Source: an uncultured delta proteobacterium | Lineage (GTDB): Bacteria; Desulfobacterota; Binatia; UBA9968 | Length of the DNA stretch: 64,000 nt | Reading direction: 5' to 3' | Assembly (NCBI GenBank): GCA_963737905.1 | Contig: CAVTUQ010000011.1 | Coordinates: 1-64,000, forward strand | Notes under the pieces: generated by a model | Database searches by the model: none | What the model saw: the letters and a program-made list of their open reading frames with translations, nothing else | What the model was told of the DNA's origin: nothing | Program-made: the position numbers and the translations under genes | Shown here: piece by piece, positions 1 to 64,000 of the stretch | How the letters are laid out: every line of letters begins with the position of its first letter | How positions within the stretch are numbered: position 1 is the stretch's first letter

Positions 1-791
1 ACGCTCAGCATGTTCTCGTCGTCGATCGGGACGCGCCATTCGAAGTGGCCGCCGGTGAAGAGACAGTTCGGCCACAGGCAGGTGCGCCCGACAGTCCACA
101 GCTCGTCCGATTCCGACTGACCTTCCAGAACACGGCGGTAGACGAACCCGTACTCGAACTCCTCGAAGCCGATCTTCAGGTGGGTCGGCGGCTTCGGCCC
201 TTCGTCACCCTGCAAGGCCCGCGTCCAGTGGCTGTGCAGCCACTCGAAGTGCACAGGGTCGATCGAGTTCTCCTGGCATTGGAACCAGTTGCAGGGAACT
301 TCTGAGAAGACGATCTGCACAAAGCCGTTTCGCCAGGTGAAAGGCTCCCAGGTGGGCACGAGCGGCACTGGCTGCGGCCCCAGGTAGGCCCACAGCAGGC
401 CGGCCTTGGCCTCCACGGGATATGCCTTGATACGTACGCGGTCCTTGAAGCGAGCCTCGGGATTCGCGACCTCCTCGAAAGGCTGTTCCAGGCACTTGCC
501 GGTGTGATCCCACAACCAGCCGTGGTAATGGCAACGCAGCCCGCAGCCCTCGACCCATCCATAGGATAGGTCGGCGCGGCGATGCGCGCAGTGCCGGTCT
601 AGGAGACCATAGTTGCCAGCCTGGTCCCGGTAGAGGACGAGATCCTCGCCCAGCAAACGTACGGGCTTCGTCGCCTTGTCGTCCAACTCGGCCACGGCGG
701 CGATGGGCATCCAGTAGCGCCGAAGCAACTCTCCGATCGGCGTGCCGGCGCCGACTTGCATCAAGCTCCGGTTCTGTTCGTCGCTCAACAT
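1..791 (-). CDS. Rieske non-heme iron oxygenase alpha subunit (phthalate/phenoxybenzoate dioxygenase-like), 3' end outside window
   Basis: Not in the ORF track. Hand translation from ATG 791: MLSDEQNRSLMQVGAGTPIGELLRRYWMP...HCAHRRADLSYG...LRCHYHGW (Rieske CxH...CxxH). The same frame at the left edge reads ...FEWRVPIDDENMLS. Confidence 0.9.
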   Translation of the reverse strand, partial: MLSDEQNRSLMQVGAGTPIGELLRRYWMPIAAVAELDDKATKPVRLLGEDLVLYRDQAGNYGLLDRHCAHRRADLSYGWVEGCGLRCHYHGWLWDHTGKCLEQPFEEVANPEARFKDRVRIKAYPVEAKAGLLWAYLGPQPVPLVPTWEPFTWRNGFVQIVFSEVPCNWFQCQENSIDPVHFEWLHSHWTRALQGDEGPKPPTHLKIGFEEFEYGFVYRRVLEGQSESDELWTVGRTCLWPNCLFTGGHFEWRVPIDDENMLS

Positions 792-1268
792 CGGTTTGGG
801 TCTTTCATTTCGGTTTGTCGAAAGTCGACTGCCTCACCTTCGATCCGTCCGACCGTTCGACAAACTCACCTCTCGAGGAAAAGATCGAGAGACAGCCTCA
901 GCCAAAGGCTGATCCGCCTTCAGTGGAAGCTAATCTAAAAGCCTCTTACCGAAGACAGGAGCAGATGTCCAGCTCTGTCCGCAAGCCAAGGTCAAAGTTG
1001 ACACAGCGCTAGCTTATCGGCTACTGCCTGAGCCGAATTGGCGTTCCTTGGCGGGTCGGGCTCCCTCTGCTAGTTGCTTGCAACTTCCAAATGGGGGTCG
1101 ATGGCCGAAACCCAAAAGAAAATTCCTATCGTTAAATAGATCCTGGCCATGCCGAATTCGCCAGAATGTCAGTCTATCGCCGAAACAAGACCTGACTCGC
1201 GGGCTCTCTTTACAGGAATCTATTCACTTATGCACGCCCTTATGACGCTCCCGCCTGGAGAGCGGGGA

Positions 1269-2375
1269 CTACACTCTGAACCGTGCAATCAGGTCGTCTT
1301 CCGGGTCCGCGCCGAGACCTGGGCCCTGCGGAACTTCGACTCCGCCGTTGATGACAGGCACGGTCCTGGAGAACGGAGTCGCGCCAAAATCGGCAAACAT
1401 CCGCTCGAGTGGGGATTCTTTCTCTTTTGCCGCCATGCAATGCAGCACCGCGAGAAAAGCCGGTCCCAGATAAAAAGCATTCGGCACGCAGGTCGCGCCC
1501 GCCTGCTCAACTTCGGCGGCTACTTTGGCCAAGGCAGTGACGCCCAGCTTGACCATGGCGGGCTGAATGTAGTCGGCTTTGCCGATGGTGACCATTCTGC
1601 GAAAATCGCGCAGGCTGGTGGCGTTCTCGCCGATCCCCACGGGTACGCCGGTGATCGTCCGCAGCTTGGCGAGGGCTTCGAAGTCTTCCGGAGGATAGAT
1701 CGGCTCCTCGACCCAGAACGGCTTGTACGGCACCAGCGCCGCGACCGCCGCCCCCGCTTCGGCCAGCGTCCAAGCGCAGTTGGTATCCACCATAAGCGGA
1801 ATGTCCGGGCCCGTTACCTCGCGCGCGGCAGCGACCGCCTCGGGAGTGCGCTCGTGCAGCTTAACGTAACGATAGCCGCGTTCGAGAGCACGAGCGGTGT
1901 TGCGCTTGATGTATTCCGGGTTGCCGTAATATTGCAGCAACGAGGCATAGCATTCGACGCGCGTTCGCTTGGTGCCGCCAAGAAGCGTCGACACCGGAAC
2001 TCCCGCAAGCTTCCCCCGGATGTCCCACAGCGCAATATCGAGTCCCGCGAGCGCGTGGGCCAGCGGACCGGAACGGCTCAACGAAAGCAGCATGCGTTCG
2101 ATGCGGGGGATCAGCTGCTCGTCCGTGACCCTTTGTCCAACGGCAAGTCGCCTGATCCAGTTGTCGAACGCCGCAACGACCATGGGCCGGGCCGTGCCGA
2201 ACGACTCACCCCAGCCCACTACACCGCGACTGGTCGTCACGCGTACATAAAGGCTTTCAACATGCGTGCGCGGCACACCTTGAGACATGGGCGGCGGAGC
2301 CCAGATGTCCAACGGAATGCGCAGCGTGATAGTGTCGATCGCTGTGATTGTCTCGTCCATAGTCCCATGATTCAA
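1269..2375 (-). CDS. Mandelate racemase/muconate lactonizing enzyme family (enolase superfamily); start may be 2360
   Basis: GVVGWGES, DIALWDIRGK, KLH, LMVDTN, WVEEP and GEN motifs. Confidence 0.9.
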   Translation of the reverse strand: MNHGTMDETITAIDTITLRIPLDIWAPPPMSQGVPRTHVESLYVRVTTSRGVVGWGESFGTARPMVVAAFDNWIRRLAVGQRVTDEQLIPRIERMLLSLSRSGPLAHALAGLDIALWDIRGKLAGVPVSTLLGGTKRTRVECYASLLQYYGNPEYIKRNTARALERGYRYVKLHERTPEAVAAAREVTGPDIPLMVDTNCAWTLAEAGAAVAALVPYKPFWVEEPIYPPEDFEALAKLRTITGVPVGIGENATSLRDFRRMVTIGKADYIQPAMVKLGVTALAKVAAEVEQAGATCVPNAFYLGPAFLAVLHCMAAKEKESPLERMFADFGATPFSRTVPVINGGVEVPQGPGLGADPEDDLIARFRV

Positions 2376-2475
2376 AGCAGGAATTGCTGAAGATGTCGAG
2401 GCAAATCACGACACGGCAGCACGGATTGACACCCTGGGGAACGGCGTAATATACCCGCCTAAGGAGGTAACGCCC

Positions 2476-3948
2476 ATGTCAGCGAACGGGTCCAAGTCGG
2501 CAAGAGTCCGCGCCAAACTGAATCACCCGATCATCGATACCGATGGCCATACCGTCGAATTCACGCCGGTGTTTTTCGACTACATCAAGGAAGTCGGCGG
2601 CGCGGGCATGATCGAGCGCTACAAGAAAGCCGTCCGCAGCCGAGCTAACAACCGCTGGATGGAACTATCCGAGGAAGAACGCCGCGACACGCGCGCGACC
2701 TGCCCGCCCTGGTGGGCGCGCCCGGCGAAAAATACGCTGGATCGAGCGACCGCGTCGTTGCCGCACCTACTCTACCAACGCATGGATGAGTTGGGCCTGG
2801 ATTTCGCGGTGCTCTACCCCACCTTCGGTTTGACCGAGCCACCGCGCATCGACGAGGAAGAAGTGCGCCGCTCCTCCTGCCGCGCGCTCAACAGCTTTCA
2901 TATGGATATCTACGGTCCCTATGCCGACCGCATGACGCCCGTCGCCGTCATCCCCGTCCACACTCCGCAGGAAGCCACGGAAGAATTGGAATACGCGGTA
3001 AAAACCCAGGGCTTCAAAGCCGCGGTGATTTCTCACGTGCAGCGGCCGGTGCCCAAAATATTGAAGGAACATCCCGAGGCGGCCGGTCAAACGACTTTCA
3101 TCGATCTGCTGGCGTTGGATAGCGAATACGACTATGACCCCTTCTGGGCCAAGTGCGTCGAGCTGAAGGTTGCCGTGACATCGCACGCCACTGGACAAGG
3201 CTGGGGCAGCCGCCGTTCGGTCTCCAACTACATGTTCAATCACATCGGCCACTTCGGCGCTGCCGGCGAGGCTTTCTGTAAAGCGTTGTTCTTCGGCGGC
3301 GTAACCCGCCGATTCCCGAATTTGAATTTCGCTTTCCTCGAGGGCGGCGTGCATTGGGCCTGCGGCGTTTTCTCAGACATCGTCGGCCATTGGAAGAAGC
3401 GCAACGCCACGGCGATCCACAATCTCGACCCGCAGAGTCTGGACGGCGAGCTCATGCGCAAACTCATCGACGAACACGGCAATGACAGAGTGAAGGGCAA
3501 AGCCGATGAAATCGTCAAGTGGATCACCCAGCCGCAGCGCCGGCCGAAAAATCTCGATGACTGGTCCGCCTGCCGCGCCGAGAAGCTAGAAGATTTGCGC
3601 GATCTGTTTATTCCGAATTTCTATTATGGCTGCGAGGCTGACGATCCCATGGTCGCGTGGGCTTTCAATTCAAAAGTGAATCCCATGGGCGTGAAGTTCA
3701 AAGCGATGATGAGCTCGGATATCGGCCACTGGGATGTTACCGACATGAACGAGGTGGTCGAGGAAGCTCACGAATTGGTCGACGACGGTCTGATCACCGA
3801 AGAAGATTTTCGCGACTATACATTTACCAACGCGGCGACGCTCTACGCCGGCATGAATCCCGATTTCTTCAAAGGCACGGTTTGCGAGTCTGCCGTGGCG
3901 AAACTGCTACAGAGCGCTTCGCAGGCAGAGCAGGCGCTTTCGGCATGA
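2476..3948 (+). CDS. Amidohydrolase family protein (Amidohydro_2)
   Basis: IIDTDGH, YDPFWAKCVEL, FAFLEGG and SSDIGHWD motifs; RBS AAGGAGG. Confidence 0.9.
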   Translation: MSANGSKSARVRAKLNHPIIDTDGHTVEFTPVFFDYIKEVGGAGMIERYKKAVRSRANNRWMELSEEERRDTRATCPPWWARPAKNTLDRATASLPHLLYQRMDELGLDFAVLYPTFGLTEPPRIDEEEVRRSSCRALNSFHMDIYGPYADRMTPVAVIPVHTPQEATEELEYAVKTQGFKAAVISHVQRPVPKILKEHPEAAGQTTFIDLLALDSEYDYDPFWAKCVELKVAVTSHATGQGWGSRRSVSNYMFNHIGHFGAAGEAFCKALFFGGVTRRFPNLNFAFLEGGVHWACGVFSDIVGHWKKRNATAIHNLDPQSLDGELMRKLIDEHGNDRVKGKADEIVKWITQPQRRPKNLDDWSACRAEKLEDLRDLFIPNFYYGCEADDPMVAWAFNSKVNPMGVKFKAMMSSDIGHWDVTDMNEVVEEAHELVDDGLITEEDFRDYTFTNAATLYAGMNPDFFKGTVCESAVAKLLQSASQAEQALSA

Positions 3949-4227
3949 CGCCGATGGGCTTGACCGCCATCTCCTGCCTGCGGCACATTTACACGGTCAG
4001 CCGAATGGTAGCGCTCTTCTCCTCGACGGCTTCATGGCGCCCAGATAGCTTTTCGGGGTCAAAACTAGCCATCTAAGCGCTTAAACGATGCCCTTTTGTG
4101 CTACGTTATTTTGGAATTTCAAGAAGTTGACTTGGTCCGACCCCGGGCCTCCGTTGCTTTGTTCTCTACTCTAAGGTCGTCGCTGATCTGCGTCTATTTG
4201 CATCAAGATTCTTTTGTAGAGAGAACT

Positions 4228-4452
4228 GAGAACCACCGCCTTAAAGGCGGTGGGTTCCTTTCCGTCTAAAGACGGCTCAAGGGCGATATACGTCCCATGA
4301 ACACTCACACACTTCGTCGCCACGTCAAGCACGCAGCCCTGCACCAACACATCGCAAACATCGCGACCCTCTCTGCCTTTACCACTGGCGACAAACTTTC
4401 GTCACGGATCTTTGCTTCATCTTCCCTTAAACCCCCAGCTTCAGCTGGGGGA
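4228..4452. mobile_element. Putative non-autonomous IS200/IS605-like element (terminal hairpins, no transposase)
   Basis: Hairpins AACCACCGCCTTAAAGGCGGTGGGTT and CCGTCTAAAGACGG at one end, CCCCCAGCTTCAGCTGGGGG at the other; no TnpA/TnpB-like ORF between. Confidence 0.5.
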
Positions 4453-4487
4453 GCAAGCGGATCATCAACCATGAAGGCTTCGCCTAG

Positions 4488-4546
4488 AGATAATCCTCCG
4501 GTCCAGATAATCCTCCGGTGCCTGACTTGCCTAAGTTGCCTAACCC
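4488..4546 (+). repeat. Short tandem repeats
   Basis: AGATAATCCTCCGGT x2 (4488-4502, 4505-4519), then GCCTGACTT/GCCTAAGTT/GCCTAACC. Confidence 0.75.
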
Positions 4547-4590
4547 TAAACCACACGCTGCCGATTGGCATAGCATGCGCCGCTTGGATA

Positions 4591-5072
4591 TCATTGCGGT
4601 GGAAGCAGACCTTCGCCGACGAGGTTCTTGAACAGCTCGATCATTTCAGCCTCGGGAATTTCTCAATCCAGAAAAAACTCACCGCCGATTATCCCGGGAC
4701 GCTACGGCTTCCGAAATGGTAACAGATTCTCCCGCTAACCCTTCGGCCAGGATCGGTTTGAGCTTTTCTTTGAGCGCCGCGGGCATGGACAGGCTTTGAC
4801 GATCATGTGTGCAGGGTGGTCCCAGGGATCGGGTTTAAGGTCATTCGCGTCTTCTCGGCCTCGGCGACGAACTCCGGATCCTTCAGCGTTTTCAGAAAAG
4901 CCGCTTCCATGGCGCGCACGCGATCCCGCGGCGCGCCGGGCGGCATGGCATAGGAACGCGCGTAGCTATTCGGCTTCACGAAACCGAGCTTTGGACCAGG
5001 GTCAACGAGCTTCTTGAACAGCCTGATCGTTCAGGCTCGCGGGGAATTCCTCGATCAATAAAACTCACCCCC
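4591..5072 (-). pseudogene. Mosaic of 3'-terminal fragments of Bug/TctC substrate-binding protein genes
   Basis: Minus strand reads YAMPPGAPRDRVRAMEAAFLKTLKDPEFVAEAEKTRMTLNPIPG (~4820-4960) and MIELFKNLVGEGLLPPQ* (4591-4644); the latter resembles VELFKKLIGPDPLPQR* at the end of the tctC at 10601. Confidence 0.75.
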
Positions 5073-5337
5073 GAGCGCTGAGGGCACAGAGGAAAGAGTT
5101 CTTTGATTAAGGGTTTCGCGCAGAGATTCCGTGCTCACCGCTCTGGCGTCGATCTTAGCGCGGCCAAAAGCCGCGTCAATCTTGCCTCCCCGTAGCCCGT
5201 GCGTAACTAACCTTCGAACACCAAGCCTTCCCAGATGCGTCTCGCTCCTGTTTCAGACTGCAAATGGCTAGGCGTTCGAGCGTGGAGAAAAAGGTATGTT
5301 TGTGTTAGCCTTTTTATGATTATTTGGAGGACAAACA

Positions 5338-5574
5338 ATGACGGCAAGAGTTGAAGAACTGGCGCAGCAGATAGCTTCATTGGAAGAATCTGATCTCGAG
5401 GTGCTTTTAGAGCGCGTTGAAGAGCTTAGTTTCCGCCGTGGTATTGAAGCGCTGTCGGATCGATACCGGAAACGTCTCGTGCGACAGGGCAAGCTCAACG
5501 AAGGGGCAGAAACGATTCTGCTGAAGTTGAAGAAAATTCGTCAGGAGATTGCCTCTCGTGAGTATCCGGAATGA
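5338..5574 (+). CDS. Small hypothetical protein, probable antitoxin
   Basis: 78 aa, RBS GGAGG; overlaps a downstream PIN-like start. Confidence 0.65.
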   Translation: MTARVEELAQQIASLEESDLEVLLERVEELSFRRGIEALSDRYRKRLVRQGKLNEGAETILLKLKKIRQEIASREYPE

Positions 5575-5635
5575 GTGGATCATCCTCGATACCAAAATCG
5601 ACCCTTACCATATCATTGCCGCCCGTGCTGCCACT
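5558..5635 (+). pseudogene. Truncated PIN-domain (VapC-like) toxin N-terminus
   Basis: VSIRNEWIILDTKI resembles the PIN first strand (hhhDTN); similarity ends where higA terminates. Confidence 0.45.
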
Positions 5636-5935
5636 TTATGGCCGAGCGCCAGCGCGCTTGAAACGTTTGACCTTGATCTGGTCGCCACGCATGCGGGCTT
5701 GGGCGGCATCGTAACCGGCCTGCATCTTCAAGAGTAGATCCATACTGACACCGAATGCCTTTTCCAGGCGCAGCGCCATCTCAGCGGATAGAGACGCCTT
5801 GCCGTTGGTGACATCTGACAGCGTTGCACGGCGAACGCCGAGGAGCTCAGCCGCGCTACTTACAGTCAAACCAAGAGCTTCGATAATCTCACCCCGGATA
5901 ATTTCGCCCGGGTGGGGCGGGTTCTTCATGGTCAT
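5636..5935 (-). CDS. higA: HigA-family antitoxin (HTH-XRE)
   Basis: MKNPPHPGEII...LGVRRATLS...LSAEMALRLEKAFG. Confidence 0.92.
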   Translation of the reverse strand: MTMKNPPHPGEIIRGEIIEALGLTVSSAAELLGVRRATLSDVTNGKASLSAEMALRLEKAFGVSMDLLLKMQAGYDAAQARMRGDQIKVKRFKRAGARP

Positions 5936-5947
5936 GGTTTATTCCTC

Positions 5948-6232
5948 CTAGTGATAATCCTCAAAGTTTACGTCGGCGACGACATTGGCTCGAAGCCTGA
6001 AAGTAATCCGCCAGTTGCCGCTTACCGTGATGCTGTATTCGCCTTTCCGGTCACCTCTAAGCGAATGAAGCTTCCAGCCTGGCATGGTCGCCACTTGGGA
6101 GAGATCATCGGCAAATTCCAGCGCGGCGAGGACCGCCTTTATTTTCCTGACAAAGTGACTAGGAACTCCGCTCACGTCGTCATCTTCGTAAAGGCGTCTA
6201 AGGCCTTTGTGGCGGAACTTTCCGATAACCAT
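5948..6232 (-). CDS. higB: HigB-family toxin (RelE/ParE superfamily)
   Basis: IGKFRHKGLRRLY...WKLHSLRGDRKGEYSITVSGNWRITF...VNFEDYH; toxin-first gene order. Confidence 0.92.
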   Translation of the reverse strand: MVIGKFRHKGLRRLYEDDDVSGVPSHFVRKIKAVLAALEFADDLSQVATMPGWKLHSLRGDRKGEYSITVSGNWRITFRLRANVVADVNFEDYH

Positions 6233-6237
6233 GATGG

Positions 6238-6266
6238 ATTGTACGGCTCCACCGTACACGTGTCAA
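6238..6266 (-). promoter_or_regulatory. sigma70 promoter of higBA with overlapping palindromic operator
   Basis: TTGACA (6266-6261)-N17-TACAAT (6243-6238); inverted repeat TGTACGG-N5-CCGTACA at 6240-6258. Confidence 0.85.
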
Positions 6267-6311
6267 TCCGCCCCCCCTGACTGCAGCGGAGGCGGACCGG
6301 TGTCGATGGGC

Positions 6312-6563
6312 TTCTTGAACAGCTCGATCACTTTCAGGCTCGCGAGGAATTTCTCGATCCAAGTAACTCACCGCGGATGATCATAAGATGCTACGGATTC
6401 CGAAATGGTGACAGGTTCTTCGGCTAACCCTTCGGCGCCGGGATCGGATTGAGCCGCCGGGCCTGGACAGAACTTCGACGATAATGTTGTCCAAAGTCGT
6501 TCCGGGGATCGGGGTTACGGTTATTCGCCCTTTTTCTCGGCTTCGGCGGCGAACTCCGGATCC
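6312..6563 (-). repeat. Diverged direct-repeat copy of 4625-4882 (tctC 3' fragments)
   Basis: Shared TTCTTGAACAGCTCGATCA, GCTACGG(C/A)TTCCGAAATGGT, GCTAACCCTTCGGC and CGAACTCCGGATCC in the same order; encodes ...ITVTPIPGTTLDNIIVEVLS. Confidence 0.8.
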
Positions 6564-6880
6564 CATTGCAAGTAATTTATCTCCTTACCCCGCAGCAGAG
6601 AAAATTTCCAGTGTGGGAAAAGCTCGTCCGAATTGACATAACGCCAGCTGATCGGATACTGTCTGCCCAAATCGTGATCGGAGGCCGGTCGCCTTTTCCA
6701 GCAGGCGCTTTCGGCTCTTAAATCGATATTGGCCCGCGATTGATTGAGAGAATTCCGGAGTTCTCGGTGGCTAAACCTAATTCCTGTGATTTAACCTGAG
6801 AATGCCGTCGAACTGGAGTATTCTTCGTCTCAGTGATCCTAGCCATCGGTTTTGTGCTCCGCTCAAACGATGGTCGTGAA

Positions 6881-8638
6881 ATGGCAACTGCGAATGCTCG
6901 CGCGTACCTCTCACCAACGCTAGTGTTGCTGGCGCTGGACTGGCCGGACGGTGCAACCCGTCAGGACTTTCTCGGGTTTGCCATTCGCCGCACGCCAGGG
7001 TTCATGGACCTGGCGACCGGTGTCCAGGCAGCGAGTAGTTGGTTGCCGAACCGCATCTCGTTTAATGGTCCGCCGGCTCCAGGACATCCGGATTTCCCGT
7101 CCGCGGAAGCTCCGATTCAGAAATTCATGTGGTGGGACGCGCGTCTCGATGGCTCCGTGGCTGGCGACTCCCTGACATACGAGGTCATTCCCGTAGGCGG
7201 CGCGCCCGGTGCACTGCAGCAGATTACCGCGGATACTTTCTCGCTGACCATTGTGTTGCCCCAACACGTCGCGTTCGATATCGGGACTTGGTTCAACCGA
7301 GCTGTCATAAGTTCTCAGGCGTTTTCTCGCAAATTGCACTCGTTCGATACCCCGCCCGGACAGCTCACAGACGCGCAGAAGCTCGACCTGCGCCTCTGGC
7401 TCGCGAACGGCATGGAGACGCCTGTGCCAGATTTCGTGGGACCTAGCGCCCCCGCCTTTGATTCGGTGTCCGGCGCGATCTATCATCTCACCGATAAAGT
7501 GTGGATCATTCCCGCGCTTCAGGCAGCAATGGCCACCAAAACAATCGGCCTCGTGTACGACAATGACGATCCGGCCGTCAATGCGGACGCCAAGCAGATA
7601 TTGACAGACGTGGAGTTCTTTCCCCGTACCCGTCTGAATATCATGCATAACAAGTTTTTGGTTACGGGGGATAGCCTGGATGCGCAGCAGGCATCGCCAA
7701 AAAGACTGACCTGCGGTTCGGCAAACTACACCACGGAGGGAATAACGTCGCAGGCGAATCTCGTTCACACGTTTGACTCACCAGGACTTGCCAAACTCTA
7801 TCACGAGCGATTCATGTTGCTGAAGGACAATCCAACGAAAGCTAATACGGTGAAGCATGTGGGGTGGTCAAATACCGTGTCCGTAGGAGATGCCGGCATC
7901 CGCGTGCTTTTTTCGCCGGAGAAAGGCAGCGCCGGTGACCCGAGCGTCTCCATCGAGACCATCGTCGCCAGCATTCATGCGGCGCGGAGCTCGGTAATCT
8001 TTTGCCTCTTTACGCCTACCGACGAACAGCTGCGCCAGGCCTGCTTCTCCGCAGGTGATGCAGGAAAGATGATGTTCGGCCTCGTCAATCGCATCGCCCA
8101 CACTGAGCCAGGAACCACCCCGACGCCTGCCGGCAACATCCCGGCCGATCAGCTCGCGGCGCTCGAGCTGTTCCATCGATCGCGCGACAAGAAAGATACT
8201 ATCGGCGCCGAGTTCTTTAGCCCGGCTCTTACTCCTCCCGGTTTCGAGCCGGAGGTGAACATCTTTCCCGGCGAGAATCCGCCACCATTCCCCCCCGTAA
8301 TCGTACATCACAAGTTCATCGTCATCGACGCGGAAACGGACTCGCCCATCATCTACACGGGCTCCGCAAATATGAGCGGCAACTCTGTATTCAACAACGA
8401 TGAGAACTTGCTCGAGATCAAGGGCTCGCCTCGGCTGGCACAGATCTACCTCGCTGAATTCCTCCGCTTGTACGAGCACTACCGTGCGCGGGCGAGCTTC
8501 ATCAGATTTAAGCAGAGCCATCTGCCGGTGACCCAGACGGGATTTGCGTTGCAACCAGACCGGCGCTGGGCCAACAAATATTTCACCCCGGGCTCCCCCG
8601 AATTCAAAGCTCGCGTTCGAATGGTGAGCATGACTTAG
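6881..8638 (+). CDS. Phospholipase D superfamily protein with two HxK motifs (nuclease-like subgroup possible)
   Basis: MHNKFLV...CGSANYT and VHHKFIVID...TGSANMS...NDENLL. Confidence 0.85.
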   Translation: MATANARAYLSPTLVLLALDWPDGATRQDFLGFAIRRTPGFMDLATGVQAASSWLPNRISFNGPPAPGHPDFPSAEAPIQKFMWWDARLDGSVAGDSLTYEVIPVGGAPGALQQITADTFSLTIVLPQHVAFDIGTWFNRAVISSQAFSRKLHSFDTPPGQLTDAQKLDLRLWLANGMETPVPDFVGPSAPAFDSVSGAIYHLTDKVWIIPALQAAMATKTIGLVYDNDDPAVNADAKQILTDVEFFPRTRLNIMHNKFLVTGDSLDAQQASPKRLTCGSANYTTEGITSQANLVHTFDSPGLAKLYHERFMLLKDNPTKANTVKHVGWSNTVSVGDAGIRVLFSPEKGSAGDPSVSIETIVASIHAARSSVIFCLFTPTDEQLRQACFSAGDAGKMMFGLVNRIAHTEPGTTPTPAGNIPADQLAALELFHRSRDKKDTIGAEFFSPALTPPGFEPEVNIFPGENPPPFPPVIVHHKFIVIDAETDSPIIYTGSANMSGNSVFNNDENLLEIKGSPRLAQIYLAEFLRLYEHYRARASFIRFKQSHLPVTQTGFALQPDRRWANKYFTPGSPEFKARVRMVSMT

Positions 8639-8852
8639 CACACGAGCCGCGGCGCCTGTCATAGGAAAATCTCCGGCGCCCGGACGGAGCCGGCGAGTAC
8701 AACCAGCCAGGCACCGGCACGAGCCGTTTTGTCAAACCACACGCTTGCCGACCACTCGGACGGTGAGTGAGTGGATTGGGGTCGACCATCGAAATTGGCA
8801 GGTGCCAGACCGAAAAAAGGAAACCGGATCTGGGACCGGCCTCGGGTCGCCA

Positions 8853-10395
8853 CTATTTCTTGGCTGCTGCCCGGGTGGCCTCAAGACTCGCCTGTTCGCC
8901 GTGAATGCCGACGATCGTCGCGACGTCGAGATTGAGCTTGTCGAGCTCCTGGACAAATTCCTTGACCCGGGGGCCCGGCCTCACCTGACCGTCGCGCGGG
9001 CTGACGTGGTCGGCTTCGATAAGAAGTCGTTCCTTGGGAAGATATACCACGACCAGGTCTTCTGCGTGGGAGGTCGGGAGCGGATGTACCTCGACCTGGC
9101 GCGCGCCGTCGCTGAGGACTCTGTGGCCGCCGCCGAACGCTTCGATGACAACGGCGCTCTTGTTGCGCTCCAGAGTGTCGGGATTGAGAGTATGCGGCGC
9201 GCGCGCGACTTTCGAATAGAATGCCTGGGCGTTAAACGGCACAACTATCGTCGCGCCCTCGGCCATGAACGCTCGAATCCCGCCGGCGTGGTCGAGATGA
9301 TGATGGGTCGGGATCGCGTAACGAATGGGTTTGCCGGGGAATCGCTCTTTGATCGACTGGACCACGGGCGCGGTGCGGGCCTCATAGAGCGGCCCCTCGA
9401 TAGCAACCAAATGATCGCGCATCTCGACCAAGATCGTCGCGTGAGAGCTGCCTTGAATCTTGTGCACGCCAGGGGCGAGTTGCAGCCATTCGATCACGGG
9501 CGCGCGGCCCATATCCTGATAACTGACGTTGCCCGCGACGCGGCGCAGAATCCATTGGGACGCGATCGGCTTGGCGTCGGTTTTTTCGCTCCGGACGGAC
9601 TCCGGAATGGCGAAGACATTGCTCGCGAGCGCCGCGTTGTGGCGAATCGATTTGATTTGTTCCTCTTGCAGCGCTCTGCCGTTCAGTTCGTAGCGCAAAC
9701 TAAAGGGCAGCATAACGCCGTCGACTTTGCGCCAGTCGCCGTAACGCAACATGTAGCTGCTGTCGCCTTCGAGGGGGTCGTCTTCGAGAATCTCGGTTTG
9801 CGCCGGTAGTCGCGTCTGCGGATCGATATAGATGCGGAACTCGTCGCCGCTTTCAGTAAAGGACAACACCGCGTGGCGTTTGCCGTCGATCTCGGTGTCG
9901 CCCCGTGTAACGCAAACTCTTCTGTTTTAAGGCGGCCAAGATGAGCTTTGCCGGGTTGCGCTGCTCCTCGCGCAGGCGCGTTGCCAAGCGTCCGGGATGC
10001 AGGCGGACTTGCTTGCCGCCGTCTCCGCCTTCCTGCAGCATTCCGGTGGAGCCGTCGATGATCTCAACAAAGCGAACGGTTTGATTGCCTCCCAAGCTTT
10101 GCGCCTCCCATTGGAGCCGCAATCGGGGTTGGGTGAGGTCGCGCGTGAGGGTATAGCGAAAGGTGGTGGTTTGCCGGGTCGGACCCAGTGGCTGCGGCGT
10201 CGAGGAGGAATCGAACTGTTTGCCTTCGCTTTCAATGACCTGGGTCTTTAGCGCGCGCAGCGCCGTTAGGCCGCCCATGGCATTTGCCGACTGCTGGAGA
10301 AGCGCGGTTGCGGGCGACTGAGCATACCCGCGCCCCTGTGCGACCGCGAGACAACGACTAGCGGCCAATAACGCAAGACGAATGCTCCCGTACAT
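8853..10395 (-). pseudogene. Secreted MBL-fold metallo-hydrolase, split by +1 frameshift near 9902
   Basis: ORF 9853-10395 (signal peptide) and ORF 8853-9869 (THHHLDHAGG) join by removing one base in the GGGG run: ...SLRYTG-DTEIDGKRHAVLSFTE. Confidence 0.8.
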
Positions 10396-10485
10396 AACAC
10401 CTCCCCGAAAAGTGGTTTACTTTAGACTGGTGCCGAAGCTCTTTTACCTGGACGCTCAAAAAAAAGCAAAGTTTTCTTACTCGCT

Positions 10486-10540
10486 CGCTTGGCTTCAATG
10501 CGGGGGCTTGTTTCGCTAATTGACATTCAAACTAACAGAG
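10486..10540 (+). repeat. 55-bp diverged direct repeat, copy 1
   Basis: CGCTTG...TTGTTTCGCTAATTGACATTCAAACTAACAGAG matches 11890-11944. Confidence 0.75.
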
Positions 10541-10600
10541 AACAACGAATCAAATTATTTGTTGGCAAATTCGTCGGATGCTGTCCACACGATCTCGAAA

Positions 10601-11675
10601 TTATCTTTGCGGCAGCGGGTCGGGGCCAATGAGTTTTTTGAATAGCTCTACGGCTTCCGGGTCGCGGGGCATGTCTCTGATCGTTTGCTCCAGCTCCTCC
10701 GGCATTTGCGGTTCGGCCTCCAGGCCGGTGAGTTTTGTATATTCTTTTAAAAACTCGGGATCTCTATGGGCTCTTGCGCATCGCTTCCTGCAGGATCTGG
10801 ACGCGGTCTTTAGGCGTGCCGGGAGGCAGGATATAGGGGTTGCCGCTGCCTACGAAGGTTCGGTATATCGCAACAACTTTCCGGTCCATGTCCGACTTGG
10901 CAAAGGCCTCGACGTCGGAAAGCTTGGCAAAGCGAGGATGAGAGTGTTTCCGTCCCTTCGGAATCTCGATAATCCCATGGAAGTCCATCAGACCTTTATC
11001 GACCCATTGAGGTTTCTCGTGCAGAAGAGAATCCGCCACGGTCGACCTGCCGTCTATCTCACCCTGCTCGATAGCGACATCGAGTTCGGGAGAACTGTAT
11101 CCGGTGACGAATCTGGGTTGTCTCAGGCCGATCAGGTACGTGAACATGCGGCCGGAGATGTAAATCAGATGCCCCACCGACTGGGAACCGATTCTCACGC
11201 CTGTCGCCGCACGTAGCTTCTCCAGACTATTGAGACCCACCTCCTTGCGGGTTAAAAAAACGTGGTAGCCGCCGCTATAGCTGGTTCCCAGATAGCTCAC
11301 TTTATCGATGTCATAGAGAACCCCCTTTTCTCCGAGGATGGCGTGCATCACGAAAGGGGTGGACATACGGCCGATGGTCAATCCGTCCGGACGCACCGAT
11401 TTATAAAGGTGGTTGCCAGCCCTCCGACCTCCGCCGCCAGCCATGTATTCCATAACAATAGTGGGATTTCCGGGAATATACTTCTGAAGGAAAGGAACAA
11501 TGGCTTTGGTCCGCAAGTCCGCGACTCCGCCGGCCTCGCTACTCTGAAGAATGGTAACGGTTTTTCCCTGGAAGAAAGAAGTTTGCGGAAAGGCAACGCC
11601 ATCGATGAAAAGACCGAGTAGTAACGCGTCAAGAGAGATTTGCAGAAACACCACCGACTTGGACTTGCGTCTCAT
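10601..11675 (-). pseudogene. Bug/TctC tripartite tricarboxylate transporter substrate-binding protein, +1 frameshift near 10772
   Basis: FFQGKTVTI, KYIPGNPTIVMEYMAGGGG and PPGTPKDRV; continues in shifted frame DPEFLKEYTKLTG...LFKKLIGPDPLPQR*. Confidence 0.82.
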
Positions 11676-11889
11676 AGGCACCTCCGTCGTAGGAGAACTC
11701 CCGCTCCCGTCAACTGCCTTCCTGCGATCCTCCCCATCAACCGATAGGGTTTGGCATAATACGAAGCCCGATTAACACCTCTGAAAAATCGTGTCAATGA
11801 AAACAATCGCCGCTCTGTAAGGTTCGGCTTGAGTAGGTGAATAAGCGGATCTTAGTTTCAATCTGCCTCGATCATTTCTTTTGCAATGC

Positions 11890-11944
11890 CGCTTGAGTTT
11901 AATTCAGGGATTGTTTCGGCTGATTGACATTCAAATTGACAGAG
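11890..11944 (+). repeat. 55-bp diverged direct repeat, copy 2 (contains TTGACA, likely promoter of the SLT gene)
   Basis: CGCTTG...TTGTTTCGGCTGATTGACATTCAAATTGACAGAG. Confidence 0.75.
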
Positions 11945-11973
11945 TCAGAATGACCGAGAGGTGGAACGTTTAC

Positions 11974-12774
11974 ATGACCGCTAGCGTCTATAGCGGCGTT
12001 CGATATTTCAGGCGAAGGTGCAGAAGGTCCGCTGGGCGCCAGTGGAAAGGAGCCCTTCTCTGGTACTGCGTTCTTGGGATCGCCGGGTTCTTCGCGCTCA
12101 ATGCGATCTATCAGGTCATACAGAAGCCTGGTGAGCTCTTCGCCCCGATCAGTACCTCTTTATCAAACAGTCCCGACTCCACATGGCGGCGTTATGGACC
12201 GCTTTTCGAGGAGCATTCTACGAGCATTATTTCACGTGAATTGCTCGCCGCGCTGGCCCAAGTGGAGAGCGACGGCAATCCCGTCGCCCTCACCCGCTGG
12301 CGCTGGCAGTGGTCTTGGAACCCTTTCGAAATTTATCGTCCGGCCTCAAGCGCGGTCGGCATGTTTCAAATCACTGACGGAACATTCGCCGAGGCCCGGA
12401 AGTATTGTATCCGAAATCATACGGTTGTGACCGAAGGTCCGTGGTATGACCTGAGTTCCTGCTGGTTCAATAGCCTCTATGCTCGAACTCTGGCGAGCCA
12501 TGCGACGGAAATGACCGCGGCCTACCTCCACCGGAGCGTGGTCGATACACTGGCTGCTCGTGGTACAGCCAAGGTCAGCCTGGCACAAAAGCAAAAACTA
12601 GCTGCGGTGATTCACCTATGCGGATTGAAGCGAGGAGAGTCCCTCGTCGCGCGGGCCTTTCGGGTAACGCAGAGCGAGCGTTGCGGAACCCACAGCCTGC
12701 AACGATATCTCACTCAAATCGAGCTGATGAAAACACGCTTTGCTCGATTGGCTAATTCGCTGCTCCCCGAGTGA
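11974..12774 (+). CDS. Membrane-anchored lytic transglycosylase (SLT domain)
   Basis: N-terminal TM segment; LAALAQVESDGNP and SSAVGMFQITDGT motifs. Confidence 0.85.
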   Translation: MTASVYSGVRYFRRRCRRSAGRQWKGALLWYCVLGIAGFFALNAIYQVIQKPGELFAPISTSLSNSPDSTWRRYGPLFEEHSTSIISRELLAALAQVESDGNPVALTRWRWQWSWNPFEIYRPASSAVGMFQITDGTFAEARKYCIRNHTVVTEGPWYDLSSCWFNSLYARTLASHATEMTAAYLHRSVVDTLAARGTAKVSLAQKQKLAAVIHLCGLKRGESLVARAFRVTQSERCGTHSLQRYLTQIELMKTRFARLANSLLPE

Positions 12775-12807
12775 CGATCGTGCACAGGCCATTCCCTAAC
12801 TTATGTT

Positions 12808-13818
12808 TTACTTGACCCCGTACGTCGCTTGCAGGCGAGCGATAAATCCACTCTCCTCGAGCTTTCTGATGATCCGATCATCGATCAGCTCTTCAACTTT
12901 AATGGTTTCCAGTTTGGGATTGCGGGGTTTCAGCAACCGTTGCGTATTGCGCAGCCCCTCAATGGATGGAAAAGGCTTTTTCTCGAGCCCCGTCAGCAGA
13001 TCCTGATAACCCTCTTCCGCCCCGGCAGGGTCGGTGATCCTCAGATGTTGCATAATCGTCTTGAGAACCGCCGGTTTGTACTTGGGACTTAAAATAAACG
13101 CCACCGACTCGCTCAACCCTTTAAGCACACCTTCGAGGGCATCTTGGCGATCGCGAATAAATGAACTTTTGGCGACCAGCCCGAGACCGATGGTCGGTAT
13201 GTTGGCCTGGCTAAACTCGGCCAATATGTTGAATCCTTTCTGTTTAAGCCTGCGGCTAAAGACGCCATCGAGAGCCGCGGCATCGATGCTTCCCGCCTCG
13301 ATCGCTTGCGCGATGACCGACTGGTCGCCGATTTGAAGGACGTTGATATTGTCGCGCTGCGGATCGAGCCCCAAATATTCCAGGCCCAGCATACCACCCA
13401 TCCACAATCCGCCGCCAAAGGCTTGAATGCCAAACCGCTTGCCGCGTAAATCCTTGGGGGTTTTTATCCCCGGCGCCGCCACTAAATCATAGGTGACTTT
13501 GGCATTGAGGGCGGCGACCATCTTGGCGTCGAGCCCGCCGGCGGCCGCTCCCAGCAAGGTGCTCCCTGAAGTCAAGGCGATGTCGATCTCTCCGGTGCCG
13601 AGACCGCTGACCATGATTTGAATCTGGCGGACTAGAATAACCGACGAGTCGACGCCATATTTCGCAAAGAACTTCTGTTCGTGGGCGATCCACAGGGGTG
13701 CGATACGCGCGTTGAGGGCGCCATGGGCAAGGACAACCTTGGGCCCGGCGGCACCAGCCAAAAGAGGATGGGTCAAGAGTCCAAGGATCAAAACGATGAG
13801 GCCAAGATACTTACCCAT
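12808..13818 (-). CDS. ABC transporter substrate-binding protein (SsuA/THI5-like)
   Basis: Signal peptide; PLWIAHEQKFFAKYG, IKTPKDLRGKRFGI, GSIDAAAL. Confidence 0.88.
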   Translation of the reverse strand: MGKYLGLIVLILGLLTHPLLAGAAGPKVVLAHGALNARIAPLWIAHEQKFFAKYGVDSSVILVRQIQIMVSGLGTGEIDIALTSGSTLLGAAAGGLDAKMVAALNAKVTYDLVAAPGIKTPKDLRGKRFGIQAFGGGLWMGGMLGLEYLGLDPQRDNINVLQIGDQSVIAQAIEAGSIDAAALDGVFSRRLKQKGFNILAEFSQANIPTIGLGLVAKSSFIRDRQDALEGVLKGLSESVAFILSPKYKPAVLKTIMQHLRITDPAGAEEGYQDLLTGLEKKPFPSIEGLRNTQRLLKPRNPKLETIKVEELIDDRIIRKLEESGFIARLQATYGVK

Positions 13819-13961
13819 GGTTGACTTTCAGGTAGCCGCGAAGGTTTGAGACTAATCGACCTAAACCATGCTTGGCAAGCGTAAAATCTATTGCCCCATC
13901 CTGTCCCCCGCCGGTCTTGAAGTTGAAATCTTATCATCTTATCAGTTACTCTTCGTCGCAA

Positions 13962-14026
13962 AGCAAGATTCGTCGTTCCGCTCGGAATGACAATATACTG
14001 AAATGTCATGCCGAACGAAGTGAGGG
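13962..14026. repeat. REP-like inverted repeat (GTCATTCCGAGCG type)
   Basis: TTCCGCTCGGAATGACA ... TGTCATGCCGAACGAA. Confidence 0.55.
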
Positions 14027-14029
14027 AAC

Positions 14030-15127
14030 TTGATCAAGTCTCGGAGGCAATTTGTGATATCTAGACGGTTAGTTTCAACAAACCAATTTTTGTCATGCTT
14101 TTTCGCCGTCGCTACGATTTCACTCGGGCTGAACTCGCTGCTAGCGAAATACCATCCCGCCCTCGCGCAGGACTTCTACAAGGACAAGATCATCCGTTTC
14201 ATCGTCGGCCAGGCCGCCGGCGGAGGCTACGACACCTACACACGCACGATAGCCCATCACATGATCAAACATGTCCCAGGTAATCCGGCAGTCACCGTGG
14301 AAAACATGACCGGTGCCGGCAGCCTGGTTGCGGCAAATTATCTCTACAACACGGCGAAACCGGACGGACTGACAATCGCGAACTGGAACAGCGCCTTTGT
14401 GCTGAACCAAGCTCTGGGCGATTCCAACATCCGCTTTGACGCGCGGAAGTTCGGTTGGATCGGTGCGCCGAGCAAGGGAGTCCCGGTTTGTCTGATCATG
14501 GGATTTACAGGTCCCAAGACATTCGATGAAATCCTGAAGTCAGGAAAGCCGATTAAGATGGGCGGAACCGCTCCCGGCTCTCACAGCATCGACCTTCCCG
14601 TTATGCTTAACAAAATGCTGGGAAGTAAGTTTCAAACCGTCAGCGGTTACCCTGGGACTTCTCAGATTCGCCTTGCCTTGCAGCGCCGGGAGGTCGACGG
14701 GCAGTGCACCAACTGGGAATCCGTCCTTTCTACCCAGAGGGAACTACTCGACGCCAAAGGCGACGACAGAATGATCCCGTTTCTCGTGCATGCGCGCCTC
14801 GCCGACCCGGAGCTGAAAAACGTTCCTCTCTTTAGCGAAGCGTTGAAAGACGAAGCAAGCAACAACACCTACAAAGCCTACATGGCCCAAATGGAGTATC
14901 AACGCCCGCTTACCGTTGCTCCCGGGACGCCGACGGAGCGTCTGGAAATCCTTCGGCGGGCCTTCAAGGCAACGTTGTCGGATCCGGAATTCATGGCTCA
15001 GGCTACTAAATCTAGGTTAGACATCACCTACGTTTCCGGCGAGGAAATTGATAAGATTGTTGGCGAAGTATTATCGATCCCGCCGCAGGTCAAAGAGAAC
15101 CTTCAGTTCTTGAACCAGGCGAAGTGA
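14030..15127 (+). CDS. Bug/TctC substrate-binding protein
   Basis: FYKDKIIRFIVGQAAGGGYDTY, VENMTGAGSL, GYPGT, APGTP; exact start uncertain. Confidence 0.9.
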   Translation: MIKSRRQFVISRRLVSTNQFLSCFFAVATISLGLNSLLAKYHPALAQDFYKDKIIRFIVGQAAGGGYDTYTRTIAHHMIKHVPGNPAVTVENMTGAGSLVAANYLYNTAKPDGLTIANWNSAFVLNQALGDSNIRFDARKFGWIGAPSKGVPVCLIMGFTGPKTFDEILKSGKPIKMGGTAPGSHSIDLPVMLNKMLGSKFQTVSGYPGTSQIRLALQRREVDGQCTNWESVLSTQRELLDAKGDDRMIPFLVHARLADPELKNVPLFSEALKDEASNNTYKAYMAQMEYQRPLTVAPGTPTERLEILRRAFKATLSDPEFMAQATKSRLDITYVSGEEIDKIVGEVLSIPPQVKENLQFLNQAK

Positions 15128-15189
15128 GATAGAAAATGCGAACCGCAAAGAATCCCACGCGCCGGAAGCCGCAACCAAAAGAGTCATTT

Positions 15190-15302
15190 ACCGCAAAGAA
15201 CACAAAGGTCGCAAAGAAGAGGGACAACAACGAAGTGTTTCTGAATCACTTCATGGTCGGAATGTCTTCTAAATTCTATGCGACCCTTGCGTTCTCTGCG
15301 GT
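15190..15302. repeat. ACCGCAAAG-type inverted repeat element
   Basis: ACCGCAAAGAACACAAAGGTCGCAAAGAA ... TTCTATGCGACCCTTGCGTTCTCTGCGGT. Confidence 0.75.
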
Positions 15303-15335
15303 TAATTTTAAGTTTTTTCTGTAAAGGAGAGAAAG

Positions 15336-16457
15336 ATGGCGAAAAACGGCTTTAAAGCGATGGACTCCGACATGCACGTTTTCGAACCCACTGACCTCTG
15401 GCAGCGCTACATCGATCCCAAATACGCCGATCGCGCGCCCGTTGGACTCAACCGCAGCTTCAGGGATCTGGGTATTACAGTCGACGGCAAAGTTTTACCG
15501 ATACCAAGAAACCCGGAAAACCCGGCCTTGGCGAAATACCGCAATGATTTTTTTCGCGAGAAGTACGGGGACGCCGGCGAACGAAACTTCGACAGTGTTT
15601 CTCAGCTCATGGCGATGGACAAGGAGGGTCTGGATGTGGCCGTCCTCTTTCCGACGCGAGGCCTCTGCGTTCTCGGCATCGATGGGCTCGATCCCGATTT
15701 CGCCGCGGCCATTGCCCGCGCTTACAACGATTGGCTGTACGACTTCGCCCAGGCCGCGCCACAGCGCATGTACGGCGTCGCCATGGTGGCGCCCCACGAT
15801 GTTAGCGCCGCCGTCGAAGAAATTCGCCGCACCGTCAAAGACTATCGGTTCCGGGGAATTTTCATGCGGCCCAATCACGTGAACGGAAGAAAGTGGAGCG
15901 ATCCCTACTACGATCCGCTGTGGGAGGAATGTCAGACCTTGAATCTGCCGGTGGGTTTCCACGAGGCCGGCCGGGTCTACTTGCCGCAGCCTGCGATGTT
16001 TCAGTTCTGTTCGACATTTTCAATGTTCAATACCTTTGGCTTTCCCTTCGCTAATATGCTCGCCTGCGGTGACCTGATTTTCGGCGGGGTGATGGAACGA
16101 TTTCCCAAGCTAAAAGTGGCATTTTTGGAAGGCAACTGCTCTTGGGTGCCGTGGCTCTTATGGCGCATGGGAGAATACGCCGAGACCACGGGCAAAGCGG
16201 AGTATCCCTATCTCACCTTGACGCCGCTGGAGTACTTTCAACGACAATGCTACGGGGCCGTGGAATGCGATGAAATCACGGCCAAGCACATTCCCGAATA
16301 CGGCCTGGAACACAGCATGGTGTTCTCCACCGATTACCCACACCTCGACGTCAAATACCCCCACGCCATCGATTCGTTCCTCAAACTCCCCTTTTCCGAC
16401 GATACCAAACGGAAATATCTGTGGGATAACTGCGCACGGATGTATAACTTCGAGTAA
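15336..16457 (+). CDS. Amidohydrolase family protein (Amidohydro_2)
   Basis: MDSDMH, ARAYNDWL, YDPLWE, FLEGNCSW and FSTDYPHLD motifs. Confidence 0.92.
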   Translation: MAKNGFKAMDSDMHVFEPTDLWQRYIDPKYADRAPVGLNRSFRDLGITVDGKVLPIPRNPENPALAKYRNDFFREKYGDAGERNFDSVSQLMAMDKEGLDVAVLFPTRGLCVLGIDGLDPDFAAAIARAYNDWLYDFAQAAPQRMYGVAMVAPHDVSAAVEEIRRTVKDYRFRGIFMRPNHVNGRKWSDPYYDPLWEECQTLNLPVGFHEAGRVYLPQPAMFQFCSTFSMFNTFGFPFANMLACGDLIFGGVMERFPKLKVAFLEGNCSWVPWLLWRMGEYAETTGKAEYPYLTLTPLEYFQRQCYGAVECDEITAKHIPEYGLEHSMVFSTDYPHLDVKYPHAIDSFLKLPFSDDTKRKYLWDNCARMYNFE

Positions 16458-16472
16458 GAAATCGACTTTTTC

Positions 16473-16546
16473 ACCGCAAAGAAGAGGAAGTTGGGCGGGT
16501 TTGAAACCCGCCCCTACAGTTTTGCGTCCTTTGCGTTCTTTGCGGT
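16473..16546. repeat. ACCGCAAAG inverted repeat with a nested GTAG-type REP, between convergent genes
   Basis: ACCGCAAAGAA...TTCTTTGCGGT enclosing GGGCGGGTTTGAAACCCGCCCCTAC (16493-16517). Confidence 0.8.
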
Positions 16547-16559
16547 TAATCGGATTTCT

Positions 16560-16871
16560 TTATCGCTCTTCTTTCTCCGCGTGCTGGATGACCTCGTGCA
16601 TTTCGAAGACGTTGGGACCGGAAAAGATTTCCGCGCGGGGGCGGTTTCGGTGCGCTTCTTTAAACTCCGCGCTCTCCGTCCAGGCCTGAAATGAAGCTTC
16701 ATCCTTCCAGTGAGTCAGCACGATGTAGTAGTCGCTCTTGAGCGGACGCAGTATTTCCAGCCGAACAAATCCCGGCATGTTTTCTACCAGCCGCGCGCGG
16801 CCTTCAAATCGAGCTTCAAATTCTTTTTCCTGACCTTTTGCGACCTGTAATCTATTCGAAACGGCAATCAT
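16560..16871 (-). CDS. Antibiotic biosynthesis monooxygenase family (IsdG/HmoA-like)
   Basis: NRLQVAKGQEKEFEARF...MPGFVRLEILRP...AWTESAEFKEAH. Confidence 0.88.
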   Translation of the reverse strand: MIAVSNRLQVAKGQEKEFEARFEGRARLVENMPGFVRLEILRPLKSDYYIVLTHWKDEASFQAWTESAEFKEAHRNRPRAEIFSGPNVFEMHEVIQHAEKEER

Positions 16872-17033
16872 GATATTCTCCTTTTAGAGTGAGTTAGATC
16901 CAACGACCGAGACTCTATCTGAACCACCGCCCGCCTAGAGCGCCTCGTGGAGGCGCTCAGAAAAAACGGCGTGCAAACTTAAACCCCAAGGAATCGCCTC
17001 TCCGGAGCTCAAGGCAGGATAGTTCCACTCGCT

Positions 17034-17495
17034 CTATCGTTCACCGTCCCGCTCTTTTTTCGACTTGGGAGGGTGAACCGAAAATACCGGACAAGACGCG
17101 TTCCGCACCACCTGTTCAGTAACGCTACCCATCAGCACGTGGGCCACACCGGTTCTGCCATGAGTCGACATGACAATCAAATCGCTTCTTTCTCTTTCCG
17201 CTTCCTCTAATATATTCGTTGCCGAGGAACCGATCTCCACTTTCTGGCGGACCTCCACCAATGGGAGAAGGTCTGCAAAATTCTCATTTAAAAACTGGCC
17301 AAGGTTTTTTTGGTGTTTAGCAATCAAATCCTCGATCGAATAGGCCTTATAGCTCGCAAGTTCAGCAGCGTTGGCAACGTGATACACCGTCACTTCGGCT
17401 CCCCAACCTCTCGCCAATTCCAACGCGTACTCCAACCCAACACTAGAAAGTTCGGACAGGTCAGTCGGGGCGAGGATTTTTTCAACCTTCTTCAT
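17034..17495 (-). CDS. Universal stress protein
   Basis: KILAPTDLS...DLIVMSTHGRTG...GSVTEQVVRNASCPV; RBS AAGGAG before ATG 17495. Confidence 0.92.
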   Translation of the reverse strand: MKKVEKILAPTDLSELSSVGLEYALELARGWGAEVTVYHVANAAELASYKAYSIEDLIAKHQKNLGQFLNENFADLLPLVEVRQKVEIGSSATNILEEAERERSDLIVMSTHGRTGVAHVLMGSVTEQVVRNASCPVFSVHPPKSKKERDGER

Positions 17496-17509
17496 AAGAC
17501 TCTCCTTTG

Positions 17510-18241
17510 TTAAAAACCGATCGGCACGGGAGGCCACGAAGACAGTAATTTGCCGTAGCCTGGTATTCGATAACTGAGCCCCAATTTTGAAAGTATGAAC
17601 CACAGCATCGCCGGATTGCTCGCCACGATGGGAACATTGAGTTCAGTTTCCATCTTGTCCAACACTTTGATGGGATCCAGCAGGGCCCCCTGAAAGTAAA
17701 TTGCGTTGACCCCGGACTGCTGCTCCAATGCTGTTTTGGTCATGGACTCGACATCGCCGGGCGTGAGCTTTTGCGCGTCCGTGTGAGCGCGCAGCGTCTG
17801 CGGGGGATAGACGGCCTCGATGGCAAAGTCGGCTAGAAAGTCCCGATACATTTCTTTTAGTTTATCATCCACGGGAGTCATCAACAGGGCGCGTTTAGCC
17901 GAGAATACCCGCAGGGCCGCCGCGGACGACCTCAAAGCAGTGGCAACAGGAATCGGCAAAGCAGAGGAAAGGCGATCCCACAAGCCGGGGTTGAGCGCTT
18001 CTCTAGGCCCCCCACTGATGATCACCCCATCCCAGCTATGCTTCTGTGAAAGTTTCGTCGTCTGTCGAATCAGAGAATCGACTTTACCCCGGGCATCGTA
18101 AAGAGACCCACCGGCACCCTCTTCCTGAACAAAGGTGAAATCAATAGCGCTGGGAATAAATGCCTTGAAGCTTTCGTGGTGCGGACTCGACGGGGCGCTT
18201 GAACCGATAAATCCGATTTTCATTTGTGCTCTTGGTGACAT
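17510..18241 (-). CDS. Asp/Glu racemase - maleate isomerase - arylmalonate decarboxylase family protein
   Basis: ALRVFSAKRALLMTP and ETELNVPIVASNPAMLW...GYGKLL; the family's catalytic cysteines are not evident. Confidence 0.75.
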   Translation of the reverse strand: MSPRAQMKIGFIGSSAPSSPHHESFKAFIPSAIDFTFVQEEGAGGSLYDARGKVDSLIRQTTKLSQKHSWDGVIISGGPREALNPGLWDRLSSALPIPVATALRSSAAALRVFSAKRALLMTPVDDKLKEMYRDFLADFAIEAVYPPQTLRAHTDAQKLTPGDVESMTKTALEQQSGVNAIYFQGALLDPIKVLDKMETELNVPIVASNPAMLWFILSKLGLSYRIPGYGKLLSSWPPVPIGF

Positions 18242-18460
18242 TCCGGTCTCCCCCTCGTCCTCTGTTCGAACGTAAGCACTGTTCCACAACCGGTTCGGCA
18301 GTGTCAAACAGCAATCATTTGAATATCTCCCAAAGGATTTGAAGGTGAAACTCTCACATATCTAATCGGCTGTCAGAAAAATCCGCTCAATAGAATTGAG
18401 GGTGGATGCATTTTGAACTCAAAAGTTGTATGAATTAGAAAGATCGGCGGCAGCATCTTG

Positions 18461-18476
18461 TGGTATGCTCTTTGCG
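18461..18476 (+). promoter_or_regulatory. sigma54 -24/-12 promoter (csbD operon)
   Basis: TGGTAT-GCTCT-TTGCG, 60 bp before ATG. Confidence 0.75.
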
Positions 18477-18536
18477 TCCTATGCATGACTGTCGAACCCA
18501 ATTTCTTCAAAACATTTCTTAAAAGGAGTATAGCAT

Positions 18537-18899
18537 ATGAATTCTGTTGATTTGGAAGGCAAGTGGCAAAAACTCAGAGGTGAAATACGGTCACAGTGGG
18601 GCAAGCTTACCGATGATGACCTTGAGAGAATTGCCGGAAATAAAGACAAGCTTATCGGCGTCGTGCAAGAAAGATACGGTTACGTTTGGGACGAGGCTCG
18701 CCAAATGGTGGATCGCTACTTGGATGACTATAACGGTCTGAAACATCAGGCAACCGAAGCTTTGAGGAATGTCGCGTCGAAGGAAAACATCCAAAAGGTC
18801 GGAAGCGATGTGGCGGATTTCGTTCGACGTTATCCTATTCCATCTATCCTGATTGGAGTGGGGATCGGATATTTACTCGCCCGGCGAAGCGAAAGATAA
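18537..18899 (+). CDS. CsbD-family protein with ElaB/YqjD-like C-terminal membrane anchor
   Basis: GKWQKLRGEIRSQWGKLTDDDL...VQERYG; tail FVRRYPIPSILIGVGIGYLLAR. Confidence 0.88.
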   Translation: MNSVDLEGKWQKLRGEIRSQWGKLTDDDLERIAGNKDKLIGVVQERYGYVWDEARQMVDRYLDDYNGLKHQATEALRNVASKENIQKVGSDVADFVRRYPIPSILIGVGIGYLLARRSER

Positions 18900-18902
18900 G
18901 CG

Positions 18903-19232
18903 ATGCCGGCGGAGGCCCAAAGAGTCCCGAAACCCACGTTGCTATCGTTGGTTCGCGGTATCGTCGATGACGCCAAGCGGCTCGTTGTCGGGCAGTACGA
19001 GTTCCGCAAGTATCAAACCGTGCGCCAGATCGCCAAAGCTAAGGCCATGGCGATCTGGATCGGCACCGGGATAGCCTTTGCCTGCATCGGCGCGATATTG
19101 ATCACCCTGATGGTGGTGCATTTGCTGAGCGATATTTTCAATCTTCCTCTTTGGGGCAGTTACGGAATCGTCGGAGTTGTTTTAATTGCGGTGGGCGGAG
19201 GATGCCTATACGGCGCAAAGTCTCGACTGTAA
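18903..19232 (+). CDS. YqjE-like / phage holin family two-TM membrane protein
   Basis: SLVRGIVDDAKRLV then two TM helices; position after a YqjD-like gene. Confidence 0.75.
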   Translation: MPAEAQRVPKPTLLSLVRGIVDDAKRLVVGQYEFRKYQTVRQIAKAKAMAIWIGTGIAFACIGAILITLMVVHLLSDIFNLPLWGSYGIVGVVLIAVGGGCLYGAKSRL

Positions 19233-19259
19233 GAATGTTGGACAAGGAATCAACGGTAG

Positions 19260-19658
19260 ATGCTTATGGATCTGGAAGAAGAAAGACTTAAACACCAGCT
19301 AGAAGCTCGCGAAATAGCACTCAAGGAAAAAATCAATGCGCTTAAGGAGCGCATCGAGCACTTCAAGACGATGGTAGACGTGAAATCTCAAGTTCGGCGG
19401 CGCCCTGGTCTAACGTTGACGGGTTCAATTTTGGCAGGGTTTTTAACCAAGAAACTGGTCGCCGGAAAAAACCGCCATTCGCCCTATCCTCATCGCAGCA
19501 ATTCCCGCCCGGTGCCCATGCCGGCAATCGCGACCGGCGGGATCATCTCGGCAATAGCTACGCGGGCGGCCATCGCCATTATCAGTGAATTCGTTGACAA
19601 GCTGTTGCCCAAAAAAAAGGATAGACGGCAGTCTCCACCGAACGTTACCCACAACTGA
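19260..19658 (+). CDS. Hypothetical protein (DUF3618/YqjK-like)
   Basis: Coiled coil, then VRRRPGLTLTGSILAGFL; third gene of the cluster. Confidence 0.65.
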   Translation: MLMDLEEERLKHQLEAREIALKEKINALKERIEHFKTMVDVKSQVRRRPGLTLTGSILAGFLTKKLVAGKNRHSPYPHRSNSRPVPMPAIATGGIISAIATRAAIAIISEFVDKLLPKKKDRRQSPPNVTHN

Positions 19659-19682
19659 TTCGGTTAAAATTACCGACGATTT

Positions 19683-20741
19683 TCAGGAAACGAGGCGGAT
19701 CTGCCTCAGCTTATTCCGTAGCCACGACTCCGGTTTTACAACTTGAGTTTCGCGGCACTGATAGTGTTTCACCCGTTGGGTAAAACCGTTTTTTCCTATA
19801 ACCTCCTGCGCCTCTTTCTTTGCCTGCTCCTCCAACAGTTGCGGATCAATACCCGCTGTATTCCCGCGCTTCAACTTCTCCCGAAGAAGTTCCTGCGTTA
19901 GAGCGGCCTCGGTTTTGCCGTAGATGGTCATCGCTATGCTGCCGGTACGCTCATCTAAAAATACTTTGCTGCCTGCTTGCTCGTCCACCGCGACCCGCCG
20001 CCTCAGACTTTCCACGCACTGCGCCTTGGAGGGGTGATAGCCCAGCGGGCTCCAATTCATTGTACTCGTTCTCAGCCCGGGCTCATCGCCCGGCGGGTCA
20101 ACTACCGTGCTTTGCAGCAACGTCCACTCAATGGCTATCTCGGGTTGTTCCCATACAGCCTGCAAAACCAAAACGAGAATCATTATACCGAGGATGCCCA
20201 CCGCCATTTTGACCGAGACCCAGCGAGTCCAACGCCTAGCGAAAATCGAAGCCGTCGCGGCTGCTGGACGAGACCGTCCTAAAGTCGAAGTGCTTCGGGC
20301 CGCCGCTTGCCTAGCGACGCGCACCTTTTGCGACAGATCGTCATAGTAATTCCCGGCCGCCTTTGACAAACGCCGAAAAGTCTTCGTGATTCGCTGCACC
20401 TTTTCGTTGGACCGCCGAGCTAAATGCTCCCAAGTTTTCGCCGCTGGGGGACGATGCGGAGTTGCGCTCGATCTGCGCCCACTGGCCGCCGCTGCCGGCT
20501 TAACGGCTTGCGCCTTTTGAAAAAATCTTAAATCATACTGCCGGCGGCGCTCCACGTTTGATAGCACCGCATAAGCCGCATTGATTTGCTGTAATCTCTT
20601 GTTGGCCCGGGCTTTTTGCGTGGCATTAGGAAACAAGTCAGGATGGTATTTCTTAACCAGTTCGCGGTGCGCCGACTTTATTTCGTCCGCGCTTGCGGTG
20701 CGGGAAACTCCCAGAATCTTATAAAAATCGGGTTCAGCCAC
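19683..20741 (-). CDS. J-domain (DnaJ-like) membrane protein
   Basis: DFYKILGVSRTASADEIKSAHRELVKKYHPD; central TM helix; unknown C-terminal domain. Confidence 0.88.
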   Translation of the reverse strand: MAEPDFYKILGVSRTASADEIKSAHRELVKKYHPDLFPNATQKARANKRLQQINAAYAVLSNVERRRQYDLRFFQKAQAVKPAAAASGRRSSATPHRPPAAKTWEHLARRSNEKVQRITKTFRRLSKAAGNYYDDLSQKVRVARQAAARSTSTLGRSRPAAATASIFARRWTRWVSVKMAVGILGIMILVLVLQAVWEQPEIAIEWTLLQSTVVDPPGDEPGLRTSTMNWSPLGYHPSKAQCVESLRRRVAVDEQAGSKVFLDERTGSIAMTIYGKTEAALTQELLREKLKRGNTAGIDPQLLEEQAKKEAQEVIGKNGFTQRVKHYQCRETQVVKPESWLRNKLRQIRLVS

Positions 20742-20813
20742 TGTTTTCTGCTCATGGACGGAAGAGCTTCATAGGTGAACTCACCAAAACCACGCGGCGG
20801 CCTCCTAGGCTCG

Positions 20814-21047
20814 CTACGAGCTTTTGATGATCGCGCCACATTCCTCACACCGGTACCGCGCGCCGCCGCTTTCACTTCCCACGATCTGTTCGAATTCGTA
20901 GCGCTTGTTCCCGCTGGTCTCGAAACATTCCGGGCAAAAACCGTCTCCCAGCTCTTCGCCGGCGATGGTCAAATGGCAATACCGGCAACGGAGTGTCGTC
21001 TTGCGTTCAGGCAATAATTCGAGCGTGCTGTGATTGCAGGAAGCCAT
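20814..21047 (-). CDS. Small Cys-rich (zinc-binding) protein
   Basis: CNH, CRYC, CPEC and CEEC motifs in 77 aa. Confidence 0.7.
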   Translation of the reverse strand: MASCNHSTLELLPERKTTLRCRYCHLTIAGEELGDGFCPECFETSGNKRYEFEQIVGSESGGARYRCEECGAIIKSS

Positions 21048-21195
21048 TTTGAACGTCGCGAACAAGCCAACAAACAAGGCACCAGACACCCATAATGCCT
21101 AAATCATGGCCGGCTGGCAAAGGACTTGTTTATGGACACCTAGAAGATACCCCGGGCGAGTTTTAATTCATGAACCAGCTTCTGACTCAATATCA

Positions 21196-21211
21196 TGGTA
21201 TCAGATTTGCT
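21196..21211 (+). promoter_or_regulatory. sigma54 -24/-12 promoter
   Basis: TGGTAT-CAGAT-TTGCT, 38 bp before ATG 21250. Confidence 0.75.
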
Positions 21212-21249
21212 CGCATTCAAAGCAAATGGATCGGAGACGATTGAAAGAT

Positions 21250-22368
21250 ATGGATTCTCAACTACGTTTTAGCACAGGAGCGCTGCGGCGCTTGCTCCCT
21301 GTATTGTGTGGCATTTTCATAACGGCCTATTCAGCCCTTAGCGCCGAACTGCCGCTCAAGGATATCAAACTACCACCCGGTTTTGATATCAGTATCTATG
21401 CCGGTAACCTGCCGAATGCCCGGTCTCTCGCCCTCAGTCCCAAAGGTACGTTGTTCGTCGGTACTCTTAGAGAGGGAAAGGTTTACGGAGTTCTAAATGA
21501 CGGTAAGAAAACCGTTACCATTGCGCAGGGATTGAACATGCCCAATGGCGTCGCGTTTCGCAATGGAGCCCTCTACGTCGCCGAAGTCAATCGGGTGCTC
21601 CGGTACGACGATATCGAGTCCCGTCTTGCCAATCCCCCGAAACCAGTCGTAGTCAACGACCAGTTTCCAAAGGATCGCCATCATGGGTGGAAGTTTATAG
21701 CTTTTGGTCCGGACGGGCTGCTCTATGTCCCGGTGGGGGCACCCTGCAATATCTGTGAACCCGACGAAAATCGTTACGCGCTTATCAGCCATCTGAAGGC
21801 AGACGGAACCGGGATTGAGGTATTTGCCCGGGGTATTCGCAATACCGTCGGCTTCGACTGGCATCCGGTGACCAAGGAGCTTTGGTTCACCGACAATGGG
21901 GGTGATAATTTAGGGGACGATGTTCCGCCCGACGAGCTGAACCATGCGCCGAAGCAAGGTCTCAATTTCGGCTATCCCTACTGCCACGGAGGAGACATTC
22001 CTGACCCTCAGTTCGGCAAGAAACATCCCTGCAGTGAATTTACCCCGCCGGCACGAAAGCTCGGCCCTCATGTAGCTGCGCTGGGCATGCGCTTTTACAC
22101 CGGTTCGATGTTTCCGGCCGAGTATCGCAACCAGATTTTTATCGCGGAGCACGGCTCCTGGAACCGGAGCACGCCCATCGGATATCGAATCACCGTTGTC
22201 CAGCTAGAGAACAACCGAGCAGTTTCCTATAAACCCTTCGCCGAAGGTTGGTTGCAGGGAAGGCGGGCATGGGGACGACCCGTTGATGTGCTCGTCATGC
22301 CAAACGGCGCGTTGCTGGTGTCGGATGACGAAGCAGGGGTCATCTACCGTATTCATTACAGAAAATGA
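21250..22368 (+). CDS. Glucose/sorbosone dehydrogenase family (PQQ-type beta-propeller)
   Basis: Signal peptide; IAFGPDGLLYVPVGAPCNIC, GIRNTVGFDW, HGSWNRS and GRPVDV. Confidence 0.9.
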   Translation: MDSQLRFSTGALRRLLPVLCGIFITAYSALSAELPLKDIKLPPGFDISIYAGNLPNARSLALSPKGTLFVGTLREGKVYGVLNDGKKTVTIAQGLNMPNGVAFRNGALYVAEVNRVLRYDDIESRLANPPKPVVVNDQFPKDRHHGWKFIAFGPDGLLYVPVGAPCNICEPDENRYALISHLKADGTGIEVFARGIRNTVGFDWHPVTKELWFTDNGGDNLGDDVPPDELNHAPKQGLNFGYPYCHGGDIPDPQFGKKHPCSEFTPPARKLGPHVAALGMRFYTGSMFPAEYRNQIFIAEHGSWNRSTPIGYRITVVQLENNRAVSYKPFAEGWLQGRRAWGRPVDVLVMPNGALLVSDDEAGVIYRIHYRK

Positions 22369-22564
22369 ACATGCTGCGTCTTGACGCCGGGACTCGCCAT
22401 CTTCGAGGTGAAATATTTCAAATCCCGTTAACCGTAAAACCGCCGGCTAAGATACCTAGCCCGGATTATTCATGCGCCGAGGAAAAGCGACGCACATGTA
22501 GACCGAGACCGAGGAATGAACCTCGGAGCGAGCAGGCACAGGAGCGTGGAGCTACGCTGACTTC

Positions 22565-22600
22565 TAGGGGTTCAGCTACGAATAGGGGTTCAGCTACGAA
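22565..22600 (+). repeat. 18-bp tandem duplication
   Basis: TAGGGGTTCAGCTACGAA x2. Confidence 0.8.
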
Positions 22601-22721
22601 CTCGCGTTTTTTAACTACTCTGTGCTCCGCCACTCCAATTCGCAGGCTTCCTCAAGTCACAGGCCCATTGCCTGCGACCGGAGAGGCTCGGTCCTCGGTC
22701 ATCTTCGGTGAATAAACCGGG

Positions 22722-23417
22722 CTAGACATTGACCGTGGCCAACACCGGAAGATGGTCGGAGGCCGTTCGCGCCAGACCGTTGTCGGCTATTTTCACTTGC
22801 ACCAGTGCCCCCCTCGGTTTTACCCAGATCCGATCCAGAGCAAACACCGGAAAGAAAGACGGGAAGGTCCGCGGCGAAGGCGCCTTACCCAGATGACTGT
22901 TCAAACTATAGAGGGCGAATCCTCTCGGCCGCCATTCATTGATATCGCCGATGACAAGCGTGAGAGCATGATTCGCTTTTTGCTGCCGCAGTATTTTCAT
23001 CAGTGATTGAGCTTGCCGTCTCCTCTCGTTCAGTGCCAGCCCGAAGTGAGTTACCAAGACACGAATTATCTTGCCATCCCAAACGATCTCAGCCTCGATA
23101 ACCCCGCGCGGCTGGCGCCGGACCACAGTCAAATCATGGAGCCTCACGTGGGTGATCTCGCGAGAAGTCAGTAAGGCATTGCCGAATTCGAAATCCGCGC
23201 GTCGGATCGTTGGTCCGGCGACAGCGCTCATTCCCGTAGCGGCGGCCAGATAGTCGAGCTGATGGGATTTTTTCGACCCCAGCGGGTTCAAGTCCACTTC
23301 TTGCAATCCAATAATATCGGCCTTGATCTCCTGGATGACCGTCGCAATACGGTGCGGATCGCGCTTGCCATCTATGCCGACACACTGGTGAATGTTGTAG
23401 GAAACAGCGGTAAGCAA
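22722..23417 (-). CDS. Endonuclease/exonuclease/phosphatase family (YbhP-like)
   Basis: SYNIH, LQEV, GDINEW, LDRIW and ASDHLPV. Confidence 0.9.
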   Translation of the reverse strand: MLTAVSYNIHQCVGIDGKRDPHRIATVIQEIKADIIGLQEVDLNPLGSKKSHQLDYLAAATGMSAVAGPTIRRADFEFGNALLTSREITHVRLHDLTVVRRQPRGVIEAEIVWDGKIIRVLVTHFGLALNERRRQAQSLMKILRQQKANHALTLVIGDINEWRPRGFALYSLNSHLGKAPSPRTFPSFFPVFALDRIWVKPRGALVQVKIADNGLARTASDHLPVLATVNV

Positions 23418-23449
23418 GTTTTTCTGCCTGACAATCTAAGGCATTGCGC

Positions 23450-25558
23450 TCACGAGGCTGGCATGGCTCTGCCCCCATACCAGCGGTAAAACCCAACCCC
23501 CAGAAATGCAAAGAGGATCGCCAACACTATAAGAAGTATGATGTTTCCCATCCCTGGATCTTCGAGAGCTCGTGCCAGTTGATTCTCCAGAAGAACGATA
23601 GCCGATATGCCCGGGCTCATGCCCACAAGGGTGCCGAGCAAGAAATCGCGGACACGGATCTGAATCGCCCCCGCTACGAGATTCACAATAGCAAAAGGCG
23701 CAATAGGAACAATGCGAACAAATAACAGCGAAATAAAACCATGACGTGACATCTGCCGTTGCACGCGACCCAATCGGGATCCTGCAATTCTGCGCACTGT
23801 TTCCTTACCGACGATACGGCCCACAACGTAGGTAACCAGGGCGCTCACCAAACAGCCGCACAGGGCGTAGAGAAAGCCAAGAACAGGTCCAAACGCTGCT
23901 ACAGTGGCAATAATGAGCAATGTGACCGGCGCGAGAACTAAGCTGCCAATAGTAAAAATCCCGGCAATCCAGACCGGCGCAAGCGGTGAGTCGGTTATGG
24001 ACGTTACCCAGCTGCTGATGGTCGCATAGTCGACAAAGGCGTGCAAAGAAGTGGCACGCCAGATACCAACAAGCGCCGCCAAGCTCAATAAAATCACGGC
24101 CAAACGTAGCAGGCCCGGAACAGCGCGCCGCCGCGTGGCCGTAGGTATAAATTGTTGCATCAACTCATCGGGACTCAACGGACGCTCAGGATCGATGACC
24201 GAAGCCGCAGGAATCATCTCGTCAAGGGTTGGCGACACCGACCCGTCGAGGATACCCAGGGTACGACTACCCCCGCGCAACTCTTGTATGGCGCGTGCCA
24301 AAGACCGTTCTGCCGAATGTTTTTCTGCGACCCTTTCGGGTGACACTCCTAAATGCTCGGCCAGCAGCCGGTTGCGTAGGTTGGCAATGGAATTCTCCGT
24401 GGCCGGCGTCTCCGCCTCGATCGCGAGGTCGCACTCTGTGTCCAGGCCCATAGAGCGATTGTTAAGGTTCGCCGATCCAACGCGAAGCAATCTGTCGTCG
24501 ATAATGCAAACTTTGGCATGTACCCGCATCTGGACGCTCGGGTCCGCTAAAACAGGATAGTAGACATGCAGCCGCCCAAAGCGGTCGGCTGCGCGCAAGC
24601 GCCGCAGCAGGCGCGACCTCAACACCGCCATACTCACCTGTTCCAGCCATTCTGAGGTCTCTTGGGGCAATACCATGATGATTTCCGGGCCGTCCTGTTC
24701 TTGCAGTCGGGATGCTAAAGCGTCTCCAATTGATGAGGAGCTCAGATATTGGTTTTCCAGATATATGTTCCGGCGCGCATAGCGGATGCTGTCGAGGTAT
24801 AGATCTTCCACCTCCCGTATTTCCTGCCGTACATCGTAGGCAGGCTCGGTACGGGAGATTGCCACCGCAACATCCTGAAAAGCCGCTGTTACTCCCGACG
24901 GCCACGGATCTCCAGATCTCCCGGCAGCAACGCGGAGTCGCTGCCCCGTGGCCCGGCGCCAACGCTCCCGGACAAGACGCCCGAGAGTGGCGGCGGCATC
25001 GCCGTCTACCATGAGCTGCACGTCATGGTAAGGAGGATAAAGTCGGCCAAGAGAATCTACCCGGTGAGGATCTTGGGCCAGGTGATCAGGCGTGTCCCAG
25101 CGACGCTCCGCTATATCCAATCCGCCGGCAAACGCGAGGGCGTCATCGACGACGACAATCTTCTGATGATGCGACGCGCCCAAGGGATGGCCGCTGTCGA
25201 GGTGAAAATGAATCCTTCTGTGGGTCCGCCAGGGGTGAGCATAAAGCGGAATGATTTCGCGATCAGCGGCATAGATCATCGCAAAATCCCACAGCAGCAC
25301 ATAAATGCGAAGCTTCCGATTACGGCGCACGAGACCATGTAAAAAGTCTCCGAAGCATGGAGCAGCAGAATTTCGAGGATTCGGCCGGAGCCGGCTATCG
25401 AGCTGCCAGCCGGCAATCAAAATAAACCGCTGTGCGTTCTCAAGGGCCGACGTCAACGCGGAAAAGTAAGCTTCGCCGTCGATTAGGAAAGCCGCGCGGT
25501 TTGCTCGACTGATCGAGCAGCAGTTTTTTCCCTCCACGCAGATACGCGATGAATTCAT
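23450..25558 (-). CDS. Phospholipase D (two HKD) fused to a VTT/DedA membrane domain
   Basis: HHQKIVVVDD, VHAKVCIIDD...GSANLNNRS; C-terminal TM region with RIVPIAPF. Confidence 0.9.
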   Translation of the reverse strand: MNSSRICVEGKNCCSISRANRAAFLIDGEAYFSALTSALENAQRFILIAGWQLDSRLRPNPRNSAAPCFGDFLHGLVRRNRKLRIYVLLWDFAMIYAADREIIPLYAHPWRTHRRIHFHLDSGHPLGASHHQKIVVVDDALAFAGGLDIAERRWDTPDHLAQDPHRVDSLGRLYPPYHDVQLMVDGDAAATLGRLVRERWRRATGQRLRVAAGRSGDPWPSGVTAAFQDVAVAISRTEPAYDVRQEIREVEDLYLDSIRYARRNIYLENQYLSSSSIGDALASRLQEQDGPEIIMVLPQETSEWLEQVSMAVLRSRLLRRLRAADRFGRLHVYYPVLADPSVQMRVHAKVCIIDDRLLRVGSANLNNRSMGLDTECDLAIEAETPATENSIANLRNRLLAEHLGVSPERVAEKHSAERSLARAIQELRGGSRTLGILDGSVSPTLDEMIPAASVIDPERPLSPDELMQQFIPTATRRRAVPGLLRLAVILLSLAALVGIWRATSLHAFVDYATISSWVTSITDSPLAPVWIAGIFTIGSLVLAPVTLLIIATVAAFGPVLGFLYALCGCLVSALVTYVVGRIVGKETVRRIAGSRLGRVQRQMSRHGFISLLFVRIVPIAPFAIVNLVAGAIQIRVRDFLLGTLVGMSPGISAIVLLENQLARALEDPGMGNIILLIVLAILFAFLGVGFYRWYGGRAMPAS

Positions 25559-25632
25559 AAATCTTTTAACGAGTTGCTTAATGGCAACGCAGCCAGTCAC
25601 CGGTAGGGGCGCAGTTTCGTAGGCTACACGAC

Positions 25633-25648
25633 CGCAAATGGAATGCCA
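25633..25648 (-). promoter_or_regulatory. sigma54 -24/-12 promoter (PLD-EEP operon)
   Basis: TGGCAT-TCCAT-TTGCG on the minus strand. Confidence 0.75.
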
Positions 25649-25941
25649 ATTAAAACACTTTCTCCTCTGAGGAAGATCGCTAATGGGCCGGACCGGTTAG
25701 GTTATTTATGCTTTCATAAACAACTTCGACCTTTGCGGAAACTCCAGACGCTACTTTGCCGGAAATCGACGGCCCTTACATCATACACTTTGAGCCAAAA
25801 GCTCACGCACTGGGTTGCTGATTTGTAAGACTTTTTCTGACACCCGTCCGACCGTCTATATCATCAGCCCGACGCTGCTGGAACAATTTTTTTAACGTTC
25901 TCAGTACCTTTCGCTGGAGAAGCTGCGCAGAAAAAATGCTG

Positions 25942-25957
25942 TGGTACGGGAGTTGCA
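25942..25957 (+). promoter_or_regulatory. sigma54 -24/-12 promoter
   Basis: TGGTAC-GGGAG-TTGCA. Confidence 0.8.
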
Positions 25958-26025
25958 CAACTCGCATTGCACAAAATGCGCGCGACTCATAATTGACCGC
26001 GCCACCGAAAGAGCGAGGAACCCTT

Positions 26026-26466
26026 ATGCTTGACAAACAACCTTTTCACAATGACGAGATCGCAGAGGATTTCCTCTGCCGGGAGCAAACACGAAATCTG
26101 TTCGGACAACCGGATGTTATCGTCATCCACGAGTACCTCTATGTCTATCGAAGCAGCACCGCTCATACGCCGGAGATAAAACTCATCGCAGCGGTGCTGG
26201 AAGATGCAATCGACTGTTATCTCAAGTATTGTTCAGCGAAAACTCGACGCGGAAAAAGAATCTTCGGGGAAGCGGCGCAATGGATCTTTGACCGGGACGA
26301 AGATTGGCTTTTCGGGTTTGAAAACATTTGTGAGATGTTGAAACTCGACCCCGACTACATCAGGCGCGTCCTTAAGCAGAATGCGCAGGAGCGCTTGCTG
26401 AATCAAGCCTCCGGGCAGCAGCTGCTTCCAGACTTCTCGGCAACAGCGTTGCGTTTAGCGTCTTAG
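26026..26466 (+). CDS. Hypothetical protein with HTH-like C-terminus
   Basis: LIAAVLEDAIDCY...AAQWIF...FGFENICEMLKLDPDYIRRVL; RBS GAGG. Confidence 0.75.
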   Translation: MLDKQPFHNDEIAEDFLCREQTRNLFGQPDVIVIHEYLYVYRSSTAHTPEIKLIAAVLEDAIDCYLKYCSAKTRRGKRIFGEAAQWIFDRDEDWLFGFENICEMLKLDPDYIRRVLKQNAQERLLNQASGQQLLPDFSATALRLAS

Positions 26467-26598
26467 CTGTCCCCTCCTGGTTTCGTGCTCGAATCCTGTC
26501 CGGACAGCGATTGCTGCCCTGATGGGTCTCCTGAATCCGCGTAAACAGCGATCGCAGAAAAAATCTGCAGAGAATTTTCTCGTATCGCGTGGAATAAC

Positions 26599-27894
26599 TT
26601 GGCTACCGTGGCAAAAAGCCATCGGGTTATCGTGGTTGGCGGAGGCTTTGCCGGCCTTTACGCAACCCAGTGTCTAAAGCATGTATCCGTAGCGGTAACG
26701 CTCATCGACCGGCGCAATTTTCATCTGTTTCAACCGTTGCTCTACCAGGTCGCGACCGGCTGGCTCTCGCCGGCCAACATCGCGGCAACCCTGCGCGCCA
26801 TCCTCAAACACCATAAAAACACCCACGTGCTTTTGGCGGAGGCGGTCGGTATCGACGTGGATAATCGACGGGTCCTGCTGGATAGCGGTTCTCTGACCTA
26901 TGATACTCTGATCGTCGCAACAGGCTCCCGTCATCACTACTTCGGTCATCAGCAGTGGGAACCCTTCGCCCCGAGCCTTAAAACGGTCGAAGATGCCACT
27001 GAAATTCGCCGGCGTATTTTTTCCGCCTTTGAAGCCGCCGAACGAGCAGCCGATACCGAACAACTAAGCGCGTTGTTGACCTTCGTAATCGTCGGCGGAG
27101 GACCAACAGGTGTCGAATTGGCAGGCGCTCTGGGGGAGATCGCCAACGATACTCTCCGGCACGATTTTCGTAATATCGATCCCTCGAAAGCCCGCATAAT
27201 ATTGATCGAGGCAACCGACCGGATTCTGCCCACTTATCCTCCGGAGTTGGCCCATCAGGCGGAAATTTCGCTGAACAAATTGGGAGTTGAAGTGCAAAGC
27301 CAGGCAATGGTTACAGATATAAATCCGAGAGCCGTTACGGTGAAGCGCGCTGACAGGCTCGAAACTATTCCCTGCCGCACGGTGATTTGGGCCGCAGGAG
27401 TTCAAGCTTCGTTTATGGGTAAAGTTCTCGCCCAGGCCACCGGTGCCGAGCTGGATCGCAGCGGAAGGGTTCTCGTTGAGGCGGACCTAACCATTCCGGG
27501 TCACCCGGAAATATTTGTGATCGGGGATCTGGCCCACTATGATCACCCGAACGGCAAGCTCCTCCCCGGTATCGCACCGGTAGCCATTCAAGAAGGCCAA
27601 TATGTGGCGAGAGTTATACGCAGCAGAGTTACCGGAGCCCCTTCACCTTCTTTTCGTTACCATGATCGCGGCAACATGGCCATTGTCGGCAGAGCCTCCG
27701 CAGTTGCCGATCTAGGTAAATTGCAGTTCTCTGGCTTCCTCGCTTGGCTGGCCTGGCTTTTTGTCCATCTCATGCATCTGGTGGAGTTCGAAAATAAGGT
27801 TCTCGTTTTAATTCAGTGGGGTTGGTATTACTTTCGTCGCAACCGTGCGGCGCGATTGATTACCAGCAGCGATTCCGCCAAGCGGACCGATTAG
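26599..27894 (+). CDS. ndh: Type II NADH dehydrogenase (NDH-2) family
   Basis: VGGGFAG, HLFQPLLYQVATG, VGGGPTGVELAG, WAAGV and IGDLA. Confidence 0.9.
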   Translation: MATVAKSHRVIVVGGGFAGLYATQCLKHVSVAVTLIDRRNFHLFQPLLYQVATGWLSPANIAATLRAILKHHKNTHVLLAEAVGIDVDNRRVLLDSGSLTYDTLIVATGSRHHYFGHQQWEPFAPSLKTVEDATEIRRRIFSAFEAAERAADTEQLSALLTFVIVGGGPTGVELAGALGEIANDTLRHDFRNIDPSKARIILIEATDRILPTYPPELAHQAEISLNKLGVEVQSQAMVTDINPRAVTVKRADRLETIPCRTVIWAAGVQASFMGKVLAQATGAELDRSGRVLVEADLTIPGHPEIFVIGDLAHYDHPNGKLLPGIAPVAIQEGQYVARVIRSRVTGAPSPSFRYHDRGNMAIVGRASAVADLGKLQFSGFLAWLAWLFVHLMHLVEFENKVLVLIQWGWYYFRRNRAARLITSSDSAKRTD

Positions 27895-27991
27895 TCCCTT
27901 CGTCCACGTCGCATCGCTGCGCTCCTCATTAATCCAAACCCGCGCCTTGAGATCGAGGGTAATAGTTATAGACTTAAATCAGGAGGTTACT

Positions 27992-28705
27992 ATGTTTCGC
28001 GACAAAATCGAACTGAAAGATCTCGAAAAAATGGATGCTGAGTATCGGGAGCTATTAGGGCGGGTCGCTACCATACAGGCGGATTGCGAGATCGGCGGCC
28101 CCCATCTCTATGTTAAAGATATTTTGCCGTCGGCTCCGAGCAAAGTCGATCAATTGGTCGTGGCGCGGACCGCGGCCGAAGAAATGGATCATTTCCGCAA
28201 GATCGCACGTGTCGCGGGAGAGATGGGCGTTGATGTGTCCTTCGTACTCACCTGGCCCAATCAAAAGCGCTATCTCGAGGCCTTCCGAGGGATCATCAAG
28301 ACCTGGGAGGATTTTGCAGTTTTTGGATTTCTGATCGACCGCGTCGGCCGCTACCAATTGGAAGAATTCATCGGCGGTACTTACCAACCTCTAGAGCGCA
28401 TCTTGCCGGAAGTTATGAAGGAAGAAATTGGTCACATAGGATACGGTCAAAGCAAAACCGCCGAGCTTGCGGCCAAGGACGAAGGGAGGGAGAAAGTCCA
28501 AAGAGCGGTGGATTTCTGGTATGTCAAGGCACTCGACATGTTCGGCCGTTCCGACTCCACACGTGATCAACGCTACCTTTACTGGGGCTTAAAACGCAGG
28601 ACCAACGCTCAGGCGAGAGAGGAATTTATTCAAGAAGTAAATCCCTTGATTGAAAAGATCGGCCTGAAAATCCCCGATCCTCTCAAAGGGCGACAATATC
28701 TTTAG
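27992..28705 (+). CDS. Ferritin-like diiron protein, PaaA/PaaC family
   Basis: ADCE, EEMDH, EEIGH and WYVKALDMFGRSDS; RBS AGGAGG. Confidence 0.82.
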   Translation: MFRDKIELKDLEKMDAEYRELLGRVATIQADCEIGGPHLYVKDILPSAPSKVDQLVVARTAAEEMDHFRKIARVAGEMGVDVSFVLTWPNQKRYLEAFRGIIKTWEDFAVFGFLIDRVGRYQLEEFIGGTYQPLERILPEVMKEEIGHIGYGQSKTAELAAKDEGREKVQRAVDFWYVKALDMFGRSDSTRDQRYLYWGLKRRTNAQAREEFIQEVNPLIEKIGLKIPDPLKGRQYL

Positions 28706-28723
28706 CCACAACCGGTTCGGGCT

Positions 28724-31222
28724 CTAGTCATCAGATGAAACTGCATTCAACGGCTGCGGCGGACTGTCAAGCGAAGCGCACACCATCTGAATAATGTCGG
28801 CAGGATTATAAGGCTTCTCTATGAAACCCTGCACGCCGGCATGCTGCATTTTGGATTTGAGATCCGGCTCTATATATCCACTGGTGACAATAACTTTGAC
28901 ATTCGGGTTCTCTTTTTTCATCCGTAGAATCACTTCCCAACCCGCAATTTTAGGAAGGCCCAAATCCAGCAACACGACACGAATTTTCTCTTTATGACGA
29001 TGGTAGAGATCCATTGCCTGTTCACCGTCTGGAGCTACGAGAACATCGTATTCGTTCCGCAACAAGGCTTTCCTCAACAGGTAAACCATTTTTTCTTCGT
29101 CTTCGACGACGAGAACCATCCCGCCGCCCCTTGCGCGTTTTGGAGCCTCTAATGTTTCTCTTGACATCTCATCAACGGCCCGCTCGTCTTGAAAGAGGGC
29201 TATGGGGAAATATAAACGAAAAGTCGTTCCGCGCCCCAGTTCGCTTTCCACATCGATAAAGCCGTTGTGGCTTTTTACGATTCCGTAAACCATGGCGAGC
29301 CCCAACCCTGTACCCTCGCCAACCCTTTTGGTAGTGAAGAAGGGCTCGAAGATTCGGTTCCGGACGGCTACATCCATTCCTGAACCGGTGTCTTTTACCT
29401 CCATACACACGTAGGGCCCGGCCGTGGCCGCGAGATCTCGTACCTTAGCGGCTTCGACCGGGAGAGTCTTGAGGGTTAGCTTGCCGCCGCCGGGCATGGC
29501 GTCACGAGCATTGACGCATAGATTGAGCAGCGCTTGGTTGATTTGATTTGGATCTACCGATAGAGACGGCAAATCGGCCTCGAGTTCCAAAGCTATGTCG
29601 ATGGTCTTTGGAAACGTCTGCTTGAGCAATTTACTCAGCTCCAGCAAAAGCACATTGGGATTCGTAATCGCCAAGCGAGCTTCTGTTTTGCGCGCGAGAG
29701 TCAGTAACTGGCGCACGCCATAAGCTCCCCGTTCGACAGTCTCTTCGATGACGTTCAAGCTTTCGGCGACTTTCTCATCAACTGACGGATTCTGCCGGAT
29801 GAGGCCTGAGTATCCTTTAATGATATTCAAAATATTGTTGAAATCATGTGCGACACCGCCGGCCAGTGTACCGACGCTTTCCATCTTCTGAGCTTGCCAA
29901 AGCTGCGTTTCGAGCTTTTTATGCTCCTCCATCTCATTGTGAAGAGCCATATTGGCAAGCTCCAACTCGACCGTTCTTTCCTTAACCCGCTTTTCAAGCG
30001 CTTCGTGCGATTTAGCTAAAGTCTCTTTGGCCTCATGCAATGCCGTCTCGATCTGTTTGCGGCGTGTTATATCCCGAGCGATCTTCGAAGCGCCGATGAT
30101 TCTCCCCTCCGAATCTCTGATAGGGGATACGGTCAGCGAAATATCGACCAACCTTCCGTCCTTGCACTGACGAACCGTCTCGTAGTGTTCGATACGCTGG
30201 CCACGACGGATGCGCGCGAGAATCACCGCCTCCTCATCCTGGCGATCTGGTGGGATTAAAAGAGTGATCGGCTTGCCTATAATCTCCGAGTCTCGGTAGC
30301 CAAAAAGTTGCTCCGCACCACGATTCCAGCTTGCAATAACACCGTTCAGATCTTTACTGACAATAGCATCATCCGAAGACTCGACGATGGCGGCCAGTCT
30401 AACCTTGGCTACTTCTGCCTCTTTGCGCTCGGTGATATCCTGGAAAGCCAGGAGAATCATGTGCCCGGGATTACCTTCTCGATATAACCGGCGTGCGTCG
30501 AGCAGGACCGTCCGACGTCCGAGCGCCGGAAAGTCGTGCTCGACCTCGAGGGTCTGGAACTCGCTATCGTCGGAAATGGTCTCTTTCAACAGCGTCCACA
30601 ACCGGGGAGTATCCCAATGGTGGTTCCCCAAATCGTAGAGCGGAACACCTTGCGCATCATCACGCGAGACCTGGAACATCGCGTAGAAAGCCCGATTGGC
30701 CGTTTGCACCCGCAGGTCGGCGTCGAGGACCACCAAGGGTCCAATCACCGTGTTGAGGATCGCCTTCGTGTACTCGCGTTCGTAAATTGCCTGCTCCATA
30801 CTGGCACGGAAAGCGGTCACGTTCGTGAACGTGAGCACGGTGCCCCCGATCTGACGATCGCTTCTGTTGTACGGGGCTATTCGAAGAAGGAACCACCTGT
30901 CCCGATCCCGGACTTCGCGCCGGAATGGTTCCCTGTTCGCCATCACCCGCACGCACAGTTCCTCGAGATCCATAACGTTTATCAGCATTTGGATGTCGCG
31001 CGGGGACCTGCCGATGTTCGAAGAAGTGAGGCCGAGCACCGTTGCCGCGACCCGGTTGAATCGGGCCACAGTGAAGTCGCGGCCAACCGCGACTATGGGA
31101 AGATCGACAGTATCGAGGATGCCGACGACGTCGGCGCTGACCGAATCCGCACTCGCGGCATCGCCATGCGTCCCGCGGATATCGCTGGACCCGTTATCCT
31201 CTGCCCGCACCCGTGTCGTCAT
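28724..31222 (-). CDS. Cytoplasmic hybrid histidine kinase (3 PAS - HisKA - HATPase - REC)
   Basis: LAAIVESSDDAI, LAGGVAHDFNN, NLCVNARDAM, FEPFFTTK, GTGLGL and LLDLGLP. Confidence 0.93.
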   Translation of the reverse strand: MTTRVRAEDNGSSDIRGTHGDAASADSVSADVVGILDTVDLPIVAVGRDFTVARFNRVAATVLGLTSSNIGRSPRDIQMLINVMDLEELCVRVMANREPFRREVRDRDRWFLLRIAPYNRSDRQIGGTVLTFTNVTAFRASMEQAIYEREYTKAILNTVIGPLVVLDADLRVQTANRAFYAMFQVSRDDAQGVPLYDLGNHHWDTPRLWTLLKETISDDSEFQTLEVEHDFPALGRRTVLLDARRLYREGNPGHMILLAFQDITERKEAEVAKVRLAAIVESSDDAIVSKDLNGVIASWNRGAEQLFGYRDSEIIGKPITLLIPPDRQDEEAVILARIRRGQRIEHYETVRQCKDGRLVDISLTVSPIRDSEGRIIGASKIARDITRRKQIETALHEAKETLAKSHEALEKRVKERTVELELANMALHNEMEEHKKLETQLWQAQKMESVGTLAGGVAHDFNNILNIIKGYSGLIRQNPSVDEKVAESLNVIEETVERGAYGVRQLLTLARKTEARLAITNPNVLLLELSKLLKQTFPKTIDIALELEADLPSLSVDPNQINQALLNLCVNARDAMPGGGKLTLKTLPVEAAKVRDLAATAGPYVCMEVKDTGSGMDVAVRNRIFEPFFTTKRVGEGTGLGLAMVYGIVKSHNGFIDVESELGRGTTFRLYFPIALFQDERAVDEMSRETLEAPKRARGGGMVLVVEDEEKMVYLLRKALLRNEYDVLVAPDGEQAMDLYHRHKEKIRVVLLDLGLPKIAGWEVILRMKKENPNVKVIVTSGYIEPDLKSKMQHAGVQGFIEKPYNPADIIQMVCASLDSPPQPLNAVSSDD

Positions 31223-32112
31223 CGGTCTGGCTCCCCCGAAGCAGCGTAAAGAATCCGGCTTCGTTGCAGCACGGCATCAGCTACAAGCGGGAGAACCTGA
31301 CGCAATGCCAAGAGCAGCGCCTGAGGTCGCGGCATGTGGAACGGCGCCGGATAGCGCGAGAGGAGCTGCCCTTCAAGGACAAGGGCCTCGTCCGGTCCGA
31401 CCGTCTCGCGGAGCGCATCGGCGACGGCACGCTCGAGGCGAGCATAATCTTCCACGGGGATCAGATGAGAGTGGTTCTGCCCGAGCCTTGGCAGCATGCG
31501 AGTGTGCACCTCGCCCTTGAAGTTATCCATCAAAAACGAGCAGAAGATCGCGACTTCGTGCCCGTGGGCGAGCTGATCGAACAGATCCTCGAGGTTCATG
31601 CTAGCGGCTACGTCCCCTCGCTCCCAGAGGACGTTGACCATCTCGCCCCACCAGCGTAACTTCGGGTAGCGGCCTGCCCCGCGGGCCCGTGCGATGACGT
31701 CCCCGGCCAGGCCGAGGAACACCGGCGCGTCCGGCATCGCTTCACGCATGAAGCGCGGCAGAAGTTCATCGGCGTCAACGACGGTTAGCTGTCCACGGCC
31801 CTGCATGGCCTTCACATCCACGCCTTCGGCCTCCAGGCGAGGACGAAAGGTGTTCCAGTGGGCCAGCGTTGGCACCAGGATGACAGCTTCGCCATTCGCA
31901 AGCGCGGCAGCCGCGAACCGACAGACAGCGCGATTGAGAAAGTGTTGATCCTGGTAAAGCTGCACGATGTGATCGCGCGGTGCCGCGTCGGTCAAAAGAC
32001 GGTGCCAAGGCTGAGGCTGGCCCCCAGCGCCGTCCGCTTCACACGTTAGGTCGTCTGCGCCGCCGATAACAAGCTCATCTCTTGTTTGTCTCAGGCTGCC
32101 CTCATGTTTCAT
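31219..32112 (-). CDS. MEDS-domain sensor protein
   Basis: DHIVQLY, LANGEAVIL, RWWGEMVNVLW, LEDLF and HSHLIP; 4-bp overlap with the kinase. Confidence 0.82.
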   Translation of the reverse strand: MKHEGSLRQTRDELVIGGADDLTCEADGAGGQPQPWHRLLTDAAPRDHIVQLYQDQHFLNRAVCRFAAAALANGEAVILVPTLAHWNTFRPRLEAEGVDVKAMQGRGQLTVVDADELLPRFMREAMPDAPVFLGLAGDVIARARGAGRYPKLRWWGEMVNVLWERGDVAASMNLEDLFDQLAHGHEVAIFCSFLMDNFKGEVHTRMLPRLGQNHSHLIPVEDYARLERAVADALRETVGPDEALVLEGQLLSRYPAPFHMPRPQALLLALRQVLPLVADAVLQRSRILYAASGEPDR

Positions 32113-32357
32113 TGCTAGTCCTCCGATTAAGGTTGCTTAAGGAGCTACAGCCTTACAAGAAGCGCCTCAACCTGGCTTTTCGACTAAAATGGATAGCCTA
32201 CGGCGCCCTTCCAGCTCGTCGATGAAAATGCGGTCCGGCCCCAGTTCTTTTATTAGCTCAGATTCCAGCATGTGGGGAGATTACTGTATGCTGTCATTTA
32301 TTTGGATGTTGTCAATATAGATAGTATGGGGGCCAGGTCGTTTTGCATGATTATTGA

Positions 32358-33053
32358 CTATGCCGATCCTTTCAGGATGTTTTCAAGCCGTTCAGGGTTG
32401 ACGATGATACGCCGCCCTTCGCGAAAGATGATCTTCTCGCGGTCGAAGTTATTGAGATATTCGGTTACTTGCTGGCGCGAGGCCCCTACAATGCCGGCAA
32501 GACCTTCGTGACTGATATTTAGCACGATAGAGATTCCACGGGGGTCGGTTGTGCCAAAGCGATCCGCCAGATTAAGCAGCTCGAGGGCGAGGCGCCGGCG
32601 CAGATCCAGCCCGATGCCTTTGATGCAGTGAACGTACGCATTCCTGTCGGAATGGATCGTCGCAGTGTACCAGCGGATAAAATTATCGTAGGGAGTCCCC
32701 AAAAATATTTCAACAAACGTCTCCGGTTTAATGGCTCCGATCCTGCAGTGATCAAATGCTTCGCAACGGAAAGCGTGATGGGCTTGCGGAAGAAGCGAGT
32801 CAATTCCAAAGAGCTCTCCGGCGGGCAGCAGACTCACAATGGTCTGCCGTTGGTGGCTGTTGATAAAGGAGACCCTAACAATTCCCGACAACAGTAGATA
32901 AATGAATCTTGCTTCGTCGTCCTGGTCAAAAACAAGCTCTTTTTTTGCCAACGTTTTTATCGACAAATGGGACGCTAATTGTTCCAACTGGGTAGCAGAA
33001 AAAGAGGCAAGGTTTTTCAACTGCCGCAAGTCTTTTACGTTCACTTGATTCAT
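32358..33053 (-). CDS. Crp/Fnr family transcriptional regulator
   Basis: cNMP-binding domain (GELFG); HTH ISHEGLAGIVGASRQQVT. Confidence 0.92.
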   Translation of the reverse strand: MNQVNVKDLRQLKNLASFSATQLEQLASHLSIKTLAKKELVFDQDDEARFIYLLLSGIVRVSFINSHQRQTIVSLLPAGELFGIDSLLPQAHHAFRCEAFDHCRIGAIKPETFVEIFLGTPYDNFIRWYTATIHSDRNAYVHCIKGIGLDLRRRLALELLNLADRFGTTDPRGISIVLNISHEGLAGIVGASRQQVTEYLNNFDREKIIFREGRRIIVNPERLENILKGSA

Positions 33054-33095
33054 CGATGTCTCAAAGTATAGCTAACATAACGGCATCATAATTGT

Positions 33096-33111
33096 TGTCA
33101 CGAATCTGACA
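33096..33111. promoter_or_regulatory. Candidate Crp/Fnr-family box
   Basis: Perfect TGTCA-N6-TGACA just upstream of the Crp/Fnr gene. Confidence 0.6.
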
Positions 33112-33397
33112 TTTATAGTCGCGGCCCACCCAAGGTAGGACTTATTACGGCGGATGAACAAAGCGGCACACGCTAGGTCCTATCCCCAGCCGCGAGGGTA
33201 CTCGGCCCCAAAGCATCGGCAGGCGACTTCTGGCCAAAGTGGCGCTCGCTCGCGAGCCACCGCTCGTTTCTGAAAGGGTTGCGGGAGCTGTACAAGAACG
33301 CGATCCGAGGTTTTCGGAAAACGCCTTAACAATTCGCGTCTAATTTTTATCGGGAGAATCGGCAGATTTGGACCCAAGCGGCCGTCGCTACAAATCG

Positions 33398-33838
33398 CTA
33401 ATATTTACCGCGCCGGGGGACAGCGGGGCGGGAAACTTCCTTGAGTGTTTCGCCGAGCAGTTCGCTTTGGCCCGCATGTACCGCCAGATCGCCCAGTGAT
33501 ACAATGCCTACAAGACGCTTTTCGCGACTCAATATCGGCAAACGGCGAATCTGTCTGGCCTCCATGAGACTTATTGCTTCCTCGATTTCCTGATCTTCAA
33601 AACAATAGGCAATCTCTTTGGACATGATGTCGGAGACTTTGGTTTTCGACGGACTCCGCCCTGCCGCTGTAGCTCTCACGGTAATATCGCGATCGGTCAA
33701 TGTACCTTTCAGCTCGTCTCCCTCGCATACCGGGATGAGCCCAACGTCGAGATCTTTCATTTTGGCCGCCGCTTCTTTCAATAAGGCATTGGAGCCGATG
33801 ACTTCCACATCCCTGGTCATTATTTCGCCCAGGCGCAT
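33398..33838 (-). CDS. CBS-domain pair protein
   Basis: EIMTRDV, GTLTDRDI, QIRRLPI and VGIVSLGDLA. Confidence 0.92.
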   Translation of the reverse strand: MRLGEIMTRDVEVIGSNALLKEAAAKMKDLDVGLIPVCEGDELKGTLTDRDITVRATAAGRSPSKTKVSDIMSKEIAYCFEDQEIEEAISLMEARQIRRLPILSREKRLVGIVSLGDLAVHAGQSELLGETLKEVSRPAVPRRGKY

Positions 33839-33894
33839 GATAACCTCCCTGGTTCTTCCTGTTAATTATCCAATGTTTGCTTAAAACCCGTTGG

Positions 33895-33910
33895 TGCAAG
33901 GAACATACCA
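33895..33910 (-). promoter_or_regulatory. sigma54 -24/-12 promoter
   Basis: TGGTAT-GTTCC-TTGCA on the minus strand. Confidence 0.8.
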
Positions 33911-34161
33911 GATCAGTTCTTTTAAAAGTGTTGGAGTTGTTGGATTGCGAGCGAATTTCTCGAGCTGAGTAAGGTAAAAGGGTTATATAGTCCGGATGGG
34001 CCGGCTTGTAGCAACCGCGGTTCGGGAACGGAAGACCAAAGACGTTCCCGGCGTGCTGTCCTAATTTAGCTATCATTATTCTTTGCGCTTATGGAAAATC
34101 CGTACACGAAGCAAAGCTTCTGGCAAAGATTTTCCGGCACATGAAAACTTCGACCGCCCCC

Positions 34162-34195
34162 ATAGCGGAAAACGACATATCTGTTAGGATTTTTT
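34162..34195 (+). promoter_or_regulatory. Putative extended -10 promoter; motif shared with the sucA upstream region
   Basis: ATAGCG-N17-TAGGAT with TG extension; 21-bp identity to 50043-50063 (minus). Confidence 0.55.
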
Positions 34196-34244
34196 TTAAC
34201 TGGTGATAAAACATCCGGGCGATGAGCAAAGGTGATTGGTTCTT

Positions 34245-35951
34245 ATGACGGACAGGTTCGGCATTGCCGCTGATTTGCGCAAGATTGCCCGTCTCTTAGA
34301 AATAAAAGGCGAGAATCCTTTTAAGACGCAGGCCTATGAGCGAGGCGCGAGCGCTGTAGAAAATCACCAGGGCGATTTCGACGCTCTCGTCAAAACCGGT
34401 CGCCTCAAGGAAATCCCCGGCATAGGTACGGCTCTCGCGGCGATTATCGAGGAAATCTACCACACCGGTGAATGTTGGATGCTGCAACAGTTGCTGGAAG
34501 GGATGCCGCCCGGCGTGATCGAGCTCAGTGCGGTTCCTGGACTAAATCTAAAAAAAATCATTGCGTTGCATGACACGCTGGGTATCGAAAGCATCGCGGA
34601 TCTCAAAGCCGCTTGCCAAGAAGGTTCGGTCGGTAGAGTCAAAGGTTTCGGCCTGAAGTCACAGGCAAAGCTCCTTTCAGATATTGAGTCCCTGCAGATT
34701 CCGAAAGATGGTTCTCTGCTGCTCAGTCACGCCCTGGAAACAGCGGAGCGAATTCTGCTGCATCTCCGCGCGGGTCCGGAGTTGATCGAAGCGGATTTTG
34801 CAGGAGGGCTCCGGCGGCGCAAAGAAACGGTGCGGCGGATTTGTATCGTCGCCGCCAGCAATCAATCCGGGCAGGTCCTCGATCGATTTCTCCGCTTTCC
34901 AGCGCTGGCCCACACCGATGAGCTGGATGAAAACCGATGCCTTGCGCGATTGGCAGGCGGTCTGCGCGTGGAACTCACCGTTGTGGCGCCAAAGGACTAC
35001 GTTGCCGCGCTTCATGCTCGAACCGGCTCGCGGCGCCATATTGCCAAACTGGACAATTTAGCACGCTCGAAATCGATGACCTTGTATCCCGAGGCGCCGA
35101 ACAGCGGCGGTGGCCAGACGGGCACCGAGAAGGAAATTTACCGGCGTCTCGGCATTCAGTATATCCCGCCGGAAATGCGCGAAGATGAAGGTGAAATCGA
35201 AATCGCCAGCTCCGGCAGACTAACGCAGCCGGTAGAGCTTGCCGATATTCGCGGCATGACGCACTGCCACACGGTTTACTCTGACGGCCGGAACAGCATC
35301 GAAGAGATGGCCTTGGCGGCAGAGGCCATGGGCATGACCTATCTCACGATCACCGATCATTCACCCAGCGCCCACTATGCCCGCGGCGTCGGGATTGATC
35401 GTTTACGAGCGCAGTGGGACGAGATCGCGCGGGTGCAGCAGCGCGTCAAGATAAAGCTTCTGAAAGGCACCGAATCGGATATCCTTGAAGATGGCTCGCT
35501 GGACTATCCCGATCATTTTCTGGAGCAATTCGATATCATCATAGCGAGTATTCATTCGCGTCACAGGATGGATGCCGACCAAATGACCCAGCGGCTGTTG
35601 CGCGCGCTCAAGTTGCCGTTATTCAAGATCTGGGGGCACCCGCTCGGCAGATTGATCGGATCGCGTCCTTCGCTCGAATGCCGAATGGGTCAGGTGCTGG
35701 ACGCCATCGCCGAGTCGAAATGCGCCATCGAAGTCAACGGCGACCCGCACCGTCTCGACCTCGAGCCGGACTGGATTCGCGCCGCACGAACCCGCGGTAT
35801 TAAATTCATTGTATCAACCGACGCCCATTCGATCGGCGGGCTAGGAAGTTTGCACTACGGTGTCTCTACGGCGCGGCGCGGATGGCTTTCGCGCGATGAA
35901 GTCCTGAATACGCTCGATGCTGAAGATTTCATGCGAGCCGTTCATCCATGA
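34245..35951 (+). CDS. polX: DNA polymerase X / PHP-domain protein with degenerate polymerase site
   Basis: GENPFK, HhH IPGIG, GGLRRRKETV and YIPPEMRED; PHP motifs HCHTVYSDG, TDHS and TDAH. Confidence 0.9.
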   Translation: MTDRFGIAADLRKIARLLEIKGENPFKTQAYERGASAVENHQGDFDALVKTGRLKEIPGIGTALAAIIEEIYHTGECWMLQQLLEGMPPGVIELSAVPGLNLKKIIALHDTLGIESIADLKAACQEGSVGRVKGFGLKSQAKLLSDIESLQIPKDGSLLLSHALETAERILLHLRAGPELIEADFAGGLRRRKETVRRICIVAASNQSGQVLDRFLRFPALAHTDELDENRCLARLAGGLRVELTVVAPKDYVAALHARTGSRRHIAKLDNLARSKSMTLYPEAPNSGGGQTGTEKEIYRRLGIQYIPPEMREDEGEIEIASSGRLTQPVELADIRGMTHCHTVYSDGRNSIEEMALAAEAMGMTYLTITDHSPSAHYARGVGIDRLRAQWDEIARVQQRVKIKLLKGTESDILEDGSLDYPDHFLEQFDIIIASIHSRHRMDADQMTQRLLRALKLPLFKIWGHPLGRLIGSRPSLECRMGQVLDAIAESKCAIEVNGDPHRLDLEPDWIRAARTRGIKFIVSTDAHSIGGLGSLHYGVSTARRGWLSRDEVLNTLDAEDFMRAVHP

Positions 35952-36586
35952 ACCGTGTGTTTGTGCTCTCGCCGGCAAATTGCAATGGAGTGCGCGCCCG
36001 GTGGCTGCTCAGGAAAAACAGCCGATCCGATCTGGCACAACGGCTCCGCAGCCCGGGTGTGTCGCTGGGAGAGGTTTTTAGCTTTTTGAGCGCCCTCTAT
36101 TTTCGCGGCAAGCTCGCCTATGCACAGGTTTTTTCCCGCCCGCCTTCCGATTGCCCGGGAATTCTTATCATCACCCCTACCGCCGGTCTTATGCCACACG
36201 ATACCATGATCCAACTCGCGAAACTGCGAGGATTTGGCCGCGTCCCCATCCATGTCAAGAACCAGGCCTACTCTTCCTCGCTCCGGCGCACCGCCAAAAA
36301 ACTCGCTAGACGAATGGGTCCCAATTGTGAGGTCGTTCTTCTCGGAAGTCTTGCCACCCGCAAATATCTAGACATTTTGAGTCCAATTTTCGGCAGCCGG
36401 CTCATGGTTCCTGCGGAATTTATCGGTCGGGGGGACATGAGTCGCGGTGGCCTGCTGTTGCGCTCAGTACGAGAAAATCGTGAGTTGAATTATATCAACG
36501 GAACTCCTTCCAACCTTCTGCGACCCAAATCGATGCCGTCGGTTCAACTCGCGGCCAGCAGCCGCGATGGATCTTCTCCCGTATAA
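35948..36586 (+). CDS. Hypothetical protein coupled to polX (YaaA/DUF6884-like motifs)
   Basis: ATGA overlap; VLSPA, LYFRGKLAYA, IITPTAGL and GRGDMSRGGLLLR. Confidence 0.75.
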   Translation: MNRVFVLSPANCNGVRARWLLRKNSRSDLAQRLRSPGVSLGEVFSFLSALYFRGKLAYAQVFSRPPSDCPGILIITPTAGLMPHDTMIQLAKLRGFGRVPIHVKNQAYSSSLRRTAKKLARRMGPNCEVVLLGSLATRKYLDILSPIFGSRLMVPAEFIGRGDMSRGGLLLRSVRENRELNYINGTPSNLLRPKSMPSVQLAASSRDGSSPV

Positions 36587-36809
36587 TCGGTTAGTTTGAG
36601 CGATGAAGAAATCAAGTGCGTTTAGAATCAAATCGACGTTCTGTCTGTTTTTCTCGCACACGAATGTAGATAAATCTTCTACTATGAAAGAGGGTTGATC
36701 CACGCGAGAACGTTCAGGAAGCCCGTGTTTTTGAATTAAGGGGAACAATCCTGCTGATTATCCTATTTTTCACTCGTCGGCCGCATTGCCGTGGACGAGT
36801 TGCTTCTTC

Positions 36810-36825
36810 TGGCACGGCTCTTGCC
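36810..36825 (+). promoter_or_regulatory. sigma54 -24/-12 promoter (ppk1 operon)
   Basis: TGGCAC-GGCTC-TTGCC. Confidence 0.75.
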
Positions 36826-36965
36826 CAATAGCGCATGGAGAATCAAAAAACAGCATATGTCGAAAAATAATATACTATAGTCAATAGAAATCGGACAAGA
36901 GTAGGAGGAGACGCGGAGTATCCTCCGTTCTGAATGGGTCAGACAGTTTTTTGGAGACCGCTTTG

Positions 36966-39096
36966 ATGGATGACTTGCTGATTAACCGCGATCTATCATG
37001 GCTTGAATTCAATCGACGCGTTTTGGAGGAAGCCAAAGACCCCTCGGTCCCGCTCCTTGAGCGTGTAAAGTTTCTCGCCATCGTCAGTTCCAATCTTGAC
37101 GAATTTTTTATGGTCCGGGTGGCCGGTCTGAAGCGCCGCGCCAACAACAGCGAGACATCTTCGGACGGCATCACCGAAGCGTCGGTCTTGACAGCGATAT
37201 CCCAAAAAGCCCATGAGCTTGTGGAAGAACAGCATCTCTGTTTTCTCAATACTGTTTTGCCGCGGCTCAGAGCTGAAGGGATTCATTTGCTTCGCCCGGA
37301 GGAAATAAGCCGCGAGCAAGAAGCAATTTCTGGAAGATTACTTTCAAAAGACGCTTTACCCCATAGTGACTCCGTTGGCCATCGATCCGGGTCATCCATT
37401 CCCTTATCTAGCTAACCGTTCGCTTTGTTTGTTTGTGACTCTGAAGGCGAAGGATATTTCGCCTTTGCCTCACACGGAACTTTCTATCGTTCATATTCCA
37501 GCTCAAGTTGTCCGGAGGTTCATTCAGCTCCCGAGCAAGGAAGGGCAATACGCATTCGTGTTGCTGGAAGACGTCCTTCGACAGTATTTGCCGCGTCTCT
37601 ATCATGGTTTTGACCTGCTCTCGACTTATGCCATTCGTGTTACGCGAGACGCTGAATTCGCCCTTGTGCGGCGACGGAATGAGGATTTGCTGATGACCAT
37701 CGAACAGGGAATCCGGGAGCGCCGTATGGGCGACGCCGTTCGTTTGCAGTATGATCCGGACCTCCCCAAAGAACTATTAACTCAGCTCATGGAAGAACTC
37801 GAGTTGACCGGAGAGGATCTCTACCCAGCCAGGGGCTTTACCGCCTTTACTGACTTGTTGCAGCTGTATACGGCCGCAAACGTTCCCCGACTGAAAGACC
37901 GCATTCAGCCGGCTTTGGCGCTTCCTTCATTCGACCGCGGTCCCGATATCTGGAATGCCATCAGAAACGGGGATGTAATGATTGTTCATCCCTATCAGTC
38001 ATTTGACCCGGTCACTCGCTTCGTGGAAGAGGCGGCGAAAGACCCCAAAGTCTTGGCGATCAAAATGACGCTGTATCGCGTAAGTCCGAATTCGCCCATC
38101 GCCCAAGCGCTCCTGCGCGCGGCCGAAGCCGGCAAAGAGGTATCGGTTTTGGTGGAGCTTCAGGCCCGCTTCGATGAGGAGGCGAACATCACGTGGGCCA
38201 GAGCGCTGGAAGAAGTGGGCGCTCACGTGGTGTATGGATTAGTGGGCTATAAGACCCATTGTAAGGCGTGCCTCATAGTCAGGCAGGAAGCCGACGGCAT
38301 TCGCCGCTATTGTCATCTAGCCACGGGTAACTATAACGTCCGAACGAGCGGTATTTACAGCGATATCGGCCTCTTTACTTGTCGCGAAAGCTTTGGCGAG
38401 GACCTTACGGAACTCTTCAACTTGCTCACGGGCTATGCCCGGCCACAAAAATTTCACCATCTCGTGTTAGCTCCGAGCGGCTTGAGGGAATACTTTATCA
38501 CTCTCATTCGGAGAGAAGCCGAACGGGCGCGTGCCGGCCAACCCGCCCGCATTATAGCCAAAGTGAATAGCCTTATCGATGTTGCCGTCATCAAAGAACT
38601 TTACGACGCCCACCAGGCCGGCGTCCAGATCGATCTTATCGTGCGCGGTATGTGCAGCCTGCGGCCCGGCCTTCAAGGAGTCTCCGAGGGCATTCGTGTC
38701 GTTTCGATTGTCGATCGATATCTTGAACATGCGCGAATCTTTTACTTTCAAAACGGCGGTAACGACACTTTTCTTCTGGCATCGGCGGATTGGATGCCCC
38801 GCAATTTCGATCGCCGCATCGAAATTGCTTTTCCTATCATCGAACCACGTTTACAAGCATCGTTGAAAGACTTTTTGGAACTACAGCTAGCTGACACCGT
38901 AAAGGGGTGGTGGATGCAGCCGGACGGTGATTATATCAGAAGGCCGAATAAGGACCCCGCCGGTCTCCGTTTTCAGGAGCGATTCTATGAAATCTTGCGA
39001 ACCGGGAACAAGTGTTCGTCCGATAAAGTATCGCCATCGATTGCTCGAGGGAGTCCTACCCTAGGAGGAGCCTGTGAAAGTAACCCTCATACATAA
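36966..39096 (+). pseudogene. ppk1: Polyphosphate kinase 1, +1 frameshift near 37318
   Basis: NRDLSWLEFNRRVL and NLDEFFMVRVAG in ORF 1; TPLAIDPGHPFP, IKMTLYR, ARFDEEAN and SADWMPRNFDRRIE in ORF 2. Confidence 0.88.
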
Positions 39097-39991
39097 TCCC
39101 GAAGCCGGCGATGATGCGCAGCCTTCGGGTAATCAAATCGTTCGGCTGATTCGCGAGGCAGGACACAAGGCAAAGTATTTTTCGTCGAAGGATAAAACAT
39201 GGAAAAAAGCGCTCAAAAAACCTTGTGATCTCATTGCAGTCGCGGGAGGCGATGGTACCGTCGGTAGGGTCGCGAGACGGCTGATCGATAGTCGCGCTCC
39301 TATCGCCGTCTTGCCGATGGGGACCGCCAATAACATTGCCCGTACGATCGGCGTCACGGGCAGGAAGTTTGACGATCTGATAGAAGGATGGAATGCCGCG
39401 CGCTGTGCGAATTTTGACGCCGCTATAGCCAGAGGTCCGTGGGGATTAAGGTACTTCATCGAAGGCTTCGGAATAGGATTATTCGCCGAGACAATGTTCA
39501 GGATCGAGAACGGCCAGCACTCCCAGGTGTCGCGCTCAGAAGATCCCGAAGAAGAGATAGCCGCGGCTCTCAAAGTACTACGAAAGCAGCTATCCAACTA
39601 TCCGTCGAAGGAGTTGACGGTTCGGCTTGACGGACAGGACCTGTCCGGTGACTATTACATGCTGGAAGCGTTGAATATCCGTTACCTTGGTCCTAATCTC
39701 GATCTCGTCCCGCGCGCGCAAATCAACGATGGACTTCTGGATGTCGTTTTTGTTCCCAAAGGCGAGCAAGCCAAGTTGCGCCAATACATTTCTGATCGTA
39801 TAAAGCGCAAGCGCTCGCGTGTGAACCTGACCGTGCGACAGGGGCGACACTTGCAGGTTGAGTGGAAGAGCTCTCCGGTTCACATCGACGACATGCCATG
39901 GCCCGAAGACGAGGATGGCCACCCGATTCTTTCGAATGCCATTGATATTAGAACCGACCCTGGTGCTCTTGTGTTCCTCAAACCCAGATGA
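39074..39991 (+). CDS. Diacylglycerol/lipid kinase family protein
   Basis: HNPEAG, AGGDGTV, PMGTANNIA and DGLLDV. Confidence 0.9.
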   Translation: MKVTLIHNPEAGDDAQPSGNQIVRLIREAGHKAKYFSSKDKTWKKALKKPCDLIAVAGGDGTVGRVARRLIDSRAPIAVLPMGTANNIARTIGVTGRKFDDLIEGWNAARCANFDAAIARGPWGLRYFIEGFGIGLFAETMFRIENGQHSQVSRSEDPEEEIAAALKVLRKQLSNYPSKELTVRLDGQDLSGDYYMLEALNIRYLGPNLDLVPRAQINDGLLDVVFVPKGEQAKLRQYISDRIKRKRSRVNLTVRQGRHLQVEWKSSPVHIDDMPWPEDEDGHPILSNAIDIRTDPGALVFLKPR

Positions 39992-40033
39992 AAGCTCGCT
40001 AGCCAGGCACCCGGCAGCGGACTGCGGGCGATG

Positions 40034-40528
40034 TCATGCGTTTAACAAGAGCGCGATGTAACCGATCGCGAAAAGCGTCGCCGTCACTGCACTCAACCAG
40101 AAATTCTTCGAACTAAACACGTTAACGCCGAAATTCTGAATCTGATAGAGCCAGGAGCGGCTTCTGATTCTCTCGAAGGAAATCAACTTATCCATTCCCC
40201 AACGGCAAATGAGATGGCGCTCGCCGTTTTCGGTAATTCCCACTGCAATGGGATCTTTGTGGATCTCGCGCTTGCCCCAAACCTCGATTTCGTCGAAATA
40301 ACCGGCTCCCCGGACCATCTCATGGTAAACATCAAACGGAATACCATAAGCAGCCTGAAGGAAAGTATTTGTCTTGCGAAGCAATACTTTCTTGCTGAAC
40401 GGCACGGACTTCACCGGAAGAAACGCTTTCCACTTCTGCCAGTCATCTTCGGAAATCTTGGGGTAAGGAATCACCGTCTGTGCCTGGCCGCCGATCATCG
40501 TGTCTAGCCTATAATTTTCTACGAACAT
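40034..40528 (-). CDS. Hypothetical protein with C-terminal TM anchor
   Basis: 164-aa ORF with RBS GAGGAG; FDEIEVW...DPIAVG...LICRWG. Confidence 0.7.
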   Translation of the reverse strand: MFVENYRLDTMIGGQAQTVIPYPKISEDDWQKWKAFLPVKSVPFSKKVLLRKTNTFLQAAYGIPFDVYHEMVRGAGYFDEIEVWGKREIHKDPIAVGITENGERHLICRWGMDKLISFERIRSRSWLYQIQNFGVNVFSSKNFWLSAVTATLFAIGYIALLLNA

Positions 40529-40704
40529 GACCTTCTCCTCTCTTTGGAATGTTTCTCGCCTCTCATCGAGTCATGATGGCTCCTACATTTGACCACAATT
40601 ACGCTCCCACGCCCTGATAGGATAATGACTCCAATGCAGGATTCGTCAAGAGGGTTCAAATGGGAGGAGAACGTTCATGTGCCCTCTCGTTAATAAATAG
40701 ATGT

Positions 40705-40720
40705 TGTCATATTCCCGACA
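40705..40720. promoter_or_regulatory. Second TGTCA-N6-YGACA box
   Basis: TGTCA-TATTCC-CGACA, ~75 bp upstream of a sigma54 motif. Confidence 0.5.
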
Positions 40721-40793
40721 CTGGACTTTAGTAAGTGTAGGGTTTTCTTGACGGACGGCCGGAGGACAGGCTGAAAACAACAGCGTTTTCAGC

Positions 40794-40809
40794 GGGCATA
40801 GGGTTTGCT
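40794..40809 (+). promoter_or_regulatory. sigma54 -24/-12 promoter
   Basis: GGGCAT-AGGGT-TTGCT. Confidence 0.65.
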
Positions 40810-40923
40810 GATCTCTCGCTAAAGCGAAAATGAAGATTTGGTTCGATTGAAAGGACGATTGGCGAAGGGCGTGAAACCGGCTCGGTAGAATTCAACGAAT
40901 TTGGATCGTTTTGAGAGCGTAGG

Positions 40924-41295
40924 ATGGGAACAAACATCCTAGTTGTTGACGATGATCTCTTCCAGAGGGAACTGATTTCTAAGGTCCTGCGCAAGGATGG
41001 TTACCAAGTCGTCGAGGCCTGCGACGGAGCTCTCGCACTGGAAATACTTCAGGCGCTAAGCTTCGATCTGGTAATTACCGATTTTATGATGCCAAAGCTG
41101 AATGGGCTTGAGTTCGTCGAGCAGCTACACTCCCTTCATCCACGAATCCCCATACTTTTTATAACCGGTTATCTCTCTGTCATTCCACAAGAGACGATAT
41201 TGGATGACGTAGCAGAGATTCTTCCGAAGCCTTTTGAGCTCGGTGTTCTCCGGTCAACTGTCCAGCGTCTCCTGATCAACTCAGCATCATGCTAA
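40924..41295 (+). CDS. Single-domain response regulator
   Basis: ILVVDDD, ITDFMMPKLNG, ITGY and KPF. Confidence 0.92.
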   Translation: MGTNILVVDDDLFQRELISKVLRKDGYQVVEACDGALALEILQALSFDLVITDFMMPKLNGLEFVEQLHSLHPRIPILFITGYLSVIPQETILDDVAEILPKPFELGVLRSTVQRLLINSASC

Positions 41296-42714
41296 ACCAC
41301 TCTCCCCACCTAAATTGGCGCCCTGCCGGATAAGCTCATCTTGGACATCGAGGACGGGTACAGCCCGTGGAGCTCTTTTTTGGCGAACCGCGAGGGCGCC
41401 ACATACACCCGCGGCCTGCCCCGTGGCCATGGAAACCGGCATGACGCGGTAGGAAGAGTGCGCTTCATGAGTTCCCGAGATACATCGACCTGCAACCATA
41501 ACGCCGTCGGCCTCCCGCGGCAGGAGACACCGCAATGGGATGTCATAGGCTTCCCCGGGCGGTAGGCGCTTTAGCAACGTACCCGTGCCTTCGGGATTGT
41601 GGATGTCTACAGGATAAGTGCTGCGGGCAATCACGTCCGGGAACTTTCGCGCCTGCAGAATATCATCCGCCGTGAGCTGATAATCCCCTAGGATTCGCCT
41701 TGTCTCTCTCACCCCGATGTTCACTCCGCTTTGCACAACGTACCCCTTTTCAAAACCGGGTACATGACCGCGCAGGAAAGCGGCGATCTGACGCATCTGG
41801 CGGCGGCCTTCCCATTCCGCGAACGACAAATCCCACACATCAATCCCCGATACTCTCGTGACGCGCGTGCTATTGACACTGACTTCCCGGTCGTGAGGGG
41901 TAGCGAAGAATAGCATATCCTCCCGCGGCAACTGCAGCTTGCCTTCAGCGGCCGCTCTGCGAATAAGATCCCAGAGCCCATGCACCCCACGCCATTGATC
42001 GGGGTGTTGCTTCACGTACGCTTCAAAACCTCCCCGATCGAACTCGGTAATCCGAAACATAAGAGTCATGGGCTGCACCAACCCGTCATCTTCTCTACCG
42101 ATCTCGTAGGGTGCCCCCGCACGAGCCGCGACATCCCCATCGCCGGTGCAGTCGATGACGACGTGGGCGCGTATCACAAGGGGTCCGGACTTCGTTTCAA
42201 ACACGACCTGTCTTTTATCGTCACTGTCAAAGAGGTCGGTGGCAAAAGCATGAAAGAGAAAATCCACTTTGGCTTCATCTAGAAGATCCAACGCAACGAG
42301 CTTGAATATTTCCGGGTCGAAGGGCACCACGTAGCCGGTATTTAAAGAAGGTGCAATGGCGCCCCCCGCCTTCACCAAACGATGCAGGAACGTAGTGACC
42401 ACTCCAGCGACGACAGGCTCTCCCGCGCCATGGTCGGTAGGGAGCAACGTGACCGCGTCTGGTTTTTCTCGTCTCTGCTGCTGTGTATGAAAGGACATGA
42501 GGGGCATCACGAGAGCGGCCGTCGCATTGCCGCCGAGAAAACCATAGCGCTCTGTCAAGATGACCCGAGCACCAGCTTTGGCGGCCCCAAAGGCTGCGCC
42601 GAGCCCGGCTGGCCCGCCCCCCACAACCAGGACATCGGTTTCGGCGGCGAGTCGCGCGACGCGAGGCGGGAGACTAACGGAGCCTGCGTTCTTCGGATGG
42701 CGAAGGGGCGGCAT
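41287..42714 (-). CDS. FAD-dependent oxidoreductase (FAD_oxidored family)
   Basis: VVGGGPAG, IDCTGDGD, GVRETRRI and AGRCIS...SSYRVMP...TGQAAG. Confidence 0.88.
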   Translation of the reverse strand: MPPLRHPKNAGSVSLPPRVARLAAETDVLVVGGGPAGLGAAFGAAKAGARVILTERYGFLGGNATAALVMPLMSFHTQQQRREKPDAVTLLPTDHGAGEPVVAGVVTTFLHRLVKAGGAIAPSLNTGYVVPFDPEIFKLVALDLLDEAKVDFLFHAFATDLFDSDDKRQVVFETKSGPLVIRAHVVIDCTGDGDVAARAGAPYEIGREDDGLVQPMTLMFRITEFDRGGFEAYVKQHPDQWRGVHGLWDLIRRAAAEGKLQLPREDMLFFATPHDREVSVNSTRVTRVSGIDVWDLSFAEWEGRRQMRQIAAFLRGHVPGFEKGYVVQSGVNIGVRETRRILGDYQLTADDILQARKFPDVIARSTYPVDIHNPEGTGTLLKRLPPGEAYDIPLRCLLPREADGVMVAGRCISGTHEAHSSYRVMPVSMATGQAAGVCGALAVRQKRAPRAVPVLDVQDELIRQGANLGGESGLA

Positions 42715-42734
42715 AAGCTCAATCTCGCGCGCAA

Positions 42735-43850
42735 TTAGTCTGATTTCAAAGATTGCAGGAGATCGCAGAGAATCCGATTGGTTTTTTTGGCGCGTTCCTG
42801 CAGGGGAGGAAAATTTTCTTCGAGTTTTTTCTTGATGCGATCCCGCGTGTCCCACGAGCGATCAAGAAACGCACACAGTTTACCGACGTTTAACGCCGTA
42901 ATGGGAGGCATCGGCATTTCCAAATCGGACAGGAAACCGGAAACCTTCGATGCATAAGGGAGCGCGACAAAGGGAACCTTTTGAATTCCCGCAAAGATCA
43001 GGAAATGAAGTCTCATACCCACAACAAACGACATATTCTTGATCAATCCCAGCACCTCGGCTGAAGTATACTCTCCCTTAAGCACATTCGCCCGCTGGGC
43101 ATTAGCCATCTTCGAGATGACGGCATGAGAATGCTGCGGATCTTTATTCTCTCCTCCCTCCATTGGGACAAAGAGAATCTGGGCATCGAACCGTTCCACC
43201 ATGTAATCCGCCGTATTGGCGAGAATCGCATGATATTGCTCGATATTGAGATCCGGCGCAGCGGGACCCGGTTCGCGCACCGAAAATCCTACGAGGTGAT
43301 TATCCGGGTCGATCCCTTCCTTCTTGAGCATATCCTTGGTGAATGATTGTGGCTTCAATAAAAGGGCGGGATCGCTGGTAATCTCGATCTCTTCATTCAC
43401 CCCTAAATCATTTAAAATTCTTTTGGCTTCGCTTTCTCGAACCGTGATTTTATCGACTCGATTAAGCGTCTCGACAACGAGTTGCTTTGATTCCGGGGTT
43501 TTGAAAGGACCGACGCTAATGGCGTAGATAATGACGGGAATGCCTAACTCCTTGGCCCAATTCACATCTCTGAGATAGGTTTCAATCGCTCCGTCGTATA
43601 GGATGCCGCCTCCACCGAGGACGAAGAGATCGAGCTTGCGCAGCTCTTCAAAAACTTCATCCTTGTGCATTTCCCGAATCGCAAGTGCTCGGACCTTGTG
43701 TCTCCGTTCCGTATCCTTTGGGTTACGTGAGAAGACGACGATGTCCACGTCGAGAGAAGCGCGAAGCTCCCGCAAAATGACCTCGAGAATGGCCTCGTCT
43801 CCCAGATTCAATCCGCCATAAGATCCCGAAATGGCAACCCGGTATTTCAT
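42735..43850 (-). CDS. Polysaccharide pyruvyl transferase family (CsaB/WcaK-like)
   Basis: GSYGGLNLGDEAIL, GGGGIL, ITVRE, DPALLL, GMRLH and YASKV. Confidence 0.9.
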   Translation of the reverse strand: MKYRVAISGSYGGLNLGDEAILEVILRELRASLDVDIVVFSRNPKDTERRHKVRALAIREMHKDEVFEELRKLDLFVLGGGGILYDGAIETYLRDVNWAKELGIPVIIYAISVGPFKTPESKQLVVETLNRVDKITVRESEAKRILNDLGVNEEIEITSDPALLLKPQSFTKDMLKKEGIDPDNHLVGFSVREPGPAAPDLNIEQYHAILANTADYMVERFDAQILFVPMEGGENKDPQHSHAVISKMANAQRANVLKGEYTSAEVLGLIKNMSFVVGMRLHFLIFAGIQKVPFVALPYASKVSGFLSDLEMPMPPITALNVGKLCAFLDRSWDTRDRIKKKLEENFPPLQERAKKTNRILCDLLQSLKSD

Positions 43851-43867
43851 GGAGCATCGCCTGAGAC

Positions 43868-44077
43868 TTATTCATCCAATCTAAAGCCGAGCTTAACCGT
43901 GACTTGCCAATAATCCACTTTGCCGTCTTCAATATATCCACGGCTCTCAACAATTTGAAACCAACGCAAATCGTGAAGCGTCTTGGATGCTTTGGTAATA
44001 GCGCTCTGGACGGCATCTTCGATACTGGTTTTGGAAGAGCCTGTCAGTTCAACCTGTTTGTAAACGTGTTCGTTCAT
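43868..44077 (-). CDS. Dodecin (flavin-binding)
   Basis: [12 protein letters not shown]...[11 protein letters not shown]...WQVTVKLGF. Confidence 0.93.
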
Positions 44078-44191
44078 AAAACCTCCAAGGCCAATGTGCC
44101 TCTGTTCATGTACTCTTCATGCATTCTGGGTCCATCTATAGATTATGCGGCAGGTAATCATATACTGCGTTTGGAAGATTGCTCAAGAGTC

Positions 44192-44207
44192 CGCAAGTGG
44201 TGTGCCA
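44192..44207 (-). promoter_or_regulatory. sigma54 -24/-12 promoter (dodecin operon)
   Basis: TGGCAC-ACCAC-TTGCG on the minus strand. Confidence 0.78.
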
Positions 44208-44493
44208 CACATGGAAACGGAGATTTTCAGTCACTTCTTGATCTGAGGCTCTAGTGTATCTGGATTTGCCACCTCTTGCTCAAAAACCAGATCCGGTGCT
44301 CCCAATGACCCATAGTGAGTGCGCATCACTCTCGGACTTAAACCACCCGCTTCGGCGACGCATTCGCGAAGTGTCATAAGCTTTCCTCTACCTCCTGGGT
44401 CTTGCCGGGCAATGTGTGAAACGTTAAACGTGAGACGTACATGAGTCCTCCTTTCCAATCTCCCAAGCAGGGCGCTCTACCGGAGCTCAGCAG

Positions 44494-44682
44494 TTATTTC
44501 TTCTTGGCCTTCTTACGTGGAACTTTTCCTCCGGCGCGGCGAGCTTCCGACAGCCCAATGGCAATAGCTTGTTTTCGGCTCGTGACCTTTTTTCTCGAAC
44601 GTCCGCTTTTCAAGGTTCCTCTTTTGCGTTCGTGCATCGCTCTCTTAACTTTCTCCGATGCTTTCCTTCCGTATTTAGCCAT
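44494..44682 (-). CDS. DUF6496-family small basic protein
   Basis: KVKRAMHERKRGTLKSG...SRKQAIAIGLSEARRAG. Confidence 0.85.
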   Translation of the reverse strand: MAKYGRKASEKVKRAMHERKRGTLKSGRSRKKVTSRKQAIAIGLSEARRAGGKVPRKKAKKK

Positions 44683-44743
44683 ATGATTCCCCCTAAATGA
44701 TCTTTACAGCGGCGAAGATGAATCCCTCGCTTTTTTCATTTCG

Positions 44744-44759
44744 TGCAAGAGTTGTTCCT
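44744..44759 (-). promoter_or_regulatory. sigma54 -24/-12 promoter
   Basis: AGGAAC-AACTC-TTGCA on the minus strand. Confidence 0.65.
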
Positions 44760-44902
44760 GTTTCGGTCACGTTCCAAATTGACAAGAGAAAACAGTGGGG
44801 CCGACCAACTTACCGGGTAAGATTGAATATTGAAACGTAACCGATTGAGCAAGATTGTTTCTATATTGTCTGTTTTATCGTACTCGGTAGTATGCAAATG
44901 TC

Positions 44903-45169
44903 TTAATCAAGCAGAGCCGCTTTGATTGCGGCCTCGATCGGTGAGATCGCGTCAGGACAAAAATGTTTGGCGACCTGCAGCAGCATTTTCGCATCATCTG
45001 GATCGCATGGAATAAGTATGGTGTCGGATTCGGTTTTCACAGCATTTGTTAGCCTGAAGTAAACCGGAGATGCTTCACTGGCCCGCTTCAGCAGCGAATG
45101 ATGGTGTTCGGAAGACAATTCAATCAATATCTTGCCTCGCGGCGTTTCGGCCTTGACTGTGAGCTCCAT
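44903..45169 (-). CDS. Small hypothetical protein
   Basis: 88 aa; strong RBS AAGGAGGAG. Confidence 0.65.
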   Translation of the reverse strand: MELTVKAETPRGKILIELSSEHHHSLLKRASEASPVYFRLTNAVKTESDTILIPCDPDDAKMLLQVAKHFCPDAISPIEAAIKAALLD

Positions 45170-45872
45170 AACTCCTCCTTAAACATGAAACGAAATCTTC
45201 GGTGATTCACTGCTAATTTAATTTGCCAATGAAAAATGTCGAGGGGTCGAGGAAAAAATTTCAGTTGTTTAAATCATGCTGATGGGATCACGTACATTCA
45301 TCCGCCAGATTCCTTACAAACGATGCGTTGAGTCGACCCGGTTTTGACCGTCCCGCGACCCGACGAAATAGGACCTCAAGAATGGAGTGCGCGTCCTCCC
45401 GCAGCCAGCGCCGCTTCCCGAAGAGCTTCGGGAAGCGTAGGGTGGGCGTGACACGAACGGGCAATGTCCTCGCTACTGGCGGAAAAGGCTATGGCGGTGG
45501 CGGCCTCGGCAATGAGATCGCCCGCCCGCGCGCCAAGGATGTGAACCCCGAGAATACGATCGCTCTTGGCATCGGCCAGCACTTTCACTTTGCCTTCGAT
45601 TTGACCCAGCGTATGGGCGCGGCCATTGGCGCGGAAGGGAAAGACCCCGCTTCGATAGTCAGTCCCATCCCGCTTCAGATCCTCCTCGGTCTTGCCGACG
45701 GAGGCTATCTCCGGATCGGTGTACACCACGTTGGGAATCGTATGATAATCGACATGGCCATAGCCTGTGACAATGCGTTCGACACAAGCAATCCCTTCTT
45801 CTTGAGCTTTATGGGCCAGCATCGGACCACCGACGACATCGCCGATCGCATAGACGCCCGCGGCGGACGTTA

Positions 45873-46972
45873 TTGACTCTCGTATAAATAATGGATATCC
45901 ATTCAATAATCGTTTATGCTATGGGGCATGCGACCCCATGGAACCCCTCAACAGCTAGAAGGACGAAGACGTCGAGCCGTAGCTCTTTTGCGAGCTGGCA
46001 AAACGTACCAGTCTGTAGCCGCGACACTGAACGCTTCGATAAGCTCCGTGGTGCGTTGGGCCCAGGGCTTTCGCCGAGGTGGGGCAGCAGCGCTGCGGCC
46101 CAAACCAACGCCCGGGCGCCCGCCCCGGTTGTCGAAGTCGCAAAAGCGCAGGCTCCTGCAACTGTTGGAGCAAGGTGCTGGCGCGGCGGGCTATACCACA
46201 GAGCTATGGACTCTGCCGCGAATTGCCAAGCTGATCGAGAAACATTTCGGGATTGTCTATCACTCCGGTCATGTGTGGCGGGTGATGATGGGTCTAAAAT
46301 GGACGTGGCAGAAGCCGGAGCGCAGAGCCACGCAGAGAAACGAGCAAGCCATCGCGCGCTGGAAAAAGCAGCAGTGGCCGGGGTTAAAAAAAAGCCCAAA
46401 GACTTGGGGCCCATCTCGTATTCCTCGACGAAAGCGGATTCCTCCTCATCCCTAACGTGCGCAAGACCTGGGCGCCAGTTGGCGATACTCCGATCTTTAG
46501 ACACAGCTACAGTCGGGAGCGGATTTCTGCCATCTCCGCAGTCACTGTCTCTCCCTCGCGCAAGCGGCTTGGACTTTACTTCCGTTTCCACAGCTCCAAT
46601 ATTACGGGGGTGGAGGTCATCGGCTTTTTGCGTCACCTCCTCTGGCATTTGCACGGACCGATGGTGCTGCTCTGGGATGGTGGCCCCATCCACAGGCGCC
46701 TCATCGTCAAGGAGTTCGTTCGCCAACACAAGCGGCTCCATGTGCATCGATTTCCAGCCTATGCCCCAGAGCTCAATCCCGATGAGTTTGTGTGGACCAA
46801 AGCCAAACACTCTCTGGCCAATGGTGCGCCAAAGGACATCGTTGAGCTTGGATGTCGGCTCCGCAGCACGATCCATCGCGTCCGGCGCTCTCAACGGCTT
46901 CTTTGGTCGTGCATTCATGCTTCGGAGTTACCGTGGCCTTAATTAGCGATATATCCATTATTAGGAGTTCAA
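45873..46972 (+). mobile_element. IS630-family insertion sequence (1100 bp)
   Basis: TA duplication at 45871-45872 and 46973-46974; imperfect terminal IRs TTGA...AATAATGGATAT. Confidence 0.92.
45928..46942 (+). CDS. IS630 transposase (two ORFs, -1 frameshift at A8 run 46386-46393)
   Basis: HTH ORF (WTLPRI, QKPERRA), then in the -1 frame LVFLDESGF, LLWDGGPIH and PAYAPELNPDEFVW. Confidence 0.9.
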
Positions 46973-47889
46973 TAGGTAGTTTTTATCGATGGAGATGTAA
47001 CCTTTTTGGTCGGTCTTAATGCTCAAAGATTTAAGCTCCAACCCGTCCGTACATGGCAAGCGGCCCACAGCGACCAGGACGCGGTCGCAAAGCGTGGGCT
47101 CCTTCCCTTCACACTCGACCACGCAGCGTTGGCCTTCCACACGGACTTCGAGGACACGGCTTTGAAGCTGAAACTCCAACCCTTGCTTTTCGAGAAGCTT
47201 CATCGCGTCTCGCGCGATGTCGCGGTCCATCTCCGGCAGAATCCTGTCCATCACTTCGAGGACGGTGACCTTGGCTCCGAGTCTCTTCCACACCGAGCCA
47301 AGCTCGAGCCCGACGGCACCGGCGCCGATGACGACGAGATGGCCAGGCACTTCTTTGTAGCTCAAAGCTTCGGTACTGGTAGCGACCCGATCGCCATCCA
47401 GATTGATATGCGGCAGGGTGGCCGGCTTGCTTCCGGTGGCGATAAGGATGAACCGGCTCTTGAGATCGATGGCGTCCTTTCCCGCATCGACCAGGACCCG
47501 TCCGGGCTCGACAATCCGGCCAGTTCCCGCATAGCGTGAAATCTTGTTCTTGCGAAAGAGCGACTCGACACCCTTGGAAAGAACTCTTACCGTTTTTTCC
47601 TTGCGGCGCATGATCGTCGGAAGGTCGAACTGGATGTCTTTAAATCGAATTCCATGATGGGCGAAATCTTCCTTTGCTCTCCAGAAGAGCTCGCTCGATT
47701 CCAACAGAGCCTTGCTCGGAATGCAGCCGATGCGCAGGCACGTTCCACCGAGATCCTGCTCCTTCTCCACGCAGCCCACGTTTAGGCCCAGCTGCGCCGC
47801 GCGGATGGCAGCCACGTAGCCTCCCGGACCGGCGCCGATGATAACGAGATCGTGTTGTTTTTGTTCCATGTCAAACTTCGAGCAGAAAT

Positions 47890-50002
47890 CCGCGCCGGCA
47901 ATGAACTGATCAATGATCACCTGAGCGGCATTGACGAAGTCACCGAACTGGGCCTCCCAGAGAACCAGGCCCTCCGGACAATCGAGACTATAACCGTACT
48001 CAAAACCCAAAACTCCTACCTCCGAGAGCGGGCTGTTATAAATCTCTACCGGCGCTTGTTTGGAAGCCACGTGCTGAAGGGGAACGTACGATTGTCCATC
48101 TTCATAATCATACAGTACGGCATGTCTTTGGCTGAACGTGCCACGGGCGCTATCCTGGCCGGCCAGACGCACGCGGTAACCTGCGCAAGCAAGGCTGGCG
48201 AAGGCCAGAGACTCAGCGGCAGCCCAGTCCAGAGGTCGTTTGCCCTGGGCCATTTCGCGCCTGATTCCAATTCCGCGCACGATCTTGGGATGAGGATGAA
48301 AATTTTCGGGAAGTCGGGTCTGAGCGTCAAGAAACTCCGAAAGTTTCTCCTTGCCAACCCCGGTATCGATGTCGGCCCCCGCGGGCTCGGGCCCGCCTCT
48401 GTATCCACTCCAGATGCCGCGCAAGGCATCAGTTGCCGGGACATAACCCGGGCGGCGCGCCTTGGAGAGATCATCCTCGAGCTTTTTCAAACCCTCGGCT
48501 GCAATTTTTTCAGCCTCGCCACGCGTCAACCCGCCCAATTCCAACAGACGTTCTAGATAGCTATCACGCACCGATTTTCGGTTTTCGATGGCGCGATAGA
48601 GCACAGGCTGGGTAAAGGAAGGCTCATCGCCTTCGTTGTGTCCCAAGCGCCGATAACAGTACATGTCGATGACCACGTCGCGTTTGAATTGGTAGCGAAA
48701 ATCGAGGGCGAGCCGAACCACCTGAGCCACCGCTTCAGGATCTTCCCCATTGACGTGGAAAATCGGAATCTGAAGCATCTTCGCCACATCCGTGGCGTAG
48801 GTGCTGGATCTCGCTTCGCCGGAGAAGTCGTGAAACCGATCTGGTTATTCACAATGACATGCAACGCGCCGCCGACCGCGTAGCCTTTTAGCTGACTTAA
48901 ATTGAGCGTCTCCTGCGCGATCCCCTCTCCGGCAAAGCTCGCGTCGCCGTGTATTAACAGAACCAAGCCCCGCTTTCTTTCGGTATCGCCGACGCGGTCC
49001 TGCTTGGCGCGCATGCGGCCGAGCGCCACAGGACTGACAAACTCCAGGTGACTGGGATTGAAACAAAGCGATAGGTGAACTTCGCGGCCGGACGCCGTCA
49101 TCCAATCGTTGCTGTAGCCCAGATGGTACTTTACGTCGCCTCGCCCGGTATAGAGTTCCGGCGCGGTATCTTCGAATTCCCAGAAAATTTCTTGTGGGCT
49201 CTTGCCGATGATGTTGGCCAGCACGTTTAATCGCCCGCGATGGGCCATGGCGATGACAATCTCCTGGACTTCTTGCTCGGCGGCCTTGTCGATGGCGAGG
49301 TCCAGGAGAGGGATCAGGCTTTCGCCTCCTTCCAGGGAGAACGTCTTGGCCCCGAGGTATTTCCTGCGGAGAAATTCCTCGAAGATGACTGCGTCGGTGA
49401 GCCGGGTGAAGATGCGAATCTTTTCCTCCCGGCTGAGTTCGAGACGATTTTGCGTTCGTTCCATGCGCTCTTGCAGCCAGTGTCGCACTGACAACTCGTC
49501 AATGTGCATGAACTGGACGCCGATGGACCGGCAATAGGTGTTGCGGAGCCGCTCAAAGATTTCTCGCAGCGAGATCGCGCCATCGCAGAGTGTGTCACAG
49601 GAAAAACTTCGAGTCATCTCCGCCTCGCCGAAAGCGTAGAATTCCGGTTCGAGTTCAGGGATGCGTGGCCGGGGTAACTCCAATGGATCGATGGCGGCGA
49701 TCATATGGCCGCGGACGCGATAATTGCGGATGAGCTCATCAACGCGGTTTTGCATCGCGGTGACTTCGGCCTCACGAGCGCCAAAGTCGCCGTTGCCGAC
49801 TATGAATGGGTTAAAGATGCCGGGCGGGCGGAACGTTGGACCGAGACGAGGCACCGTCCCACCACGGTCAGAGTTTGATAGGTGTATCGAAATAGCCCCT
49901 CCATTCGGCTGGAATGGAAAGTGGATCTTTGAGGTAATCTAGATAAAGTCCTTCAACAAAGGCGAGATTAATGGTGTTCGGCAAACGTTCCGCTTCGCTC
50001 AT
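47890..50002 (-). pseudogene. sucA: 2-oxoglutarate dehydrogenase E1, two frameshifts and 3' deletion, fused in frame to lpdA
   Basis: [39 protein letters not shown] and LWEAQFGDF; shifts near 49883 and 48819; homology ends at IDQFIAGA. Confidence 0.9.
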
Positions 50003-50281
50003 AATCTGTCCTGGTCGCCGCAAATATCCTGGGAGGGCTTCTAAAAAATCCTAACAGATATGTGAATTTTCGCTAGGGCTCAAAACGATCAAGGAGTACA
50101 AGCGCGCTGAATCCGAAGCCATTGAAGTGCAAAAGCGAATTGCGTGGGAGTAACTCCCAATAAACGCTAGACTAAGAACGATCCGAGATGGCGATTATGA
50201 GGAATCTCCGGCACCTGAAGAACGGCAAGTAATTGCCTTCTGCTGCTTGGTCGGAACCGGACATGAAGGAAAATGGTTTCG

Positions 50282-50434
50282 CTAATGTTGGCGTTTGAAG
50301 TACTGGACCGCCTGCTCATGCTTCTCAGCCGCGGCCCGTGTCTTGAAAGTGCCCAAGTTTCGGCGCTTGCCCGTCTTCGGATTCTTTTTTTTCGAGTAAA
50401 GGCGATACTCACCCGATGCTAGCCTGCGAATCAT
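50282..50434 (-). CDS. Small basic protein (50 aa, below the ORF-track cutoff)
   Basis: MIRRLASGEYRLYSKKKNPKTGKRRNLGTFKTRAAAEKHEQAVQYFKRQH. Confidence 0.75.
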   Translation of the reverse strand: MIRRLASGEYRLYSKKKNPKTGKRRNLGTFKTRAAAEKHEQAVQYFKRQH

Positions 50435-50469
50435 AAGCCCATACCAATTGGCAAAGTAGCTGAAAGAAG

Positions 50470-50507
50470 GGAGCAGCCGAAAAAGACAGTTCCTTTTCGG
50501 CTGCTCC
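50470..50507 (-). terminator. Hairpin, probable intrinsic terminator
   Basis: GGAGCAGCCGAAAA...TTTTCGGCTGCTCC 14-bp stem followed by CTTCTTTC on the minus strand. Confidence 0.65.
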
Positions 50508-50550
50508 GAATGCTGCTTCCATGAAATTGACTACTCAAACCCAACGAACC

Positions 50551-51003
50551 CTACTTCCGGGCGCCTGGAGGAAGACTTTGATCGTCGCCCGGCTGTTTCT
50601 GAGTCGGCTCTACGCTCTTTCCCGACGTCCCACTGGTCGACGGTTTTGAGCTGATCTTCACGCCCAGTTGCTCTGCGGTTTCTTGATCGACCATACCGGT
50701 CACCGTCAATCCTTTATCCTTCTGAAAAGCTCGAATCGCCGTGCGAAATTCATTGTCCGCAGCGCCGTCGATCTTGCCTACCTTATACCCCTTCGCTTGC
50801 AAAGCTTTCTCGACTACCCTTATATCATTTTTTGATAATTCGGGGGTTCCGGGCTCCGCACCGCGCGGGATATTCTGATCGGTCCCGGGTCGGGTCTGAT
50901 GAGTTGGTTTGTCGCTAGTAGCTTTTTGCGCCCATGCGGGACTCGATACGAAACCGACTGCCCCGCTGAGGATCATCGCTGTTATCACCGATTGTTTTTT
51001 CAT
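50551..51003 (-). CDS. Secreted peptidoglycan-binding domain protein
   Basis: Signal peptide; ALQAKGY..GKIDG...TAIRAFQKDKGLTVTG..DQET. Confidence 0.88.
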   Translation of the reverse strand: MKKQSVITAMILSGAVGFVSSPAWAQKATSDKPTHQTRPGTDQNIPRGAEPGTPELSKNDIRVVEKALQAKGYKVGKIDGAADNEFRTAIRAFQKDKGLTVTGMVDQETAEQLGVKISSKPSTSGTSGKSVEPTQKQPGDDQSLPPGARK

Positions 51004-51058
51004 TAATTTCTCCTTCTTCTAAAAATTTGTCTTCTAGGGAATCCCTGCTGATTAAAAA

Positions 51059-51074
51059 CGCAAGAGCTATGCCA
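51059..51074 (-). promoter_or_regulatory. sigma54 -24/-12 promoter
   Basis: TGGCAT-AGCTC-TTGCG on the minus strand. Confidence 0.8.
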
Positions 51075-51231
51075 GAGCATATCCTTTCGCTAGCGCGGTA
51101 AAAACCGGAAAGAAAAACGACATACAATAGGGAATCCGGTTTATGTGTCGGCTAATCGATGTCACTTTGTATCTCCGAGCCGTACTTGAATTTTGCGCTG
51201 CGAGAAACGGCGTAGCGCCGCTCGACCAGTT

Positions 51232-51483
51232 TTACTTATGCTGCTTTTTTTGTAGGATCGCCTTTGCCTTCTCCAATTCCCTCTTTCGAGTCATAGATAG
51301 ACTTTTGCCAGCTCGGTTAATGAAATATTGGATCATCCGGATGCCCGAACCGATGCCCTTAGGACTCACCCTCCCCTTCGCCATAGTCTTGGCGATCGTT
51401 TGCGCGTCTTTCGTGAATAAATCTTTGGGTGGATTAGTGGAAACCGTCTTTACCTTGCGGACCCATTTTTTCGGTTTAACCAT
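51232..51483 (-). CDS. DUF3175-family protein
   Basis: KKWVRKVKTVST.PPKDLFT...MIQYFINRAGKSL...ELEKAK. Confidence 0.8.
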   Translation of the reverse strand: MVKPKKWVRKVKTVSTNPPKDLFTKDAQTIAKTMAKGRVSPKGIGSGIRMIQYFINRAGKSLSMTRKRELEKAKAILQKKQHK

Positions 51484-51545
51484 CGCGCTATCTGTGGGGT
51501 TGCATCTTTGGTTTGGGTCGTTAGGTCCAGCCTGAAAGGTCACCT

Positions 51546-51794
51546 TCAAATTCGCTCATGCGAAGGTTTATGCCTGCCGATCCATTCCTGACCCTTGTCG
51601 ACAACCTTTTCGGCGCCGTCGCGAAGTTTGTCCGCCTGTTGGTTCAGATAATCCATTCCTTCATTGGTGCGGCGGCGAATATCCTCTCGGATCTCTTCGC
51701 CGGAGCGCGGAGCCAGCAATAAACCGGCCGCCAGGCCAATGCCTATGCCGATCAAAAGATAGGGAACTCCGCTCCCTTCATCGTTCCTAAACAT
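51546..51794 (-). CDS. YtxH-domain protein
   Basis: GIGIGLAAGLLLAPRSGEEIREDI. Confidence 0.88.
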   Translation of the reverse strand: MFRNDEGSGVPYLLIGIGIGLAAGLLLAPRSGEEIREDIRRRTNEGMDYLNQQADKLRDGAEKVVDKGQEWIGRHKPSHERI

Positions 51795-51826
51795 CTTTGT
51801 TCCTTTCCATCTATTTTGCTTAGACG

Positions 51827-52141
51827 CTATGATTGTTTCTGCACTTGAAGATTATTCTTGACACTTTTCACTCCGCCGACTTGACGGGCGAGTTGTTCGG
51901 CCTTGGCCTTCTGATCCGCGGATTCAACGATCCCATTGAGCGTAACGACCTGGTTGGTGGTATCGACGTCAATGCGCGTCAGGTTCGCGGTCTTTTCTCC
52001 CACCAGTTTGGCCTTTACCGAAGCGGTAATAGTCGAATCATCCATGTACTGACCTGCGGTCTCGCCCGTCATGGAGGTGCACCCGCTCACCACCAACAGG
52101 GCCGCTAATACCATCGACGATATCCTTAATCGTTTTATCAT
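51827..52141 (-). CDS. BON-domain lipoprotein (OsmY-like)
   Basis: Lipobox VSGC; DDSTITASVKAKL...VTLNGIV...GVKSVKNNL. Confidence 0.92.
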   Translation of the reverse strand: MIKRLRISSMVLAALLVVSGCTSMTGETAGQYMDDSTITASVKAKLVGEKTANLTRIDVDTTNQVVTLNGIVESADQKAKAEQLARQVGGVKSVKNNLQVQKQS

Positions 52142-52197
52142 TTTTCATTCCTCCTTTTCTTGGACTTACCTTCTTGTTAATAGAGCGAAATGACTCG

Positions 52198-52350
52198 TCA
52201 TACGCGACCCATAACGAGCAGTAGGATCAATACGACTAAAATAAGCCCCAGACCACCGCTCGGGTAATAACCCCAGCCCGAGCTATAGGGCCAGGTCGGC
52301 AATGCTCCGACCAGAAGCAAAACGAGGATGATCAACAAGATTGTTCCCAT
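52198..52350 (-). CDS. DUF3309-family small membrane protein
   Basis: ILVLLLVGALPTWPYSSGWGYYPSGGLG; RBS AAGGAGG. Confidence 0.9.
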   Translation of the reverse strand: MGTILLIILVLLLVGALPTWPYSSGWGYYPSGGLGLILVVLILLLVMGRV

Positions 52351-52488
52351 AAGACCTCCTTTCCATATCTCGATAAAAAACCCCATGATTTTTATTTTGG
52401 ACTCGCGATAACGTGAGCACACACTCGGGCCTTCTCCACGAACTCTCCTCCGTCCGCATCCTCCCCCCGGGCGGGAGAAGTCCGATGA

Positions 52489-52725
52489 TTAAATGGCTCT
52501 TGTTTTCCGGGCGGCTTCCGCATCCGTCTCCTGGCGTTCGAACCATTGGTCCGCCCAGCGGCTTACCTCTTGTTTTTTGTCGCCGTAACGGGCTTGCAAA
52601 GTTCCCTGGAACTTTTGATAGTCGCCTTCGATCTGCAGCAAATCGTCATCGGTAAATTGTCCCCATTGCTTTTTTAGCTCGCCTTTAAATTGAGTCCACC
52701 TACCCTTAAATTGATCTTTGTTCAT
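52489..52725 (-). CDS. CsbD-family protein
   Basis: MNKDQFKGRWTQFKGELKKQWGQFTDDDL...LQARYG. Confidence 0.92.
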   Translation of the reverse strand: MNKDQFKGRWTQFKGELKKQWGQFTDDDLLQIEGDYQKFQGTLQARYGDKKQEVSRWADQWFERQETDAEAARKTRAI

Positions 52726-52791
52726 AACGGCTCCTTTCTGGTTTTGTCTTCGTGTTTTTGTTTTTTTCTACGTCTTGTGATCTCGAGATTA

Positions 52792-52807
52792 CCCAAAGCA
52801 TGTGCCA
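52792..52807 (-). promoter_or_regulatory. sigma54-like promoter (imperfect -12)
   Basis: TGGCAC-ATGCT-TTGGG on the minus strand, 66 bp before csbD. Confidence 0.5.
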
Positions 52808-53501
52808 ACCGAGCGAAGGAGGGGATCGCTGTTGTTTTGTAAAGATTTATTTCGTGCTGGATCGTGAGCGATCCATCTTTGTCCGAGCTTCGCGCACAAG
52901 GTGGAAGAAAAAAACAGACGCTAGCGTTGGATGCTCTAAACACAACTATCGCGATGCGAGCGATGTCTATTGAGTAAGTGGATTGTCAGAAACCGGACGG
53001 AAGTTTTTCTGTGTGCTCCAGAAAGATGTTGAATCAAAAAACGGTTCGTTGAGAGGCAGCGCCTTGTGCATGATTTTTGCTGTTGTCACAGATTGCCTCC
53101 TTTTTGAATTCCTGTGCGATGAGGCGATGGTGGTTTTTGTCGCCGAAAATTCAGCTGTAGATTAGAACTTTAGGGCCGCTTCTCTCTTTTTACGGGCCGC
53201 GAAGAAATAAAAGGCCGGTATTTGGCGACCTTAGAGAATAGGTTCATCAGCGGCTTAGGTTTTAAGACAAACCCATGGTATGAGAGTGGTCCGGATTATT
53301 GTGCGCATTTTAGATACAAAATAAGTATGATATCTAGGACAGCCACGCGCTATTGGTGGAGCATTACGGTAGTGGCTAAAAATTGGGAATATTGAAAGAG
53401 GAGACCGATTTCGTTAGAGCGTATTGAAGTAGGCTCATTAGAGGTGAATAGATAGTCTATCCGACGAGCGGCTAACCCATGGCCGCAAGAGAGAAAAGCC
53501 A

Positions 53502-54959
53502 ATGAGTAAAGAAAACGGACAGCCCCTGAGAGCGGGAAAACTGTTAGTGGTCGATGACGACAGCAATCTCGTAGAGCTTGTTTCTATGAAGCTTCAGGCG
53601 GCGAACTATGAGGTGGCCACCGCCCTTAAGGAGGAAGAGGCCCTCAAAGCCGCCACCAGCGATGTCTTTGACCTTTGTATTGTCGATCTTAAGCTTTCCG
53701 GGCGAAACGGGATCTCTCTAATGACGGAACTGCACTCGGTCAACCCCGAGATGCCGGTCATTATACTGACCGGTCATGCCAGCGTGGAAAGCGCTGTGGA
53801 GGCGATGAAGAAGGGGGCCTACAGCTACCTGACCAAACCCTTTAACACCCCCGAACTATTGTTACAGATCGAGCGGGCGTTGGAGAACCGCCGGCTGAAC
53901 TCTGAGATCCAAAGACTGAAGGAGCTTTTGGAGGAGCGATACGATTTTACGAACATCATTGCGAGAAGTGAAGGGATGCGAAAGGTCCTCGACGTGGTCT
54001 CGCGCATCGCCTGTACCGAATCGACGGTATTTCTGCAGGGGGAGAGCGGCACGGGCAAGGAAATCGTGGCCAAGGCCATCCATCTCGCGAGTTCACGGAA
54101 AAATAAACCCTTTGTGGCCATCAATTGTGCGGCCCTGCCCGCAACCTTGCTCGAAAGCGAGCTTTTCGGTCATGAAAAAGGGTCGTTCACGGGCGCCAAC
54201 CGAAGCACGAAGGGCCTGCTCAGCCAGGCCGATGGAGGCACGATCTTCTTAGATGAAATCGGCGATATGCCGGCTTCCCTTCAGGCTAAACTCTTGCGCG
54301 TGTTGCAGGAGCGTGAATTTTATCCCGTGGGCAGCGAGAAGCCGGTTCAAGTCGATGTCCGCATCATCACCGCCACCAATAAGGATCTGCAGGCTGAGGT
54401 CAAAGAAGGCCATTTCCGCGAGGATTTGTTTTACCGGCTTCACGTGATTCCGATTCATCTGCCGCCGCTTCGCGAGCGAAAGGAAGATATCCCGCATTTG
54501 GCCAACCATTTTCTAAAAATCATTTCCCAGCAGATGAAAAAAGAGGTCAAGGGTATTACCCCCCAAGCGATGCAGAAGCTCATGCTTCACGATTGGCCGG
54601 GCAACGTCCGGGAACTGGAAAATTGCTTGGAATATGCCGTGGCGATGACCCCCCTGGATACGATTACCGAAGAGTTTGTCCTCCAGACCCGGCCCTCTAC
54701 CCCGGCGCTATCCCCGCAACAAGAAACCGGCCCCCAGATGCACATCGCGCTCAACGGGCCGGTCAAATCTTACAGGGATGCCCGCTATCTATTTGAAAGG
54801 GATTATCTGGTTAGGCTCCTGGAGCTTTGCGGCGGCAAAGCCAGCGAGGCGGCAAAACTCGCCGGCAAGTGCCGCACCGACTTCTATGAGCTACTTCGAA
54901 AACACGAGATCAAGATCGAAAATTTCAAGGCCGCCCCCAACGTAGCCCATACGGAGTGA
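53502..54959 (+). CDS. sigma54-dependent response regulator (REC-AAA+-HTH; GlrR/NtrC-like)
   Basis: GESGTGKE, ESELFGHEKGSFTGA, FLDEIGD and WPGNVRELEN; HTH AAKLAGKCRTDFYELL. Confidence 0.93.
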   Translation: MSKENGQPLRAGKLLVVDDDSNLVELVSMKLQAANYEVATALKEEEALKAATSDVFDLCIVDLKLSGRNGISLMTELHSVNPEMPVIILTGHASVESAVEAMKKGAYSYLTKPFNTPELLLQIERALENRRLNSEIQRLKELLEERYDFTNIIARSEGMRKVLDVVSRIACTESTVFLQGESGTGKEIVAKAIHLASSRKNKPFVAINCAALPATLLESELFGHEKGSFTGANRSTKGLLSQADGGTIFLDEIGDMPASLQAKLLRVLQEREFYPVGSEKPVQVDVRIITATNKDLQAEVKEGHFREDLFYRLHVIPIHLPPLRERKEDIPHLANHFLKIISQQMKKEVKGITPQAMQKLMLHDWPGNVRELENCLEYAVAMTPLDTITEEFVLQTRPSTPALSPQQETGPQMHIALNGPVKSYRDARYLFERDYLVRLLELCGGKASEAAKLAGKCRTDFYELLRKHEIKIENFKAAPNVAHTE

Positions 54960-54987
54960 CGCTCAGGGAGAAACCTCCGGAGTCTCC

Positions 54988-55497
54988 TCAAAGAAAAACA
55001 CTGATATTTTTCGCTCTCAAAACCGCTTGGTCTAGAAGAATCATTCGTCGAGCGATCTTTAGTCCGCCGTTTACGTGCCGCAGGACATCTTTTCTTGCTC
55101 CGACAAAGAAATCTTCATCCTTCTCCATGCGCGTGCGATAGACAATAAAGTTTGAATCGACTTCCAATTGGGTGCCGTCGTCTTTTCTTATTCGAATATT
55201 CGAAATCAGATGGCGAGTACGCGAGGGAGGCATTTCAGCCCAGGCGCTCTTTGAGTAAAACCTCTCGACTCTTATCCGAAGAGTTTCTTTACTATCGTTG
55301 AAATAATAGCTCTCGCCCGGTCTGGATAACTCTTCGGCCATCTCCTTGGGCCGGTCCAAGGGATTGAAGCGGACGGGCATCCAGTAATGAGTGTCGTCGG
55401 TGAAGAGCTCGAGCCATTCCCGTAGCCGTCGCTCGTCCAACAGGTCGGCTTCCAGGTACAAAAAATCTTCGACCCTATGGCGCAGGTCGCTATCCAT
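54988..55497 (-). CDS. Aromatic-ring-hydroxylating dioxygenase beta subunit
   Basis: FLYLEADLLD, YWMP, WAEMPPSRTRHLISN and LKIARR. Confidence 0.92.
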   Translation of the reverse strand: MDSDLRHRVEDFLYLEADLLDERRLREWLELFTDDTHYWMPVRFNPLDRPKEMAEELSRPGESYYFNDSKETLRIRVERFYSKSAWAEMPPSRTRHLISNIRIRKDDGTQLEVDSNFIVYRTRMEKDEDFFVGARKDVLRHVNGGLKIARRMILLDQAVLRAKNISVFL

Positions 55498-56776
55498 GTT
55501 TCGCGCTGTTGAGCTCGCGCCAGCTCTTCGCCTCGAGCACCTTGGCCCAATGCATGTAGAGGCTCAACTGGTTCGAATCGCTCCATCGGCTGGCTAACCG
55601 CCCCGGCAAATCGCTCTCCGTAATCTCCTCGCTTACGCCCATTTGATAGTTCGCCGGGAAGCGTCTGCCGATCACGCTGCGCGCCGCGGCGGTCACCTGA
55701 ATCCAATTGTCCATATCGTCTTGTTCAAACACCCCTGTAGGGCTGAAACGATACTGCGAGACGAAGCGCATCACGTCCTTGATGTTCGCGGGCGCCGTTT
55801 TATCGACAATGGCCCAGCTCCAAATCTCCATTTTGTCCGGCCCCCGTGGATGCCACACACGAAGGGTGCGGGTGAGCCAGTGAATCGACAGATTGGGGAA
55901 AACCGTTCCCGCCGAGGGCGCCACCTTGCGCGCTCGGGTAGCACCCAATCGGCTTTCAATCTCCGGAGTATGTTCTTTCATATATTCCACCAGCTCGACA
56001 ACCGGCTGCGCAAACCAGGGACCCGCATCATCCGGCGGACAGATCCACGCCACCAGAACGTGACCGTTGCCACAAGAAATCTGGCGGCCCTTGTTCCATT
56101 TTCTCGTCTCGCTCGTCGTCGTATCGATGCCCAGCTCCCGCGCCGAGCCGTGGGTACTAGCGATGTGATATCCATCGCCGCCAAAGTTTTCCGCTGCCGT
56201 TTTCCAGTTGGCATCCACCACCCAACGGTGCGGCCCGCTTACCTCCGTGCCCCCTTCCCTCCGGTCCAGAAGAATATCCAGGTACCAAGCCATGTCGCCA
56301 AGATATTCCGCCAAAGTCGGTGCCTCGGGATCGAAAGTCGCAAAGATCAATCCCTTGTAGCTGTCGAGTTGCGCGACCGGAATCAATCCCCATCGATCTC
56401 GATCCAGGTCGCGGAAAGCCTCGGCCATCGGCACGATGGCAAGCTTGCCCTCCGTGGAGTAGGTCCAGCCGTGATAGGAACAGGTGAAAAGTTTGGCGTT
56501 ACCCCGGTCGGCACGGCACACTCGGTTACCCCGGTGGCGGCAGAGGTTCAAAAAGGCGCGGAGACGCCCGGTTAGATCGCGGCACAAGATGACCGGCTCT
56601 TCCCCCATATACGCCGTGACGAAATCACCCGGATTGGGAACCTCGCTTTCGTGGCCGAGATAGAGCCAACAGCGGGCGAAGAGCCGCTCGCGTTCCAGCT
56701 CGTAGATCTCAGGGTCGGCAAAAATCCGCCGGTTTACGAGACCGGCTTCTGGATCGACAAGCGTCTTGATCTTCAT
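55490..56776 (-). CDS. Aromatic-ring-hydroxylating dioxygenase alpha subunit
   Basis: NLCRHRG, CSYHGW, NWKTAAENFGGDGYHIASTH and EQDDMDNW. Confidence 0.93.
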   Translation of the reverse strand: MKIKTLVDPEAGLVNRRIFADPEIYELERERLFARCWLYLGHESEVPNPGDFVTAYMGEEPVILCRDLTGRLRAFLNLCRHRGNRVCRADRGNAKLFTCSYHGWTYSTEGKLAIVPMAEAFRDLDRDRWGLIPVAQLDSYKGLIFATFDPEAPTLAEYLGDMAWYLDILLDRREGGTEVSGPHRWVVDANWKTAAENFGGDGYHIASTHGSARELGIDTTTSETRKWNKGRQISCGNGHVLVAWICPPDDAGPWFAQPVVELVEYMKEHTPEIESRLGATRARKVAPSAGTVFPNLSIHWLTRTLRVWHPRGPDKMEIWSWAIVDKTAPANIKDVMRFVSQYRFSPTGVFEQDDMDNWIQVTAAARSVIGRRFPANYQMGVSEEITESDLPGRLASRWSDSNQLSLYMHWAKVLEAKSWRELNSAKHG

Positions 56777-56795
56777 TCGATGCTTCCTTTCGAAT

Positions 56796-56832
56796 CCATC
56801 ACTCCATTACTCCATCATTCCAATACTCCAGT
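56796..56832 (+). repeat. ACTCCA-type 8-bp tandem repeat
   Basis: TCCATCACTCCATTACTCCATCATTCCAATACTCCA; related sequence at 59977-60030. Confidence 0.7.
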
Positions 56833-56833
56833 C

Positions 56834-57874
56834 TTAGTCCTCCACAACCGAGACCGCAGCTTCGACTCCTTTTTTCGCCAGCTCCTGCAAGTACTCGCGA
56901 TGAATCTCGGGCGGTTCTTCTTCCATGGGGATCATTGTCCATAGCGGATTGCGAAACCGGTCGTGGCTATATTTTGGGCTGTCTCCCCGCATGGCGAAGT
57001 GGCGCATGGTTCCCTTCCCGGTATTGAAATGACCGTGCCACATGAGGTCTCCGGGCGAATAGACCGTGCCGACGTGAAACTCGTGTCGCACCCGGGGTTC
57101 GCCGTCTTTCCAGAGCATCACGTAGCCTTCTCCCTGGGTGATGATGATCACGGCCCCGGGACCGTGGCGGTGAAAAGTGCTGCGGGACCCGGGGGGAAAC
57201 TCCGACACGTGACAGCCGTAGGTGGTGTCCGCCAGGGTGTAACGCATGTGTTTTACACCGTTGCCCTTCATCGGAAAATCATCGAGCACGAACTGATTGA
57301 CATCCGGAACCAGATTGGTTTCCCAATATCGGTCCGCCATATGTTTATTAAAGCGCAGAAACTCCTGCCCATCATGAAAACGGTCGCGGAAGTTAAACGG
57401 GTTGCGAAAGATAAAATCTTCATTGTGAAAAATATTGATCATGCGCGGGCAGGTGGTTCCGGCAAACAATCGGACCGGTTCGTCCCGGGAGCCGTTGAAA
57501 TGTTGGTAAGAGGAGTTCAAGGGAATGGCGAAGACCGCACCCGGTCCCCACTCGAAGGTCACTTTAGCGGTTCCCTCTTGCCACACCGAAGTGGCGCCCC
57601 GTCCTTTGACAATATAGATGATCTCTTCAAAGAGGTGGCGCTGGGGTAGAGTTTGGCTGCCGGGCGGGATTTCACAGACATAGACGTCGGTTTGTTGTTG
57701 GTTGGCGAGATTGAGAAAGCAACCCGCGGCTCCCATTCTTTCCCAGCGGCCAAGCTCTAGTTCCATCACGTCGCTGACGACGTGCCCCCGGATGATTGGA
57801 ATTCCTTCCTTGGCCTGCAGCTGATCGTAAGGCGTCGGTCCAAAGTCGAGATGCTCCCGAAAAGGCAAAAGCAT
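56834..57874 (-). CDS. Bicupin protein
   Basis: QRHLFEEIIYIVKGRG and FHRHGPGAVII...WHGHFNTG. Confidence 0.85.
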   Translation of the reverse strand: MLLPFREHLDFGPTPYDQLQAKEGIPIIRGHVVSDVMELELGRWERMGAAGCFLNLANQQQTDVYVCEIPPGSQTLPQRHLFEEIIYIVKGRGATSVWQEGTAKVTFEWGPGAVFAIPLNSSYQHFNGSRDEPVRLFAGTTCPRMINIFHNEDFIFRNPFNFRDRFHDGQEFLRFNKHMADRYWETNLVPDVNQFVLDDFPMKGNGVKHMRYTLADTTYGCHVSEFPPGSRSTFHRHGPGAVIIITQGEGYVMLWKDGEPRVRHEFHVGTVYSPGDLMWHGHFNTGKGTMRHFAMRGDSPKYSHDRFRNPLWTMIPMEEEPPEIHREYLQELAKKGVEAAVSVVED

Positions 57875-58098
57875 GTTTGAGTCTCCTCCGCAGTTTCACA
57901 TTTGTAAGCACAATCGTCCACCGGAGACAACCGATTCGCGATCTTGAGTATTGCGTGTCGAGGTTTGCTCGAACACTCACTGTCGCCGCCACTTTTTAGA
58001 GCAGTAACTGCATAAAAATTAGACTCCGCACTACCCCAAACGGAACCATCTGAACTGCCAACCACTCATCGCGCAAGTAAAATCACGAAAGTGACTCT

Positions 58099-58114
58099 TG
58101 GTACGTTTTCTGCT
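58099..58114 (+). promoter_or_regulatory. sigma54 -24/-12 promoter
   Basis: TGGTAC-GTTTT-CTGCT. Confidence 0.65.
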
Positions 58115-58262
58115 CCTTAACCGATAAGTCAGCACGGAGGAGGTCCAATCCCTCCTGAGACTTTCTCCAACTCACCGCGGAGATGGTATTCGCTGCCGTC
58201 TCCCGGTGAGAAAATTTTCTGGCCAAATGGAAAACAACGCGTTAGGAGATTGAGACTCCTCG

Positions 58263-59972
58263 ATGCTACCCAGAGAAATGCGACCTGGCTCTATCGCGTA
58301 CTTTTCCATGGAGGTTGGTCTCGACCCTTCAATGCCCACCTATAGCGGCGGCCTCGGTATCCTTGCCGGAGATACCTTGCGTGCCGCCGCCGATCTCGGT
58401 CTCCCCATGATCGGCGTAACCCTTTTGCACCGCCAAGGTTACTTCCGCCAACACTTGGATTTGACAGGCAACCAGCTTGAGAGCCCCGCAGTTTGGAATT
58501 TTGAAGAGGTTCTGGAACCTATGGCGCCGCGTATCCTGGTGCCCATTGAGGGGCAACAGGTTCACCTTTGCGCGTGGCGTCACTTGGTCCGTGGCGTGTT
58601 CGGCCACACCGTTCCGGTTTACTTCCTCGATACCGGTCTCGAAGACAACAGTCCCGGAGAACAGAGCCTGACGGATTCGCTCTACGGTGGAAACTCTTAC
58701 CACCGCCTGTGTCAGGAAGTCGTGCTGGGAATGGGCGGCATGGCGATGCTGGACGCCCTCGGCTTCAAGAACATCAATACCTATCACATGAACGAGGGAC
58801 ATGCCGCATTGCTGACCCTGGCGCTTTTAGAACAGCAAACAAACGGAGGGGGGCTGCCGGCGGCAAGCGATTGGGACAGAGAGGCGGTTCGACAACGCTG
58901 CGTCTTTACTACCCACACTCCGGTGCCGGCAGGGCATGACCAATTTTCTATTGATCTTATCAGCCGTGTTCTGGGGCCAGAACGATTGGCCGCCTTGGAG
59001 ACAATGCAGTGTATGTCGAACGGCTCCCTAAACATGACCTATCTGGCACTGCAGCTGTCTCGTTACGTTAATGGCGTGGCCATGCGCCACGGGGAAATTT
59101 CCCGCAATATGTTTCCCCACTATCCCATTGACTCCATCACCAACGGTGTCCACGCTTTGACCTGGACCTCCCTCCCCTTTCGCAACCTTTTTGATCGTTA
59201 CATTCCGGAGTGGCGGCGCGACAATTTCTATTTACGTTATGCCACAAAAATTCCGCTGGCAGATGTGCGCCGCGCTCACACCCTCGCCAAACGCGAATTA
59301 TTGGCCAGGGTCGCCCAGCGCACGGGAACCCATCTCGCCGAGAATGTCATAACGCTCTGCTTTGCCCGCCGAGCCGCAACCTATAAACGCGCCGATTTAT
59401 TGTTCGAAGATCTCGAGCGCCTCAAAAGCATCGCCCAGCGGGCCGGCCCGTTTCAGGTGATCTACGGCGGGAAGGCCCATCCTCAGGATGACGAGGGGAA
59501 AGCCGTGATCCGGCGGATTTTCGAGTTTGCGGCCAGCCTGGGGGACAATGTCCGGATTGTCTATATAGAGAACTACGACATGGAGTTGGCTCGGTCGCTC
59601 TGCGCAGGAGTGGATCTCTGGTTGAACACTCCACAGAGGCCCATGGAGGCTTCTGGCACGAGCGGCATGAAGGCAGCCCTCAATGGCGTTCCGAGCTTGA
59701 GCATCCTGGACGGCTGGTGGATCGAAGGTCATGTGGAAGGGGTCACAGGCTGGGCCATCGGCGACCGCTACGACAGCGGGATTGACCTTGCCGAAGAGGC
59801 AAATTCTCTCTACGACAAACTGGAGCATGTCATTCTGCCCTTGTTTTACGGCCAGCCCGAGGCCTATACGGAGATCAGGCGCTCAACCATCGCGTTGAAC
59901 GGCTCATTCTTTCACACGCAACGCATGGTGTTGCAGTATTTGCGGAATGCCTATTTGGGCGTTGAACCCTAA
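58263..59972 (+). CDS. glgP: Alpha-glucan phosphorylase (short form)
   Basis: YFSMEVG, YSGGLGILAGD, HMNEGH, FTTHTPVPAGHD and EASGTSGMKAALNG. Confidence 0.93.
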   Translation: MLPREMRPGSIAYFSMEVGLDPSMPTYSGGLGILAGDTLRAAADLGLPMIGVTLLHRQGYFRQHLDLTGNQLESPAVWNFEEVLEPMAPRILVPIEGQQVHLCAWRHLVRGVFGHTVPVYFLDTGLEDNSPGEQSLTDSLYGGNSYHRLCQEVVLGMGGMAMLDALGFKNINTYHMNEGHAALLTLALLEQQTNGGGLPAASDWDREAVRQRCVFTTHTPVPAGHDQFSIDLISRVLGPERLAALETMQCMSNGSLNMTYLALQLSRYVNGVAMRHGEISRNMFPHYPIDSITNGVHALTWTSLPFRNLFDRYIPEWRRDNFYLRYATKIPLADVRRAHTLAKRELLARVAQRTGTHLAENVITLCFARRAATYKRADLLFEDLERLKSIAQRAGPFQVIYGGKAHPQDDEGKAVIRRIFEFAASLGDNVRIVYIENYDMELARSLCAGVDLWLNTPQRPMEASGTSGMKAALNGVPSLSILDGWWIEGHVEGVTGWAIGDRYDSGIDLAEEANSLYDKLEHVILPLFYGQPEAYTEIRRSTIALNGSFFHTQRMVLQYLRNAYLGVEP

Positions 59973-60030
59973 CAGATTGGAATACTGGAATGATGGATGT
60001 AAAACCCAAAATTCCAACACCCCATTTCCC

Positions 60031-61359
60031 CTAAAACCCACCGCCCAGGTCGGTCAGGACGTGCTCGAATTTTTTTCTGAATGCTTCTGTCGATAGCGGT
60101 TTTTCACCACTGGAAACAGCGCGCGCCAATTTTTCGAGACGTTCAAGATTTTCGAAATCCTCCCGTTCCAATCGAATCATATACTCGCGGGCCACTTTGT
60201 AGGCGGGCTTGGAGATGTCGACGGGCCGCACGGACGTCTTTTTTGTTCTCGAGTCCATGAGGTCTTCGAACTTGAGATAACGCAGCTGGCCGTCAACGAT
60301 GCAGACGAGGGCTCCATCGATTCTTGATGTCGATTCGTCAGGGTTTAAAAGAAATTCCACCGCGCCATAGCCGAGGGTCTTCACGTACTCGCAATCAAAA
60401 GCTACCGGTGGAGCGCAACGAAGTTCATAACCGATGGTTTTGTGAACGATGGTAAGATTCTGGCCACGCTCCGCGAAACGCCGTTCAACCAGATTCTTCA
60501 AAATGTAAGCCAGATCAAGCTCGGCAAGGCGGAGATGGCCGTAGCTGTCGTGCAGAATTTGCACGCCCTCGATGCTTGTCAGCTCTTCCACAGGCATGCG
60601 TTCAAGCAACCCCTCGGCGATGACCGCGACCCCATCATGTCGTTGCCATAACGCTTGCCGCTTTAAGATGGCGCCCTCCAAGAGATCTCCTACCGTTTTA
60701 AGGTGAACAGAACCGGGGAATTCCTCAGGTATCACGGAAAGTGTAGCGCCGGCGGCTTTGCCGACGCCGAGCGCTAGATGCCCTGCGGTTCGTCCCATGA
60801 CCACAACAAAATACCAGCGATGCGTGGTGCGGGAATCCTCCATCAAGTTATGTACAATTTCAAAGCCGTGCTGGCGCGCTGTTTCAAAGCCGAATGTCGG
60901 CATTTCTCCCGGCAGCGGCAGATCATTATCAATGGTCTTGGGGACATGACACACTCGAATCCTTCCGGCCGAGCACTTGGCCACCTGGCTCGCCGCGTAC
61001 ATCGTATCGTCGCCACCGATCGTTACCAGGTATCCGACCTGTAGCATTTTTAGGACGGCAACAACCTGTTCCATGTCCTTGGTTTTTTTGGTCGGGTTCG
61101 CGCGGGATGTGTTGAGAATCGAGCCGCCGGCGAAGTGAATCCGGGAAACGTCGTCGTGATCAAGAAGTTTGGTCCGGTCGATTCTTCCTTCCATCAGGTG
61201 AGAAAATCCGTCGTAAATCCCGACGACCTGATGGCCGCGATTACCGGCCTCAAGGGTGACAGCACCGATGGCACCATTGATCCCCGGAGCCGGCCCTCCG
61301 CCAACGATGATGCCGACTCGATCTCTGCCGTCCGAAGGACGCGATGAATTAGCCGTCAT
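60031..61359 (-). CDS. pfp: Pyrophosphate-dependent phosphofructokinase
   Basis: GGGPAPGIN, IGGDDT (PPi-type Asp), PKTIDND, MGR and GYELR. Confidence 0.88.
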   Translation of the reverse strand: MTANSSRPSDGRDRVGIIVGGGPAPGINGAIGAVTLEAGNRGHQVVGIYDGFSHLMEGRIDRTKLLDHDDVSRIHFAGGSILNTSRANPTKKTKDMEQVVAVLKMLQVGYLVTIGGDDTMYAASQVAKCSAGRIRVCHVPKTIDNDLPLPGEMPTFGFETARQHGFEIVHNLMEDSRTTHRWYFVVVMGRTAGHLALGVGKAAGATLSVIPEEFPGSVHLKTVGDLLEGAILKRQALWQRHDGVAVIAEGLLERMPVEELTSIEGVQILHDSYGHLRLAELDLAYILKNLVERRFAERGQNLTIVHKTIGYELRCAPPVAFDCEYVKTLGYGAVEFLLNPDESTSRIDGALVCIVDGQLRYLKFEDLMDSRTKKTSVRPVDISKPAYKVAREYMIRLEREDFENLERLEKLARAVSSGEKPLSTEAFRKKFEHVLTDLGGGF

Positions 61360-61417
61360 GACTGCTATCGTCTCCGATTAATCTCACCGATCGTTTCGTT
61401 ATTAATGTTTGTTCGAG

Positions 61418-61433
61418 CGCAATTGACGTGCCA
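61418..61433 (-). promoter_or_regulatory. sigma54 -24/-12 promoter
   Basis: TGGCAC-GTCAA-TTGCG on the minus strand. Confidence 0.8.
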
Positions 61434-61625
61434 TACCCGGTTAACAAAAAGCCGCGGCCGCTAGCGCCGCCTCGGCCTATGACATCCGATCAAATAGTAA
61501 CGAAAAAGTGATTGAATGTTGAAACTTGCTCTAAAAATATGCAGCGGGTGACTGAATTCTCATCACGCGGAATGAGCTCTCCGGTCATTCTCTCCGAGAA
61601 TACCTCTACCACGTGCGTCGCGTCG

Positions 61626-61641
61626 CGGAATAGAAGTTGCT
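61626..61641 (+). promoter_or_regulatory. sigma54 -24/-12 promoter
   Basis: CGGAAT-AGAAG-TTGCT. Confidence 0.6.
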
Positions 61642-61717
61642 TTCATTGAGTGACGAAAGTCTAATTTGCAGTGGCCGAAACTTTCTTTGAACCGTAGTAT
61701 GCGGGGAACAATGAGTT

Positions 61718-62731
61718 ATGTCTACCAAAATCGCCATTAACGGATTCGGCCGCATTGGCCGGCTTGCCCTACGCGCGATGCTCGAACGACACAAGCAAGA
61801 GATCGCTGTTGTCGCAGTCAACGACATGGCTGACTTACAAACCAATGCGCATCTCTTCCGTTACGATTCAACTTACGGAATTTTTCCGGGGCGGATCGAG
61901 ACGGACGAGGGAGTCTTGAAAATCGACGATTGGGAGATCATCGTTCTCAATCAAAAAGACCCCCCGCGGTTGCCGTGGCAAGCGCTCGGCGTCGATATCG
62001 TTATCGAGTCCACCGGCGTCTTTACCGACGGCGCTCAAGTGCGGGCCCATTTGGAAGCGGGAGCAAAAAAAGTCATCATCACTGCACCCGCGACGAACGA
62101 GGACATCACGTTGGTCTTGGGGGTCAATGACTCCGCCTACAATCCAGACAAACATCATATCGTTTCCAACGCCTCCTGCACGACGAACTGCTTGGCTCCG
62201 GTGACAAAAGTGCTGCAAGAGATTTTTGGCATCGAGCGCGGGCTGATGACCACGACGCACTCCTACACCAACGATCAACGGACGTTAGACCTCATGCACA
62301 AAGACCTGCGCCGCGCGCGCACTGCGGCCATGAACATCATTCCAACCACTACGGGCGCGGCAAAAGCGATCGGCCTTGTGATGCCGGAACTAAAAGGCGA
62401 ACTCCATGGACTGTCTCTCAGGGTGCCCACTTCCACTGTCTCCATTGTCAACTTGGTGGTCGACCTCGAGAAGCCTGCGTCAACCGAGGCCGTTAACGAC
62501 GCTTTGAGAACCGCTGCGGACGGTGCTTTAAATGGCATCTTGGGTTTTTGCGACGAGCCACTGGTTTCGAGCGATTTCCGCGGCAACGCCGCGTCCTCAA
62601 TCGTTGATGGTCCATCCACCGTAGTCATGGAAGGTAAAATGGCTAAAGTTCTATGCTGGTACGATAACGAGTGGGGCTACAGTTGCCGAGTGGGTGATCT
62701 GGCCGCCTTTATGGCTGAAAGAGAACTGTAA
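61718..62731 (+). CDS. gap: Type I glyceraldehyde-3-phosphate dehydrogenase
   Basis: INGFGRIGR, SNASCTTNCLAP and WYDNEWGYS. Confidence 0.96.
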   Translation: MSTKIAINGFGRIGRLALRAMLERHKQEIAVVAVNDMADLQTNAHLFRYDSTYGIFPGRIETDEGVLKIDDWEIIVLNQKDPPRLPWQALGVDIVIESTGVFTDGAQVRAHLEAGAKKVIITAPATNEDITLVLGVNDSAYNPDKHHIVSNASCTTNCLAPVTKVLQEIFGIERGLMTTTHSYTNDQRTLDLMHKDLRRARTAAMNIIPTTTGAAKAIGLVMPELKGELHGLSLRVPTSTVSIVNLVVDLEKPASTEAVNDALRTAADGALNGILGFCDEPLVSSDFRGNAASSIVDGPSTVVMEGKMAKVLCWYDNEWGYSCRVGDLAAFMAEREL

Positions 62732-62750
62732 CTCCGCGCCACCACCGAGT

Positions 62751-64000
62751 TTAACCGCTATTGCGAAGCCCCGCCGCGATACCGTTGATCGTCAGAAGGA
62801 CGGCCCGCTTGATTCTCTCATCGGTGTGGCCGCTTCGATAACGTCTGAGGGCTTCACTTGAAGGTGATTGAGCGGGTCGATGTAGGGCACATGATTACGA
62901 AAACTGCGCGCGAGCCAAGGGTTACAATCGAGTAATGCGGCTTGCTGGGTGATCGTTAGCAAGTGACGGATGCTAGACTGGATCTCCTGGCGGATACGGC
63001 CGAAGATGCGCTCACGCAACTCATTATCGGGAACCAGATCGGCCTAAAGCGACGCGATGTGAATATCGCTTTTGGCCAGCACCATGTCCATGTTGGACAG
63101 TAACGTACTAAAGAAAGGCCAGCGGCCGTACATCTCGCGCAGTAGCTCCGTGCCGGCCGGCCCACGCCGCGCGAGGAAAGTATCCACCGCGGTCCCAAAG
63201 CCGTACCATCCCGGCAGCATAATACGCGCCAGCGACCAACTGAAGACCCATGGAATGGCCCGTAGGTCTTCAATGCACTCCAAGGTCGTTCGCGAGGCAG
63301 GTCGGCTGCCTGCATGGAGTTCCGCGATTTCGCTGATGGGCGTAGCCGCACGGAAGAAGTCGACGAACCCGGCAGTCTCATAAACCAGCGAGTGATACGC
63401 GCCGTAGGCTTCCTTCGACAGTTCCTCCATTGCCTCAAGGTAGGCATTCTCTACTTTTATACTGGGCCTCACCAATGTTGCCTCCAAGGTCGCAGCCACG
63501 AGGGTTTCCAGGTTTAGGCGACCGATGTCTGGATCGGCGTATTTGCTGGTAATGACTTCCCCCTGCTCGGTGATGCGAATCTGTCCTGATATCGTTCCCG
63601 GCGGCTGGGCTAGAATAGCTTGATAACTGGGTCCGCCGCCCCGTCCTACGGTTCCACCCCGGCCGTGGAACAGGCGCAGCTTTAGACCATATCGGCGACA
63701 CACTTCCACCAAACCGACCTCCGCCTTATACAATTCCCAGTTCGATGTTAGGTAGCCGCCCTCTTTGTTGCTGTCCGAATAACCCAACATGATTTCCTGC
63801 ACATCTCCAGAGCCCGCCAGGAGCCGGCGGTACAGAGGCAAGCTCAAGAGTTCGTCCATGATCGCCGTCGATTGGCGCAGGCCGCCGATGGTTTCGAACA
63901 GGGGCACAATGTTCATGGCAAGCCCCGGTCGCTCGCCCGGACGCAGGAGACCCGCCTCCTTCAGTAACAACAGAGCTTCAAGCAGGTCGCTCATCGCCGT
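62751..64000 (-). pseudogene. ppc: Phosphoenolpyruvate carboxylase 3' part with nonsense codon and frameshift; 5' part outside window
   Basis: [29 protein letters not shown] and LRAIPW; in-frame TAG at 63044-63046; -1 shift near 62855 before [13 protein letters not shown]. Confidence 0.9.

Follow-up and report, generated by a model that had tools for sequence, protein, structure and literature searches.

Sigma-54-type promoters in front of a survival, storage and cell-envelope gene block of a soil bacterium

In a soil bacterium, an uncultured delta proteobacterium of the Binatia lineage, 45 kb of genes for survival, storage and the cell envelope are preceded by at least 10 sigma-54-type promoters. 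The block is chromosomal, combines stress, storage and envelope genes, and spans 18–62 kb of the 64,000-nucleotide stretch analysed here (the window) and extends to ~74 kb of the contig. It encodes CsbD, BON, YtxH, DUF3309, dodecin, a CBS-pair protein, a PLD/DedA-type lipid enzyme, Ppk1, glucan phosphorylase, a second Pfp, Ppc and peptidoglycan-binding proteins. By placement and conservation, the criteria available from sequence, the sites are real sigma-54 (−24/−12) promoters, and the stress genes are one part of a broad sigma-54 set. Sigma-54 is a known switch, used heavily here for genes that are under other control in model bacteria. We consider it probable that the block is an activator-gated stress, storage and envelope programme on genuine sigma-54 promoters, fed by several activators.

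Promoters and genes of the block

A sequence-only reading of the window had named 14 motifs of the −24/−12 type as promoters of stress and dormancy genes. All 14 were found at the places and on the strands it had given, those on the minus strand being off by one base, and GG-N10-GC is kept at 13; the exception, 52793, has TTTGG at −12, without the C. For scoring, we derived a PWM from the intergenic sites of this genome, which means that it was trained on the genome under study. Ten are strong (PWM of at least 9; those with scores from 9.4 to 14.1 below) and the glucan phosphorylase (glgP) site is a variant; the csbD2 element is imperfect yet conserved, and 44745 and 61626 do not stand out from chance. 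Gene positions are those of our own crude gene caller, so distances from site to start codon are approximate.

18461..18475, plus strand: promoter of the csbD1 operon (CsbD 18537–18899, Holin-X-like 18903–19232, 132-aa ORF 19260–19658; Pfam), PWM 10.1
21196..21210, plus strand: promoter of the glucose/sorbosone dehydrogenase (GSDH) gene (to 22368), PWM 11.1
25634..25648, minus strand: promoter of PLD-VTT (23450–25537) and EEP nuclease/phosphatase (22722–23417) genes, PWM 13.1
25942..25956, plus strand: promoter of a 146-aa protein gene without Pfam family (26026–26466), which an NDH-2 gene follows (26608–27894), PWM 9.4
28724–31222, minus strand: hybrid PAS histidine kinase (Pfam)
31219–32112, minus strand: MEDS-domain protein (Pfam)
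32358–33053, minus strand: Crp-family regulator (Pfam)
33896..33910, minus strand: promoter of the CBS-pair gene (33398–33838), PWM 10.4
36810..36824, plus strand: promoter of ppk1 (36966–39096, split by a frameshift near 37415) and a DAGK/YegS-like kinase gene (39074–39991), PWM 12.4, perfect consensus
40794..40808, plus strand: promoter of a receiver-only response regulator gene (40924–41295), PWM 10.6
44193..44207, minus strand: promoter of the dodecin operon (dodecin 43868–44077, pyruvyl transferase 42735–43850, FAD oxidoreductase 41287–42714), PWM 12.7, perfect consensus
44745..44759, minus strand: weak candidate AGGAAC-N5-TTGC before DUF6496 (44494–44682), PWM below 5
51060..51074, minus strand: promoter of a peptidoglycan-binding protein gene (50551–51003), PWM 13.5
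52793..52807, minus strand: imperfect element TGGCAC-N5-TTGG before csbD2-DUF3309-BON-YtxH-DUF3175 (51232–52725), PWM 6.0
53502..54959, plus strand: NtrC-family enhancer-binding protein (Pfam REC, Sigma54_activat, AAA_lid)
58099..58113, plus strand: site with CTGC at −12 before the glucan phosphorylase gene (569 aa; 58263–59972), PWM 8.6
61419..61433, minus strand: promoter of pfp (60031–61359; second gene copy), PWM 14.1, perfect consensus
61626..61640, plus strand: weak candidate CGGAAT-N5-TTGC before gap (61718–62731), PWM 4.3

The gene names of the sequence-only reading agree with Pfam, including DUF3175 at 51232–51549 (−). Pfam places in the window the hallmark general-stress families CsbD (two), BON, YtxH, DUF3309, dodecin, CBS, ppk1 and glgP; the stress label of these genes comes from their family names. 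At 21196 the site is outside the gene, ahead of its likely start, because the translation has a signal-peptide-like N-terminus that begins at the Met at 21250. Positions 26025–26275, in the 146-aa protein gene region, are covered by a contig from the only RNA library with related sequence; such contigs reveal neither where transcription starts nor on which strand, and may stem from DNA carry-over. The PWM scan of the window found no sigma-54 site before the regulator genes at 28724..33053 (−), whose position suggests a link to the block promoters. It also agreed with the earlier remark that 1–18 kb is free of sigma-54 sites: none there scores 9 or more, and the sole match of at least 5 (9969) lies inside coding DNA. 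Beyond the window, the contig has sites at 65.6 kb and 73.9 kb, before ppc and another peptidoglycan-binding gene.

Placement across the genome and conservation in relatives

The strict pattern TGGYAY-N5-TTGC has 194 matches in the genome: 135 lie between genes, on the strand of a gene that starts within 300 bp, 7 lie nearby in the wrong orientation, and 33 are coding; from site to start codon the median is 68 bp. This N5 signal vanishes when the spacer is changed by one base either way: N4 gives 37 matches (31 coding, 1 co-oriented, intergenic and near a start) and N6 gives 36 (28 and 4, by the same classes). Only 9 of the 135 strict co-oriented sites lie in the window; therefore 126 are out-of-sample. 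The PWM scan bears out the expected enrichment upstream of genes and on the same strand, with 175 intergenic co-oriented sites of at least 9 within 300 bp of a start, against 10 nearby in the wrong orientation; coding DNA, 85% of the genome, holds 113. Among variants of the pattern, GGTAY-N5-TTGC occurs 28 times co-oriented versus once wrongly oriented, the glgP type TGGYAY-N5-CTGC 14 times versus 0, and the csbD2 type TGGCAY-N5-TTGG 5 times versus 0, two of the five being a duplicated copy. The GGAAY-N5-TTGC class of 44745 and 61626 (12 versus 4) is indistinguishable from chance, because its spacer controls give 9/8 and 7/8.

The window is the densest cluster of sites in the genome, with 10 per 45 kb where 1.17 are expected (Poisson P = 4.7e-7; multiplied by the count of 45-kb windows, 7e-5). 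Contigs C29 and C12 have clusters of 9 sites per 45 kb each, and C9 one of 7.

Most strong sites are also kept in relatives, as the promoter claim would lead one to expect, with the dodecin site as the poorly kept exception. The two genus relatives, G001 and G002, keep the −24 and −12 letters while the spacers change; the island itself is rearranged and scattered over many contigs in both. Within the genus, the csbD1 site is kept in 2/2 (12.2 in G001, 11.2 in G002), as are those of PLD, with changed spacers, of the 146-aa protein gene and of CBS. Where one ortholog was available, the site was kept as well: GSDH (12.1) and ppk1 (12.8) in G001, and the peptidoglycan-binding gene (12.3) and pfp (86% identical; 10.3) in G002. 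The response regulator site is kept in two of the three matching loci of G001, and on C38 a 78% identical paralog likewise has a sigma-54 site, with a BON gene after it. The dodecin site is kept in 0/2. Of the weak candidates, 44745 has identical letters in G001, but its flanks there are also 79% identical; before gap, G002 keeps GGAAT-N5-TTGC with a changed spacer and a score of 3.3. The csbD2 element is present in 3/3 species of the genus; in G001, G002 and a duplicate on C19 its spacer is changed and TTTGG or TTTGT stands at −12.

At the family level, where we counted loci with a same-strand site of at least 9, CBS stands out with 16/25 loci, versus 2/25 on the opposite strand. The corresponding counts are 8/29 for CsbD homologs (opposite strand 0), 8/24 for PLD (one positive being the unpublished genome G012), 4/30 for the 146-aa protein, a multi-copy family, 2/9 for ppk1, 2/25 for dodecin and 5/28 for glgP, whose closest ortholog (G031, 75% identity) keeps the CTGC site with a score of 10.7. 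Opposite-strand sites of at least 9 number 8 in total over eight gene sets. Homologs of pfp at ~70% identity, including the genome's own C30 copy, mostly have no same-strand site.

The first observation largely holds and is partly confirmed. Its extension, that the stress gene set is wired to RpoN, finds support in units with CsbD, BON, YtxH, HSP20, KatE, Usp, OsmC, CBS, glgP and ppk1, and in their recurrence across the family, but not in the gene families at large: only 6 of 24 copies of CsbD, HSP20, BON and YtxH have a strong site in their unit (2/7, 2/7, 2/9 and 0/1). Four further copies have a weak csbD2-type site only, and a majority under strong sites was not found among the 24 copies checked. 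Elsewhere in the genome, sigma-54 units start with or contain HSP20 (two), a KatE-type catalase, DUF4142, tandem Usp, OsmC, Gly-zipper proteins, BON, DegP, FtsH, an M48 peptidase and another csbD; HSP20, catalase, DUF4142 and csbD make up the theme of the C29 cluster. Two more PG_binding_1 genes also have sigma-54 sites. The gene set resembles RpoS/sigmaB-type general-stress content, here and in the genome's other sigma-54 clusters. The sigma-54 set also spans amtB, P-II, glutamine synthetase, type IV pilus, polysaccharide-export and envelope genes.

RpoN, the activator at 53502 and the enhancer search

The genome has a single, intact rpoN (C37:108791-109267; a 490-aa ORF with Sigma54_AID, Sigma54_CBD and Sigma54_DBD), in line with what a sigma-54 reading requires, and rpoN is present in 40 of 41 family genomes. 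Full sigma-54 AAA+ domains number 31, so that ~31 activators serve ~175 promoters, ~6 each on average. Other sigmas of the lineage are a 529-aa RpoD-like paralog, RpoH and 8–9 of ECF size; in the family, one to several extra RpoD-like sigmas of ~510–560 aa occur beside RpoH. In our assembly (G000, 87.5% complete) no protein reaches the model cut-off for RpoS or SigB. A sigma missing from this assembly means little, because it is incomplete to that degree and is without the primary RpoD that its relatives have.

The sole activator gene in the window, 53502, encodes a protein with Response_reg (15–123), Sigma54_activat (152–319) and AAA_lid (324–391) domains and a GAFTGA-type AAA+ loop that reads GSFTGA. 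It aligns over nearly its full length with the NCBIfam models GlrR (to residue 476/485) and NtrC, below their cut-offs, and its helix-turn-helix-like C-terminal tail matches HTH_8 weakly (E 0.033; 14.4 bits against a cut-off of 22). The gene is divergent from csbD2 in 3/3 species of the genus, G001 and G002 included, with the same imperfect element. No histidine kinase gene adjoins it, its neighbours being csbD2 and a ring-hydroxylating dioxygenase. C19:168506-169963 codes for an identical protein and lies in a neighbourhood of SOD, an M48 peptidase, a sigma-54-driven receiver gene, a histidine kinase and glgX-malQ; an AtoS-like kinase lies ~4 kb from this copy. The closest homologs outside the genus, in G035 (77%) and G014 (80%), are divergent from a neighbouring CBS gene with a TGGCAY-N5-TTTGT element. 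As for the suggestion that 53502 drives the whole gene set, conserved gene neighbourhood links it to two partners only, csbD2 within the genus and a CBS gene in two other genera.

We next consider enhancers. A Gibbs search over 11 window promoters, with 8 random sets of other sigma-54 promoters as controls, found no shared enhancer: information contents of 8.9, 10.1 and 11.4 at widths 12, 16 and 20 are within the range of the controls. A nitrogen-type promoter set, searched in the same way, beat all 8 of its own controls (10.74 vs. at most 10.21), a sign that the method has some power. Three 9-mers are enriched at about −100, each common to three window promoters, and none of them recurs in the orthologous promoters of G001, G002 and G031.

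Competing explanations and known systems

The loosest counts would suit chance, with a short and degenerate motif turning up in AT-rich intergenic DNA without promoter function. With up to 2 mismatches, TGGCAC-N5-TTGC occurs 60 times in the window, against 59.3 expected from shuffled sequence; GG-N10-GC alone gives 709 against 729; and 2 of the 14 sites (44745 and 61626) are inseparable from chance. The signal in the window is one of match quality, position and orientation, rather than of loose motif count. Spacer specificity, the strand bias of 135 vs. 7, intergenic concentration, the keeping of −24/−12 letters while spacers change, and recurrence across genera speak against chance, which we regard as highly improbable overall; for 10–12 sites it is contradicted by spacer and strand statistics, PWM, and genus and family conservation.

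If the promoters are real, they could still belong to separate regulons with different signals, the genes being together only through clustering of sigma-54 units. This would fit the other dense clusters on C29, C12 and C9, the functional mixture of sigma-54 units overall, the failure to find a common enhancer, and the scattering of the island in G001 and G002. We think it unlikely, since the genes share a theme here, as they do in the C29 cluster, and several of the gene families are again close together in other genera: in G031 (PLD and glgP on one contig), G034, G042 and G048, as well as in G035, which has activator, CBS and csbD on one contig and csbD and PLD on another. At the opposite extreme, 53502 and its identical copy could act with sigma-54 as one master switch at most of the promoters, replacing RpoS, sigmaB or EcfG. 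That 53502 is the only activator gene of the window, that it accompanies csbD2 throughout the genus and CBS in G035 and G014, that it was duplicated into a second stress and glycogen neighbourhood, and that nothing reaches the RpoS or SigB cut-off would all agree with this. Yet the window promoters share no enhancer, ~31 activators are available for ~175 promoters, most CsbD, HSP20 and BON copies have no site, and the family has extra RpoD-like sigmas and RpoH, the absence of a sigma from the incomplete G000 being uninformative; a single switch is quite unlikely. The proposal of an architecture replacing RpoS/sigmaB goes beyond these results, because the lineage has other candidate stress sigmas (the RpoD-like paralog, RpoH and ECF sigmas). 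As a whole, the interpretation in the sequence-only reading is partly supported.

Sigma-54 RNA polymerase binds GG at −24 and GC at −12 and stays closed; opening needs ATP hydrolysis by a hexameric AAA+ activator, usually bound ~100 bp upstream. Because the closed complex needs this ATP-driven opening, each unit would be off unless its activator is switched on. In the activator-gated reading that we prefer, the block may serve as a programme for starvation, dormancy or osmotic/desiccation stress, in which glycogen would be mobilised, polyphosphate made, membrane and wall remodelled, and small protective proteins made. Since the search gave no common enhancer, this programme probably takes its input from several activators and not from a single one. 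For the NtrC-type regulator 53502, which is duplicated along with csbD2, the divergent csbD2 operon is the most likely target and the CBS gene a possible one; its receiver would be phosphorylated by a non-adjacent histidine kinase.

General stress regulons are known under RpoS (E. coli), sigmaB (Bacillus) and EcfG (Alphaproteobacteria), each defined by one sigma-70-family factor whose level or availability is regulated. The likeness in content includes CsbD/YjbJ, OsmY-type BON, YtxH, KatE, small heat-shock proteins, Usp, OsmC and glycogen enzymes. Unlike those regulons, the genes here have −24/−12 promoters that need ATP-driven activators, apparently with several inputs, and the sites cover only part of the hallmark gene copies. 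In E. coli, sigma-54 stress units comprise psp with PspF, zraP with ZraR, rtcBA with RtcR, and ibpB. These too are single stress operons gated by sigma-54 and a dedicated activator, and the HSP20 genes with sigma-54 sites recall ibpB; in contrast to such isolated operons, each with its own activator, 10–12 units lie in one block here. The Rrp2-RpoN-RpoS cascade of Borrelia burgdorferi, taken in outline, likewise sets an NtrC-type response regulator with sigma-54 atop an adaptive, stress-related programme. There, sigma-54 drives rpoS and RpoS then transcribes the effector genes, whereas here the sigma-54 promoters are directly before effector genes and no RpoS was identified.

The large reconstructed sigma-54 regulome of Desulfovibrio vulgaris Hildenborough, with its many enhancer-binding proteins, is similar, as far as its main text and table go, in having many activators and dozens of sigma-54 operons for nitrogen, envelope, transport, regulation and stress (PMC4641369). 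Its table contains response-regulator and single-component enhancer-binding proteins, one with a GSFTGA loop, the variant also found in 53502, and one general stress response regulon (PMC4641369). In the same account, stress-related operons number only 5 among the remaining 24 of the sigmulon, and the main text nowhere uses the words CsbD, glycogen, universal stress or Hsp20 (PMC4641369). Unlike D. vulgaris as described there, the bacterium studied here has a whole block of RpoS/sigmaB-type genes that carries sigma-54 promoters.

Sigma-54-type sites in the window and across the genome

The sequence-only reading had placed 14 −24/−12 motifs upstream of csbD, ppk1, glgP, pfp and other genes, and all of them were found at those places and on those strands. 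Counts within the window cannot by themselves tell such motifs from chance: a loose search allowing up to two mismatches gave 60 matches vs. 59.3 expected, and GG-N10-GC alone gave 709 vs. 729. The test therefore needs the whole genome, gene positions and strand. We used the complete assembly (6.7 Mb, 46 contigs, 87.5% complete, 6.7% contamination), whose contig C11 begins with the 64 kb of the window, and in which our own simple codon-usage caller defined 6958 genes (84.6% coding). The strict pattern TGGYAY-N5-TTGC matched 194 times, and 135 of these matches were intergenic and co-oriented with the following gene, no more than 300 bp from its start; 33 fell in coding sequence and 7 were intergenic and wrongly oriented. 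Spacers one base shorter or longer gave 37 and 36 matches (31 and 28 of them coding). The window contributes nine of the 135, leaving 126 out-of-sample. With a position weight matrix (PWM) refined on the genome's own intergenic sites (consensus TGGCAT-N5-TTGC), scores of 9 or more, termed strong, were reached by 175 co-oriented sites near a start vs. 10 wrongly oriented ones, at a median distance of 68 bp from the start codon.

Sigma-54-type sites of the window (position; PWM score; remark)
18461, 21196, 25634, 25942, 33896, 36810, 40794, 44193, 51060 and 61419; 9.4 to 14.1; strong (n = 10)
58099, before glgP; 8.6; CTGC at −12
52793, before the csbD2 operon; 6.0; TTTGG at −12
44745 and 61626; GGAAY at −24; counted as unsupported

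The glgP site scores only 8.6 because its −12 element is CTGC. Genome-wide this variant class is enriched (14 co-oriented, 0 wrongly oriented; an N4 spacer gives 1), and the same variant precedes the closest glgP ortholog (75% identity, in family genome G031). The csbD2 element also precedes csbD2 in the two remaining species of the genus, where the spacer letters differ and the −12 element reads TTTGG or TTTGT, and it occurs again in a duplicate on contig C19 of the same assembly. The GGAAY class showed no excess (12 co-oriented and 4 wrongly oriented vs. 9/8 and 7/8 in the spacer controls), although the letters of sites 44745 and 61626 are nonetheless kept in a relative. Site 21196 lies within the longest ORF of the dehydrogenase gene; the translation has a signal-peptide-like start from the Met at 21250, which puts the site upstream of the likely start. 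As the sequence-only reading had it, the catabolic genes lack strong sites: none of PWM 9 or more occurs in 1-18 kb.

The window holds the densest sigma-54 site cluster of the genome, with 10 sites in 45 kb vs. 1.17 expected (Poisson P = 4.7e-7; 7e-5 when multiplied by the number of such 45-kb windows). Past the window the series goes on with a site upstream of ppc at 65.6 kb and one upstream of another gene for a peptidoglycan-binding protein at 73.9 kb, and further clusters occur on contigs C29 and C12 (nine sites each) and C9 (seven). The sigma-54 promoters of the window are real as a set and lie unusually densely before stress, storage and envelope genes. The cluster at C29:5476-37307 likewise includes genes of general-stress type, namely DUF4142, HSP20, large catalase, cell-wall hydrolase and csbD genes, the last with a site scoring 14.6.

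Genes behind the promoters and their conservation

Pfam searches agreed with the gene names assigned earlier from sequence.

Transcription units of the window (Pfam)
CsbD and Holin-X-like protein (csbD1 operon, site 18461)
Glucose/sorbosone dehydrogenase
PLD-VTT protein and EEP enzyme
26026-26466, 146-aa protein of a large family without a Pfam model
CBS-pair protein
ppk1 and DAGK/YegS-type kinase
Receiver-only regulator
Dodecin, pyruvyl transferase and FAD oxidoreductase
PG_binding_1 protein
CsbD-DUF3309-BON-YtxH-DUF3175 (csbD2 operon)
569-aa glucan phosphorylase
PPi-type phosphofructokinase

Among these, the 146-aa protein belongs to a large paralogous family, with 10 matches in the studied genome and at least one in each of the 41 family genomes. 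The divergent pfp-gap pair (60031-62731) is a second copy: tandem paralogs with 70-72% identity lie at C30:9856-12161, and the homologs in most family genomes are of this C30 type and have no same-strand sigma-54 site. A paralog of the window receiver gene on contig C38 (78% nucleotide identity) has a BON gene next downstream. Three reading frames appear broken. The ppk1 gene (36966-39096) is split by a frameshift near 37415, its ortholog in genus species G001 being open over 724 aa; ppc (62792-65518 on the same contig) is split near 63030, with the PEPcase C-terminus on a 75-aa ORF; and a dihydrolipoamide-dehydrogenase-like part is fused to the overlapping E1 dehydrogenase pieces (46961-49854). 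These splits are either assembly indels or pseudogenes.

Annotation of the first gene in each of the 165 other sigma-54 units, with 77 following genes, yielded a functionally mixed set, in which close to half of the first genes fall outside any Pfam family.

Sigma-54 units outside the window
Classical targets: three P-II-amtB pairs, another amtB, two glutamine synthetases, glutaminase, several ABC substrate-binding proteins, type IV pilus parts, polysaccharide export
Envelope: MlaC, OmpA, DegP, FtsH, M48 peptidase, lytic transglycosylase
Regulators: activators, kinases, five receiver-only proteins
Stress (a clear group): two HSP20, large catalase, DUF4142, tandem Usp, OsmC, four Gly-zipper proteins, BON proteins, second CBS protein, GAF-phosphorylase

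Receiver-only genes with their own sigma-54 promoter number five (40924-41295 and loci L038, L040, L047 and L088).

The motifs are conserved in related genomes, as the sequence-only reading had proposed to check: for most genes, the other two species of the genus (G001 and G002) keep the −24 and −12 letters while the spacers change. Across the family (40 further genomes), a homolog locus was counted when the 400 bp upstream contained a site of 9 or more on the same strand.

Conservation of sites (genus: sites kept; family: loci with a site, counts including own-genome loci, paralogs and two genomes marked unpublished, G006 and G012)
csbD1: genus 2/2; family 8/29 (CsbD, csbD1 query)
csbD2 query: family 3/21
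Dehydrogenase: genus 1/1
PLD: genus 2/2; family 8/24
146-aa gene: genus 2/2; family 4/30
CBS: genus 2/2; family 16/25
ppk1: genus 1/1 (ortholog); family 2/9
Receiver gene: genus 2/3
Dodecin: genus 0/2; family 2/25
PG-binding gene: genus 1/1
glgP: family 5/28
pfp: genus 1/1 (ortholog); family 2/24

Opposite-strand sites of 9 or more came to 8 in total over eight gene sets. G012 is the source of one positive PLD locus (L393) and of one dodecin site on the opposite strand (L271). Several of these gene families also lie near each other in other genera: PLD and glgP share a contig in G031, G035 has an activator homolog, CBS and csbD on one contig and csbD and PLD on another, and similar gene-family pairs are close together in G034, G042 and G048. 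Across this family of uncultured soil bacteria, the promoter pattern recurs before CBS, CsbD, PLD and phosphorylase genes.

The candidate activator and the general-stress reading

The sigma factor itself is encoded: the genome has one rpoN, whose 490-aa product contains activator-interacting, core-binding and DNA-binding domains, and rpoN was found in 40 of 41 family genomes. Full sigma-54 AAA+ domains number 31 in the studied genome. One of them belongs to the NtrC-type protein proposed as a possible regulator of the set:

53502-54959, + strand, enhancer-binding protein gene, divergent from the csbD2 operon

This protein combines receiver, AAA+ and lid domains, its AAA+ loop reading GSFTGA; its C-terminal tail gives a weak Fis-type helix-turn-helix match (E 0.033). 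The GSFTGA variant is also listed for a Desulfovibrio enhancer-binding protein (PMC4641369). Among named sequences, the activator comes closest to one from an uncultured Nitrospira MAG (48% identity); a comparison of the ORFs flanking 80 named loci with the studied genome gave no decisive match, a Binatia locus being in the top three with a median of 54%. A recent segmental duplication has placed a second copy of 52145-54969, which spans DUF3309, csbD2, the activator and the intergenic region, at C19:167143-169973; the two copies have 97.5% nucleotide identity, and their activator proteins are identical. Neighbours of the C19 copy are SOD, an M48 peptidase, a receiver gene driven by sigma-54, a PAS kinase and glgX-malQ.

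Within the genus, csbD2 and the activator remain a divergent pair. Outside it, the nearest activator homologs (G035, 77%; G014, 80%) each lie divergently next to a CBS gene with a TGGCAY-N5-TTTGT element. These adjacencies tie the activator to csbD2 and CBS. Beside more distant homologs (62-70% identity), 0 of 22 divergent ORFs had a Pfam family, and CBS was found in G035 only. Among the remaining window promoters we detected no common enhancer. A Gibbs search of the 11 window promoters gave results no stronger than those for 8 sets drawn at random from the other sigma-54 promoters, and sampling of 15 CBS promoters from the family rose barely above shuffles; a nitrogen-type promoter set in the same search exceeded all 8 of its controls. 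Because the Gibbs sampler is crude, this is weak negative evidence. Enrichment of 7- to 9-mers gave three statistically unusual 9-mers, each common to three promoters at about −100; we rejected them as an enhancer, as they are absent from orthologous promoters.

We then asked how far the hallmark stress families are covered, checking every copy of CsbD, HSP20, BON and YtxH in the studied genome for a site in its transcription unit.

Hallmark families (copies; with strong site; with only a weak csbD2-type site)
CsbD; 7; 2; 2
HSP20; 7; 2; 0
BON; 9; 2; 1
YtxH; 1; 0; 1

Strong sites serve 6 of 24 hallmark copies vs. ~2.5% of all called genes, a roughly tenfold enrichment, and coverage by strong sites is far from full. 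The proposed general-stress regulon finds partial support as a theme and none as a single regulon. Nor is sigma-54 supported as the replacement of a general-stress sigma factor, since extra RpoD-like, RpoH-type and ECF-size sigmas are present in the lineage. Our first reading, that the genome has no second sigma-70-type factor (only RpoD, an RpoH-type sigma, 8-9 ECF-size sigmas and RpoN), was overturned by a family-wide search. Relatives have a primary RpoD of ~630 aa and one to several RpoD-like proteins of 510-560 aa, whereas the studied genome shows only one RpoD-like protein (C2:621408-622997, 529 aa, regions 1.2, 2, 3 and 4, below all NCBIfam cut-offs), so the primary RpoD is missing from the assembly. 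The lineage therefore carries extra sigma-70-type factors. It is unlikely that in this uncultured soil lineage sigma-54 and one duplicated NtrC-type response regulator would form the master switch of a general-stress/dormancy programme (small protective proteins, polyphosphate, glycogen breakdown, membrane and wall remodelling), doing the job of RpoS, sigmaB or EcfG, with the imperfect −12 elements beside the activator gene as its autoregulatory core.

General stress responses are a textbook example of sigma-factor replacement within the sigma-70 family, and sigma-54 promoters are silent unless an ATP-driven activator acts. If stress-type genes indeed sit behind sigma-54 promoters, survival genes would be gated differently from sigma-70-family schemes: instead of sigma competition, control would rest on a tight, all-or-none response to specific signals. 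Such gating is plausible for slow-growing, mostly dormant soil bacteria. The mechanism is the classical sigma-54/activator scheme, and the value therefore lies in pattern and breadth more than in a new principle; the analysis yields a concrete, testable promoter set with a candidate activator and, for an uncultured group, a strong catalogue of sigma-54 sites over the whole genome. Desulfovibrio vulgaris has a large regulome with dozens of activators, in which a small number of operons relate to stress and one regulon bears the label general stress response (PMC4641369); the present case differs in content and density, with an RpoS/sigmaB-type gene block directly behind −24/−12 promoters. In the literature on sigma-54 regulons, general stress and Binatota, we found no account of sigma-54 promoters before CsbD/BON/YtxH-type genes, and the main text of a 2025 cross-phylum sigma-54 regulon paper is silent on general stress, CsbD, glycogen and Hsp20 (PMC12316311).

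Expression and repeated sequences

One soil metatranscriptome contained related sequence, with 6% of the sampled words, vs. 28-47% in DNA runs X1-X12. Its contigs, which are 90-99% alike, show neither starts nor strands and may include DNA carry-over. They partly cover the csbD1 operon, PLD, the 146-aa gene (deepest), NDH-2 and polX.

The interval 22457-22725, inside an ORF without a Pfam family (22365-22715), is a dispersed repeat of ~220-270 bp, with at least 11 copies on other contigs of the genome (69-77% identity) and dozens of matches in G001 and G002. Intervals 1-2409, 6282-9137 and 46702-46962 have copies on contigs C16 and C20 (95-99% identity, one at a contig end), which is consistent with redundancy at strain level in this bin (6.7% contamination).
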